Source: a virus
Taxonomy: Duplodnaviria; Caudoviricetes
IMG/VR virus record: IMGVR_UViG_3300006851_000001
Location: 1-48,435 of that record
DNA: 48,435 bases
Direction: 5' to 3' (one strand)
Of the stretch, positions 1 through 48,435 are shown in pieces. The translations under genes and the position numbers were made by a program. The notes beneath the pieces are model-generated. The model was not told the DNA's origin, searched no databases, and was given only the letters and a program-made list of their open reading frames with translations. Position 1 is the stretch's first letter, and each line of letters opens with the position of its first letter.

Positions 1-123
1 CTCTACTTGGTGAGGAACGCAGAGAGATACAAGGAAGTCCCTCCGTCTCAGCTTTACGAAATGTACCTGAGCCAACACGAGAAGATACGAGAAAATAATT
101 CTAGCAAAATAGTTGACATCAAG
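1..123. repeat. Direct terminal repeat (identical to 48313-48435), indicating a circular or circularly permuted assembly
   Basis: Positions 1-123 (ctctacttgg...gacatcaag) recur exactly at 48313-48435. The junction falls inside the primase-helicase ORF, so this is an assembly overlap rather than a physical end. Confidence 0.97.
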
Positions 124-141
124 AAAACAGTGTGACACGAT
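113..141 (+). promoter_or_regulatory. Candidate sigma70 promoter for the replication module
   Basis: TTGACA at 113-118, a 17-bp spacer, then CACGAT at 136-141. The palindrome GTGTGACAC overlaps it and the RHH gene lies just downstream. Confidence 0.45.
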
Positions 142-202
142 GTGCAACACGGCCTCGAAGAGAGGCCTGAAACCAAAGCAACCGAAGTGGAGATAGGAAT
201 GA

Positions 203-406
203 ATGAGTAAACGAAAGAGTAGCTACTCATCTCTGAACACTCGATACCCTCCTGAGAAAATCGAGAAGTTCGAGACCAGAGCAGCGTTGTTAGGAAAGAC
301 TAGAAGCGAAATGATGCGGGCACTAGCCGACGCCTTCATCGAAGGAAGAGTCACGATTGCCCAGACTCCCATTGAGAAACAAATCAACGAAAGGATATAC
401 AAATGA
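203..406 (+). CDS. Ribbon-helix-helix (CopG/Arc-like) DNA-binding protein
   Basis: 67 aa; pattern SLNTRYPPEKIEKFETRAALLGKTRSEMMRALADAF fits an RHH strand plus two helices with the G-x-(T/S)-R-S turn. Confidence 0.7.
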   Translation: MSKRKSSYSSLNTRYPPEKIEKFETRAALLGKTRSEMMRALADAFIEGRVTIAQTPIEKQINERIYK

Positions 407-903
407 GCTTAGAGAAAAACATTAAATCACTCACCGAAGCGGTGATTAACTTGACCCAACTGCTCCATGAAGGAGGTCTAAATGCGATACCGCAGCAGCA
501 AGCACAGGTCCCTGCGCCGGCAGCTCCAGCGCCCGAAGCTCCAGCGCCAGCTCCAGCGCCCGCAGCCCCGGCACCCGCCGCTCCTGCACCCGCACCTGCG
601 CCTGCCCCCGCCGCACCGGTAGCGCCGGCAGCTCCCGTAGCTCCCGCGCCCGCAGCACCGGCAGCAGCGCCCGCACCTGCGCCTGCACCAGCAGCACCAG
701 CAGCTGCGTACACCCCAGAGCAAGCGAACCAGATTCTCATCGACAAATACCATGAGCTGGTCCAGCAGGGAGCTGACGGCGCCAAAGTGCAGGCGAAACT
801 AGAAGCGTGCATTGGTTCCTCCAAGTTGAGCGAGGTCCCAGTAGCTAACCTATCTGCGGTAGTAGAGGCAGTGCAGAGTTTGACACTTGGAGACGTACAA
901 TGA
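403..903 (+). CDS. Pro/Ala-linker protein of the type found upstream of DUF2800 genes
   Basis: N-terminal coiled coil, about 65-aa (AP)n linker, C-terminal GSSKLSEVP domain. ATGA overlaps with both neighbours. Confidence 0.75.
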   Translation: MSLEKNIKSLTEAVINLTQLLHEGGLNAIPQQQAQVPAPAAPAPEAPAPAPAPAAPAPAAPAPAPAPAPAAPVAPAAPVAPAPAAPAAAPAPAPAPAAPAAAYTPEQANQILIDKYHELVQQGADGAKVQAKLEACIGSSKLSEVPVANLSAVVEAVQSLTLGDVQ

Positions 904-2213
904 CTCAGCACGCGCGCCTGAGCCCCTCCGACCACGCTTGGGTGCACTGCCCGGGCAAAATCAGGGAGGCGTCAGGATACGTTGACGTTATCTCACCCGC
1001 CGCGATTGACGGGACCGGCTCTCACGAACTCCTAGAGCGATGCCTCGTCGAAGGGAAGAGAGCGGAAGAGTTCATCGGAGACACGGTGGGGGTGGGACAC
1101 GAAGACATGCCGATGGGTTGGTTCGTGGACATCATGCGAGCGGAACGGGTGCAGTTGTGCTTGGACTATGTACAGCGTCGAATCACTGAACTCTCAGATG
1201 AATTCCCGAACGCGACGGTCCACGTCACCGCTGAAGAGAGGGTGAACCCCGGCAAGTTCTGCAATCCTCCCCGCGAGGACTGGCGGGGGACCGCAGACAT
1301 CACCATCGAAGTACTAAACAGCGAGGGCAAGCAGGAGTTCCTCGAGGTAGTGGACTACAAGGATGGGAGAATCTTCGTAAACGCAGAAGAGAACACCCAA
1401 CTTCAGTCATACTGGATAGGCAGAGCGTACGAAACAGATTGCACGTTCTCGTGGCGTTCTCGGATGACAATTGTCCAGCCGAAGACGAACCCGCCCATCC
1501 GCTACACGGAGGACAAGGACAGAAACCAACTGCACCTTGCGTACCAAAGACTAAGCCGCGCGGCGGAGGCAACTGATGACCCCCTCGCGCCCCTCAAGGC
1601 AGGCGATTGGTGCTATTGGTGCCTAGCTAATCCTCGGAGAGGCGGGCACTGCACCCAGCCAGTAGACCAAAGCACTCAGGAGGTGAGTACAATGTTAAAC
1701 GTAGAAGGAGGGAGTTCTATACTAGACGCTCTCCGGAACTCGAAAGTAGAAGACATGAGCGCCGAAGACCTCGCGAAGCTCGCGGACCAAGAGCCTCTAT
1801 TCCAAGCGGCGTTTGACCGAGTCAAAGCTGAAATCTCGGAGCGAGTGAAGCAGGGCTTGCAGGTCCCGGGGTGGGGCATGGTGAGAGGCAACGGCCGACG
1901 GAAGTGGAAGGACGAGGAAGCAGCAGCGGAAGCTCTGAAGAATCGCCGTCTGAAGGCAGCGCAGTACCGCCCTCGCGTGCTTATCTCGCCTGCGCAGGCA
2001 GAAAAGCTCCTAGGTAAGGAAGTCTTCCGACGACTCGAAGAGGACCACGTCGAAGTAATATACGGCGACCCGAAGGTGGGCCGAGTGGCGGGCAACCGAG
2101 GAGATGATATAGAAACTATGTTCATGGGGGTAGACCCCGCAGCCCCGGGTGCGGAAGAGACCGTCGTCGCAGAAGTGACCCCCGACAACCCAACTTCAAT
2201 CTCATTTTTATAA
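900..2213 (+). CDS. DUF2800 family Cas4-like/PD-(D/E)XK exonuclease
   Basis: Motifs HARLSPS..W.HCPG, GT.SHEL.E, GTADI, VVDYKDG, NTQLQSY and GDWCYWC. Ends -ISFL. Confidence 0.88.
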   Translation: MTQHARLSPSDHAWVHCPGKIREASGYVDVISPAAIDGTGSHELLERCLVEGKRAEEFIGDTVGVGHEDMPMGWFVDIMRAERVQLCLDYVQRRITELSDEFPNATVHVTAEERVNPGKFCNPPREDWRGTADITIEVLNSEGKQEFLEVVDYKDGRIFVNAEENTQLQSYWIGRAYETDCTFSWRSRMTIVQPKTNPPIRYTEDKDRNQLHLAYQRLSRAAEATDDPLAPLKAGDWCYWCLANPRRGGHCTQPVDQSTQEVSTMLNVEGGSSILDALRNSKVEDMSAEDLAKLADQEPLFQAAFDRVKAEISERVKQGLQVPGWGMVRGNGRRKWKDEEAAAEALKNRRLKAAQYRPRVLISPAQAEKLLGKEVFRRLEEDHVEVIYGDPKVGRVAGNRGDDIETMFMGVDPAAPGAEETVVAEVTPDNPTSISFL

Positions 2214-2223
2214 AGGTGAAAAT

Positions 2224-3009
2224 ATGTCAACTGTAATCAAAGGAATCTTGAGCTTCCCCAAGCTCTTCAAAGCCGAAAGCAATAGCCCCGCAATGGCCCC
2301 TCGCTTCGGAGTGGTAGTGCTGCTAGAACCAAACGACCCTCAAGTCGCTCAAATTCAGCAAGCCATCCAGACGGCGAAACTCAACCAATGGCCAAACGGA
2401 CAGTTCCCTTCGGTACGTGAGTGCCTTGTGCCGTACGATGAAGCCTTCGCCGGGAAGGACTATTACGACTCTCAATTCTCAGGCTGGTGGACGTTGAGCG
2501 CCAACACCGCAGCGGACAATCCCCCGGCGGTGGTGGGCATGGACCGACAGCCCCTCATGGATGCGACGAAAGTGTTCTCCGGTTGCGTTGCGTACGTCAA
2601 CGTAGGCATCGCAGTGTACACCACCGGGAGCGTAGGCGTTGGTGCATTCCTCAATGGCGTGATGGTCACTGACGAAGAGCCACCGCGTGGTCGTCTGGAC
2701 GGAAAGCCGAGCGTAGACCAGATGTTCTCTGGTGTCCAAGGACACATGCCCGCCCCTGCGCCAGCTCCAGCACCCGCAGCAGCACCAGTAGCTCCAGCTC
2801 CTGCACCCGCACCAGCAGCTCCTGCACCCGCACCCGCACCAGCTCCCGCAGCTCCGGCCCCGGCCCCCGCTCCCGCTCCCGCAGGTCGCCAAATGACTGC
2901 GGCCGCAACCGCAACTTACGAAGCTTACAAAGCGGCTGGGTGGTCAGATGAGGCCCTGATTCAGAATGGACTCATGCACCCACCAGCGGCAACTCCGAGC
3001 TTCCACTAA
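2224..3009 (+). CDS. ssDNA-binding protein (DUF2815/gp2.5-like) with a Pro/Ala linker and a small C-terminal helical domain
   Basis: Motifs LSFPKLF, P.VV..D, FSGC...VNV and GVGAFLNGVM. Sits between the DUF2800 gene and the polymerase. Confidence 0.85.
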   Translation: MSTVIKGILSFPKLFKAESNSPAMAPRFGVVVLLEPNDPQVAQIQQAIQTAKLNQWPNGQFPSVRECLVPYDEAFAGKDYYDSQFSGWWTLSANTAADNPPAVVGMDRQPLMDATKVFSGCVAYVNVGIAVYTTGSVGVGAFLNGVMVTDEEPPRGRLDGKPSVDQMFSGVQGHMPAPAPAPAPAAAPVAPAPAPAPAAPAPAPAPAPAAPAPAPAPAPAGRQMTAAATATYEAYKAAGWSDEALIQNGLMHPPAATPSFH

Positions 3010-3016
3010 CCGCCAC

Positions 3017-3041
3017 GAGGCCCCTTCGGGGGCTTCTTTTT
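3017..3041 (+). terminator. Rho-independent terminator after the SSB gene
   Basis: GAGGCCCC-TTCG-GGGGCTTC stem-loop followed by TTTTT. Confidence 0.8.
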
Positions 3042-3051
3042 GGAGAGTCAC

Positions 3052-3426
3052 ATGAGTTTACTTAAACGAGATAAACACCGGAGCATGGTCTCAGTAGACA
3101 GGTGTCCCGGAGTCGGGAGCGGTTATGGGGATGCTCTCCAGACCCTCATCGACCTCAGACACTGTGAGGGGTCGGTGGCGGTGCACCCCACAGCAGAGGG
3201 AGATGAGCGGCCCTTGGACCTTTTGTTCTTCATCTGGCCCCGCCGAGAGGGAGTAGGGGTAGTAAGTATGTACCTAGGCCCCTCTAGCTCAGCATTTCTG
3301 TCCCCCGCATTCGCGACCAGAGAAGACGCGGAAGCTGCGATAGCGGAGGTAGGAGTCCACGCGGTAGAGAGAATGTTCGAGACGCTCAGCGCCTCGTTTG
3401 GTGAAGGAGGAGATAGCGGTGCTTGA
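3052..3426 (+). CDS. Hypothetical protein
   Basis: ATG at 3052 follows GGAGAG (the track start at 3040 is a TTG within the terminator). Fills the gap before the polymerase. Confidence 0.65.
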   Translation: MSLLKRDKHRSMVSVDRCPGVGSGYGDALQTLIDLRHCEGSVAVHPTAEGDERPLDLLFFIWPRREGVGVVSMYLGPSSSAFLSPAFATREDAEAAIAEVGVHAVERMFETLSASFGEGGDSGA

Positions 3427-5503
3427 CCCAGACAAGTTCGACAGAAGAGTACACATGGACTTCGAGACGTACAGCGAGCTCGACATCAGACGGACGGGGG
3501 CTCACAAGTACGCAAAGCACGGAAGCACTGAGGTGCTGATGCTGTACTATGCGTTCGACGACGAGGAGCCCCTCGGCTGGATTCCAGAAGAATCACCGGT
3601 CATGCCTCAGCCTCTGGTGGAGGCTCTTCGGGACCCCCGCTGCGCTAAGATGGCGTTTAATGCTGCGTTTGAGCGCTTGATATTCAAGCACGTATTGAAT
3701 CTGGACATCCCCATTGACCAGTGGAGATGCACGATGGTTGCGTCTTACTACCTCGGGTTCGTGGGAGGGCTGGACATGGTTCTCCAGCAGACAGGACTTC
3801 AGTCAAGAAAAGACCCAAGGGGCTCTCAGCTCATCAATACTTTCAGCAAGCCGGCACCACGGAACCACCATGCAGAGAGGTACACCAGCAGGAATAAGCC
3901 TCAAGAGTGGGAAGAGTTTAAGCGGTACTGCTATAACGACGTAGTAGTAGAGAGGGAGCTATTTCACTTCCTGAGCGCGTTCCCCGCAATGCCAGAGTGG
4001 GACTGGCATAGGTACTTAGTTGACCAAGAGATGAATGACCGCGGTGCCTATGCTGACGTCAGGATGGCAGAGGGAGCCTTCGAAATCTGGGAGGAGGAGA
4101 AGAAGCGCCTCGCCCTCGAGATACAGAGACTGTCGGGCTTGGAGAGAATTTCCCGAGGACCATTCCTCCAGTTCTTGCAAGACAGGGGGCTGCCCCTCGA
4201 GACAACTCAGAAAGCAGAACTACTCACCTTCGCCACGGACACCAGCGTTCCAGAAGACCTCCGACGCTTACTGTTCCTGTGGATGGAGAGAGAAGGGAAG
4301 GCGGCCAGCAAGTACGCAGCGGTGGCGCGAGGGGCGTGTGATGACTCCCGCGTGAGAGGCATGTTCCAGTTCAAAGGAGCGTCACGGACTGACCGCACCG
4401 CGGGAAGAAGAGTGCAATTACAAAACCTGAAAAGGAGCGTAGCAAGTGACGCCCAAATCCCCTACTTAGTAGGAGCTATTGAGAGCGGGAACGCAGGACT
4501 TCTTAGGATGGTCGCCCCAGAGGGGGTATCGGAGGTGCTAGGGACGTCAATCCGTCACGTAATCCAAGCCCCAGAGGGACGTTCTCTGGTGGCGTTCGAC
4601 CTCTCCAGCATCGAGTCCGTTGTCCTTGGGTGGCTGGTCTACTGCGAGTCAATTCTTGATACGTTCAGGAACGGAAGAGACACCTACAAAGTGTTTGCTT
4701 CACAATACTACGGCCTGAACTATGAAGACATCACTCGGGACCAGAGGAACTTCGCGAAACCCCCTGTCCTCGGGTGCGGGTACATGCTCGGGTGGAAAGG
4801 CCTCATCTCCTACGCAGAGGGGTATGGGGTGGAGATGGATGAGGAATCCGCTCGCCGAGCCGTGAGCACATTCCGCACGATGTACCCAGAAATTTGTGAG
4901 TTCTGGACTTGGATATACGACGCGGTTAAATACGTCATCAAGACCGGAGAGAGACTCGAAGGGTACCGGCTCACCATAGAACGGTGCGAAACCTTCCTGC
5001 GGATTTGGCTTCCATCTGGGAGAGCCCTAAGCTACCAGCACCCAGAAGTGTCGTCGAGGATAGCGCCTTGGACAGAGATTCTGGACTCGAACGGAACGCC
5101 GGTAGACCTGCACTCACTCCGAGAGACTTACCAAGTCCCGGACGAGGAGCTAGTGGCGATGGGGTGGGCGTCGAGCGCCGACCTGATAGAGAACGTATCG
5201 TACATGGGCACCGACCTCGCAGGGCGGTGGACGCGGACCTTCGCACACGCGGGGCTGTTCACCGAGAACATCGTGCAATCAATCGCAATGGATATTCTGA
5301 AAGATGCGATAGTCCGAATGCACCAAGCAGGCTTAGAGATTGTGATGGAAGTACACGACGAGGTCGTGGCGGAAGTTGACGATAGCCACGTGGAGTGGGC
5401 GAAGCAAATCATGCACGAAAGTCTGACGACCCTCCCACCGTGGGCACCTGACCTTTGGCTTGGTGCGGACGGGTACGTCAGTAAGTTTTACAAATCGGAT
5501 TAA
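3398..5503 (+). CDS. DNA polymerase family A (APSE-like) with 3'-5' exonuclease; likely start GTG at 3419
   Basis: Exonuclease motifs DFETYS, AFNAAFE and YCYNDV; polymerase motif A DLSSIES, motif B RNFAKPPVLGCGY, ENIVQ and motif C VHDE. AAGGAGG RBS at 3404-3410. Confidence 0.95.
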   Translation: MVKEEIAVLDPDKFDRRVHMDFETYSELDIRRTGAHKYAKHGSTEVLMLYYAFDDEEPLGWIPEESPVMPQPLVEALRDPRCAKMAFNAAFERLIFKHVLNLDIPIDQWRCTMVASYYLGFVGGLDMVLQQTGLQSRKDPRGSQLINTFSKPAPRNHHAERYTSRNKPQEWEEFKRYCYNDVVVERELFHFLSAFPAMPEWDWHRYLVDQEMNDRGAYADVRMAEGAFEIWEEEKKRLALEIQRLSGLERISRGPFLQFLQDRGLPLETTQKAELLTFATDTSVPEDLRRLLFLWMEREGKAASKYAAVARGACDDSRVRGMFQFKGASRTDRTAGRRVQLQNLKRSVASDAQIPYLVGAIESGNAGLLRMVAPEGVSEVLGTSIRHVIQAPEGRSLVAFDLSSIESVVLGWLVYCESILDTFRNGRDTYKVFASQYYGLNYEDITRDQRNFAKPPVLGCGYMLGWKGLISYAEGYGVEMDEESARRAVSTFRTMYPEICEFWTWIYDAVKYVIKTGERLEGYRLTIERCETFLRIWLPSGRALSYQHPEVSSRIAPWTEILDSNGTPVDLHSLRETYQVPDEELVAMGWASSADLIENVSYMGTDLAGRWTRTFAHAGLFTENIVQSIAMDILKDAIVRMHQAGLEIVMEVHDEVVAEVDDSHVEWAKQIMHESLTTLPPWAPDLWLGADGYVSKFYKSD

Positions 5504-5508
5504 GGTTT

Positions 5509-5817
5509 ATGTCAGAACATAAATTAGAAGAACGAATGCGGCGTTGGGTCACCGCGCGGGGCGGGCTGTACCTCAAGTGGGTGAGCCCCGGCAACGACGG
5601 AGTCCCTGACCGAATCATTCTCCTCAACGGACTGGTAGTGTTCCACGAACTCAAGACAGACACCGGTGAGCTTGAGGTATCCCAGAAAAGAATGCTCCCT
5701 CGAATTGCAGAAGCCATAGAAGGAGGGGGAGCACTCCTGAGGGTGACCTACGGTGCTAAAGGACTTGAGGAATTGATGGACGAATTGAACGAGAAGGGTA
5801 AACACGATGACAGATAA
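5509..5817 (+). CDS. VRR-NUC domain nuclease
   Basis: SE..LE...KWVSPGNDGVPDRI...FHELKT..G.L..SQ pattern. Confidence 0.9.
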   Translation: MSEHKLEERMRRWVTARGGLYLKWVSPGNDGVPDRIILLNGLVVFHELKTDTGELEVSQKRMLPRIAEAIEGGGALLRVTYGAKGLEELMDELNEKGKHDDR

Positions 5818-7405
5818 AACTCGGGGCCTCTTAACCCCGGCAGACCTACACCCCTACCAGAGGGAGGCGGAGCTCCATGCTCTGTATACTGACGAAACAA
5901 TGCTCTGGCTACAGATGGGATTAGGGAAGACTATCATTTCGCTATCGGTAATCACTGACCGGATGCGAGCAGGGCAGGTGAAGAAGACTCTAATCTTCGG
6001 GCCTCTTCGAGTGGTCCGTGCGGTATGGCAGAAGGAAGCGCGGAAGTGGACTCACACAAAAGACCTTAGATTTTCATTCTTACTGGGTTCCCCCGAAAAG
6101 AGGCGACGAGCTCTCTTCGCGGAGGCGGACATCTACCTCTGCAACTATGAGAACATGAATTGGTTGGCGGAGGAACTGGACCACTTCTACCTGAGCAGGG
6201 GCCTTCCTATCCCGTTCGACATGGTAGTCTACGACGAAATCACCAAGGTAAAGAAGTCAACCTCGGTGAGGATTGCGGGAGGGAAGCGAATCCACAAAGA
6301 CCGTCGCACGAAAAAAGAAGTAGAGGTCCACAGAATCGGCTGGAGAAAGTTCATCGACCTCTTCAAATATCGAATGGGGCTGACGGGGACTCCTGCTTCG
6401 AACGGCTACAAAGACCTCCACGGACAGTATTTAGTTCTTGACGGTGGCAAGCGACTCGGCCGGTACGTCACCCACTTCGAGGATAACTTTTTCACGAAGG
6501 GGTACGACGGGTGGAGTATCGAGGTGACCGAACTTGGTCGGAAGGAGATTGAGGCGAGAATCGCAGACATCACTCTCAAGATGGACGCCCACGAGTACCT
6601 CCCTTACATGCCGAAGTGCACCACCAGTAACATCTATGTAGAACTCCCGCCGTCTGCTCTGAAGAAGTACCGCTCCATGGAGCAGCAGATGTTCGCAGAG
6701 CTGGACTCGGGGAAAGAGGTAGAAGTATTCACCCGTTCCTCTGCTGCGATGAAGTGTTTGCAAATCGCGAACGGCTCGGTATACACAACGGTTCTCGAAG
6801 TGGACTACTCACAGGAACACACCGCAGAACCGGTGGAGAAAACCGAATGGCACGAAATACACAAAGCGAAGCTGGATGCTCTGGAGGAGATTATAGACAG
6901 TGCGGCGGGGGCCCCCGTCTTAGTTGCTTACTCATTCAAAAGCGACGCGGCCAGAATCATGCAGCGATTCTCCAAACTAAATCCAGTGAACCTCAGTACT
7001 GAGAAAGACAGTAGAACTGAGAAAATTATCCGAGACTGGAACGACGGCAAAATCCCCTTGATGATAGGGCACCCGGCTTCCATGGGGCACGGCATCGACG
7101 GACTTCAGGAGAGAGGGAGCATCGCGGTGTGGTTCGGCCCAACCCGGGACCTCGAGCTGTACGACCAGTTCAACTCAAGACTTAACCGACAAGGGCAGAC
7201 CAAGCCAGTTTCTATCTTGAGGATTCTCGCGGAAGACACCATTGACCTCGCTGCGGTGGCGGCGTTGGAAGCCAAGGCGACTGACGAAGCAGGCCTCAAG
7301 AAAGCGATAGATGCGTATCGGAGGAGGAAGGGAGAGGGAGCAGACTTTTTAGAGACCGCCCCTCGTGATATTATGAGGCAGACTGGGAACATTTCATTCT
7401 TATAA
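5807..7405 (+). CDS. SNF2-family DNA helicase
   Basis: Motifs LHPYQ, MGLGKT, VYDEIT, GLTGTPASN, HPASMGHGIDGLQ and QFNSRLNRQGQ. Ends -ISFL. Confidence 0.92.
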   Translation: MTDKTRGLLTPADLHPYQREAELHALYTDETMLWLQMGLGKTIISLSVITDRMRAGQVKKTLIFGPLRVVRAVWQKEARKWTHTKDLRFSFLLGSPEKRRRALFAEADIYLCNYENMNWLAEELDHFYLSRGLPIPFDMVVYDEITKVKKSTSVRIAGGKRIHKDRRTKKEVEVHRIGWRKFIDLFKYRMGLTGTPASNGYKDLHGQYLVLDGGKRLGRYVTHFEDNFFTKGYDGWSIEVTELGRKEIEARIADITLKMDAHEYLPYMPKCTTSNIYVELPPSALKKYRSMEQQMFAELDSGKEVEVFTRSSAAMKCLQIANGSVYTTVLEVDYSQEHTAEPVEKTEWHEIHKAKLDALEEIIDSAAGAPVLVAYSFKSDAARIMQRFSKLNPVNLSTEKDSRTEKIIRDWNDGKIPLMIGHPASMGHGIDGLQERGSIAVWFGPTRDLELYDQFNSRLNRQGQTKPVSILRILAEDTIDLAAVAALEAKATDEAGLKKAIDAYRRRKGEGADFLETAPRDIMRQTGNISFL

Positions 7406-7422
7406 GCTAAAGGAGGGGGTCC

Positions 7423-7620
7423 ATGGCTCTTCCTGTTCTAGTCACAAAACCCATAGCATGGCTCGCCAGAACAATTCTGGTGACGCTACTCCCTCTGGCA
7501 TTTGCCCTGACCCTTGGCGTCAGCATGGCGGTGAGAGAGTGCGAGAGACTTCGGACCTTAGAAGCGAAGGGGAAAACAAAAGGGAAGAGTGAAGAGGTCA
7601 AGGCAAGGGAGCGAAGTTAG
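7423..7620 (+). CDS. Small membrane protein
   Basis: AAGGAGG RBS, hydrophobic segment and basic C-terminus. Last plus-strand gene before the convergence point. Confidence 0.6.
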   Translation: MALPVLVTKPIAWLARTILVTLLPLAFALTLGVSMAVRECERLRTLEAKGKTKGKSEEVKARERS

Positions 7621-7624
7621 GGGC

Positions 7625-7891
7625 TCACCCTCGCCGGTCCCTAGCACCCAGTTCGTAGTTGAGGCTTTTCTCGATGCGGTCGAGTTTATCGCTTATCATC
7701 GTTGCGAACGTGTCAAACTTCTCTTGCTTCACGTAGTCGCCCACCACCAGCATAGAGAGATTGTGTACTTGGTCTTTCCTCTCGTTGTCCTTCGCCTGTA
7801 GTGAGATTATAGAATCCCAGATGACCTTCAGGACCCAACCTATGACCACAAGGAATCCACCAAAGATAAAGTTAATGACAATCTGTTCCAT
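7625..7891 (-). CDS. Small membrane protein (N-terminal TM plus coiled coil; holin/antiholin-like)
   Basis: IVINFIFGGFLVVIGWVLKVIW TM helix, followed by YVKQEKF..KLDRIE. Confidence 0.65.
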   Translation of the reverse strand: MEQIVINFIFGGFLVVIGWVLKVIWDSIISLQAKDNERKDQVHNLSMLVVGDYVKQEKFDTFATMISDKLDRIEKSLNYELGARDRRG

Positions 7892-8875
7892 CTAGCCCCC
7901 CACTAAAACTCCATCAAGACCCACAGTGCCGACGGGATAAGCTAGCTGTAAATCATGTCCTTTGGTGAACACGTCGATAGACACATCTGCACTTAGATTT
8001 TTCTCTGGTTCCACCAAAGCTTGTTTCGCTGCCACTAAAATAAAAGGCTCGTCGTGCGTGTATTCGCCAAGATAGCCAGTGTCCTCGCCCGCTATATTAA
8101 AACCTACTTGCTTTGTAAGGGAGTTGAAATATAGCCCAAGCCGAACACTGGTTTGTTCGGGGAACGCCCTACTATCGTCACAGTCACCGTGCCAACAAGG
8201 GGCAACCCAAATCACCGATGCTCCTCCTTCGTGACTGAAATTGATATGAAGATTACCTCCGCCATGCTCAGGTGTTTGAGGTCTATACCCGCCAACGGAT
8301 ATAGTAAAAGTACCTGTCTTGTCTTCAACGTTTGTTACGCTCACATAGTATTCAACTGCGTAGATGCCGTCGCCTAAGTAACTAGGAGGAAGTATATGCT
8401 CTTCGGGGATTTGCCCTCCACCAGCAAGTGCCTCAGCCGCTACTTGGGAAATAGCTGCGTGCGAGTCTGCGCCAGAAGAAGCTAACTTGTGGCCGCAACT
8501 ATCTAATACATTGAAAGGCTCAAAACCCAATAGGCTTATAAGCTCTGGCTTAACGTCTAGCGGATAAACACACTCTCCTTCGACTTCTTCTAACCCTGAA
8601 ATTGCATTTAGTAAATCAAGGTAAGCTTCATCAACTTCTTGTTGAGTAGCTTCCCCATTATCCCTTACGCTTACTGCTGTTGCATACGCATCCAATACAG
8701 CTTGGTAACTTTCAGGGGTGTAGTTCTCAGGTGGATACTCGCTAGAAGATGAGTCCCAATATTCTATAATAGAAATTAGTTGGGTCTTATCTACAGGAGA
8801 AGGGGAGCCCCCTCCCTCCATTACAGAAGGCCATAGGTACTCTTTGAACTTCGAGAGGCCTTTTATCTTCTTCAT
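7892..8875 (-). CDS. Putative virion accessory/adhesion protein: FIVAR-like domain plus DUF4882-like beta domain
   Basis: VDKTQL...YTPESYQAV..A...A..V.....ATQQEVDEA...L.NAI.GL is the FIVAR pattern. ECVYPLD...GLYFNSLTKQVG..I.G...GY...YPVGT resembles DUF4882. The gene is visibly AT-richer than its flanks. Confidence 0.6.
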   Translation of the reverse strand: MKKIKGLSKFKEYLWPSVMEGGGSPSPVDKTQLISIIEYWDSSSSEYPPENYTPESYQAVLDAYATAVSVRDNGEATQQEVDEAYLDLLNAISGLEEVEGECVYPLDVKPELISLLGFEPFNVLDSCGHKLASSGADSHAAISQVAAEALAGGGQIPEEHILPPSYLGDGIYAVEYYVSVTNVEDKTGTFTISVGGYRPQTPEHGGGNLHINFSHEGGASVIWVAPCWHGDCDDSRAFPEQTSVRLGLYFNSLTKQVGFNIAGEDTGYLGEYTHDEPFILVAAKQALVEPEKNLSADVSIDVFTKGHDLQLAYPVGTVGLDGVLVGG

Positions 8876-9132
8876 TATGCGCTCACTACCAACGTCGCTT
8901 CGGCGGAACGAACGTACACGTCTCCCGGCACCTTGGCGCGAACGAGAGCGTCGCCCACTTCTAGAAAGTGACCTCGCACTCCGTCGGCGGGGGCCCCTCC
9001 GAACGCGACCTCCACCGTGTGGAAGGGACCTAGGTTCTCGAGGAGGAACTCTCCGTCAGTACCAATGGCCTCGACCTTTGTCCAGCTGTTCCCAGTAATT
9101 TCAATGTTTGTGGTGGCCATGTCAATCTCCAA
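8875..9132 (-). CDS. Small beta-rich hypothetical (probably virion) protein
   Basis: 85 aa, tightly packed between the spanin gene and 7892-8875; alternative start MATT at 9120. Confidence 0.65.
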   Translation of the reverse strand: MEIDMATTNIEITGNSWTKVEAIGTDGEFLLENLGPFHTVEVAFGGAPADGVRGHFLEVGDALVRAKVPGDVYVRSAEATLVVSA

Positions 9133-9592
9133 GTAGTAAGTTGCGGCACGAGGCGTAGGCAGCGTTCACCAGCTCCATCTCCTCTATCACTTCTCTAAGG
9201 CGTTCTGAATTTCGATGAGGAAGTATCCCGTGGGCTTGGGCTTCACTTCCTCGATTAACTTGGTGGGTTCCTTCTCCATCTCTACTGGCAGAGGGACCAC
9301 TTTCACAGGACTCGACGCGCACCCGAACAGGCTCGCGGATAGAAGTAAGACGTTCAATCTCAGCAAGGGCTTCACTGTCCCTTTCCTCCTGTCTCCGTTT
9401 GGCGGATTCGATTCGCTTCGCCGTCTGGAGAACTAGCTCGTCGATTAAAAGAGAGACCGCCTCCGCCGTTGCCTTGGCCTCGTTGAGGCGGTCCAACGCA
9501 GCAACGCTTTGCCCCCGATAATACACCGTGGATGCGGAGAGGGCCAGTACCAAGATAGCCAGAACTGTTATTACTTTCTGTTTCGCGCCCAT
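9122..9592 (-). CDS. i-spanin (Rz-like)
   Basis: N-terminal TM (VITVLAILVLALSASTVYY), coiled coil, VRVRVESC and a C-terminal Cys. Follows the holin. Confidence 0.8.
   Translation of the reverse strand: MGAKQKVITVLAILVLALSASTVYYRGQSVAALDRLNEAKATAEAVSLLIDELVLQTAKRIESAKRRQEERDSEALAEIERLTSIREPVRVRVESCESGPSASRDGEGTHQVNRGSEAQAHGILPHRNSERLREVIEEMELVNAAYASCRNLLLGD
9187..9375 (-). CDS. o-spanin (Rz1-like lipoprotein), fully embedded in the i-spanin gene
   Basis: Signal peptide with lipobox LLLSASLFG-C and a Pro-rich mature part, in an alternate frame inside 9122-9592. Confidence 0.75.
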   Translation of the reverse strand: MKPLLRLNVLLLSASLFGCASSPVKVVPLPVEMEKEPTKLIEEVKPKPTGYFLIEIQNALEK

Positions 9593-9765
9593 TGGAATAG
9601 TCCGTAAACGATTGAAGGGAGGCCAAGGAGACTGGCGTACGCTGCCGCCGTTCCACCGGGGATGTCAGTCACCGGGCCCCAGAACAGCCGCACAGTGACC
9701 GCAGTGACCAGCACTGTGACCCAGATTCCTAATAGGAGGGTGAACCATTTAACTCGAGGCGTCAT
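9571..9765 (-). CDS. Holin (two TM segments, 64 aa)
   Basis: True start is probably ATG at 9765 (MTPRVKWF...) with AAGGAG RBS and ATGA overlap with the endolysin stop. Two hydrophobic helices and a basic C-terminus. Confidence 0.7.
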   Translation of the reverse strand: MTPRVKWFTLLLGIWVTVLVTAVTVRLFWGPVTDIPGGTAAAYASLLGLPSIVYGLFQWARNRK

Positions 9766-10193
9766 GGAAACTCCTTCAAGTCCCATTGGATGATTAGACG
9801 GGCGGGCCCCTCGCCTATCGCCGCCATGACTTCGTCGTACGCGACCTGACTGCTGAGCACAGCAGGGAGGCCGTTGAGCACGCCACGAGAGAGCCCGGGG
9901 GCAATGCAGCCCTCCAGCTCGTGCGACCAATTGGCGGGGTGGAGCAGGATATAAGTACGCCCTTCGACGTCCTTGAGCATCCACGTCCACGTGTGCCGCC
10001 CTTTGGTTATCCTCGTGACGAGGGGGCTGTTGTGCTTCACCAACAAATACTCACCGGCGGGAACGCATGACTTGCGAGGCACGTTGCCACTCCACGGGAG
10101 TTCCACGGTGTGCCAACTTCGGTCGCCTAGTGACAGGAGACCGAAGGTTCCGTTGGGGCCTGACTCCGTGCGGACGAGGGTGAGCGTCTTCAT
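9762..10193 (-). CDS. DUF5675-family putative endolysin
   Basis: LTLVR...GTFG.L...TVELPW.GN...SCVPAGEY...V.GR..IL.HPAN...EL.GCIAPG pattern. Occupies the endolysin slot before the holin and spanins. Confidence 0.8.
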   Translation of the reverse strand: MKTLTLVRTESGPNGTFGLLSLGDRSWHTVELPWSGNVPRKSCVPAGEYLLVKHNSPLVTRITKGRHTWTWMLKDVEGRTYILLHPANWSHELEGCIAPGLSRGVLNGLPAVLSSQVAYDEVMAAIGEGPARLIIQWDLKEFP

Positions 10194-11944
10194 TAGTCGC
10201 CCTCTATCCAGAGTTCGATGTCCGTCAGCCTGACATATCTACTGGATACTGCGCTATTGAGGACCGTATAGAACTCTATCATGAATTGCTCCGCATCCGC
10301 GGGCACCTCCCCTTCCTCGAAAAAATACCCACTCGGGTCGCCCGAAGCGTCCCAAGAGAGTCCCCCCGAGGCTATCGGAAATTCATTCAGGAGGGCCCCC
10401 GCCCCGTCAAAGAAGTACAAGGACAGCTTGGTCGGGATAGGAGTGGAATGCCCTTTCTCCAAAATCCCAGAGAGGAAGAACCCTTTCCCCTTCCACTCAG
10501 GGGGAACCTCCCCTGTGAATCCTTTAGATTGAGGGGAGGGGGCGTTGGGGGTATTTACTGACTGGATGGAGTACCCTGAGAAGCTATCCAAGTTCGAGGG
10601 GAAAGTGAAATCTCCTTCCCAAGAGCCCCTCCCCAAGGGCTCGCCTCCCAAGCCCGGAATGCTCTGGCGGAGGTAGCCAGAGGGAGGGGTCGTCCTCCTG
10701 ACCTCTACTCCCGGGTACTCCGCTACCACCGAGTCCGGGACCCCTACCGAAAAGAGCGCTGAAATCTTGAGGGAAAAACTCTCTTCCTTGCTCAAAGGGA
10801 TAGGAGGGTCGAACATTACCAGAGATAGGTACTTAGAATTACCATAGTCCCCGTTGTTCTGAGTCTCGGAGAGCATCGCCGCGGGAGAGGGGAGCGTGAG
10901 AGGCTGGGTAGTTCCGCTCCCACTCGGAACGCCGACGAAGGGAATGTATAACCCCGCGACCTGCTGGTCCCTCTCTCCTCCTGCGGGGATAAAAACATAA
11001 GCATCGGTTACTTCGGAAGGGGACCTGTGTGAATTCTCCCATGAATCCCCAATGGGAAGTTCCTCTGGAAAGAGTCTCAGGGAGATAGCAGTCCTGCCCC
11101 GAGCTCGCGCTCTCGCCCCTGACCTGAATGCGTCCCCCCTCTCCCACTCGGTCCCCGTCCACACGGACATCTCATTGGAGGAGGCGGTTGCACCAACCGT
11201 AGTGGGGAGACCTCTCCTTCTCCCGTCACTAGAAACTCTCGCTACCTCTGACGAGGAGGTAATCCGCCCTATGGAAGGGGAGTAGACTTTCACTTCGGAG
11301 AGGAAGGAGTCTACCTCCTGCCCGTCTATTCCGAGGACCCTGACTCTTGCCTCCGCGTCCCCAACCTCTCGGAGCCAAGGGAGGGCGGGGTCAGCGAACT
11401 CCAGACCCTCAACGTCCACTTCAGTCGTATGGGTGAAGCGCACCGAGTCCCCGTTTAGGACCTCTACTGGTGGGTCGACCGAAATCGAATGGAAAACTCC
11501 TCCCCCGTTGGAGTAAGTGGCGGTGGTCCTCTGAAGAAAGACGGACTTAACCTCTCCATCTTTAGTGATTCCGATTTCCCATTCTCTCTCGTAAACCACC
11601 TTGAGCGGGTGGCCGAGGGAGTCCTTGGTCACCTCACTGGAGGAGTCCTTCACCGAAGAACTATACCCAAGGGTCGCAGGGGAATGCGAGGAGTTTGAGG
11701 GACTGTAGGGGTTGTACCCCGGAAACCCTTCCCCCAAGGTTCGGGCTTCCTCACGCCCAGTGAGGTCCACAGAGGTTAGCGCCACGATGTCGAGTACACT
11801 GAGCCCCCTAGAATCTCGGTTTCGGCCCCCCCGAGGACTCAACGCTTGATAAGTGGCTAGAATTGACGAAAGGTTACTCCCCTCCGCCTCTTGAACGACC
11901 TTTCCCTCTCGAATGATTTCCAATGCAAACCTGTTCTTGGCCAT
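10193..11944 (-). CDS. Virion/tail accessory protein (583 aa)
   Basis: Beta-rich ORF in the tail cluster with an internal duplicated motif (SVDPPVEV / MFDPPIPL) and a carbohydrate-binding-like C-terminus. Confidence 0.6.
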   Translation of the reverse strand: MAKNRFALEIIREGKVVQEAEGSNLSSILATYQALSPRGGRNRDSRGLSVLDIVALTSVDLTGREEARTLGEGFPGYNPYSPSNSSHSPATLGYSSSVKDSSSEVTKDSLGHPLKVVYEREWEIGITKDGEVKSVFLQRTTATYSNGGGVFHSISVDPPVEVLNGDSVRFTHTTEVDVEGLEFADPALPWLREVGDAEARVRVLGIDGQEVDSFLSEVKVYSPSIGRITSSSEVARVSSDGRRRGLPTTVGATASSNEMSVWTGTEWERGDAFRSGARARARGRTAISLRLFPEELPIGDSWENSHRSPSEVTDAYVFIPAGGERDQQVAGLYIPFVGVPSGSGTTQPLTLPSPAAMLSETQNNGDYGNSKYLSLVMFDPPIPLSKEESFSLKISALFSVGVPDSVVAEYPGVEVRRTTPPSGYLRQSIPGLGGEPLGRGSWEGDFTFPSNLDSFSGYSIQSVNTPNAPSPQSKGFTGEVPPEWKGKGFFLSGILEKGHSTPIPTKLSLYFFDGAGALLNEFPIASGGLSWDASGDPSGYFFEEGEVPADAEQFMIEFYTVLNSAVSSRYVRLTDIELWIEGD

Positions 11945-11948
11945 GCGG

Positions 11949-12953
11949 TTACTCCAGTACCTGTTTAGTTTCGACAGAAGGAAGGCCGAAGACTCTTTCT
12001 ACTTCGCCTGCCAGCCCGTCATTTCCTGCTAAGAAGTGGGTGGCGTACCTCACGGCCCCGGAAACCGGTAGAAACTCTAGGGCCGCGGCCCCATCCAGTC
12101 CGTCAGTTCCTGAGACCGAGATAGTGCTCAGAGCTACTTCCACTTGAGGGAGCCCCAGAACCTCCTCAACCCTCCCATCCACGTAAGATTTCGGAAGAGC
12201 AGGGAGCTCCCAAGGCCTCTCACAAATCGAACGCCAAGGATTCGGCACCTTGAACGAGAACTGTTCCGGTGCGGTCACCAACATAATTCTAGCAGAGTCC
12301 GCAATCCGTATCTTGGTGCCCGCTCGCACGCCTACGGCGAAGCGAGGGGATACCTTAGCCCTGTACGTGGTGCTCCACTTCTCGACGCCATCAAACAGAA
12401 TCCTGAATCTTCCTGCTCTCTGGTCCGCCTGAAACTCCACAAACGCGCCGTGAGTGGTTATCGGTTCCTGTACTTGAATCCCACTCAACGTCTCAATCTG
12501 GATGTTAGCAGAGTTATCCTTGTAGCGGTACATCTCCACCAAAACAAAAGGCAAAGCTTCCCCGGGTTCGTGGAGAATTAGCTGGAGGTTGATTGCCACT
12601 CGCTCGGGTTCGTCAGTGTTCGCAACCCGAGGCACGTGAAACCCTACGCCGAAGTTCACCATCTGAAGGTGGTCGAGCTCCATGTACTCTTCTTCAGGGG
12701 TGCCCACTCCCTTGCACGCCCTGCCTGCGTCGATAGAGACGTGGACGTCTCGAGGTTGGAGTTCTATGTACACTCCCTGTTTGGTGCGCTTCATGAAGGG
12801 GGCAGGGGCTTTCCCCATGACCGCGAAAATCTCCTCCGGGGTGGCGTTGAGGTCGAACGTACAAGTCCCCGGACGAGGGATGCCCTGCGAGAAAGTCGCC
12901 CTGTCTTTAATCAGAAAATGTCGCGGGTCAAAGTCCATGGCTACTCCTGACAC
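11949..12953 (-). CDS. Tail-associated protein with a DUF4882-like/lectin-like domain
   Basis: TCTFDLNAT at the start of the domain and LVTAPEQF..P...RSICE at its end mirror the C-terminal domain of 7892-8875. Confidence 0.5.
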   Translation of the reverse strand: MSGVAMDFDPRHFLIKDRATFSQGIPRPGTCTFDLNATPEEIFAVMGKAPAPFMKRTKQGVYIELQPRDVHVSIDAGRACKGVGTPEEEYMELDHLQMVNFGVGFHVPRVANTDEPERVAINLQLILHEPGEALPFVLVEMYRYKDNSANIQIETLSGIQVQEPITTHGAFVEFQADQRAGRFRILFDGVEKWSTTYRAKVSPRFAVGVRAGTKIRIADSARIMLVTAPEQFSFKVPNPWRSICERPWELPALPKSYVDGRVEEVLGLPQVEVALSTISVSGTDGLDGAAALEFLPVSGAVRYATHFLAGNDGLAGEVERVFGLPSVETKQVLE

Positions 12954-14542
12954 GGCTCGCCCCAGTAAGGAGCATTGTGCGCCTGTAGGGCGGAGCCTAT
13001 TGAAAACTCAAAGGGAGGTCTCGGCTGGGAGCCCGTGGGGTACTTATATCGACTCACGCACCACGGTGTGAGGTCTTGGTCAAAGCTGGAGGTATTCGCA
13101 AGCGCACGGTCCATGCCTGTGTAAGACCAGTCTAGCTGAGGTACTACGCCGCCTACTTTCCATTGACCGATTGGCTGGTTGAACCCAAGCGCACCATCGA
13201 GAACTCCTCTCATGTCTTCGAGGACCTCGAACTCCCACGAGCCAATGGGCTGGTTGAAACTCTCCGCACCCTTCAACATCTCCCGGATACTAAACACTCC
13301 CGTCATATCGAAGTGGTCGAGGGGCTGGTTGAAAGCAATCGCCCCTTCGAGGAACCTCACAAATGAAGTCGAACGGGAAGTCACCCACCCGTCAAGGGGC
13401 TGGTTGAAGCTCTCCGCTCCCGAGAAAGTTTGATTGAAAGAACGGATGCGCGAAGTGTCCCACCCACCAACGTATTGGTTAAAATGCTCAAGGCCCATGA
13501 AAGTCTGGAAGAGACTGTCGATGCCCGTGAGGTCTATGTTATTCGCGGGAATTGAGTGCGTGTTCCCTTTCACATCGGTGAACGTGACAAGGGAGTGTGG
13601 GTCGCCCGCGAGAGCGGGGTCATCCCACAGGGCCATCCTCATCCTGAGGTCGAGTGCATCCGAAGGTCGGTAGAACCACTCGCCGTTGATGGGCAAGAAC
13701 TCTCCGGGGCCATACTCTCCCGGCTCTACTTCATTTCCTTTGCCGTAAACATCGCCGGAGAGACTCATCACACTCTCGCTCACGCAGAGCAAGTTTGCCC
13801 ACGCATATTGATGTTGGATTGTTTTCGAGATGTCCACTGACCACCAGTGCATCCCTTCCGGAGTGTCGAAGGTCACGGGGCCCCCCGCTCGCTGGAAGTC
13901 ACACGTCCAGCCGGGAGGCATCCCCTCTGGGACGTACACCGTGCATTCATTCAGGAGGATATACGGAACCCTGTGGCTCTCGCGGTCGAGGAAGAGCTCA
14001 GAACCTGTCACCATCACCGGAGCTTTTGGTGCGAACGCTCTCTCTACCTCTGCGTCCGCAAGCATCCGGATATACTCCTCGAGGGTCACTCCGTTAATCC
14101 AAATGCGGGGGACCGCGAACGGGTCGGAAGGGATGTCAAAGACCCGATGGATGTCTCGGCGGAGCTGCTTGATTAAGTTCACCGTGTAGTCATACGCGAA
14201 CTCGTGTCTGACTGCGAAAAACCTCTCCGAAGCGCGGAAGGGAATCCCTTGGAACTCAGGGAACACCCCCGCAATCGCGATTAGGTACCCGGTGGGAAGG
14301 GTGGGGTACTTCCCTGAGGGGAGTAAGTTGACCCTCCCCGTATGTGCGTTCGGCTGCTGGGTCACGGAGTAGTCCACCCCGTGAGACAGCATCTCCGCTT
14401 CCGTCCCCGGAGCATCTTCCTTCACCCACACTGCTACGAACTCGGGAGACCCAAACGCCCTGAAGTTGAAAGTGAACTGAGAGACGGACCCATTCCCTTC
14501 AAAAGGGCCCGCTAACAGTTCCGAATCCGCGAGAATAGTCAT
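12941..14542 (-). CDS. Tail fiber protein: T7-like N-terminal anchor plus DUF285/BspA-type 25-aa repeats
   Basis: N-terminus GPFEGNGSVSQFTFNF...GVDYSV...HEFAYDY...IKQL (podophage fiber adaptor). C-terminus has about six FNQP(L/I)xxW-type repeats ending FDQDLTPWCVS. Confidence 0.8.
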   Translation of the reverse strand: MTILADSELLAGPFEGNGSVSQFTFNFRAFGSPEFVAVWVKEDAPGTEAEMLSHGVDYSVTQQPNAHTGRVNLLPSGKYPTLPTGYLIAIAGVFPEFQGIPFRASERFFAVRHEFAYDYTVNLIKQLRRDIHRVFDIPSDPFAVPRIWINGVTLEEYIRMLADAEVERAFAPKAPVMVTGSELFLDRESHRVPYILLNECTVYVPEGMPPGWTCDFQRAGGPVTFDTPEGMHWWSVDISKTIQHQYAWANLLCVSESVMSLSGDVYGKGNEVEPGEYGPGEFLPINGEWFYRPSDALDLRMRMALWDDPALAGDPHSLVTFTDVKGNTHSIPANNIDLTGIDSLFQTFMGLEHFNQYVGGWDTSRIRSFNQTFSGAESFNQPLDGWVTSRSTSFVRFLEGAIAFNQPLDHFDMTGVFSIREMLKGAESFNQPIGSWEFEVLEDMRGVLDGALGFNQPIGQWKVGGVVPQLDWSYTGMDRALANTSSFDQDLTPWCVSRYKYPTGSQPRPPFEFSIGSALQAHNAPYWGEPCQE

Positions 14543-14577
14543 CTATATTTCCTCAAGAGTTTTGCAGAGAATAGCAA

Positions 14578-17500
14578 CTATTCTCCACGTTTTCCATATG
14601 CCAGTCCTTGGAATGTCATCTCTTCCCCTTCCTCCAGCACGTCGTAAAGGTGGAAAATTGAAGCTGTCGTTTGGGAGCCCCCGGGGATATGGGCCACCGC
14701 CATTGCTGCTCTCACCAAACCTTTCACTTCTCCTCGGGTCATGGGCTTCGGGTCTTCAGAGAAAATCTGGCGACCCCCAGCAAGTATGCCATCGAGACCG
14801 TCCGAGACTATCCCTTCGATAGGGGACAGTCGGTACTCGTACCCAGAGCCCAATGCGCTCACCAAGTCTCTGCCTCCGGGGATGCCTGCGAGAGGGAACA
14901 TCCCCATATAGAGCGCTAGTCTCGCGGCCCACTCCCCCGTCCCTTCATCTTCTTCCGGCATGAAGTCCCCCATTATCCAAAGGTCGAGAAGAGCAGGGAG
15001 GGAGATGACGAACGCCAACTTCGCCGCAGTCTCCACCATAGAGTAGTAGCCCAGTCGCTGGCCGTCACGAATGTCGCGAACTTGGTTCCACATAGCAGAG
15101 AACCAGCTCATGAACATGGTGAGGCTTCGATGCACCGGGCTATTATTCCTCATGAGCGCAGCAGTGTCTGCTATTCTTGCCGTACCCTGTGTCATCTCTA
15201 CCGCAGCATCGGCGTAACGGAACGCCTTCGCCTCGTCACCAGAGGCTTTCATCTCCTTGATATACGCGCCGTACCACGTAGGAAGGCTGAGCGTGTACAA
15301 GTCAATCAGCCCAATATGGAGGAGGGCTACATCTCTAACGGGGTCCAGTACGCTTTTCTTGCCTCTCTGCGCTGCGGACTGGATAGTCTTCGCTACCTCT
15401 CGGTCGAAGCTCGCCACCCTGTGAGGGAGGATTTTAGAGTTAGCCATCGCCCACTCAATCCCGCTCTGCATGTCCTCGGGGCTACGGAACATAGCTCTGA
15501 TTCCCTGAAGGATGTTCCCCCATCCGACTTCCGCGGCGGAGTTAGAGAAGCCCGGAAACTGTCTCAGGCCCGTGGAAATCTTGAACCCCATGTACGTCAG
15601 CGTGGCCCCTGTGGTGAGGTGCTGAACCGCGGCATCTAAGAAAGTTTTCATGGGGGCTTCCTGACCTTGCTTGGCGATGTCCCTGAGCCAAGGCATGAAC
15701 TGTTCCGCCTCTTCGGGGCCAATTCTCTCTCGCAGCGTCTTCATGACCTTGGGGTCGCGAATGAGTCTATTAGTCTGCCTCACCGCATCGTGGTGGGTAA
15801 TGAAGTGAATCGTCTCTCCGAAGTGAGAACTCACCACGTCTAGACTCAGACGAATGGGTGCGTAGAACCCAGTCCGAGTCTCAGTAGCACTGGCCACCAC
15901 TGACGCCTGAATCCCGCCCGGCGTAAACCACGAGTCAGCCATCGCGTCTGCCCGCTCTTGGAAGTCAGCCGCCTTTCGGGAGCGAACGGAATCGTACTTA
16001 ACCGGGTAGTACCCTCCTCGGAACTCCCCGAACTCAGTGGTCACGGGGGTGGCTTCCACTCGCGGAGGACGGAGACCGGTCGTCTTCTGGTGCACGTCTG
16101 CGAGGGCAGGGTACAAGAGCTCCATTTGGTCCCAGATTAGCTGCACCAGTTCCCAGTCACTTTTAGTCATCTTACTCAGAACCGCGCGGAGCTTGGGGTT
16201 TTCTAGTGAGATTGAGTCGGGGTTGTCCGGGTGGGCCCAGCCTTCTCCAAGGAGAAGCTTTCTCAGGTTCCCTTCGTTCCCTACGTTCAGAGCTACCGCC
16301 AGAATCTGATGTCCATAAAGGCTCTCTTTAATCTCAGGAATGTAGTGCAGTTTCTGGTGTCGAGCGTGGTCTTCCTTGGTTCGGTTCCTGAGCGCGTTCA
16401 CCACCGGCTCGCCGACTGCCTTGTAAAGTCTTTGAGAGTGGTCCCATGCGTCGGTGAAGGGCTGCATGAATACCTCATGAGAGAATCCTGCGGCCTCCCC
16501 CATGTCCAGTTTCTTAGTGAGCCACGACATCTTCGTCAACTGCGCCATCCCCCAAGCGACTTTCCTCCGCACCCCAGTTCTCCGCTCCACTGTCTCTCGG
16601 AGGGAGTCCTCGTGTACCTTGGGGAGTCGTTCCCATGCGGACGTGAGACGGTCCACCACTGCTTCATGGGCCATGGTCTCTTCCGCCAACTTGACTTTGT
16701 TGCTGTAGCGAGCCACGTGTTCTATGTTCTTGATGGAGTCTCTCACCCCCTCGAGGACCTCGAACGGGACATCCTTCCAGTGAGTTACGTAGGACGAGTC
16801 GAGGGCTTCAGGGGACAGGACTAGAGCGTCCCCGTAGGTCGACATTCTCTCCTCAGCCCACATCGCAATCTGCTGGTTCTTCGCCTCCACCTGCGCCATC
16901 GTCGCGGTCTTCCTTAGCTCGAATCTGCTAAGGAGAGAATCAATCTGCTCTAGGTGGCCGCCTCCGCTCTTGGCAATCTCGCGGCGAAGAGAAGTCTTTC
17001 CGAAACGAGAGGACCACGCACGGATGTTCTCGATTCCCGCCCGTGCCTTTTCCGCCTCTGCGGCCATGTAGTGGGCAAGGAGCTGCTTAGTGAGGGCCGT
17101 CGCCTCCGCCTCTCTGTCACCCCGAGCGTGCGCCTGACCTGCCTCTCGGGCAGCACGGACTTCCGCTCTTCGGTACGCCATAGGTTTGATTTCTCGGAAA
17201 CTCATCCCGCCAATCTTCTTCCTCGCCATCTCTCTCATCTGGCGCCGGGTCTCCACCGCTTGGCTCCTGCGGAGGGATGAAAGCCTCTTCAGAAGAACCT
17301 CAGCCGCCATCTCATCGGCGAGGATAGTCTCAGCCATTGAGGACAAGGTTCCGTCCGAGATGGGGTCCCCGTGCCTCTCCTTGAGAATTGCTTCCGCTTC
17401 TTCCCTCAGCATGGTTTTCTCACTGGGGGAGTCAATGATGTCTCGAAGCATTTCTTCGCCAGAAGTATACCCTAGGGCTCGGGCCGCCACGTCGGGGTCC

Positions 17501-20500
17501 ACTCCCTCGCCCCCCGTTTTGGTCATCCCTCGCAGTGCGGTGGGGATAGCGATGTACTCGGTGCCCGTCTTGGAAGTTTTCAGCTCCCCCACCATCGCCC
17601 TGACCGCCGCTCTGTCTAGGGGGAGGGTGTCAGAGAGCGCTCTTCTGGCAGCGTTCACCGGGAGCTGTTCAATCCGCGGGCGAATCTCATCTTCAATATC
17701 GGACAGCTGCCCCTTGCGCTCCGCGTCAATCATCCGGCGCAAGGAGTTCATCACTCTCGCTCTCAACTTCTCTTTCGCCGAAAGAACCGCGCTCTCTTCC
17801 GAGGCTTTTCGTTCTCTCGCTTCCGGAGTGTCGAGGTCTCCAAGCAAACCCTCATGCTCTTCGGCGAGTTTCCTCGCTCGCAAAGTAGCTTCAATCTCTT
17901 CGTCAGAGGCCAGTAGCCTGTCGAAAACCCCTCTCACGGTATCGTCGATTGGGGTGTCTAGGGCACCGACCTCTTTGTAAACCTGCATCATCCATGAGGA
18001 GATTTTTCTAAAAGGCTCTCTCAGCTCTGCGCTAGGAGAGACCCCCTCCATCGTGTATGCCTCGAATGCTCGCGCGATGAGTTCGTGCCTCGCCACATAC
18101 ATGGCAGAGTCCACCGCTGCGTCGCCGGAGGTACCCTCGACGAGGTACCGTCTGAAATCCTCGGGTGAGACCTCCCCTTTTGTGCTTCTCTTTTTACTCT
18201 GACGGAGCCTCGCCGTCATCAGTTCTTGCTGTTGGACGTTCGAGGGGGACATCGCGGAGTTATCCCATATCACGAAGTTAGTCTCCCCTGATACAGGGCT
18301 TGTGAACTCCGCCCCGGGAATCCCCATCCCCATGAGGAACTCAGATGCCTGCTGTCTTCCTCCAAGCTTCAACGCCATGTAGCTGTAGAGCTCGCCCGCA
18401 TCCATCTCGCTGGGCTGCTTCGCCAAGTCTCCCTGCACGGCTTCCGCTCCTTCCGCGAGTTCGAGGAACCTTAGCTGAGCTTCGAGGACCTCCACGCGGG
18501 AGGGGTCTCCGTCTTCTTTCGCCCACGCAATGCGACGTCTCTGTTCTGCCTGTGCCTCCTCTCGGCCTAGGTTCGCCAGCAGCTCTGCCGCACGGAAGTA
18601 AGGACTGTCGCTGCCGATGAGCTCTCCGTCCACTTGATACCCTTTGACCGGCTTACGAGGGGCAAAGAGGTCGTAGACAGTAAGTAGCCTCTCCCTGACC
18701 CAGTCGGGCTGCTCGCTCACTGGAAGGTCTTCCTGAATCAGAAGGCTCGACTCTGGAACTTCGGCTACAGTGACTTCGCCTTTCCCTTCCTTGGCTTTCG
18801 CAGCTTCTCGGTACCACTCCGCCATGGATTCTGTCTTGGTGAAGTACACACCCCAGTGATTTCCTCCTCCGAAGCCTTCCCCTGAGGAAGCGGCTTCAGC
18901 CGAGAACTCCATGAGAATCTTAGAAGAGGCATGAAACGCTCTCTGGTTCAGCTCAGGGTCCGCCAGTTCTGCCAAGATACTATTGGTCTCCGAGGCTCCC
19001 GCCTCCGCATTATCCACCAGCCACTTAGTGACTCTCAGGTCGATGTCTGACCCGCGGGATTCTCCCTCGAGCATGAAGTGGGCGAATTCGTGCAAGAACG
19101 TGGTGAGGTTAGCCGCGTCCGTGAGACGGATGATGTTGTTCTCGGGCTCGTAGTATCCCCGGATTTCAGCTGAGTCTGCCCTTTGGAAAAAGAAACCAGA
19201 CGCGAGGATTGACTCTTTCGCCCTTTCCGTGATTCGGAAAGACGCTCTCCCATCCTCGCCTACTGTAGGGAAGAACACAGACTCTTCCGCTCCTAGACCT
19301 TTGAGCCACGCCTTGACTTCCGAGGGGACGTCAGCACTTACAATGGTGTCCACGCCCTCGACTACCGCGCGGACTGCGACACTTCTCGCAGCAGAGATAC
19401 TGGTCAATGGGGCATCCATTGCGACGGTCTCACTCGTGACGTCCGTTACTAAAGTTACTTCTGCCTCCGAGAGAGTCACAGAGTCAGTCACCGCAGCCAA
19501 GACTTCCTCCCTCGTCACCGGGGTTCTTACGCCCCTGAACACTGAGCGGAGGCCGGTCCATCTGAGCTCTGCGTCAGTCAGTTCTCCTGCCTCGACCTTC
19601 CCTTCGAACCACTCAACCCACTCGCCAACGCGAGCTTCAGTGGGAGAGTCGCCGCTCTCAAGAAGCTCGGCGGAAGGAGAGTACCTCACCTCGTGGTCTG
19701 CCAACGCGTAGGAGCCCGCGTCCTCTTTTTGATAAAGTTTCCCGAGGGACTCTTCTCCGGATAGCTTCCTCTCGAAGGTCTTCCGCATCAACGGGACGGG
19801 GAGGGAGTCGTCATTTCTCCCTGCCTCACTCACCCACTCGGGGAGAAGCCCTACCTTTTGTTCGGCGTAAATAGTGTCGTCTTTCGCGGTGCGGTTATGC
19901 TCTCCGTGAGGGCCATAGTTCACCCACGAGTTCTGCCCCCGCGTCTCAGAAGTCATCGCTCTTCGGGCTAGGGGAGAGTACATGGACGCGTGCGCTCTCC
20001 ATGCGTTCTCCTCGCCAGCCGCTCGGAAACCAACTCCCTCTTTCGCGTGGCCGAAGTAATCGTGTACTGCACGGAAAACGTCGTTCGCCAGAAGCGGGAC
20101 TCCGTTGATGTCGCGATATTTAGTCTCGCGGACCATTGGGTTGTCGGAGGGGTCGAGCACCGTGTCAGGCCCATACCCATCTTTGGTGCCGAAGATATAA
20201 AGGTGGTTGTTGTCCCGGACGTCTTCGATTGCTCTGCGGGGGTCCCCGCCATAAGCGTCGCCCTTAGACATATCCATGATTTCAATCTGGACCCCCGCCT
20301 CCAGCATCGCTTCATACTGAGCGAGTGTTTCCTCAATCAAAGCGTCATAAGCTGCTTTCACTTCGGGGTCGTTGGGGCGGTGCTCCATCTCTCCGTAGAG
20401 ACGAGCAATCTCCTCCGCCCAAGACACGTTGACTTCAGCATAGTGTGCGGGAGGGTCGTAGGGCATCCCCGCTTTCTGCATGTAAGCTTCAGCCACCGCT

Positions 20501-23500
20501 GCCACTTCGGGGTTGTGGGCAGCACCCCGTATGCGAGGGAGTCCCACCAAAGACCCATCCGCTTGCCTTTCTCCTGAGGTCTTCACTCCTCGGTTTCGAG
20601 TGTCCCACTTAGTTCTGGTGTCAGGGGTGTTTCTGGCGAAATTTGCCAAGGTCTCTTGGCTGTCTGAGGCTGCGTACCCCTTGAAGTTTCCAGAGTCCCA
20701 AATCTGGTGAACGTACTTGAAGTGGCGTTTTAGCTCTGCGACCAGCTCTGCTTCGTGGACTTGATTCGCTTTCATCCCCGTCAGGACGGTCTCCGCTTTC
20801 TCTTGCATATCTTTCTCTGAGAAAGTCTGACGCTTGAATGAATCCTTCGCAGCTTCGTGAGCCTTCCACTCCGCATCTTCAGTCACTACTTTCTCTTGGA
20901 AAATGGCAATCCCGTCTTCTTTCGTCAGCTCCTTAGTCCTTGCGATATGCGCTCTTCTGTCCGGGCTTATGAATTGGAAGGTCATCGCTTCGTGGACGAT
21001 GTCAAATTTCTCGCCCTTATTATCCCAATACCGAACAGGGGTCCCGTCCGATTCGGTCCAAGCCACTTCACCCGCACGCTGGTAAGGGTAGAAGCCTAGA
21101 GCTCCGTGCTCGAATCGAGCCCCTTCCACCCTAGAGATTGCGTTGAAAGTATCTTTCATTCCTAAGTTTGGGTCTAGGGAAATGGACTTAATCTTCCCGC
21201 CAGACAGAGAACTCAGGCTCTTCGCCTGCGTACCTTGGGATGCCCCTATGTCGAGGAAAGTCGCTCCGTCGCCAAAAGTTTCGAGGAGCCCCAGACCTAT
21301 CGCGTATTGGAAGTCACGGTACCCCGGAATCGACTGGGCGATGTGGTCATCGAAATGTCCTGCATGTCTCAGGTACTCTTGGTGGTACCGTCCGAACCGA
21401 GTCTCAGGGTCATTTATCGTTTCCGCGAGCTCGGAAATCTGAGGCAAGAACTTAACCTCATCCGGGCGACCGTGCTCACCTCGCGCCACTCCCTCGAAGA
21501 ACCCCATCGTCGCTTCGCCCGTGGACTCATAGCTAGGTTCGAACGTCACCACGTCAGGAGTGCCAAGGGATTCAGAGTCCCACCCTGAGGGTGCCAGTTC
21601 TGAGTCGAAAGCCTCTCGGGACGATTCTACGAAACCTCCCTTCTTGATTTTCTCACGGAGGGCTTCTACCTCAAATCCTGTGAACTTGGTAGCGCCGTGC
21701 GCTCTTGCGTGAGCGAGTGCGTCCTCCAGCACCGAGGTCGACTCCGCCTCTGGGTGCTTGAACAATCCCACCACTTCGCCTTCGGCGTCAATCGCAAATC
21801 CTGAGCGCTGGTCTTCGGACACGAAGAGACGGGCCCCCTTGAGGGCCGAAGAGGACATCCGGTCAGCAAACACTGCGCGGTCCCCTTGTGCATCGAGGGC
21901 TTCGTTCTGAAGTTTAGCGAACCTTTTCCTTGCCCGGTCGGTGTCGTCCATCTGTCGGAATCTTCGAGGGTTAGGGTCTCTCTGGGTGAGAGCGCCCTTC
22001 GGGACCGGGCTTCTGCCCGTCATGGGGCCGAGCACGCGGAGGAAGTTACCCCCTCTGGTGAGCGCCTCTTCTGGAGAAATCCCCGATGAGCGAGCCTTCT
22101 CCATCACGTAAGCCGAGACAACCCTCCCCATTACTTTTGCTTCGGCCTTAGAATATCTGCCTGACGTCAACAAATCTGAGGTCACTCTCGCAGTGACTTC
22201 TTGGACTTCCTTCGCTAACTGGGCGCTTTCCTTACTGGTTTTCACCAGCTCTTCCATCGCCTCACCAAGGTTCCTCGCCTCACGGTAAGGAGAGATTCCT
22301 CCCTCATCGGTAGTGAACGCTTGGCTTAGTTTCTTCGCATGGGCAGAGGGGGCGATTTGAGTAACGAACTCTGTTCCTGTAAACGAGAGGTCCGTCCCCC
22401 CGTCTTGCGTCCTCTCTAGCCTTTCCTGCATATCTCTCAAGAGAGGGTCAGCCTCTATCTCCTCTCGAGACCTCGCTTGGAGATACTCGGTCGCTGCTTC
22501 TCTGTCGAGCATGATTGTGATGTCGTCTCCTCCGAGGGACTTCACTGTCTGCCTGAACGCAGTGGGCGAGCGTCGGGCCATCTTCGACTTCTCTGCCGCA
22601 TTCATGAGCTCTCGAACCCTAGGGTCTCGGGCGGGGAGGCCCTCCGCCGGAGCGGCTTGGGCCTCTGAGGTTTCAGGACCCTGACCCGCGGGAGCCTCCG
22701 CCTCCGCATCCTCCCCTTTCAGCACTAGGAGGTCGCGGGCTTTCCCGGCCCCTGCGCCCGCGAGAGCGAAGCTTCCATCAGAGATTGTGGACGCCACAAG
22801 AGCAATCAACTGCTTGTCGAGCTGGTGGTGTGCCCACCCCGCGATGTCTCCCTCGGACATCATTCGGTGAGCCTCTTGGTCTATCTCGTTCCACGTGTCG
22901 TTGAGTCCTAGCAAGAGGGCGTCGACCTGCATCCCTATCCCGCTCGATAGCAGAAAGGACGCCAAGTGGTCCTTGAGCCGGTCTCTCACCGTCTGAGAGG
23001 CTAGAGGCACGGAGCCTTTCGCCACGTTCGCTATCCCCTTTTTCATGATAAAACCGCCCGCTCTTCCACCGATAGCTTCTCCTACCGCAGTGGCTACTCG
23101 ACCTGTGGCTCTCTGGTAGGATTGTCTCCCGGGCGCTCCCCTAAAGACCCTTGCGAACGCACCGAAAGGAATGAGGCTCGTCGCTCCGTCGATGGTTGCC
23201 GCGGTTCTTGCGTACGAGTCCGCCCGCTCTATCGCTACGTCCTCGCTGTACCCCTGCTCAATATAGGTACTCAGTCCTCTGCCGAAATGGTCAGCGTAAG
23301 AATTGTGGTAGGTGATTGATGTCCCTAGTACAGGTCCCGCGTAGGGGATTAGTGACGCGACCATCGCGGGGCCCTCAGTTGCCAGCCCCGCGATGCCCAT
23401 CCTCGCCCCCTGTTGAAACCAGTTCAGATTCATAGGAGTAACGTTCTCTATCTTCTCATCGGCTTCCTGCCACTTCTCTGAGTATAGCTTGAGGGCGTCA

Positions 23501-24219
23501 CTTCGCAGTCTCTCGAACTCCTCAGGGGTTTTCGGGTGGAGGCTGACGTCGTCCGGGTCCTTCCCTAACTCCGACAGCAAGTCACTGATTATCAAGTCTT
23601 GCGTAATAAGCCCCAACTGAACGTCCGACCCCACGCTCCCCGTCAGAGGATTCTCATTGCCCTCTCGTGTCAGGAACTCGTGGTCTCTCCACAACGAGAG
23701 TCGCTGCCCAAGGTCCCTCTGCTCGAACATCAGTTGAGTCTCTCGGCCCAGACCTCTGAACGTCTTGCCAATGGAATCTAGGAGACTATACTCGCCGAAC
23801 GACGGCACGCCTATGTCCGGGTTATTCGCAAGAAGTTCGGCCGTTCGCGGATGATTCACCGCAAGAGAGTGAGCCGCGTGAATCTCATCCTCGGACGACG
23901 CCTCGAATTGTCGAGCGAGGGCCGGGTCTCTTTCAAAAGCATCAGGGGAGACGCCTGTCCTTTGACTGAGCTCGAGAAGCTTCGAATACTCATCGACGTC
24001 TTTCCGAGAAGCCGCAAGCGCCATCCCCTCGAGCCCGCCTACGAGCTCTTTCTCGATGGCCTCTCGCCCAGTCTCGGTCGCAGGAATCTCCACTTCCGAT
24101 TCGGAGAGAGGGGATTCGACGGTCTGGGCTTCCTCTAGTTCTAGCCCCTCTCGTGTTTCAGGTTCTTCTCTGTCAAAGAGGTCCCAGTTCACTCCCGTAG
24201 TGTCTTGGTTTTCAAACAT
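14578..24219 (-). CDS. Giant internal virion/ejection polyvalent protein (3213 aa)
   Basis: Third of the ejection-protein genes. Contains an LPD22-like region, GNAT-like, CmoA-like SAM-binding, FRAVHDYFGH, HEFAH zincin and ART-like motifs (see findings). Confidence 0.85.
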   Translation of the reverse strand: MFENQDTTGVNWDLFDREEPETREGLELEEAQTVESPLSESEVEIPATETGREAIEKELVGGLEGMALAASRKDVDEYSKLLELSQRTGVSPDAFERDPALARQFEASSEDEIHAAHSLAVNHPRTAELLANNPDIGVPSFGEYSLLDSIGKTFRGLGRETQLMFEQRDLGQRLSLWRDHEFLTREGNENPLTGSVGSDVQLGLITQDLIISDLLSELGKDPDDVSLHPKTPEEFERLRSDALKLYSEKWQEADEKIENVTPMNLNWFQQGARMGIAGLATEGPAMVASLIPYAGPVLGTSITYHNSYADHFGRGLSTYIEQGYSEDVAIERADSYARTAATIDGATSLIPFGAFARVFRGAPGRQSYQRATGRVATAVGEAIGGRAGGFIMKKGIANVAKGSVPLASQTVRDRLKDHLASFLLSSGIGMQVDALLLGLNDTWNEIDQEAHRMMSEGDIAGWAHHQLDKQLIALVASTISDGSFALAGAGAGKARDLLVLKGEDAEAEAPAGQGPETSEAQAAPAEGLPARDPRVRELMNAAEKSKMARRSPTAFRQTVKSLGGDDITIMLDREAATEYLQARSREEIEADPLLRDMQERLERTQDGGTDLSFTGTEFVTQIAPSAHAKKLSQAFTTDEGGISPYREARNLGEAMEELVKTSKESAQLAKEVQEVTARVTSDLLTSGRYSKAEAKVMGRVVSAYVMEKARSSGISPEEALTRGGNFLRVLGPMTGRSPVPKGALTQRDPNPRRFRQMDDTDRARKRFAKLQNEALDAQGDRAVFADRMSSSALKGARLFVSEDQRSGFAIDAEGEVVGLFKHPEAESTSVLEDALAHARAHGATKFTGFEVEALREKIKKGGFVESSREAFDSELAPSGWDSESLGTPDVVTFEPSYESTGEATMGFFEGVARGEHGRPDEVKFLPQISELAETINDPETRFGRYHQEYLRHAGHFDDHIAQSIPGYRDFQYAIGLGLLETFGDGATFLDIGASQGTQAKSLSSLSGGKIKSISLDPNLGMKDTFNAISRVEGARFEHGALGFYPYQRAGEVAWTESDGTPVRYWDNKGEKFDIVHEAMTFQFISPDRRAHIARTKELTKEDGIAIFQEKVVTEDAEWKAHEAAKDSFKRQTFSEKDMQEKAETVLTGMKANQVHEAELVAELKRHFKYVHQIWDSGNFKGYAASDSQETLANFARNTPDTRTKWDTRNRGVKTSGERQADGSLVGLPRIRGAAHNPEVAAVAEAYMQKAGMPYDPPAHYAEVNVSWAEEIARLYGEMEHRPNDPEVKAAYDALIEETLAQYEAMLEAGVQIEIMDMSKGDAYGGDPRRAIEDVRDNNHLYIFGTKDGYGPDTVLDPSDNPMVRETKYRDINGVPLLANDVFRAVHDYFGHAKEGVGFRAAGEENAWRAHASMYSPLARRAMTSETRGQNSWVNYGPHGEHNRTAKDDTIYAEQKVGLLPEWVSEAGRNDDSLPVPLMRKTFERKLSGEESLGKLYQKEDAGSYALADHEVRYSPSAELLESGDSPTEARVGEWVEWFEGKVEAGELTDAELRWTGLRSVFRGVRTPVTREEVLAAVTDSVTLSEAEVTLVTDVTSETVAMDAPLTSISAARSVAVRAVVEGVDTIVSADVPSEVKAWLKGLGAEESVFFPTVGEDGRASFRITERAKESILASGFFFQRADSAEIRGYYEPENNIIRLTDAANLTTFLHEFAHFMLEGESRGSDIDLRVTKWLVDNAEAGASETNSILAELADPELNQRAFHASSKILMEFSAEAASSGEGFGGGNHWGVYFTKTESMAEWYREAAKAKEGKGEVTVAEVPESSLLIQEDLPVSEQPDWVRERLLTVYDLFAPRKPVKGYQVDGELIGSDSPYFRAAELLANLGREEAQAEQRRRIAWAKEDGDPSRVEVLEAQLRFLELAEGAEAVQGDLAKQPSEMDAGELYSYMALKLGGRQQASEFLMGMGIPGAEFTSPVSGETNFVIWDNSAMSPSNVQQQELMTARLRQSKKRSTKGEVSPEDFRRYLVEGTSGDAAVDSAMYVARHELIARAFEAYTMEGVSPSAELREPFRKISSWMMQVYKEVGALDTPIDDTVRGVFDRLLASDEEIEATLRARKLAEEHEGLLGDLDTPEARERKASEESAVLSAKEKLRARVMNSLRRMIDAERKGQLSDIEDEIRPRIEQLPVNAARRALSDTLPLDRAAVRAMVGELKTSKTGTEYIAIPTALRGMTKTGGEGVDPDVAARALGYTSGEEMLRDIIDSPSEKTMLREEAEAILKERHGDPISDGTLSSMAETILADEMAAEVLLKRLSSLRRSQAVETRRQMREMARKKIGGMSFREIKPMAYRRAEVRAAREAGQAHARGDREAEATALTKQLLAHYMAAEAEKARAGIENIRAWSSRFGKTSLRREIAKSGGGHLEQIDSLLSRFELRKTATMAQVEAKNQQIAMWAEERMSTYGDALVLSPEALDSSYVTHWKDVPFEVLEGVRDSIKNIEHVARYSNKVKLAEETMAHEAVVDRLTSAWERLPKVHEDSLRETVERRTGVRRKVAWGMAQLTKMSWLTKKLDMGEAAGFSHEVFMQPFTDAWDHSQRLYKAVGEPVVNALRNRTKEDHARHQKLHYIPEIKESLYGHQILAVALNVGNEGNLRKLLLGEGWAHPDNPDSISLENPKLRAVLSKMTKSDWELVQLIWDQMELLYPALADVHQKTTGLRPPRVEATPVTTEFGEFRGGYYPVKYDSVRSRKAADFQERADAMADSWFTPGGIQASVVASATETRTGFYAPIRLSLDVVSSHFGETIHFITHHDAVRQTNRLIRDPKVMKTLRERIGPEEAEQFMPWLRDIAKQGQEAPMKTFLDAAVQHLTTGATLTYMGFKISTGLRQFPGFSNSAAEVGWGNILQGIRAMFRSPEDMQSGIEWAMANSKILPHRVASFDREVAKTIQSAAQRGKKSVLDPVRDVALLHIGLIDLYTLSLPTWYGAYIKEMKASGDEAKAFRYADAAVEMTQGTARIADTAALMRNNSPVHRSLTMFMSWFSAMWNQVRDIRDGQRLGYYSMVETAAKLAFVISLPALLDLWIMGDFMPEEDEGTGEWAARLALYMGMFPLAGIPGGRDLVSALGSGYEYRLSPIEGIVSDGLDGILAGGRQIFSEDPKPMTRGEVKGLVRAAMAVAHIPGGSQTTASIFHLYDVLEEGEEMTFQGLAYGKRGE

Positions 24220-24224
24220 ATCGC

Positions 24225-26006
24225 CTACTCAGGTAATTGGTCTAAAGTTAGATATAGCAACTGCAAGTTTCTCGGAGACACTACTAGTCCTCGGTCTCGG
24301 AGCATCTGGGCCAGACCCCGATACAGCCTGCTGTTAGGGTCGTTCAACCTCTCTGCTTGCTCTCCCCCTCTCACCGAGACGGACAGAATTGTTCGGCTGT
24401 TCACAGGGAGGTCGTTTGCGCGTAGCCACTCTGTGTTGTTTTTAACTTCTTCGGGTGATAGCTGGCCCACGTTGTACTCCCGTGGCCCTCCTAACCCAAA
24501 CCACGTTCTGCCTCCGAGGGTCTGGCGAGCAGTCACGTCGTCCACTATCTGCATATACTCTTGTGAAGAAAGTCTCTTGTTAGGCTTAGCCATCGCCGCC
24601 GCTCGAGTCTCTTCTTGTATGATTCTGTGCAGCTCTGAAGCCTTCTCTTTGGTCGCCCTATTCCAGTTCGACGAGGGACCCAGAATCGTCTCCACCCGCT
24701 GTTGAGTGTACCGTGCGTTCGAAACACTGATTCCGGGTTCCACCACGAAACCTTCCGGCTCTCGGGAGGAGCCCGGGAGGAGCCCCTTGTCGGATAGAAT
24801 TTTCCTGCGGAGGTCCATGATTTTCTTCCGCTCAGGAATCGCTAAGGTTCGGGTCAGCTCATCGACGCTGATGTCCACCAGAGCGTCGCCCATAGCTAGG
24901 TACCGGTTGTATTCCGTCCAGTCAGTCGAAGTGACTTTTCGGGTACGGACGTCCTGCTTCTGTGACTCGGTGAGAGAGTCCCATTGTTCCGGGAAGTTTG
25001 TAATGAATTCGCCCAGAGAAGCGTCAGGGTCTTCCCTGAAATACTGTTCCGCAATCTCAAATGATTCTGCGGATTTCTCTTCTCTCGCATTCTTGTAGGC
25101 GGAGTATAGACGGAGAACTTCAGGCGTCACTCTGGCAGCTAGGTCTTTGTCCCTCATCCCTACGATATAGTCGAGGATTTCCCCTTGGCTGTCGAACCTT
25201 TGCACTAGCTGGTGGGCGAGAGCGGTCGCGTTCGCGCTTTGAACAATTTCCTCTTCTCGCTTCTTAGCTTGGGCAAGTTCTCGGAGGACTCTCTCCCGTG
25301 TGTCCTTGTCCTGAATCTTATCGCCGTGCTTGTCGAAAATTTCCTTTGCGGGACCGTACCCTTGATTCAGGGCTCCGGTGATTGCGTTTGAGTAGAACCG
25401 AGAGTCGTAAGCCCTTAGCTGGCGCTTGACCTCCTCTGGGTCGTCCACCCCCTGCTCCTCAAGCAAAGCTACTAGCTGCCCTCTCCCTGCGAGGAAGTTC
25501 TCGTGGCCAGTCTGCTCGTCGAGCAAATTGTGATTGTGATATGCCCAAGTGGTCTGGTTGTCCACCAACGCTTTAGTGGCTGTCTCTCTCCAGACTCTGA
25601 GACCTTTGATGCCGTGAGTGTCCACGCGCGTAAAGTGGTCAAGATTCTTTTTCGCGATGGCTCTCTCATACGCTTTCCTCGCAGGACCCGACAGTTCTCT
25701 TCCGTACGCCTGCTGTATCCCGGCGATTCTCTCTTTCGTGACCTCCGCGTTCCGGAACGCAGACTCCCCTTGCGAGTGATAGTACCCGGTCTCTGGGTTA
25801 AAAAGGAGCTCTCTCACCGCCGCGTCCGCGTTCGCGAGAGCAGTCTCCGCGCTCGCCTCTTGGGCCATTCGTGTAATATCAGTTCCGGCCTTCACGATTG
25901 ACGATGCCGCAGAAGTTATCTCTTGCGCACCCACGTTAGGGGTCTGTATTTGCTGAGCTCTCGCTACTTCCGGGGATACCGTATGTCGCTGGACTCTAAG
26001 AACCAT
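24225..26006 (-). CDS. Internal virion (ejection) protein
   Basis: Helical 593-aa ORF between the small ejection protein and the giant protein; LLFNPETGYYHSQGESA is typical of this slot. Confidence 0.75.
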   Translation of the reverse strand: MVLRVQRHTVSPEVARAQQIQTPNVGAQEITSAASSIVKAGTDITRMAQEASAETALANADAAVRELLFNPETGYYHSQGESAFRNAEVTKERIAGIQQAYGRELSGPARKAYERAIAKKNLDHFTRVDTHGIKGLRVWRETATKALVDNQTTWAYHNHNLLDEQTGHENFLAGRGQLVALLEEQGVDDPEEVKRQLRAYDSRFYSNAITGALNQGYGPAKEIFDKHGDKIQDKDTRERVLRELAQAKKREEEIVQSANATALAHQLVQRFDSQGEILDYIVGMRDKDLAARVTPEVLRLYSAYKNAREEKSAESFEIAEQYFREDPDASLGEFITNFPEQWDSLTESQKQDVRTRKVTSTDWTEYNRYLAMGDALVDISVDELTRTLAIPERKKIMDLRRKILSDKGLLPGSSREPEGFVVEPGISVSNARYTQQRVETILGPSSNWNRATKEKASELHRIIQEETRAAAMAKPNKRLSSQEYMQIVDDVTARQTLGGRTWFGLGGPREYNVGQLSPEEVKNNTEWLRANDLPVNSRTILSVSVRGGEQAERLNDPNSRLYRGLAQMLRDRGLVVSPRNLQLLYLTLDQLPE

Positions 26007-26018
26007 GACTCTTCCTCT

Positions 26019-26489
26019 CTAAAATAAAGAAGCAACCCCAGTTGCCGCCCCTAGCCCCGAAGAGATTCCGCCCGTAACACCTCTCATTCGCGCGAGTCTC
26101 GCGTTATTCCGTCCCGTCAACAAAGTGTTCCTCGCTGACATCTGGAGGGCTTCCGATTGGTCAAGGTAATTCTGTCGAATCATAAGGGCATCTGCTTGCC
26201 CTGCGGCAAATTGGTCCTCTTGCAGAGATAGTCCTGTCCCGAAATTGACATCAAAACCCGACCCCGCGAGCTGCGCCCTCTGCGCTGAGATTCGCTCATG
26301 GAGGTCCGCTCGGAACTTATTCTCTTCAAAGACTCCTTTGTTCTCTACCTTGCGAGCCTCAATCTCTTGGAGCCTTGCGTTATACCGCGCGGTGGCGTTT
26401 TCCGCTTTCGCTTGTTGCTCTCCCATGTAGACGTTGAGCCCCATCATCGCGACTCCCGCCCCCACCCCTGCTGCTATAGGTCCGCACAT
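26019..26489 (-). CDS. Internal virion protein (T7 gp14-like)
   Basis: Start MCGP at 26489; Gly/Ala-rich termini and QRAQLAGSGFDVNFGT motif. Confidence 0.8.
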   Translation of the reverse strand: MCGPIAAGVGAGVAMMGLNVYMGEQQAKAENATARYNARLQEIEARKVENKGVFEENKFRADLHERISAQRAQLAGSGFDVNFGTGLSLQEDQFAAGQADALMIRQNYLDQSEALQMSARNTLLTGRNNARLARMRGVTGGISSGLGAATGVASLF

Positions 26490-26491
26490 GA

Positions 26492-26956
26492 CTATCCTCT
26501 CTTCTTCCAGAATCTGCAAAACTCTTGGCCTTCGGGCCCGAGCGGCACCGGGTCTTCTACTGTGAACCCTAGCCACTTCAGCCACCGGATGCTGGCTCTA
26601 CTCTCCGCGTACACCCAGTTCTCTACCTCGCGGTACTCTTCTACGATAGTATAGACTATCTTCTTGGATTCGGACAATAGGAGCCTTGTGTGTTTGTGCA
26701 ACTCGGTGCCACCGAGCATCCACGGCGAGTTCTTAGGAGTCAGGAGGGAGCCCGTTCTTGTGACGCCGAACACGGCGCACGGGACTCCCCCTACTTCCGC
26801 CACCACACAAATCTCTGCTCTCCCTGCGAAATCATGAAGATGTTCGGGGGACCACCCTCCCGCTGCTAACTCCTCTCGGTCCCCCTGCCTCATCGTGTCC
26901 GCGATGAACTGAAGGTTCTGTCGAGTAGGTACTACGTATCTAAGCATCGACATCAA
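26492..26956 (-). CDS. T7 gp13-like acetyltransferase-fold virion assembly protein
   Basis: MRQGDREELAA...PWMLG...VENWVYAESRASIRWLKWLGF pattern. Confidence 0.85.
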   Translation of the reverse strand: MMSMLRYVVPTRQNLQFIADTMRQGDREELAAGGWSPEHLHDFAGRAEICVVAEVGGVPCAVFGVTRTGSLLTPKNSPWMLGGTELHKHTRLLLSESKKIVYTIVEEYREVENWVYAESRASIRWLKWLGFTVEDPVPLGPEGQEFCRFWKKRG

Positions 26957-29750
26957 ACTCCACTGCTAAGATTTCACAACTTCCGCTCCCTCGGTGCTCA
27001 ATAGCGACTGTCCCCTGTTCATCCCAATTCCCGATGACTTCTGTTTCAAGGAGTCCTGTGAAGCCGTACGGCCCTCCGTACTCATCCGCCACAAGACGGT
27101 CGCCTATCTCCCACAGAGACTCTCCCGGCACCGCGACCTCATCCTCATTCGCCACCGAGTTCCATTCCATTAGCTGCGTCTGCGTTCCCGTGCCGTGAGG
27201 GTTCAGTTTCAGCTGCCCCACCCACAGAGGACCGGTGGTGTCCTTCACCCACAGAGATACTCTGTTCACTGACTTCATCGCGCGATGGGGAGTCTCCGCG
27301 CCTACGACAGGCAGGAGCTCTGCCCTCGACGAGAACTTCAGCCCCACCCGGCTGATGTGTGGGTCGAACTTCATGTCCGCGGTCTGGTCTTCGTCGAGAA
27401 GCTCTTCCACGAAGGAGCCTCCTCCGAAATACAGGTACTTGGAATTCCCTGTCTCCTCTGTCCCCGTCAAGGGAACTTCGGTCCCTTCGCTAGTAATTCC
27501 CACGAAAATGCCCGTAGTAGGTCTCATGAACTCTACTACGTCGCCCCAACTCCCTCCTCCAAGGGCGACGTACTTGCTTTCTATCTCCTGCAAGACATCC
27601 CACCACTGTTCCCCTCCTTCTAGCTTCGCTCTTCTTCTCACGTTAGTGCCCGAAAGCACGGCACAGAAGTCAAGAGTGTCCGAGTTCTCGGGCGAAAATT
27701 CCTCGAGCACAGTCCATTTCTTCTCTTCGACTCCCCCGCTCTCGGGGAAATCTGGCGCTGCCTCATGCTCTAGCCACGTCTGCTGGTGCCGTCGGAGGGT
27801 CACGTTCATTGACAAAACCACCCGGTCTCCCTGTGGAGAAGGGAGCACCGTGACGCCTCGGATTTCCCTCCCCATGGTTAGGACGAATCTGTCGTTCCGC
27901 CTCACCCCCAACACGGTGGATTCGTACAGCTTATACGCGACTACTTGAGTTGCCCCGAAGGAGATTCTTGACCACGCATTTACTCCTTGCTCTCTGTCAT
28001 ATGACATGGCGTAAAGGTGTCTCGGGTTTACGTTGATGTTTTGTGAGGGCTTCCTGTCCGCCACCAGAGCCCACACCACAGGGGTAGGGTTCTCCGAGTA
28101 TGCGAGCTGTAGCACCTCCTTGTCCTCAAATAAGTGGGGGCAGAGAATGGTGATGTCAGAGTTCTCGCCTTGGGGATTACTGGGGGCGAAGAGGTCCCGT
28201 ATCCTCGTAGCCCCCGCCTGAGAGTAGAGCACGGAAGAGCCTGCATGAACCGGCTTCACGCCATCCGCTCCGAAAGAACTTATCTTCCTGACAGTAGTTG
28301 TCTCCGGGGTAAACTTCTCGGACTCGCCTTCAGTTGTCCTCCAAATCCCGCCCGCACTCAAGATGATTAAAGTATCAGTAGATTCGAGGTGCTGGACTCT
28401 ATCGAACTTTGACGCCGAGATTCCTAGTCTGAACGCATCTGATGCCCCGGGAGGGCGTCGGTGAGTCACATCAGTAAACGACCCAGTCGCAGTGGCCGTT
28501 AGCGCCAGAGGACTGTCCGAGTCCCCTCCGTACACCAAACGCTGTTGGTAGAACGCAACCGCTCTTGGGTTCTTCGGTGAGAAGAAGTCTCGAGGCGGAG
28601 TATCGGAAGTCACCCCTGCTAAGTTGAAATCAGTGAACGAGTTCGATACAGCATCGCCTATCCAGCCATAAGTTCCAGAACCGAACGGGGTCTCTTTGTA
28701 CACCCTATAGTGAGAAATCTCGCCGTCGTTCTTAGGGTCTTCCTGAAGAACCCACGACAGTCGCACGCCGTACGCAGAGTCCAGCGCTTTCGAGCTGACG
28801 TCAACTGGCGCGGAGGGGTACGTCTCTTCTCCGTCAATCACTGACGTCACTACGTAACTGTTCGTGACATCCTTTTCGCTGGTAGGAGACCCTGCCGTCG
28901 CCCCTCCCCCTCTCATGAAACCTTTGTCGCCAAAATCTGGGTAGGGGAGGCTGCCGAAGGGGTCTGACTCCCCAGTCAGGATTACCTCGTACTCCACCCC
29001 GCGGTAGAGAGGAGCGCCTGTGTACTCGTCAGAGGCTGAAGCCTCCAGAAGGACGGGGTCCTTCCTCACCTTCACGCTCGCCTCGTCGTTGGGGTCCCAG
29101 AACCCCCACACAGTCACTGAGTCCCCGTTCTTAAACGCAGGTCTTGGGGATGAAGTGGGTCTTGAGAAAGTAACTTCCAACCTCGCCGCGTATTGGCTCG
29201 TGCCCCCCGGTGGCGCCCCTAGGTTAGTTCTCCCGACGTACTTTACGTTCTCAGCGCTGCCTGTCCTTAGTGTAGGAGGTTTGTTTAGAGGCTCGAACTT
29301 TGCTCTCTCAATCTCGAATGTAAGAGGGCTCGTTGAGATTCTTTTAATAAAAGTAGGGGGAGCCTTCCCTGTCGTGACCACCATTACGTCTGCGTTCTGC
29401 GCGAAGTCAATGTCTCGGATATTGAGACCCGAGGCGCCTAACCCACTTTCTCCTACAATCGTAGCCAGTTCCCCTGCGACGGTTGAAATCTCTACCGTCC
29501 CATTAGAGAAGACGCCTACAATATAGTTTTCGTTTTCGTTAAAAATGAAAGGAAGAATGATGTCGAAGTTCGCTGAAAGGAACCCGCCGAGGACTCGCGT
29601 CCCCTGTCTTTTCCGAAGTCCGCCTTGAGGCTTCACTATGAAGTTAGAAAGGTGTCTCGCCCCGGATTGATACTGGTCTAGCTCCGGGCGGTGGTGGAGG
29701 GAAGGGTCTAGCTCTCCGCTCGTGAAGTTATTTCGGATGACGTCAGGCAT
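26940..29750 (-). CDS. Tail tubular protein B (nozzle)
   Basis: NNFTSGELDP.L..R..L..Y, NFIVKPQGG...R.GT, AQNADVM, P.AVAFYQQRL and QGVNAWSR. Confidence 0.9.
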   Translation of the reverse strand: MPDVIRNNFTSGELDPSLHHRPELDQYQSGARHLSNFIVKPQGGLRKRQGTRVLGGFLSANFDIILPFIFNENENYIVGVFSNGTVEISTVAGELATIVGESGLGASGLNIRDIDFAQNADVMVVTTGKAPPTFIKRISTSPLTFEIERAKFEPLNKPPTLRTGSAENVKYVGRTNLGAPPGGTSQYAARLEVTFSRPTSSPRPAFKNGDSVTVWGFWDPNDEASVKVRKDPVLLEASASDEYTGAPLYRGVEYEVILTGESDPFGSLPYPDFGDKGFMRGGGATAGSPTSEKDVTNSYVVTSVIDGEETYPSAPVDVSSKALDSAYGVRLSWVLQEDPKNDGEISHYRVYKETPFGSGTYGWIGDAVSNSFTDFNLAGVTSDTPPRDFFSPKNPRAVAFYQQRLVYGGDSDSPLALTATATGSFTDVTHRRPPGASDAFRLGISASKFDRVQHLESTDTLIILSAGGIWRTTEGESEKFTPETTTVRKISSFGADGVKPVHAGSSVLYSQAGATRIRDLFAPSNPQGENSDITILCPHLFEDKEVLQLAYSENPTPVVWALVADRKPSQNINVNPRHLYAMSYDREQGVNAWSRISFGATQVVAYKLYESTVLGVRRNDRFVLTMGREIRGVTVLPSPQGDRVVLSMNVTLRRHQQTWLEHEAAPDFPESGGVEEKKWTVLEEFSPENSDTLDFCAVLSGTNVRRRAKLEGGEQWWDVLQEIESKYVALGGGSWGDVVEFMRPTTGIFVGITSEGTEVPLTGTEETGNSKYLYFGGGSFVEELLDEDQTADMKFDPHISRVGLKFSSRAELLPVVGAETPHRAMKSVNRVSLWVKDTTGPLWVGQLKLNPHGTGTQTQLMEWNSVANEDEVAVPGESLWEIGDRLVADEYGGPYGFTGLLETEVIGNWDEQGTVAIEHRGSGSCEILAVEFDVDA

Positions 29751-29753
29751 TGG

Positions 29754-30353
29754 CTACCTCCTAGCAAGGACACTTTTACTCTCCCGTCTAGGCGGACGCC
29801 TGTCAGTAGAGTCGATAGAATGTGCAGCTGCAAGTGCACGCTCATACCACTCCATCTGCTCTTTCTGGAATCTGGCTCCCGCAGCGGCCCCCGCCAAGGG
29901 CACCGAAAGGTTTGCCGCGAGGAGGTGGGATAGCGCGATTACTATGCCGTGAGGCAATACGCTCTCCTCAACATCCATGGTCACGCGCGCTATTGGAGCT
30001 GGTATGTTCGTCACTAGGTCTGTCGCTTTCTTGTCGATATTATATCTCAACTCGAAAGGCAGGCCTAGCTCCCCTTCATAGGGGCCACATCCCTTCTCGT
30101 GCACCGACCATACCCGGAGGTAGCCCTCGGGCAGCACGAACGCGCCGGCCCATCCTTCCGGAGTCTCAGAGCGAGAAGCTAAAGCCACATACGTCGTGGC
30201 AAAACTCCATGCGCCTTCGGAAAGGAGAGATTTTTTGCAGACGTAATAATACCGTTCGCAATACTCCCTCACCGCGGTTCGCTCTATTTCCGACTGGACT
30301 ACGCCCGCGCGCAAGTGGCCGAGGGCAAGGTTCCATATCTCGACCTTGTTCAT
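29754..30353 (-). CDS. Tail tubular protein A (adaptor)
   Basis: VEIWNLALGHL...WSFAT...LP..YLRV...ALSHLLA. Confidence 0.88.
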   Translation of the reverse strand: MNKVEIWNLALGHLRAGVVQSEIERTAVREYCERYYYVCKKSLLSEGAWSFATTYVALASRSETPEGWAGAFVLPEGYLRVWSVHEKGCGPYEGELGLPFELRYNIDKKATDLVTNIPAPIARVTMDVEESVLPHGIVIALSHLLAANLSVPLAGAAAGARFQKEQMEWYERALAAAHSIDSTDRRPPRRESKSVLARR

Positions 30354-30658
30354 TACAGCTGGACCGTACGCCCTGAGGTCGCGAGGTCTTGGGTCTCGTC
30401 TTCACCGCCCATAAAATCCACGCCACCTTTCGCCTCGGCCTTCGTGGCCTCCGAGGCTTTCGCTGTGCCCGACTTTGCGCCAGATGCGGCATTCGATTTG
30501 GGCTTGGGTTTCGATTTGGGCTTGGGTTTCGAGACCACCTCAGCTAGGTGTTCGGGGATTTTTTTGTATTTCTTCTCCCGTACGAATTCGAACCCTTCCT
30601 CACGCATCGCGCCATCAATGAATGCTACGTGTCCCGGCTTAATTACATATCGTGCCAT
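30353..30658 (-). CDS. Hypothetical virion-module protein with a KP-rich linker
   Basis: AAGGAG RBS; an 18-bp tandem repeat encodes KPKPKSKPKPKS. Confidence 0.7.
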   Translation of the reverse strand: MARYVIKPGHVAFIDGAMREEGFEFVREKKYKKIPEHLAEVVSKPKPKSKPKPKSNAASGAKSGTAKASEATKAEAKGGVDFMGGEDETQDLATSGRTVQL

Positions 30659-30711
30659 TTCTCGTCACTCCTTATTTCGACAAACTCAAGGGGGCGCTAG
30701 GCCCCCTCTCA

Positions 30712-31134
30712 TTAGAAACCAGAACCGTTTGTCTGGCGACCGCCCACAATCCCTGCGGTAATTTTACCGGCGCCGGGGGATTCATAGGTCAGCCCTAGGT
30801 ACTCACCGGTGATGCCTTCTGGCAGGAAAGCTAGGGTGCTTCGGTAGCCAGCTACGAGGCTTTCCGCCGGGATTGATACGGAGGCCACTACTGTGCCCAA
30901 CGCATCGGTCGCTCCCGTCTCCACATTCACTACCAGAGCCCCGGTGCCCGTGAAGTCTTCCACCACTTGAATCAGGAGTGGGACAGGATTCCCCTTCCCA
31001 ATGTCACCAATGAAAGGTGCGGCAGATAACTCCGGCTGGCCTCGCTTCACGAGTCGCATGACGTTCGTGGAGGTTGCCGCGCCCGAGGCTAGTTCTTGCG
31101 CATCACTGAAAATAGATTCTTGTGAAAGTATCAT
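30712..31134 (-). CDS. Capsid cement/decoration protein (Bbp16-like)
   Basis: MILSQESIFSDAQ...STNV...DIGKG.P..L.IQV.EDF...L.AG...YL.L.Y...GKITAGIV. Directly after the major capsid gene. Confidence 0.85.
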   Translation of the reverse strand: MILSQESIFSDAQELASGAATSTNVMRLVKRGQPELSAAPFIGDIGKGNPVPLLIQVVEDFTGTGALVVNVETGATDALGTVVASVSIPAESLVAGYRSTLAFLPEGITGEYLGLTYESPGAGKITAGIVGGRQTNGSGF

Positions 31135-31169
31135 CGTTTCTCTCCTTCAGAGAAGTGAAGAGACGCGGC

Positions 31170-32174
31170 CTAGGCCACGTCCTCTTCAGTGTTAATTAGC
31201 GCATCCGTCTCGCGCAGCGGGATGCCGCGGTACGACAAGATTTCCTCACCTTCGACTTCTCTTCGGGTTAGGCGCACGAAGTTGTCGGAAGAACCAGAGT
31301 TAGTGGCCAGCGCGTCGAGCGCCTCCAGCATGTCTCGGTTCAGGTAAATCGCGATGTTGCCATCCTTGTTCCGACGATTCTGCAAGCGGTAGTAAGCTTT
31401 GCGCATCAAGCCGTAGAGGTCCACCGTGCCCGCCTTGACGTCGTCGATGTCGATGTTGGCGATGCGCGCGTTATAGCGCCAGTCGCGAACCGACAGACCG
31501 ATGTGCTGGCGGAAGGTTTCTTCATACGCGTAGTACGCGTTACCATCTTCGTCAACCACCCGCTGCTTGCCGTGGTCCTCACGAATCAGGCCAGCTCGCG
31601 TGCCCTTCGGGTAAATCAGACTGGTCTGATTGTCACCCCAAGTTACGAACCAGATGGAAGAGTTGGTGTCGTTAGTGCCACCGGCGTCGATAATTTGACT
31701 GCCGTTTGGGGCGGTCTTGTCAGAGAATCGAGGCGCCAAACCCATGAACTGGTCTGGAGTTTCGATGTCGTTGCCGTAGAAAATCTTGCTGCTGAGCTCT
31801 TGGCTCATGGATTGCAAGAATCCTTCCGCTTCCGAAAGTCGGAGCTGAGGACCTTTGCCATCCGACAGCTCGTCAATCAAACGCGCGTCTACAGTAGAAC
31901 GGCCTTCACAGAAACCTGTGGTGTCCGTTACTTGCGCTCGGCTTGACTTGCTGTTAGGGATACCTTTGTACAGGCGGCCCCATGCAACTTCAGGCAATCC
32001 GGTTCGCACCGTGGTTAAGTGTTGTTTCCCTTGGTTACATTCAACCCACAAAGCGTCGCTCAGTTCAGGAGCTTCTTTGGCGAGCATCTCCATGATGGCT
32101 TGCCACTCGCCGCCCCCGTCAGTCGACTTGTACAGGTCTAGTAAGTCTGGGAATCTATGTCCAATTATGGCCAT
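31170..32174 (-). CDS. Major capsid protein (BPP-1/epsilon15-like)
   Basis: TTVRTGLP...WGRLYKG...S...QVTDT.G..E..S.VD, IFYGN, GLAPRF, IIDAGG, GLSVRDWRY..RIANID and GIPLRETDAL.NTE. Confidence 0.93.
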   Translation of the reverse strand: MAIIGHRFPDLLDLYKSTDGGGEWQAIMEMLAKEAPELSDALWVECNQGKQHLTTVRTGLPEVAWGRLYKGIPNSKSSRAQVTDTTGFCEGRSTVDARLIDELSDGKGPQLRLSEAEGFLQSMSQELSSKIFYGNDIETPDQFMGLAPRFSDKTAPNGSQIIDAGGTNDTNSSIWFVTWGDNQTSLIYPKGTRAGLIREDHGKQRVVDEDGNAYYAYEETFRQHIGLSVRDWRYNARIANIDIDDVKAGTVDLYGLMRKAYYRLQNRRNKDGNIAIYLNRDMLEALDALATNSGSSDNFVRLTRREVEGEEILSYRGIPLRETDALINTEEDVA

Positions 32175-32203
32175 GTTTTCTCTCCGTCTATAGCTCTCTC
32201 GAA

Positions 32204-32809
32204 CTACTTAGTTGTTTTCCCGTACAGGAGTTCTGCTCGGGATTCCTCGCGGCCCCCGCCGGATGCTCCGGCTCCGGGGCCTTGGTCCTCTCGTACTAGG
32301 GGCGAGAGTTTTACGAACAGTCGAATCATCTCGGGGTGGTTGCCCAGACCCGTGTTATCCAACAGTTCGCGAAGCTCCGGTGTTGCTAGAGCCTTTACTG
32401 CCTGTTCGGCGGCTACTAAGTTCTTTTCGAACTTATCTCCACCAAATTCTTTATCTTTCTTGGCTTCTTCTGCCCAAGATGCTACTCGCTCCTCGTGTGC
32501 TTTTGCCTGCTCGGAGGCGAATCTCTCGAGGCGAGATGCTTCGAGGTCTACTAACTTCTGGGCGACGTCTTTAGTTAAAGTGGTCCCTGCTTCGTCGAAG
32601 ACAGAGGTGACTGCCTTCCAGTCTTCTTCTGAAATTTCTAAGTTCTCAGGAAGGCTTAGGTCTTCTAGGCCAGCTGCTACTTGCTCGCCGCCTTCGCCGC
32701 CATCGCCGCCATCGCCGCCATCGCCGCCGTCAACTTCCTCTTCTTCCTCTTCCTCTTCGAAGAGATAGGGGTCTTCCCAAGTGTTCTCAGAAACTTTCAT
32801 ACCTTTCAC
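32204..32809 (-). CDS. Capsid scaffolding protein
   Basis: Acidic, Gly-rich N-terminus, then W......DKEFGG..F...L..TGLGNHPE.IR.F. Directly upstream of the major capsid gene. Confidence 0.85.
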   Translation of the reverse strand: MKGMKVSENTWEDPYLFEEEEEEEEVDGGDGGDGGDGGEGGEQVAAGLEDLSLPENLEISEEDWKAVTSVFDEAGTTLTKDVAQKLVDLEASRLERFASEQAKAHEERVASWAEEAKKDKEFGGDKFEKNLVAAEQAVKALATPELRELLDNTGLGNHPEMIRLFVKLSPLVREDQGPGAGASGGGREESRAELLYGKTTK

Positions 32810-33062
32810 CTTTCGCTGCGTTCTCTATTTCATCTCTCTCCTCTTTAAGGGAGAGGATGTATAATTCGAAGCTGTGAGTCTTGGCCGCCTGCTCTAGCAT
32901 CCGGCCAACTGATTTCCTTCCTCTCGCGAATGTATCACTACGTTCGTCTTTTGTAAACGTCTCCGAATGCGTCCCGCAGAAATCTATCAGTGCCCTGACG
33001 AGCTCTCGGCCTAAGGGAGTCATCATTGCGTCCCCGAGAATTTCGTTAAGCGGCCTCCTCAT
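32787..33062 (-). CDS. Conserved small protein after the portal (Bbp19-like)
   Basis: M.TPLGR.LV..L...CG....TF.......F..GRKSVG pattern. Confidence 0.75.
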   Translation of the reverse strand: MRRPLNEILGDAMMTPLGRELVRALIDFCGTHSETFTKDERSDTFARGRKSVGRMLEQAAKTHSFELYILSLKEERDEIENAAKGERYESF

Positions 33063-34759
33063 TACACTCCCACTCCTGCTGCCTGCATCGCCCTCGAGAG
33101 CATACTTCCGTCGGCCCCACCAACCTCAGTCTCGCTCGCCAGTTTCGCTGCTTGGGCCAAATCTTTCGCGCTCTGCGCCCCCGATTCCGCCATCTCGCGT
33201 CTCTGGGCTTCTTCTCTCTGCGCGTCCAATATCGCCTGCACTTCTTCTTCGGGTCGAAGCAACTCTGGGTCCGCCCCTGAAATCTTACCGTACTCTCTGA
33301 GCATTGCGGGACCATTTAGATATGGGATTACTGATGGGTCAAACTGCGCGAGCTGTCCCGCGAACCCGACCATTCTTTCGATGTTTCTCAAGCCGACCAT
33401 CCGTTGTGCTTGGGCGAGTGCCGAGACGTATTCTACTTGAAGCTCCTGCCCCAGCATCTCCTCAGGCGCCTCAGGGAACACACCCTGAGACTGGAGGATT
33501 TCGAAGCTCCGAGAAATCAATGGGTCCAGAAGTTCGTTATGAACTCTCTCGAGTACCGGGCCTATCTGTAGTAACTTCTCCTCGTGCCTCTCAATCACCT
33601 CTCGTGCGGTAACCCCTGAGCGCTCCCCTATCGCATCCATCGCTCGGAATAGGTCAACGTAGAACGCCTCTCTGATTCGGAACTCCGCCCTCGCTACGGA
33701 ATTCTCCATATGTTGCAGGGACGGGTTGTAGTTAGGCATCAGAGGCTTCAGTTCTTCGTTGGGGTTCTCTGAGTAATAAGTCCTTCCGGGCTCAGGCGCC
33801 GCATCCCCGAGCAGCCTTCTCAAGGATGACGATGCGATGAAGCTGGGGTCCGCCAGTCTGTCGGTGGCCACCAAGATGTCTCGCTCAGCTACCTGTAGCC
33901 CTTTGGCGTCCCCCAAGGCGGTGAGGCCCGGGGAGTTAGTGCCATATAGGTCCCCCGGGGAGAGTTCCCACCGGGGTGTCAAGAACGGAAACGTTCTGTA
34001 TCCAGATACCCTCAGGGCGCCGTCTGCCTTCGAAGCCCCGGCCACCCAAGTCACCGCGCGGTATGGTAAGTCCCATGCAAAGGGGCTCTCATCATTTCTG
34101 TCGTCGTTTGGCTCAACGAGGTAGATGACCTCGACCATGTCGTTCTCGCCGCCGTTCTTCCAGAGGTTACGAACTATCTCCGGGCAATTCTCTAGCCCGT
34201 AGTCCTTCACTATAGACGCTACCGTCTTCTTCCTCCGGACACTAAACGCATCAGGCAGCTCTCGCTTCCCCTCCCCCAGCGCGTACTGGCCTGCGGTCTG
34301 GGTTTCGAATCTTAGAAAAGTTTCGTCGTCTTCGAACACTCCCATAGCACACGTGCCAAAGTTTCCTAGCTCGCCGTATGCGGTCTGAAGACTGTTGTAT
34401 AGGTTTGAAATCGAGAACACCCGGTACATAATTTGGGTGCAAGTGAATAACCATTGCTGGACTTCGGGGTCCTTATCGAGGACCACGTCCCCCGATGATA
34501 GGCGGAACCACTCCCGCGCTGGAGACGTAATTCCTGACATGAGTCCCGCGGTCAATACTCTAAGGGCGAGTATTGGTGCGTTATTGAAAATCTTGTTGTC
34601 TCGTCGCTTCCCTTGATTCACATCGCCGAGGTCGTACCTCCCCCGATGAACGAGGAAGTTCTCTGTCAAGTCCCTCCACGTTTCTAAGAAAGACTGTCTC
34701 CCCTTCTCCATCGAAGCGACTCGTCTTTCCAGTTTCCTCAAGTCCACGCTATGGCGCAT
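33062..34759 (-). CDS. Portal (head-tail connector) protein
   Basis: GLMSGITSPAREWFRL, SNLY, FGT, PRW...G..YG..PG..ALGD.K.LQ, TAREV.ER.EEKL..IGPVLER and VEYVSALAQAQR. Confidence 0.93.
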   Translation of the reverse strand: MRHSVDLRKLERRVASMEKGRQSFLETWRDLTENFLVHRGRYDLGDVNQGKRRDNKIFNNAPILALRVLTAGLMSGITSPAREWFRLSSGDVVLDKDPEVQQWLFTCTQIMYRVFSISNLYNSLQTAYGELGNFGTCAMGVFEDDETFLRFETQTAGQYALGEGKRELPDAFSVRRKKTVASIVKDYGLENCPEIVRNLWKNGGENDMVEVIYLVEPNDDRNDESPFAWDLPYRAVTWVAGASKADGALRVSGYRTFPFLTPRWELSPGDLYGTNSPGLTALGDAKGLQVAERDILVATDRLADPSFIASSSLRRLLGDAAPEPGRTYYSENPNEELKPLMPNYNPSLQHMENSVARAEFRIREAFYVDLFRAMDAIGERSGVTAREVIERHEEKLLQIGPVLERVHNELLDPLISRSFEILQSQGVFPEAPEEMLGQELQVEYVSALAQAQRMVGLRNIERMVGFAGQLAQFDPSVIPYLNGPAMLREYGKISGADPELLRPEEEVQAILDAQREEAQRREMAESGAQSAKDLAQAAKLASETEVGGADGSMLSRAMQAAGVGV

Positions 34760-34938
34760 TATCTGGCGCTCCCCAGTAAAGTCTTGCCTGAGCTACCTCG
34801 ACTCGCTCCTCCCGTGAGGAGAGTGCCCATTGCCTCTCTCCGCTCGCCCTCTATTGGTGTCTGGTCAGGCAGGCGAGGCGCCTCCGGTGGGAGGGGAGGT
34901 GGTTCTGGCGTTTCAATTTTTGGCTTAGGAGTACACAT
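34759..34938 (-). CDS. Small virion protein (59 aa; not in the ORF track)
   Basis: MCTPKPKIETPEPPPLPPEAP...TLLTGG...GKTLLGSAR*. GAAGGA RBS, TAATG overlap with the portal start, and the MC..P..TLLG form typical between TerL and portal. Confidence 0.8.
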   Translation of the reverse strand: MCTPKPKIETPEPPPLPPEAPRLPDQTPIEGERREAMGTLLTGGASRGSSGKTLLGSAR

Positions 34939-34947
34939 ATTCCTTCC

Positions 34948-36465
34948 TCAAAAGGGCTCATATCTGCGCACTTTAGCAGGTTCGCCTGCGTATGGGAAGA
35001 GGTCGTCCTCGTCCTCTGCGTTAAGCTTCAAGAGGTTCACCGCTGTCTTGCTCGCGAACGTCAACAACATAGCGTCCATGTCATCGGGGGACCTCCCGAT
35101 TCGTTGCTTCATGTGTCGCTTCGATTCCATCAGGAGTCGGTCCTTGCTGTCGAAGGTGAACTCTCTGTTCGTCAAGTCCTCCTCTAGCTCCTCCACGTCA
35201 GGGAGCGCCCCGCCCGATTGCATCCACTCTAGTAGCCGTGAACTCATCTCCGAGGTCCTGTCCGCGAATTTCGAATCTTCCTCCGCCCGGTGCCCGAACC
35301 CCACGTCGACGACATTGTACCCCAGTTGCCTTAGCCGGTCATTGATGGGCCCTCCCATTGAGCCCACGTCCCCGAAGCAGATGTCGGGGCGATGTCGGTC
35401 CAGCACCGTTGCAATCATCGCGGCAACTTTCATCGAGTCCCTCGACTTCTCCGCGGGGATTTCATATCGGTCAAACGTCCTCGCGTCTCTCCCCCTGCGG
35501 AACTGAATCACGCACTTATCCGAACCTCCCCTCGCGTAGTCGAGGCCGCACACCAGAGGCTCTCCCCTCAGCCCGAGAGGAACTGGTCTCTTTCTCGCAG
35601 CAGAGACCACGTCGGTTGGGAAATACTGGAGGTCCGACGCCCGCGGGAACACGCCCCGAACACGAACGCGGAAGAAGTCCGAGTCTTCCCCGTGCACCTC
35701 CGCCCATTCATTCAAGAGCGTCTTGTTGGTCCACCGTACCGTACGGCTGTCTACTTGCTTTGTCCGCCAGCGACTATCTGCAAATTTCTTCTTGAACTCC
35801 CCGGTGTTCCTCGTGGGGTTCCCAAACGCGAAGAACATAGGCTCGCCGTCCGTAAGTCCCCCTTCCGCTACCTCCCAGATGACGTCAGGCACCGCAGAGG
35901 CCTCGTCAAAAATATAGAACGAGGTGGAGTTCATATTGTGCTGGCCCGCGAACGCTTCCGAGTTCTCCTCTCGACACGTCACCGCGTCCACTCGCCACGT
36001 CTCATTGTACGCGGGGTGGTAGAGGCTCAAAGACCCCTTACCTGAGTTCAGCTCAAACCAATGCCCCACTATGCACCGGTTCTTCCACTTCGCTAATTCA
36101 CCCCATGTCTTGGTCCGCAACTGGTCCCCGGTATTCGCCGTCACCGTGCCCTTCGCGTGGGGCCGGGTGGACATGATGAAGAGTATTAGAATCGCCACCA
36201 ACGCAGACTTCCCGATACCGTGCCCCGAAGATACTGCTGAGCGGATGGGGACTACTGGGTCTACGCCGTTAAACGCCCGGTCTTTTATCGCCTCCCCCAG
36301 CGCTCGGAGTTCTTCCTCTTGCCACGGGTCAAGCCCGTCAATCCCCGCCAGCTCCCCGTGCCCCCAGTCGAATGCCCAGTACGCCCACGACACAGGGTCG
36401 TCGTAGTACATCGCGCACCTTCTCTGGAGTTCCTGCTCAATCGACTCGATGTCTCTAGCGTCCAT
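34948..36465 (-). CDS. terL: Terminase large subunit
   Basis: Walker A SSGHGIGKS, Walker B YIFDEAS, FGNPTRNTG, RVRVRGVFP, GLDYARGGSD and RSPDDMDA. Confidence 0.95.
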   Translation of the reverse strand: MDARDIESIEQELQRRCAMYYDDPVSWAYWAFDWGHGELAGIDGLDPWQEEELRALGEAIKDRAFNGVDPVVPIRSAVSSGHGIGKSALVAILILFIMSTRPHAKGTVTANTGDQLRTKTWGELAKWKNRCIVGHWFELNSGKGSLSLYHPAYNETWRVDAVTCREENSEAFAGQHNMNSTSFYIFDEASAVPDVIWEVAEGGLTDGEPMFFAFGNPTRNTGEFKKKFADSRWRTKQVDSRTVRWTNKTLLNEWAEVHGEDSDFFRVRVRGVFPRASDLQYFPTDVVSAARKRPVPLGLRGEPLVCGLDYARGGSDKCVIQFRRGRDARTFDRYEIPAEKSRDSMKVAAMIATVLDRHRPDICFGDVGSMGGPINDRLRQLGYNVVDVGFGHRAEEDSKFADRTSEMSSRLLEWMQSGGALPDVEELEEDLTNREFTFDSKDRLLMESKRHMKQRIGRSPDDMDAMLLTFASKTAVNLLKLNAEDEDDLFPYAGEPAKVRRYEPF

Positions 36466-36473
36466 TCACCACC

Positions 36474-36956
36474 TCATAGAAAAGAAATCTGTGGAGTAGC
36501 CTCTTCGAACTCCGCCTCAACCACCTCGCCGGTGTTCCGCAGTCGGGCTCTCTCCCGTCCTCGTATGAGACGCTCTGCTAACTCCTCCCCCACTTTGAGC
36601 TCTATCTTATCCGCCGCGAATGCGTCCACCGCAGCCATCTTCCCTATGAGCTCGAGCGCTTTGTTACTCGCAGACAAGTTCCCCATCTGCCGCGCCAGCT
36701 TATGGTTATCCACCATCTCATAAAGAAGCCACTCCGCCGTAATGTCGGAGGCCGCCATCCGCCTCTGCAACACCAGATTGACAGCCCGCTTGACATCTAC
36801 CTGTGAGAGAAGTCTCTGTCCTTGGGACACGTCCAGCCCGCACCGCTCGGCGGCGAGTCCCGGGTTGAAGTCTTTGGTGTACTCAATCACGAACGCTGCT
36901 TGACCTACATTCAGGTTCCGTAGCTCAGGGATTGAGATGTAATCTTTAACGCTCAT
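36474..36956 (-). CDS. terS: Terminase small subunit
   Basis: Q.AFVIEY.KDFN...AA.R.G HTH and KALELIGK. Directly upstream of terL. Ends -QISFL. Confidence 0.88.
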   Translation of the reverse strand: MSVKDYISIPELRNLNVGQAAFVIEYTKDFNPGLAAERCGLDVSQGQRLLSQVDVKRAVNLVLQRRMAASDITAEWLLYEMVDNHKLARQMGNLSASNKALELIGKMAAVDAFAADKIELKVGEELAERLIRGRERARLRNTGEVVEAEFEEATPQISFL

Positions 36957-36994
36957 GGGTTCTCTCGGTCATGGGTCATACTCACTCCCCTCGA

Positions 36995-37003
36995 AGTATA
37001 GCA
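36995..37003 (-). promoter_or_regulatory. Extended -10 promoter (TG-n-TATACT) for the terS/virion operon
   Basis: The minus strand reads TGCTATACT about 40 bp upstream of the terS ATG, with an AT-rich upstream region. Confidence 0.55.
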
Positions 37004-37227
37004 CGATTCTGGGTTTCTAAAATAATTTTAGGTCCACAATTTTTTTTCTGAACAGAATTTCCATTTCCCTTTTCAGATTTGGTTCCCCAGACTCGAGGCT
37101 CACGGATGAGTGTGGCACAACTGTTTTCGGTTTTCGGGAAAATTGTACAGGGCTTCCCCTCCTCCCTAGGCCCCCCTCGAACCTAGGGCCCCCGCCCCCT
37201 CGTTCGCGCACAGAAAACCTCCAGCGA

Positions 37228-37459
37228 AATCAATGACTTAGCCCACGGCGCCCGCTCAGCCGCCCCGCCAGACCCCAATGGAATCAATGACTTAGCACGC
37301 GGTGGCCCCTCATTCTCACCGCCGCGGCCCCCGTGGTATCAATGACTTAGCCCACGGTGACTGCGCAGTCACGCCATCACAGTCCAATAGAATCAATGAC
37401 TTAGCCCACGGTGACCGCGGGGTCACGCCATCGCGGCCCCGTGGAATCAATGACTTAGC
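37228..37459 (+). repeat. Five phased copies of WATCAATGACTTAGC (IHF consensus WATCAANNNNTTR)
   Basis: Copies start at 37228, 37282, 37337, 37391 and 37445 (spacing 54, 55, 54, 54). A one-mismatch inverted copy lies at 37885-37897. Confidence 0.85.
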
Positions 37460-37516
37460 GCGGCCCCGCCCCGCTTTCACCCGAGAGAATGCCGGCACGC
37501 GGGGCCCGCGGTCCTT

Positions 37517-37601
37517 ACACGTTCCCGTGTCTCGAATACGTGTAAACACGTTCCCGTGTCTCGAATACGTGCAAACACGTTCCCGTGTCACGTTCCCGTG
37601 T
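37517..37601 (+). repeat. 29-bp tandem repeat containing the mini-hairpin ACACG-TTCC-CGTGT
   Basis: Copies at 37517, 37546 and 37575, plus a partial copy at 37589. Related CATTCCCGTGT occurs twice near 38003-38031. Confidence 0.85.
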
Positions 37602-37604
37602 AAT

Positions 37605-37856
37605 TGTGGTCACGTGTGGCCAAGGCGTGACCACAGTGCTGACCGGCTAAGAAGTCCAGCCCATGCGGCCTACAGCGAAGTGTGGTCAGAGGTCACCGGT
37701 TTTCACCGTATCGTTATCTTTATAAAATCAAAAAAATATTTATATAACAGCTATACTATTCTTATATTATTACTATTCTTATTGTAACCTATCGCCCCCA
37801 GCCCAGGTAACATGCGGCCTACAGTCGGTCAGCACTGTGGCCACCCTCTGACCACA
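37605..37856. other. Candidate replication origin or packaging site: AT-rich core flanked by inverted and direct repeats
   Basis: AT-rich 37710-37790. Inverted pairs 37631-37645/37826-37840 and 37681-37692/37845-37856; direct pair CATGCGGCCTACAG at 37662 and 37811. Confidence 0.55.
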
Positions 37857-38033
37857 AAAACCGATAGCTTTATCCTATGACACCTAAGTCATTGGTTTCA
37901 TTGTGTTTATTCTGAGTCTCGAATTCGAGTCCACTAAAAGCGTTGGCCACACCAACGGCCACCGGCCCCAAACCGTGACCACACTTACACGAAACCGCGC
38001 CCCATTCCCGTGTAAGCACTCATTCCCGTGTTT

Positions 38034-38088
38034 TGTGACCGGCCAGTCACAGATAAGTGTTGACACCCAAGTCAACGGGCTATATGGT
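38034..38088 (+). promoter_or_regulatory. Early promoter P1 with tandem palindromic operators
   Basis: TTGACA (38060)-17 bp-TATGGT (38083). GTGAC-N6-GTCAC upstream and TTGAC-N6-GTCAA over the -35 box. Confidence 0.8.
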
Positions 38089-38123
38089 TGCGGTCAGAAA
38101 CCAAAAAACATGAGGGCAACAAT

Positions 38124-38441
38124 ATGAAAACAAGCAAAACACTCGCAAAGGTAAACATAGGCTTAGCTCACCCGCGCGGTGGCTTTATATCGGTGGGCAA
38201 GGCGCTTTCAGCACTCATTCGCATAGGCTACCCCGCGCTTTCGTTCCGCATAGCAGAGAGCCTCACAGAGCCCACGGTGATTGCGGTGATTGAAGGCCTA
38301 CCTACTGCGCATGAATTGCACCGGTTAAGCGTTCTATGCGAGCAAGAGGCGGTGGCCGCCTATGACGGCGAAACCGGCCTACTAGAAGGCCCTGAAGCGC
38401 ACAAGTGGGGCGAATTCAATTTAGATTATTTCATTCAGTAA
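38124..38441 (+). CDS. Early hypothetical protein
   Basis: ATG at 38124 follows GAGGGCAA RBS (the track start overlaps the promoter). LCEQEAVA and WGEFNLDYF motifs. Confidence 0.75.
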   Translation: MKTSKTLAKVNIGLAHPRGGFISVGKALSALIRIGYPALSFRIAESLTEPTVIAVIEGLPTAHELHRLSVLCEQEAVAAYDGETGLLEGPEAHKWGEFNLDYFIQ

Positions 38442-38453
38442 GAGGGCAAAGGC

Positions 38454-38675
38454 ATGGTTACTTTTAACGTAAAACCGTACACAAAAGCCGGCGTACTAGG
38501 ACCGGAAGACACCTACCAATTCAAGGCCACCACGGTGGCGCAAGCGATACATGAAGCAAGCGCCATATTGGTGGAACGTCGCGACGCCGCAGAGAGCGAA
38601 GCGTGCGCGGCGATTATCGGCTTCACCGTAGAATACGCAGCAATCCAAGCGGGCCCCATATCGGTGGCCCTATAA
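38454..38675 (+). CDS. Early hypothetical protein (paralog family A)
   Basis: GAGGGCAA RBS; similar to 39101-39355. Confidence 0.7.
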   Translation: MVTFNVKPYTKAGVLGPEDTYQFKATTVAQAIHEASAILVERRDAAESEACAAIIGFTVEYAAIQAGPISVAL

Positions 38676-38703
38676 CTACCATATCCATAGAAGGGATATT
38701 GCC

Positions 38704-39012
38704 ATGACTAACACAATCAATTTTACAACGTTCCACCACCCAACGCGCGGCCCACGGTCATACGTCGCGCGAGAGGTGTACTACAACGAAAGCACCGGCA
38801 CTTATTGCACGGCCCTAGGCAACTATGCCGCCTGTTTTGACGGGCGCAAAGGACTACGCACGGTGAAAGCTGAAGCGGCGGCCATAATGGAACGCCGCGG
38901 GCTTATCGGGCTCGCGGTGTGGCATAGCCATGAAACTCATATCGCGGGCTTCAAACCGCTATTTGTGGCCCTGAAGGCTGAAGCGCCTGAAGCGCCATTC
39001 GGGGTCTTGTGA
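38704..39012 (+). CDS. Early hypothetical protein
   Basis: AAGGGA RBS; in the early gene run. Confidence 0.65.
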   Translation: MTNTINFTTFHHPTRGPRSYVAREVYYNESTGTYCTALGNYAACFDGRKGLRTVKAEAAAIMERRGLIGLAVWHSHETHIAGFKPLFVALKAEAPEAPFGVL

Positions 39013-39062
39013 CCGGCCAGTCACGAATAAACGTTGACACGGAAGTCAACGGGCTTTATGGT
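39009..39062 (+). promoter_or_regulatory. Early promoter P2 (near-duplicate of the P1 cassette)
   Basis: TTGACA (39034)-17 bp-TATGGT (39057) with the same two palindromes. Confidence 0.8.
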
Positions 39063-39100
39063 TGCGGTCAGACACCAAAAAAAAACATGAGGGCAATAAC

Positions 39101-39355
39101 ATGAAAACAAGCAAAATCACTTTCACCGTAACACCACTCGCGTTCAACCCCGTGCACGGCCGCCTATGGCCAATGCCGGCCTACTCGAGAGAGATACGCG
39201 CCACCAGCCTTGCTGAAGCCATACGGCACGCCAAGGCCGGCCTATCACAATGGCGGGACCGCGGCGAAACAATGGCCGCGACGTCGTGCGAAGCTTTCAC
39301 GGTGGAATACGCGGGTGTAGGCGGCACGCAAACGGTAGAGGTAAGTCTCACATAA
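39101..39355 (+). CDS. Early hypothetical protein (paralog family A)
   Basis: ATG at 39101 follows GAGGGCAA; starts MKTSK like 38124; FTVEYA motif shared with 38454. Confidence 0.72.
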   Translation: MKTSKITFTVTPLAFNPVHGRLWPMPAYSREIRATSLAEAIRHAKAGLSQWRDRGETMAATSCEAFTVEYAGVGGTQTVEVSLT

Positions 39356-39361
39356 TAGCGC

Positions 39362-39400
39362 CCAAGTATCAGGGCCTTCTAAGAGGGCCTTGTAGCTTGG
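39362..39400 (+). promoter_or_regulatory. Intergenic long imperfect hairpin (possible RNase III site or terminator)
   Basis: CCAAG...GGGCCTTCT-A-AGAGGGCCT...CTTGG can pair (with G-U pairs); no U tract follows. Confidence 0.4.
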
Positions 39401-39425
39401 ACACTAGAAAAAAGAGGGCAAGACA

Positions 39426-39755
39426 ATGGTCACGTTAAAAGTAAAACCACGGCACGAGAGCCTATGGCTTCAGAAGGGCGCGTTCCCGTACTTCCCGCCA
39501 AGCCACAAGCACGTAGTGTTCTGCGCTATCGCGACACCGACGGGCCGTGTAAGCAAGCATTGGGCGGCGTTCTACTTCCGGAAGGACGTCACGGAAGGGT
39601 ACGCCAAGGCTAAGGTAGAACAATGGCTGGCCACCACGGTGGCGGATAAATTGGCACGCCTACCCCGCGGGTACTCGGTGCTGGAATTAGTAGAGATAAC
39701 GGGGGGCCACTTACTCGAGGGCGCCACGTTCGAAAAACCAACCAAAAGCAATTAA
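39426..39755 (+). CDS. Early hypothetical protein
   Basis: GAGGGCAA RBS; TPTGRVSK motif. Confidence 0.7.
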   Translation: MVTLKVKPRHESLWLQKGAFPYFPPSHKHVVFCAIATPTGRVSKHWAAFYFRKDVTEGYAKAKVEQWLATTVADKLARLPRGYSVLELVEITGGHLLEGATFEKPTKSN

Positions 39756-39767
39756 GAGGGTAAAACC

Positions 39768-40148
39768 ATGCGTAAAATTGAGCAGAAGGTAATTGACGCG
39801 GTCCTAGGTGGCTATGACGCAAACCTAGGGAACACTGAAGTCACCCACGCCAACGGCGTGGCATCGGTAAGGCTATTCGGCCACCTTATCGCAGAGTACG
39901 TAACACGGCGGGGCGACGAGCACCGCGGGGCCCTGAGGGTATGGCACGCGGGGTACCCCACGCGCACCACGGCCAGCCGAATCAACGCGCTGGTTAAGGG
40001 CCTCACCGGTGTAAGCCATAACGCTATGACCGTTCGCAAGGGCGAGCCATTGTTTGAAGGAACACCGTTTGAAACGGTCATGGAAGTGCGCGTAACTCTC
40101 GCAGACACGTACGGCGACACGTTCTCTTTCAAGCCATTAAACCAGTAG
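39768..40148 (+). CDS. Early hypothetical protein (conserved phage type MRKIE...NT.V...LFGH.IA...T.TT.SR.NAL)
   Basis: GAGGGT RBS and a recognisable phage early-protein motif pattern. Confidence 0.75.
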   Translation: MRKIEQKVIDAVLGGYDANLGNTEVTHANGVASVRLFGHLIAEYVTRRGDEHRGALRVWHAGYPTRTTASRINALVKGLTGVSHNAMTVRKGEPLFEGTPFETVMEVRVTLADTYGDTFSFKPLNQ

Positions 40149-40158
40149 GAGATACACC

Positions 40159-40551
40159 ATGAGCAAGTATATAACACGCGTTCAACGCTCCACGCCCACC
40201 AGCCCTTGGAGCGCCGAGAGCACCTTAAAATTCAAGCGAGAGGGCGGGGAACGGGCGGTGCTAGTGCTCACCGCTCGCACCACGAAACACCATAGCGGGT
40301 CATTCATGCACCACATGGTCACCGCATTCCACGTGGTGGACGCTGAAGGCGGGTACGAAACCCACCGCCACGCCGCGGGCAAGGACCTTGCGCAAAGCGT
40401 CGCGCTGGGTGGCGACGTGCCCAAGCGCCTCACCCGCAAAGCGGTGGAGCGCATACACCTTGCGGCCATGGAACGCCTACCCGAGGCGGCGGCGTTGAAG
40501 GCGGTGAGGGCGTTCTATAAGGACGTATACCCTGACCTGACCCTAGCATAG
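40159..40551 (+). CDS. Early hypothetical protein
   Basis: AGGAG RBS; tightly packed. Confidence 0.7.
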   Translation: MSKYITRVQRSTPTSPWSAESTLKFKREGGERAVLVLTARTTKHHSGSFMHHMVTAFHVVDAEGGYETHRHAAGKDLAQSVALGGDVPKRLTRKAVERIHLAAMERLPEAAALKAVRAFYKDVYPDLTLA

Positions 40552-40561
40552 GAGGTAAACC

Positions 40562-40780
40562 ATGAATACTTTCATCATATTTAACACTAGCAACTATGAC
40601 ACGTTGAGCGACGCGCTGGCCGATGGCGCGGGCAAGGTAATACACGCGCCATTGGACCTTGCCGGCCTCCAGACACTATTGGACGACGTGACCGAGTATT
40701 GCTGTTCAATTCACTTCGAAGCGGTGCCGGTACGCGGGCAAGTAGCACGCCAACTGGCACCAAAAGAAAACGGCGAGTAA
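40562..40780 (+). CDS. Early hypothetical protein
   Basis: AGGAGGT RBS. Confidence 0.7.
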   Translation: MNTFIIFNTSNYDTLSDALADGAGKVIHAPLDLAGLQTLLDDVTEYCCSIHFEAVPVRGQVARQLAPKENGE

Positions 40781-40790
40781 GGGGAACGAA

Positions 40791-41009
40791 ATGCTAGCCA
40801 TCATTACACCCGTGGGCCCTGAGGGGCCCGTATTGAGGGCACAGAAGACGATTGAGGGCGCGAGCCTAGGGGACCTACTTCAGCAGGCCGCCGAGCACGT
40901 GGAGGCGCTGAAGGCTAAGGACCCCAAGCTTGCGGTGGCGGGGGCGGACATATCTTATCACGCGATAGGCGGCCCCGCGGTATTCAGATTAAGAGGTGAA
41001 AGACTATGA
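40791..41009 (+). CDS. Early hypothetical protein (distant member of paralog family A)
   Basis: AAGGGG RBS; GASLGDLLQQA...ISYHAIGG parallels ATSLAEAIRHA...VEYAGVGG. Confidence 0.65.
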   Translation: MLAIITPVGPEGPVLRAQKTIEGASLGDLLQQAAEHVEALKAKDPKLAVAGADISYHAIGGPAVFRLRGERL

Positions 41010-41521
41010 TGCTATTAAACGAAAAAACGCTAAGGTTCGGTTCGAAGGAACACGCAAAGCTCAGTGGGCTTACCGCGCTGGAGGCGGCGGCCTTCCATGG
41101 CGTGGAGGTGCGCACGGAACGCGCGGGCGACGCATGGCTTGCTAGGTATTCGTGGGCGGGGGAAGGTCCCCCATCATGGTACGGCGGGGACGAGGTGACG
41201 CGGGAACTACCGGCCCGCTACACGGCGGGCACCAATGAGGCCGACGTAAAAGAAGCGGCGGCCGCCATGGCGTTGAATGAATTGGTCCCCGTGCGCCGGC
41301 TACCCAAAATAGGCACGGTGCTGACCGTACGCTATGACGACAAAAACAGGGCTTGGGTCCCCGTGATATATGGCCAGTTTTGGGTGAACAAGGGCCCGCA
41401 TTCCCCTGAGTTCTGTATCTGTGCTGATTCTTTCGGGCCACGCACGGCGATGGACACCCGAGAGGTGACCACGTGGGCTGTGCAAAAGCTAGGATTCGAC
41501 GAGGCACCCGAGGGATTCTAG
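41006..41521 (+). CDS. Early hypothetical protein
   Basis: GAGGTG RBS; overlaps the upstream stop. Confidence 0.7.
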   Translation: MMLLNEKTLRFGSKEHAKLSGLTALEAAAFHGVEVRTERAGDAWLARYSWAGEGPPSWYGGDEVTRELPARYTAGTNEADVKEAAAAMALNELVPVRRLPKIGTVLTVRYDDKNRAWVPVIYGQFWVNKGPHSPEFCICADSFGPRTAMDTREVTTWAVQKLGFDEAPEGF

Positions 41522-41556
41522 GCTATTTTTTAATCAAAAATAAGGAGAAAAACCTG

Positions 41557-41925
41557 ATGAAAAGCATAACTAGGAAGGGCAGAAAATTTGACTACGAACG
41601 GGGCATAGCGTACGCGGTTATCATGCTCGCAAGCGCATCTCACCGGCGCGCTGAGGCCGACCGGCTTGAGTCCAAGCTGGGTGGCATGGGGTACGATAGC
41701 GAGAGCTCAAAACAGTTCGACGACGGTATTCGGGACTATCTGAGAATGGCGGCGAGCGCACGCAAGGACTACACCCCCACCCTTGCTGACGTCGACTGGG
41801 CCGCTGGAATTTTGGAGGAAGAGAGCCAGCAGCTCGCGCGGACATTGAAGCGGGGCCTATGGGCAAGCACTGCGGCGCTGGTCGCGGTCGCGCTGACCAT
41901 GGTTTTCTTAATCGTGACTGGGTAG
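41557..41925 (+). CDS. Hypothetical protein with a C-terminal TM helix
   Basis: ATG at 41557 follows TAAGGAG; ends ALVAVALTMVFLIVTG. Confidence 0.7.
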   Translation: MKSITRKGRKFDYERGIAYAVIMLASASHRRAEADRLESKLGGMGYDSESSKQFDDGIRDYLRMAASARKDYTPTLADVDWAAGILEEESQQLARTLKRGLWASTAALVAVALTMVFLIVTG

Positions 41926-41967
41926 TCACAAATAGACGTTGACAGGGAAGTCAATGTGCCACATAGT
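41914..41967 (+). promoter_or_regulatory. Promoter P3 with the same tandem operators
   Basis: GTGAC-TGGGTA-GTCAC, then TTGACA (41939) within TTGAC-AGGGAA-GTCAA, a 17-bp spacer and CATAGT (41962). Confidence 0.7.
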
Positions 41968-42001
41968 TGGCGAACCAACGCAGCAACGTGAGGACTTGAG
42001 A

Positions 42002-42262
42002 ATGGAAACGAGAGAGGAAGTGCTACTGGCCCGCATCCGCGAGTTAGAAGACGAAGTTCGGTCGCTAACTAAGGAGCGAGAGCAGGTAGCACAAATTGGG
42101 TACGCAATATCTTCCGCCCTACTAGGAGTCATAGGAGCGGTGGAAAGAGAGCTAGGGGTGGACGTCGGCAAGACCATTATCGAAATCGCAGGTGAGGCCA
42201 CTACCATTGATGAGTTAAGAGAAGAAGGAGGAGCACATGAGCTCGAAGTCACCATACATTAA
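42002..42262 (+). CDS. Coiled-coil hypothetical protein
   Basis: ATG at 42002 (METREE) follows GAGGA; the track start at 41939 is the -35 box. Confidence 0.65.
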   Translation: METREEVLLARIRELEDEVRSLTKEREQVAQIGYAISSALLGVIGAVERELGVDVGKTIIEIAGEATTIDELREEGGAHELEVTIH

Positions 42263-42992
42263 GCTCACGAAGCAAGTGTTACGAAAAGTAGCACTCGCTT
42301 TCGTGGACGGGGAGACGTTGGTACGCGGCCCCCTCATAGTCGCCCAAATTGAAGGCGAGGTCCAGTTGAGGTCTTACGGTGAAATCATCATGCGTAAGAC
42401 GGGGATTCACCTCTATGCGGGGGTGGGCACTGACCCTGTACTAAGGTCGCACAACGTGGAGGTAATCGAGGAGGTCCTGTCGTTCTATGGCTGCTACATT
42501 CACACCGATGAGACAGAAGGCGAGTTCAGCGTGTGCACTCACCACGAAGTGGCCGAGACAGCGGACGGGTTTGAGGTCGGGATATGGGTTCTCCACCAAA
42601 AACCTCACATCCTACCAGTGTTTGCGGCCTACCCTCATTTTACGGTGGTGGACCGCGCAGGCACATACCGAAAAGGCCCCGTGCCCCAGAGACCTGAAAA
42701 CAGCGTTTTCTGGGGGGACGTAGAAGAGCCCACAATCGAAGTGACGGTGGGGCTACTGACCCCGACTGGTCGCCCTAGCAAATCAGGCAAAGGGCTCTCT
42801 GCCCACGTGACGGCGAGCGACCCCCGAGTGCAGGGGCTCTCACGAGGCGCGGTGACGCTGCTCTTGCTTAACCAGATTGCGTGGGCGGCGTCTTCAGACC
42901 CGATAATCAGGAAGAGCCTGCATGACCTAAGGAGGGCAGGGCGAAAGTTGAACACCATAGTGGCGAGGGAGGAGTACGCATGGCCATGGTAG
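42237..42992 (+). CDS. Hypothetical protein
   Basis: GGAGGAG RBS; the C-terminal part has TPTGRPSK. Confidence 0.7.
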   Translation: MSSKSPYIKLTKQVLRKVALAFVDGETLVRGPLIVAQIEGEVQLRSYGEIIMRKTGIHLYAGVGTDPVLRSHNVEVIEEVLSFYGCYIHTDETEGEFSVCTHHEVAETADGFEVGIWVLHQKPHILPVFAAYPHFTVVDRAGTYRKGPVPQRPENSVFWGDVEEPTIEVTVGLLTPTGRPSKSGKGLSAHVTASDPRVQGLSRGAVTLLLLNQIAWAASSDPIIRKSLHDLRRAGRKLNTIVAREEYAWPW

Positions 42993-43369
42993 AAGAAGCG
43001 ACAATCATTGTGACAGGCGCGAGCCGCTTTGAGGTGACAGCTCGAGCGGGGTGGCAGATGAAGCGCGCAGAGCAGGCGGGGTGGATAGTGAGCACCGTCA
43101 CTTACGAGAAAGTAAAGAGCATTGGAGTGCCCGACTGGAGAGCGCTAATAGAGGTGGAGAAGCACCGCCTAAAGGAGTTCAGGGTCACGGCGGGGAAGCC
43201 GAGGGAAGCGAAACTCTGGTACCCCGAATTCAAGCAGGGAGAGTGGATTCTTGCCCCCACGAAAGAAGACGCTCAGGCGCTGATTGACGAGAGATGTCTC
43301 GAGGCACAGACATACCTAGACCCCGCGTTCGATGAGCACGGGCCACGGGTAGTAGGAGAAGAAGGATGA
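42980..43369 (+). CDS. Hypothetical protein
   Basis: GGAGGAG RBS; tightly packed. Confidence 0.65.
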   Translation: MAMVEEATIIVTGASRFEVTARAGWQMKRAEQAGWIVSTVTYEKVKSIGVPDWRALIEVEKHRLKEFRVTAGKPREAKLWYPEFKQGEWILAPTKEDAQALIDERCLEAQTYLDPAFDEHGPRVVGEEG

Positions 43370-43659
43370 GAGCATTGATAGGGTTTATTTTTATAGCCGT
43401 GGCCTCAATCGCAATTGGGGTCGCCCTCGCGGGCGGCATCAGAGACAAGGTAGGCCTATTGGAAGAAGCATGGGCGGGCGTTGTGACTAAAGAGACTGGG
43501 AAGGGAAATTCTGAGCCCCCAGCCGCCGAGAGAAGCGACGCAATCCGAGTCGCGAGAGAGTGCCTCGCTACGAAAGGGGCAGTGACTGAGACATTTCACG
43601 ACCGCAAGGGCAATCTGACAAAAGTGACGTGCACCGCGTTGGTGAAGAAGGAGAACTGA
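43366..43659 (+). CDS. Membrane-anchored or exported small protein
   Basis: N-terminal hydrophobic helix and two Cys in the C-terminal part. Confidence 0.65.
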   Translation: MRALIGFIFIAVASIAIGVALAGGIRDKVGLLEEAWAGVVTKETGKGNSEPPAAERSDAIRVARECLATKGAVTETFHDRKGNLTKVTCTALVKKEN

Positions 43660-43660
43660 G

Positions 43661-44416
43661 ATGGTCAAAGGGAAGAGGATAGTGGTTTGGTTTAGCTGTG
43701 GGGCCGCGAGCGCCGTTGCGGCAAAATTGACGTTGGAAAAATATGGAGAAGGGAATGAGGTGAGAGTGGTCAACCAGCCTATCGCGGAAGAGCACCCAGA
43801 TAACCGAAGATTCTTAGAAGATGTTTCTAAATGGTTAGGTCAGGAGATAGAAATATCCCTGAATCCAAAATACCCTGACGCCTCTTGCGTAGAAGTGTGG
43901 GAGGACCGGAAGTTCATGAGCAGTCCACATGGAGCGCCGTGCACTTTAGAGTTGAAGAAGAACGCCAGAATTGAGTGGGAGAAGGAGAACTCCCCGGACT
44001 TCCATGTTCTGGGGTTCACCAAAGAAGAACAGTCGCGGTCGGAGAGGTTCAGGAGGTTTGAGAGAGAGAACCTTCTTGAGGTCCTCATCGAAGAAGGACT
44101 CACTAAACAAGATTGCTTCGACAAAATCGAAGAGGCGGGGATAGAGCTGCCTGAAATCTACAAAAAAGGGTTCCCCAACGCTAACTGTATCGGGTGCGTC
44201 AAGGCATCCAGCCCCACTTACTGGAATTTGGTAAGGGAGAAATTCCCTGAAGAATTTGAAGCGAGAGCCTCCCAGTCGAGGAGGATAGGGGCTCGGTTAG
44301 TGAGGGTTAAAGGGGAGAGAATTTTCTTAGACGAACTGGACCCGGAGGCGAAGGGGATGCCCTTGAAAAAGTTCGAAATCGACTGCGGGATTTTTTGCGA
44401 AGAAAAGGAGGGATAG
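43661..44416 (+). CDS. PAPS-reductase/PP-loop family protein with a Cys-rich C-terminus
   Basis: VVWFSCGAASAVA (PP-loop variant), EHPDNRRF, GAPCTLELK, NANCIGCVKA and DCGIFCE. Confidence 0.8.
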   Translation: MVKGKRIVVWFSCGAASAVAAKLTLEKYGEGNEVRVVNQPIAEEHPDNRRFLEDVSKWLGQEIEISLNPKYPDASCVEVWEDRKFMSSPHGAPCTLELKKNARIEWEKENSPDFHVLGFTKEEQSRSERFRRFERENLLEVLIEEGLTKQDCFDKIEEAGIELPEIYKKGFPNANCIGCVKASSPTYWNLVREKFPEEFEARASQSRRIGARLVRVKGERIFLDELDPEAKGMPLKKFEIDCGIFCEEKEG

Positions 44417-44418
44417 TC

Positions 44419-44889
44419 GTGGAGAAATTCATAGTGCAATGGTCTGAACTGGGAAGCACCAAGTGGCATTCTATAGGAACGTTCACTCGGGTAGAGGATG
44501 CGATTAAAGAAGCCTCGGAGTTCATATCTAAACGGGTGTATCTGAGAATACAAAGCGCGGTGAGAGTGCGCGTAGGGGTAGACGGAACTTACGCGACTGT
44601 GTTCAGAGCGTCGTCGCGGCTCCCACTCGGGTACCTAGAATATATAAGGAAGGCGAGTCTGTCGGGGCCCAAGTGCAGGCATATCGAGGAAGGCGACGAG
44701 GTGTACTGCGTGGAGTGCGCGCGACGCTGGGGTGTCACTGAGAAAATCGAATGCGGAGAGGGGCAGGCCAAGAAAGTATGTTACCAATGCGAATCGAAGG
44801 TGCACTACCTGTTCGACGACGGGCGGTGCGGGAAGTGCACTAGGCTCTCACCAGAAGAAGTGAAAGGAGAAGAGGAGAATTTGTCATGA
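44419..44889 (+). CDS. Zinc-ribbon-containing hypothetical protein
   Basis: GTG at 44419 follows GGAGG; CVEC, CYQC and CGKC pairs. Confidence 0.65.
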   Translation: MEKFIVQWSELGSTKWHSIGTFTRVEDAIKEASEFISKRVYLRIQSAVRVRVGVDGTYATVFRASSRLPLGYLEYIRKASLSGPKCRHIEEGDEVYCVECARRWGVTEKIECGEGQAKKVCYQCESKVHYLFDDGRCGKCTRLSPEEVKGEEENLS

Positions 44890-45515
44890 AAATTAAAGGG
44901 CTATATAAGTACAAGGAGCACGTACCTCTGCTTCTTGCTAAGTTCATTGAGTCTACGTTCGAGACTCAGGAAAGGAGCGATGTTGAAAAAGTGCTCTATG
45001 TTTCGCACCGAGATACCTACCAAGAGTACCTAAGAGCGAGGACCGCCGCAGCGAGGCTACTCTACCTCTGCGGGCGAGAGTTCCAAGAGAACGTGGCGAC
45101 AGTGTACAGTAGTGACTGGCTTTACGATAAATCACGGTGGGACTCGTGGCTGAGGGCGCTCCCCATCCCCGTGGAAGGACTACGACCCGCGATAGTGATT
45201 GATGGCGGGTCCCACATCCCCCTAGAGCAACTGATGAGCTATGGGGGAGGGGTGATTGTGCTCTTCAGCCACCCGCACTCCATGCCAGTGTGGGAGGTTG
45301 ACTCAATTTCACTAGAAGCATTGGAGGACGCGCTCAAAGGGATGGAACGAGACGTCATCACCCGTGGGAGAGAAGCGGAAGCGGCGAGTTTCAGGGCGAG
45401 GTTCCGCTTGTTCTGGGAAGCCGAACGGAAAATAGAACGGGACCTCGCGCTTCCTCTTAGTATGTATAAGGAAATCATGCACCAAGAGTTGGCGGAGCAG
45501 GGGGCGCAGGACTAA
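44886..45515 (+). CDS. Hypothetical protein
   Basis: GAGGAG RBS and ATGA overlap. Confidence 0.7.
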   Translation: MKIKGLYKYKEHVPLLLAKFIESTFETQERSDVEKVLYVSHRDTYQEYLRARTAAARLLYLCGREFQENVATVYSSDWLYDKSRWDSWLRALPIPVEGLRPAIVIDGGSHIPLEQLMSYGGGVIVLFSHPHSMPVWEVDSISLEALEDALKGMERDVITRGREAEAASFRARFRLFWEAERKIERDLALPLSMYKEIMHQELAEQGAQD

Positions 45516-45594
45516 ATCGCAGAGGTCGTTGAATAAAAGGCAACACGAGAGTATTGTAGGGGGTCCCTTGAGGCCCCTTTGAAGGAGAAAAAAG

Positions 45595-45855
45595 ATGTCT
45601 GCATTGTTGAAGATTTTCGAAGCAAACGGAGACTCATACCGAGCGGCCGCTGCTCGCCTCGGCTACGACCAAGGATATTTGCATCGGATATGTAACGGAG
45701 CGCCCCTCTCTGCGAAGTTGGCGATGAGAGTGAACGAGGCGTACGACCTCACCGAAAAACAAAAAGTTGCCCTGTTTCGAGAGATAAAAACCATCAGCAA
45801 CCTTGATGAAAATCTGATGGCCTCTCTCGGCGAAAGATTTGCTGAGCTAGTTTAG
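45595..45855 (+). CDS. Cro/Xre-like HTH DNA-binding protein
   Basis: SYRAAAARLGYDQGYLHRICNG.PLS.KLA HTH pattern, directly upstream of the primase-helicase. Confidence 0.75.
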   Translation: MSALLKIFEANGDSYRAAAARLGYDQGYLHRICNGAPLSAKLAMRVNEAYDLTEKQKVALFREIKTISNLDENLMASLGERFAELV

Positions 45856-45867
45856 CCGGAGAGCGCC

Positions 45868-48435
45868 ATGCAAGTAGATAACGCTACGTTTTTACGGGCC
45901 ATCTTCGGGGGGCAAGCCCGCCGGGCTCACGTCACCTCATTCGACATGGACCCCGGGAACATACCCAACGAACAACGAGGTCTCGCGTGGGGTGGGCACT
46001 CATTTATGGCTCGCCAGATGAGAGGCAAGAATCAGTACTTCACCATTAGTCTTTTCCGTGCGGACGAGGACGGCAAGAGTCGTCGTCGGAAAAATCTATT
46101 CGAAGCAACGTACTGCATCGTACTCGACGACGTTCGTGAAAAGCTATCAGAAGTGAAGGCCCGATGGCTACCTCACCCGTCGTGGATTCTCGAAACCAGC
46201 CCGGGCTCAGAGCAGTGGGGGTATATCCTCGAGACTCCCGAGACGGACAGACTACGGGTAGAGAATCTGCAAGACGGGCTGGTGTCCAATGGTCTAAGTC
46301 CCGACGGAACCGACCCCGGAATGAAGGGCGTGACACGTTACGTGCGCCTGCCTGAAGGGTACAACACCAAGGCGAATAAGTTCCTCTTTGGGAAGCCATA
46401 TAAATGTACCATGCTCCGTTGGAACCCCAACAATCGTACGACTCTTGAGGCGCTAGCGAAGCCGTTCGGGATTGACCTGAATGCGCCACGCAGAGACACT
46501 GCAATTGACGGAGCGACAGACGTTCCTGACCACCCTCTGCTGCACATCCCCGAAGCACTCTCGGTGAAGAGTATCCTCTCGGACGGACGGTTCGACGTGA
46601 CTTGCCCGTGGGTAATGGGACACACAGACGCTCTGGACGACGGGGCTGCGGTCTTTACTAACAAAGACGGCACCATCGGATTCAAGTGTCACCACGGGAG
46701 CTGCCAAGGTAGAACAGGGAAGCACCTACTGGAGCACATCGAATCTTTCCGCCCGGGGTTCACCAAGAACTTCGATACGTGGCGGGTGATGCGAGGTTTC
46801 GGGAAGCTGGTAGAGGCAGAGGCGCCCGAGCCGGAGTATGTGAGGCCCGCTCCTAACTTCCTCGAAGACGTCAAGCCCTCCGCTCCTGCGACAGTGGAGC
46901 CGGAGAGCAATGAGCCCATTCAGGAAGCGATTGATGCCCTGAGGAGAGAGCACCCCACCAGCAGAGAAGCCAAAGACTTAGTCTCTAAGATTCTCTATCT
47001 GGCAGAAAGCCTCCCCACTCTAGACCAAGTGCACCTTCACGACGAAGTGATGGACGCGATGGGGTGGACGAAAACACAATTCGACCGAATCTTTAAGGGG
47101 TTGAGGTCGGAGTGGTACCTCGGTGACAAGAAGAGAAAAGAGTTCTACGAGAACGTATTGTTTGTGAAAGAGCTCAACCAATTCTACGACTTCACCACTC
47201 GAACATTCATGACGGTGGAGGGGTTTACTAACGCGAACCTACACGAGGACCCTGACGTCAGGAAGACTGCGTTGCAGGACGGATTCGTTCAGAAGGTAGA
47301 TAGGCTGGACTACGTCCCCGGGAAGGACCGAGTCTTCGAAGAGAGAGGCATCGTCTTTGGGAATATGTACTACGGAGACAACCATCCACAAGGGATAGAA
47401 GGAGATGCGGGGCCTTGGCTCAGGCACTTCGACGTCCTCGGGTGGGGGCCATACAGAGAGCACATCCTAAAGTTCATGGCGTTCACAATTCTTCACCCAG
47501 AGATAAAAATAAACCACATGATAATCATGGGGTCCCGGGAGGGGTCTGGAAAGGACTTCCTTCTCCACCCGTTGCTATACGCGATGGGCGAAGACGCAAA
47601 GGTTATCGAAGGCGACGCCCTTACCGAGAACTATACGGGCTACCTCAACGGGGTGAAGTACCTGCACGTGAATGAAGTTGAGCTCGGGGACAGAAGAGAA
47701 GCGATGGCGATAGCCAACAAGCTGAAGCCCATCGCATCCGCTCCGCCAGAAATGCTGAGAGTGAGAGAGCTGTTCACAAAGCCTTTCTGGGTGAGGAACC
47801 TAGTCAATGGCACCATGACCACCAACAGTAGACTTCCTCTGCGCCTGCAAGAGACTCGACGGTTCTTTGCACTATGGTCGGACCTCCAAATCCGCGGGGC
47901 GGATGGGAACGTCACCCCAGAGTGGAGCCACTACTGGCAAACAATGTGGGAGTGGATGGAGAAGGGAGGACGGGACTACTGTGTGTGGTATCTACGGAAC
48001 TGCGTAGACCTATCTGACTTCAGACCCGGGGCACCACCTCCCGTCACTGACTTCTTGAGAGAGATTCAGGACGAGAGCACCCACCCCATACAGAAGACGA
48101 TACGTGAGTTCATCGAATACAGGTACGGCGTGTTCGCAGCAGACCTAGTCACTGCGCGCGACATGGCGAACACCTTGAAAGCAGGAAATCTCGTGGCGCC
48201 AGACTCGATGTACGCAGACGCAGATGACTTCTCGATGCACCGAGTGACAAGTCATCTGCGTGACATGGGCATCCCTCGCGTGGTGGCCAAGAACAGATAC
48301 AGCACAGCACGTCTCTACTTGGTGAGGAACGCAGAGAGATACAAGGAAGTCCCTCCGTCTCAGCTTTACGAAATGTACCTGAGCCAACACGAGAAGATAC
48401 GAGAAAATAATTCTAGCAAAATAGTTGACATCAAG
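45868..48435 (+). CDS. DNA primase-helicase (RepB-type primase N-terminus plus SF3/D5-like helicase), about 859 aa; continues across the junction to TGA at 133-135
   Basis: Not in the ORF track. ATG at 45868 follows GGAGAG. Translation begins MQVDNATFLRAIFGG and includes YCIVLDDV and WILETSPGSEQWGY (RepB primase-like), CPWVMGH...FKCHHGSC (Zn motif), GSREGSGKD (Walker A) and LHVNEV (Walker B). After the wrap it ends KIVDIKKTV*. Confidence 0.9.
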   Translation, partial: MQVDNATFLRAIFGGQARRAHVTSFDMDPGNIPNEQRGLAWGGHSFMARQMRGKNQYFTISLFRADEDGKSRRRKNLFEATYCIVLDDVREKLSEVKARWLPHPSWILETSPGSEQWGYILETPETDRLRVENLQDGLVSNGLSPDGTDPGMKGVTRYVRLPEGYNTKANKFLFGKPYKCTMLRWNPNNRTTLEALAKPFGIDLNAPRRDTAIDGATDVPDHPLLHIPEALSVKSILSDGRFDVTCPWVMGHTDALDDGAAVFTNKDGTIGFKCHHGSCQGRTGKHLLEHIESFRPGFTKNFDTWRVMRGFGKLVEAEAPEPEYVRPAPNFLEDVKPSAPATVEPESNEPIQEAIDALRREHPTSREAKDLVSKILYLAESLPTLDQVHLHDEVMDAMGWTKTQFDRIFKGLRSEWYLGDKKRKEFYENVLFVKELNQFYDFTTRTFMTVEGFTNANLHEDPDVRKTALQDGFVQKVDRLDYVPGKDRVFEERGIVFGNMYYGDNHPQGIEGDAGPWLRHFDVLGWGPYREHILKFMAFTILHPEIKINHMIIMGSREGSGKDFLLHPLLYAMGEDAKVIEGDALTENYTGYLNGVKYLHVNEVELGDRREAMAIANKLKPIASAPPEMLRVRELFTKPFWVRNLVNGTMTTNSRLPLRLQETRRFFALWSDLQIRGADGNVTPEWSHYWQTMWEWMEKGGRDYCVWYLRNCVDLSDFRPGAPPPVTDFLREIQDESTHPIQKTIREFIEYRYGVFAADLVTARDMANTLKAGNLVAPDSMYADADDFSMHRVTSHLRDMGIPRVVAKNRYSTARLYLVRNAERYKEVPPSQLYEMYLSQHEKIRENNSSKIVDIK
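48313..48435. repeat. Direct terminal repeat (copy of 1-123)
   Basis: Exact match to the window start. Confidence 0.97.

Follow-up and report, generated by a model that had tools for sequence, protein, structure and literature searches.

Three unrelated proteins end in ISFL directly before the stop codon in the 48,435-nucleotide stretch of phage DNA analysed here (the window), namely a DUF2800 nuclease, an SNF2 helicase and the small terminase (TerS). Judging from the homologs, ISFL is one version of a conserved C-terminal motif, in which a flexible, often acidic linker is followed by a terminal Phi-[S/T/N]-F-Phi. Across a group of marine phages a single genome can have as many as seven DNA-handling proteins with this tail motif. 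The ISFL-type tails are likely to be a common docking plug, which would bring the recombination nuclease, the SNF2 helicase, the SSB and TerS to one partner on replicating DNA. The tagged genes of the window and their ends are as follows.

900..2213, plus strand: gene for a DUF2800 (Cas4/RecB-like) exonuclease, tagged client (PF10926, E 2e-43; phrog_69 exonuclease)
2199..2210, plus strand: terminal tag ISFL of the DUF2800 protein (end ...NPTSISFL; codons ATC TCA TTT TTA, stop TAA)
2224..3009, plus strand: gene for an Enc34/T7 gp2.5-type SSB, tagged client and candidate receptor (PF10991, E 1.7e-15; phrog_112)
2995..3006, plus strand: terminal tag variant PSFH of the SSB (protein end ...ATPSFH)
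5807..7405, plus strand: gene for an SNF2-family helicase, tagged client (PF00176, E 4.9e-15; phrog_62)
7391-7402, plus strand: terminal tag ISFL of the SNF2 helicase (end ...QTGNISFL; codons ATT TCA TTC TTA, stop TAA)
36474..36956, minus strand: gene for TerS, tagged client (PF03592, E 1.7e-6; phrog_51)
36477-36488, minus strand: terminal tag ISFL of TerS (end ...ATPQISFL; codons ATT TCT TTT CTA, stop TGA)

An earlier note on this DNA had listed the three ISFL ends with their codons, which is exactly what is found, and had pointed to the related TPSFH end of the SSB, which is also there. Across the six reading frames of the window ISFL occurs four times in total, and three of these are C-termini. 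When ORFs were simulated with the amino-acid composition of the window, a match of the last four residues between any two of the 63 arose in 3% of trials, so a three-way match is far rarer. The motif [ILVP][STN]F[LFMI], which was defined post hoc after the data had been inspected, closes 3 of the 63 window ORFs (0.016 expected) and matches 4 of 15,420 internal positions. It is worth noting that the final residue varies between the clients of a single genome, so the exact ISFL triple owes something to chance, given how few variants the motif allows. At the DNA level, 9-10 of the 12 tag bases are identical among the three genes and every difference is synonymous, while the flanks are at chance level (13-19 of 60 bases identical upstream, 6-10 of 30 downstream). 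A DNA repeat is thus ruled out as the source of the shared ends. Together with orthologs that keep their ends while the linkers change, this strongly supports the earlier proposal of selection on the protein rather than DNA duplication.

In relatives of the phage, the last 3-4 residues are kept among orthologs, and the linkers before them drift in both length and sequence. The motif closes 127 of 3,682 pooled ORFs and matches 307 of 747,955 internal positions, an 84-fold enrichment at the C-terminus. Of the 50 annotated proteins of the cultured Vibrio phage 1.021.A, 6 end with it, where 0.018 would be expected. A comparison of ortholog C-termini had been proposed as a check, and the motif is kept, as Phi-[S/T/N]-F-Phi, in DUF2800 (12 of 13), SNF2 (12 of 13) and TerS (59 of 66). 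The twelve tagged DUF2800 orthologs of the clade end in Phi-[S/N]-F-Phi, and the remaining one ends LTFLS. The relatives also add clients that had not been listed before: an ATP-dependent DNA ligase (PF01068 and PF14743), an N6-adenine methyltransferase, an Nlig-Ia domain protein (PF22745) and unknown proteins adjoining TerS. Linkers that are not acidic exist too, on SNF2, the SSB and the methyltransferase. The only host hints come from the MAG bin of one relative and from the Vibrio hosts of cultured relatives. The parts of the window's proteins that matter for these comparisons are given below.

7319..7402, plus strand: C-terminal extension of SNF2 past its globular end, closing with ISFL (alignment A5)
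36477..36548, minus strand: flexible acidic linker and terminal ISFL of TerS (alignment A2)
2109..2132, plus strand: second shared motif (motif A) in the DUF2800 tail, IETMFMGV (F408 near-invariant in alignment A3)
2713..2727, plus strand: motif A of the SSB, VDQMF, residues 164-168 (M167 invariant and F168 near-invariant in alignment A4)
2884..2973, plus strand: conserved two-helix mini-domain of the SSB, behind a Pro/Ala-rich linker (pLDDT 88-94 over residues 221-250)

The SNF2 helicase carries 10-28 added residues ending Phi-x-F-Phi in 12 of the 13 clade members, and in distant homologs and in L013 it terminates at ..RY[RK].. without an extension (alignment A5). A wider scan found the tag in 14 of 15 loci with at least 50% SNF2 identity, against 0 of 61 more distant loci. 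For TerS, the globular part of the aligned proteins closes with ..ERL.R.R.R, after which come 0-22 linker residues and then, in 5 of the 6, SF[LIM] (alignment A2). The tail is present in 59 of 66 database homologs, and 54 of 65 TerS-like ORFs on viral contigs are tagged. A TerS with 91% identity to that of the window still ends ITFL, although its linker differs. In G001, G004 and G005 TerS is tailless, with the replication proteins still tagged. Among the 13 SSB ends of the clade, eight are [PT]SF-x, two more are PSFSQ or PSYA, and three have no tail. Its AF2 model has an OB domain over residues 1-160 (pLDDT about 90) and a short helix at 164-167. Directly after this OB fold lies motif A, [VI]E.MF..V, which is shared with the DUF2800 tail, and in L012 (G004) ML replaces MF in both proteins. 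The mini-domain pattern MTAAA..TY....GW[ST]DE.LI..G.M matched 17 ORFs, every one a clade SSB.

A docking code at the protein level is well supported by these alignments, and with more clients than first listed. We infer that all copies of the tail are read by one receptor, since every client has DNA as its substrate or ligand (exonuclease, SSB/annealase, SNF2, TerS, ligase, Nlig-Ia protein and methyltransferase) and since DUF2800 and the SSB also share motif A, with MF and ML varying jointly in L012. In addition to the SSB, three untagged proteins of the window come into question.

3398..5503, plus strand: family A DNA polymerase, untagged, unlikely receptor (PF00476, phrog_17)
45868..48435, plus strand: primase-helicase (DUF5906), untagged, clade-conserved, putative receptor (PF19263)
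34948..36465, minus strand: large terminase (TerL), untagged, putative receptor for the TerS tail (43-61% identity in G001-G005)

The note had proposed a common hub such as the host DnaN or a phage primase or polymerase. A phage polymerase is unlikely in this role, as members of the tagged clade have one or the other of two unrelated polymerase families and the tails are unchanged: in G002-G005 and L002 a phrog_1252 polymerase stands in for the family A enzyme, and the tags persist.

The leading guess, and a tentative one, is that the receptor is a sliding clamp, either the beta clamp of the host or a phage beta-clamp-domain protein that some relatives encode. A clamp stays as the best single guess for the hub, though the tails match the canonical clamp-binding motif only in part. 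In bacteria, the motifs that bind the beta clamp (Q-phi-x-L-F, QL[SD]LF) are described as short peptides, often at the extreme C-terminus behind a flexible linker, by which many unrelated DNA enzymes bind one cleft; an example is QLSFF of Bacillus subtilis MutS, and positions 2-5 share their chemistry with I/V-S-F-L/F (preprint 10.64898/2026.05.27.728225). A clamp is suggested by the pattern of the tails (aliphatic, small polar, hydrophobic, hydrophobic), which is that of positions 2-5, by a client list that resembles the clamp tool-belt, and by tags that are independent of the genome's polymerase family. The TerS of the window, ending QISFL, has Gln at position 1 as well, and DinB from the possible host of a relative ends in a five-residue motif of similar shape, QLRLI. 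However, Gln at position 1 is listed among the three most important positions of the clamp motif (preprint 10.64898/2026.05.27.728225), and it is found in the window's TerS only, most tails having D, E, S, N or P. The invariant Phe of the tag falls on position 4, which is Leu in clamp-binding motifs, and the final residue is variable (L, F, M, I or W). TerS and an SSB are also not known clamp partners.

Some relatives encode a beta-clamp-domain ORF, which again points to a clamp. The ORF at L187:3622-4245 matches a DnaN profile (E 3e-15; hhalign 97.9%), Foldseek returns nothing but beta clamps as top hits, and the gene order around the primase is the same in L187 and Vibrio phage 1.021.A. Its fold is confident for one domain only, so it may not form a ring. 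Weaker clamp-like matches occur in L110 and L016/L017. The ORF of L016/L017 is itself tailed like the nuclease and SSB of that phage (..DAEQFV, ..DAEAFV, ..EAEAFV), which suggests that the tails of that lineage have a different receptor. Searches of the window and of G001-G005 yielded no clamp-like gene. Precedents for a clamp exist in other phages. The C-terminal tails of T4 gp43, gp33 and gp55 bind the gp45 clamp. Several T4 proteins are so docked by a common hydrophobic C-terminal tail to a single ring, which connects replication, late functions and packaging, much as would be the case here, and T4 packaging in vitro is reported to be gp45-dependent (PMC12867686). Unlike the window, in which neither clamp nor loader was found and polymerases are untagged, T4 has genes for a clamp and a loader, and the T4 polymerase is among the clients. 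In phage Mu, MuC has two clamp-binding motifs that engage the host beta clamp (PMC12867686). Here too, a late function of a clampless phage would be built on the host clamp, but Mu has one client, near-consensus motifs and experimental proof, whereas here several clients carry a divergent motif of predicted function.

The SSB groove, the primase-helicase and TerL remain rival receptors. In E. coli, the C-terminal tip of SSB (..DDDIPF) is a hydrophobic tip on an acidic linker and is read by a pocket for the free C-terminus. The tails described here have a similar build with the direction reversed, as many enzymes bear the tip instead of one SSB presenting it to many. It is possible, though improbable, that the receptor is the phage's own gp2.5/Enc34-type SSB. 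The tails would then occupy its concave beta-sheet groove, where ssDNA and the SSB tail also bind, and tailed enzymes would be recruited to the SSB or push it off ssDNA locally. A C-terminal tail that lies in a neighbour's groove, with 842 A2 buried, is described for crystals of Enc34 ORF6, two other DUF2815 proteins and T7 gp2.5 (PMC5686142), but these crystal contacts may not be functional. An SSB is found in every tagged genome, it shares motif A after the OB fold with DUF2800 (including the joint change to ML in L012/G004), distant relatives of both proteins have acidic D-F ends, and the clade SSBs carry the extra folded mini-domain on a long linker. Against this, the SSB itself has the weakest variant of the tag (PSF plus H, V, N or A), with 3 of the 13 genomes lacking it, and the AF2 monomer is moderately confident for the tail (mean pLDDT 72 over residues 251-260, 41 at the final residue).

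A lower probability is given to a code like that of T7, in which gp2.5 and gp4 bind the polymerase and primase-helicase through acidic tails that end in Phe; here the tails would dock on an untagged core replisome enzyme, most likely the DUF5906 primase-helicase. Phe is the last residue of the T7 tails and the second to last in the tails of this clade. The SSB is gp2.5-like (phrog_112) and of the same fold family, in both systems a flexible tail with an important Phe is common to the SSB and a further replisome protein, and the gp2.5 tail of T7 is implicated in binding to the polymerase and to the primase-helicase alike (PMC5686142, PMC10359462). The untagged primase-helicase is conserved in 6 of 6 whole genomes (47-49% identity to the window's in G001-G003, 36% in G004, 27% over a partial match in G005; the window's protein ends ..IVDIKKTV, spanning the terminal repeat), and the tagged clamp-like ORF of L016 fits a non-clamp receptor. 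However, the T7 receptor is the polymerase, whereas here the polymerase is exchanged between two unrelated families with no change in the tags. The clients are also more numerous and include TerS, nothing links TerS, ligase or methyltransferase to the primase-helicase, and several linkers (SNF2, SSB, methyltransferase) are non-acidic.

Still less probable is that the TerS tail is a TerL-binding end as in lambda gpNu1 and P22 gp3, and that the replication-protein tails either reach TerL as well, bringing branch-clearing enzymes to the packaging motor, or are look-alikes with other partners. In lambda and P22 a flexible C-terminal part of TerS is reported to serve protein binding, with TerL as its partner (PMC9611059). 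TerL is conserved across the clade and the tail is a trait of the whole family in this lineage of TerS (59 of 66), but the tails of lambda and P22 are not common to the same phage's replication proteins, the tailless TerS of G001, G004 and G005 goes together with tagged replication proteins, a tailed ligase and methyltransferase are hard to place at the motor, and near-identical tails on unrelated proteins within one genome argue against separate partners. Hydrophobic C-terminal peptides can also act as degrons, and a tag read by a host protease to set protein level or timing, the alternative raised in the earlier note, would suit the strict C-terminal placement, but it is very improbable for clients that are limited to DNA-handling proteins, that include an SSB and TerS needed in large or lasting amounts, and that have the flexible acidic linkers typical of docking tails, and a protease link was not found.

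If the receptor is a sliding clamp, clamps remaining on newly made phage DNA would serve as a landing pad common to repair and recombination enzymes, to DNA modification and to the packaging initiator TerS. Such a shared clamp pad, if true, would couple packaging to replication.

Three DNA-handling proteins of this phage end in the same four residues, ISFL, and their relatives indicate that the ending is very probably a conserved short linear motif of the docking type, selected at the protein level and common to proteins that handle DNA. The virus record is complete at 48,435 bases and its end (48300-48435) repeats its start (1-150), as a terminal repeat or circular assembly; the primase gene therefore spans both ends, and the primase-helicase ORF that seemingly runs off the record end closes with ..IVDIKKTV within the first bases. 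By Pfam and PHROGs, the plus strand carries a replication and recombination arm (DUF2800 exonuclease, SSB of the Enc34/T7 gp2.5 type, family A polymerase, VRR-NUC, SNF2 helicase and DUF5906 primase-helicase), and the minus strand a podophage-like head and packaging arm (GP7-type capsid protein, portal, large terminase TerL, small terminase TerS and an ORF of 3,213 residues). The genes with the shared ending are:

900-2213, plus strand: DUF2800 nuclease, ending ..NPTSISFL
5807-7405, plus strand: SNF2 helicase, ending ..QTGNISFL
36474-36956, minus strand: TerS, ending ..ATPQISFL

The nuclease matches PF10926 (E 2e-43, profile positions 1-360 of 368) and the exonuclease family phrog_69, and the helicase has the SNF2 ATPase domain (PF00176, E 4.9e-15, with ResIII and DEAD; phrog_62, E 1e-123). 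TerS belongs to Terminase_2 (PF03592, E 1.7e-6, 29.1 bits, the cut-off being 26.1; phrog_51) and directly precedes TerL, its gene ending 9 bases before the TerL start. Elsewhere in the packaging arm, the 3,213-residue ORF (14578-24219, minus strand) is kept in all relatives at 36-43% identity, with a length there of about 2,000-2,500 residues. A small protein of 59-176 residues is encoded between the TerL and portal genes (34759-34938, minus strand) and also as the ORF after TerL in four of the five related whole phage genomes (G001, G002, G004 and G005) and on the related contig L245; in every genome inspected it closes with a conserved ..K[TS]LLG and 0-3 more residues, and G004 and G005 have a tandem pair of such genes.

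The earlier note had described the common ISFL ending, with codon sets that we find unchanged, and had favoured selection on the protein over duplication of DNA; both statements hold. ISFL occurs four times across all six frames of the window, three of them being C-termini, and in a simulation based on the composition of the window, 3% of trials gave, among 63 ORFs, a pair with identical last four residues. Among the three genes 9-10 of the 12 bases coding for the tag are identical and every difference is synonymous, while the flanks agree no better than expected by chance (13-19 of 60 bases upstream, 6-10 of 30 downstream). Since the similarity is confined to the 12 coding bases, a repeated element or a stop-codon signal in the DNA is rejected as the cause. 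After each tagged gene a Shine-Dalgarno-like run and the next start codon follow within 8-17 bases (2211-2228, 7403-7427 and 36463-36476), which puts the stop codon after the tag in a setting of translational coupling; the DNA of the three stop regions shows no conservation between sites.

The tail is also kept in orthologs. On the DUF2800 protein the end [IVLP]-[SN]-F-[LFMI] is found in 12 of 13 clade genomes, the thirteenth having LTFLS, and SNF2 is likewise tagged in 12 of 13. When viral contigs were searched with SNF2, 137 relatives were found and 80 kept: 14 of the 15 loci with at least 50% identity end in Phi-x-F-Phi (ITFL, VNFF, LTFM, LSFL), compared with none of 61 more distant proteins. 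In SNF2 the tail adds 10-28 residues past the globular end ..RY[RK].., where untagged homologs stop. For TerS, 0-22 linker residues separate the globular end ..ERL.R.R.R from a closing SF[LIM] in five of six aligned sequences, and a protein 91% identical to that of the window has a different linker and ends in ITFL. In a large protein collection, 59 of 66 TerS homologs (41-92% identity) close with an acidic run and [VIPL][ST]F[FLMIV]; on 75 further viral contigs 54 of 65 TerS-like ORFs are tagged, and five of the remaining 11 have near variants. TerS of G001, G004 and G005 has no tail, and the replication proteins of these genomes are tagged. Of the SSBs from the 13 clade genomes, eight close with [PT]SF-x and two with PSFSQ or PSYA, and three have no tail. 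Within genomes the tag does not co-vary strictly, as the last residue differs among the tagged proteins of one genome. With the single DUF2800 protein as query, the viral contigs gave a match only to the sibling contig L001.

Further tagged proteins are found across the related genomes. In G001 to G005, respectively, 3 of 50, 4 of 60, 5 of 66, 2 of 68 and 1 of 81 ORFs end in the strict motif, and these include uncharacterised ORFs of 154-205 residues adjoining TerS, four of which (in G001-G003) have no family in Pfam or PHROGs. The contigs with TerS have 87 tagged ORFs among 1,583, made up of 54 TerS, one DUF2800 protein and 32 others. Pfam searches with 16 of those 32 gave one ATP-dependent DNA ligase and one protein with an Nlig-Ia ligase-like domain, below-cut-off matches only for three, and no match for 11. 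Cultured clade members with known hosts include Vibrio phages of the 1.021 group, which infect Vibrio splendidus. As an example, in Vibrio phage 1.021.A the strict motif ends 6 of 50 annotated proteins (0.018 expected), namely TerS, SNF2, an N6-adenine methyltransferase, a DUF2800-like protein, an uncharacterised protein before TerS and another uncharacterised one; its SSB ends in PSFA. Over 3,682 pooled ORFs the motif is enriched 84-fold at C-termini, but it was defined after the data had been seen, and P values are therefore illustrations rather than tests. The tagged proteins of about 200 residues before TerS (G001 38423-39013, G002 37842-38459, G003 989-1603) have a segment ..VW[VL][IL]RN.D[RK]Y.. 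that is also present at the C-terminal end of the primase-helicase, and judging from this common segment the two may have one small DNA-binding or interaction module in common.

Tails that dock several proteins onto one partner are known from T7 gp2.5 and gp4, T4 clamp clients, bacterial beta-clamp-binding motifs (CBMs, Q-phi-x-L-F) and the SSB tip. The SSB of the window has the gp2.5/Enc34 fold (PF10991, E 1.7e-15; phrog_112 'Gp2.5-like'; a confident OB domain in the AF2 model), as in the T7-type system. A T7-type tail, however, is strongly acidic with an aromatic as its very last residue, whereas here Phe is second to last, and acidic linkers occur in TerS and DUF2800, with none in SNF2 or in the SSB, where the linker is rich in Pro and Ala. 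DUF2800 and SSB also have in common a second motif, [VI]E.MF..V, directly after the OB fold of the SSB and 20-90 residues from the DUF2800 end; in G004 both proteins have ML for MF, the only clear in-step change. As distant DUF2800 and SSB relatives have acidic D-F motifs at their ends, the terminal Phi-S-F-Phi seems to have been added, in this clade, to a gp2.5-type acidic Phe tail of older origin. Clade SSBs combine a low-complexity Pro/Ala-rich linker with a conserved mini-domain (linker and mini-domain together at 2730-2973 in the window). The mini-domain, ..TY....GW[ST]DE.LI..G.M, has about 30 residues and is predicted with high confidence by AF2 as two helices; it may resemble a helix-extended-helix (HeH/SAP-like) motif. 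In pLDDT the OB fold scores about 90, the linker 50-55 and the mini-domain 88-94, and in this monomer model the tail averages 72 over residues 251-260 and drops to 41 at its last residue. The related locus L002 has the mini-domain in duplicate (L002:5206-6099).

As the receptor of the tails we rank a sliding clamp first, tentatively. The list of tagged proteins resembles a clamp tool-belt, and the chemistry of the tail matches CBM positions 2-5 as described in a preprint (10.64898/2026.05.27.728225): I, V or L (or P) at the aliphatic position 2 and S, T or N at the small or acidic position 3 in nearly all tags, then always Phe at position 4, and L, F, M, I or W at position 5. One point against a clamp is that a CBM has Leu where the tags have Phe; the same preprint gives MutS QLSFF, which also has Phe there, as a proven clamp binder, 1.5-3-fold weaker than QLSLF. 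It also counts position 1 among the three most important, and in the window only TerS has Gln there (QISFL, compared with SISFL in DUF2800 and NISFL in SNF2), the relatives having mostly D, E or P. No clamp gene was found in the window. Three relatives encode an ORF of 180-208 residues with a beta-clamp domain:

L187:3622-4245, plus strand: beta-clamp-domain ORF
L110:1582-2121, minus strand: beta-clamp-domain ORF
L016:4719-5342, plus strand: beta-clamp-domain ORF

These ORFs keep the most conserved segments of DnaN (RYYLNG, DGH, P..V.P and C-terminal ..MP.R.). The L187 ORF matches a DnaN profile with E 3e-15 (97.9% by hhalign), and its AF2 model is one confident domain for which all top Foldseek hits are beta clamps; the ORFs of L110 and of L016/L017 match clamps more weakly. 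In L187 the gene has a DUF3310 gene, itself after the primase, on one side and an RNR-like gene on the other, and Vibrio phage 1.021.A has no gene there. The DnaN profile matched only L187 among the 3,682 phage ORFs, a mini-clamp profile matched nothing in the window or G001-G005, and hhalign comparisons of three uncharacterised window ORFs (209, 251 and 166 residues) with DnaN were negative. A further point against a clamp is that the clamp-like ORF of L016 itself ends in the tail common to that phage's nuclease and SSB.

It is less likely that the tails bind the groove of the phage SSB, which would recall published crystals of the SSB family (PMC5686142), in which the tail of one molecule lies in the groove of the next. 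The primase-helicase, conserved and untagged, is an unlikely receptor. TerL is more doubtful still: the tails of TerS bind TerL in lambda and P22 (PMC9611059), but here the tail is missing from TerS of G001, G004 and G005 and retained on their replication proteins. The phage polymerase, which is the receptor in the T7-type system and which the earlier note had named as a possible hub, is also unlikely, because two unrelated polymerase families are exchanged within the tagged clade. In the window, L001, G001 and L009 the enzyme is of family A (phrog_17). G002-G005 and L002 have in the same slot an unrelated polymerase of phrog_1252, which does not match PF00476 and matches the archaeal B-family entry 1s5j only weakly; the tags are unchanged. 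In otherwise syntenic replication modules, this slot is located at:

window 3398-5503: polymerase slot
L005:6793-8808: polymerase slot
L006:4794-6776: polymerase slot
L012:5887-7884: polymerase slot (L012 being G004)
L014:4628-6616: polymerase slot
L002:6961-9030: polymerase slot

That the tail is a degron is very improbable.

With a sliding clamp as receptor, the picture for this clade of marine podophages of about 45 kb, which we put forward as possible rather than probable, is that a four-residue C-terminal address, Phi-S/T/N-F-Phi, would load the nuclease, SNF2, SSB, ligase, methyltransferase and TerS onto clamps remaining on newly replicated DNA. The clamp would be that of the host or, in some members, a mini beta-clamp made by the phage, and one peptide code, distinct from the canonical CBM, would physically tie packaging, repair and modification to replication. 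Full-text literature searches found no paper combining sliding clamp, terminase, clamp-binding and phage. The docking logic is the same as that of T7 tails, T4 clamp clients, CBMs and SSB tips; the peptide differs, the phage group is unstudied, abundant and marine, and the client list also takes in the small terminase, a ligase and a methyltransferase. Outside T4 it is an open question how packaging finds newly replicated concatemers. If one receptor does read all the tails, replication, recombination, DNA modification and the start of packaging would be coupled through it as their organising centre.
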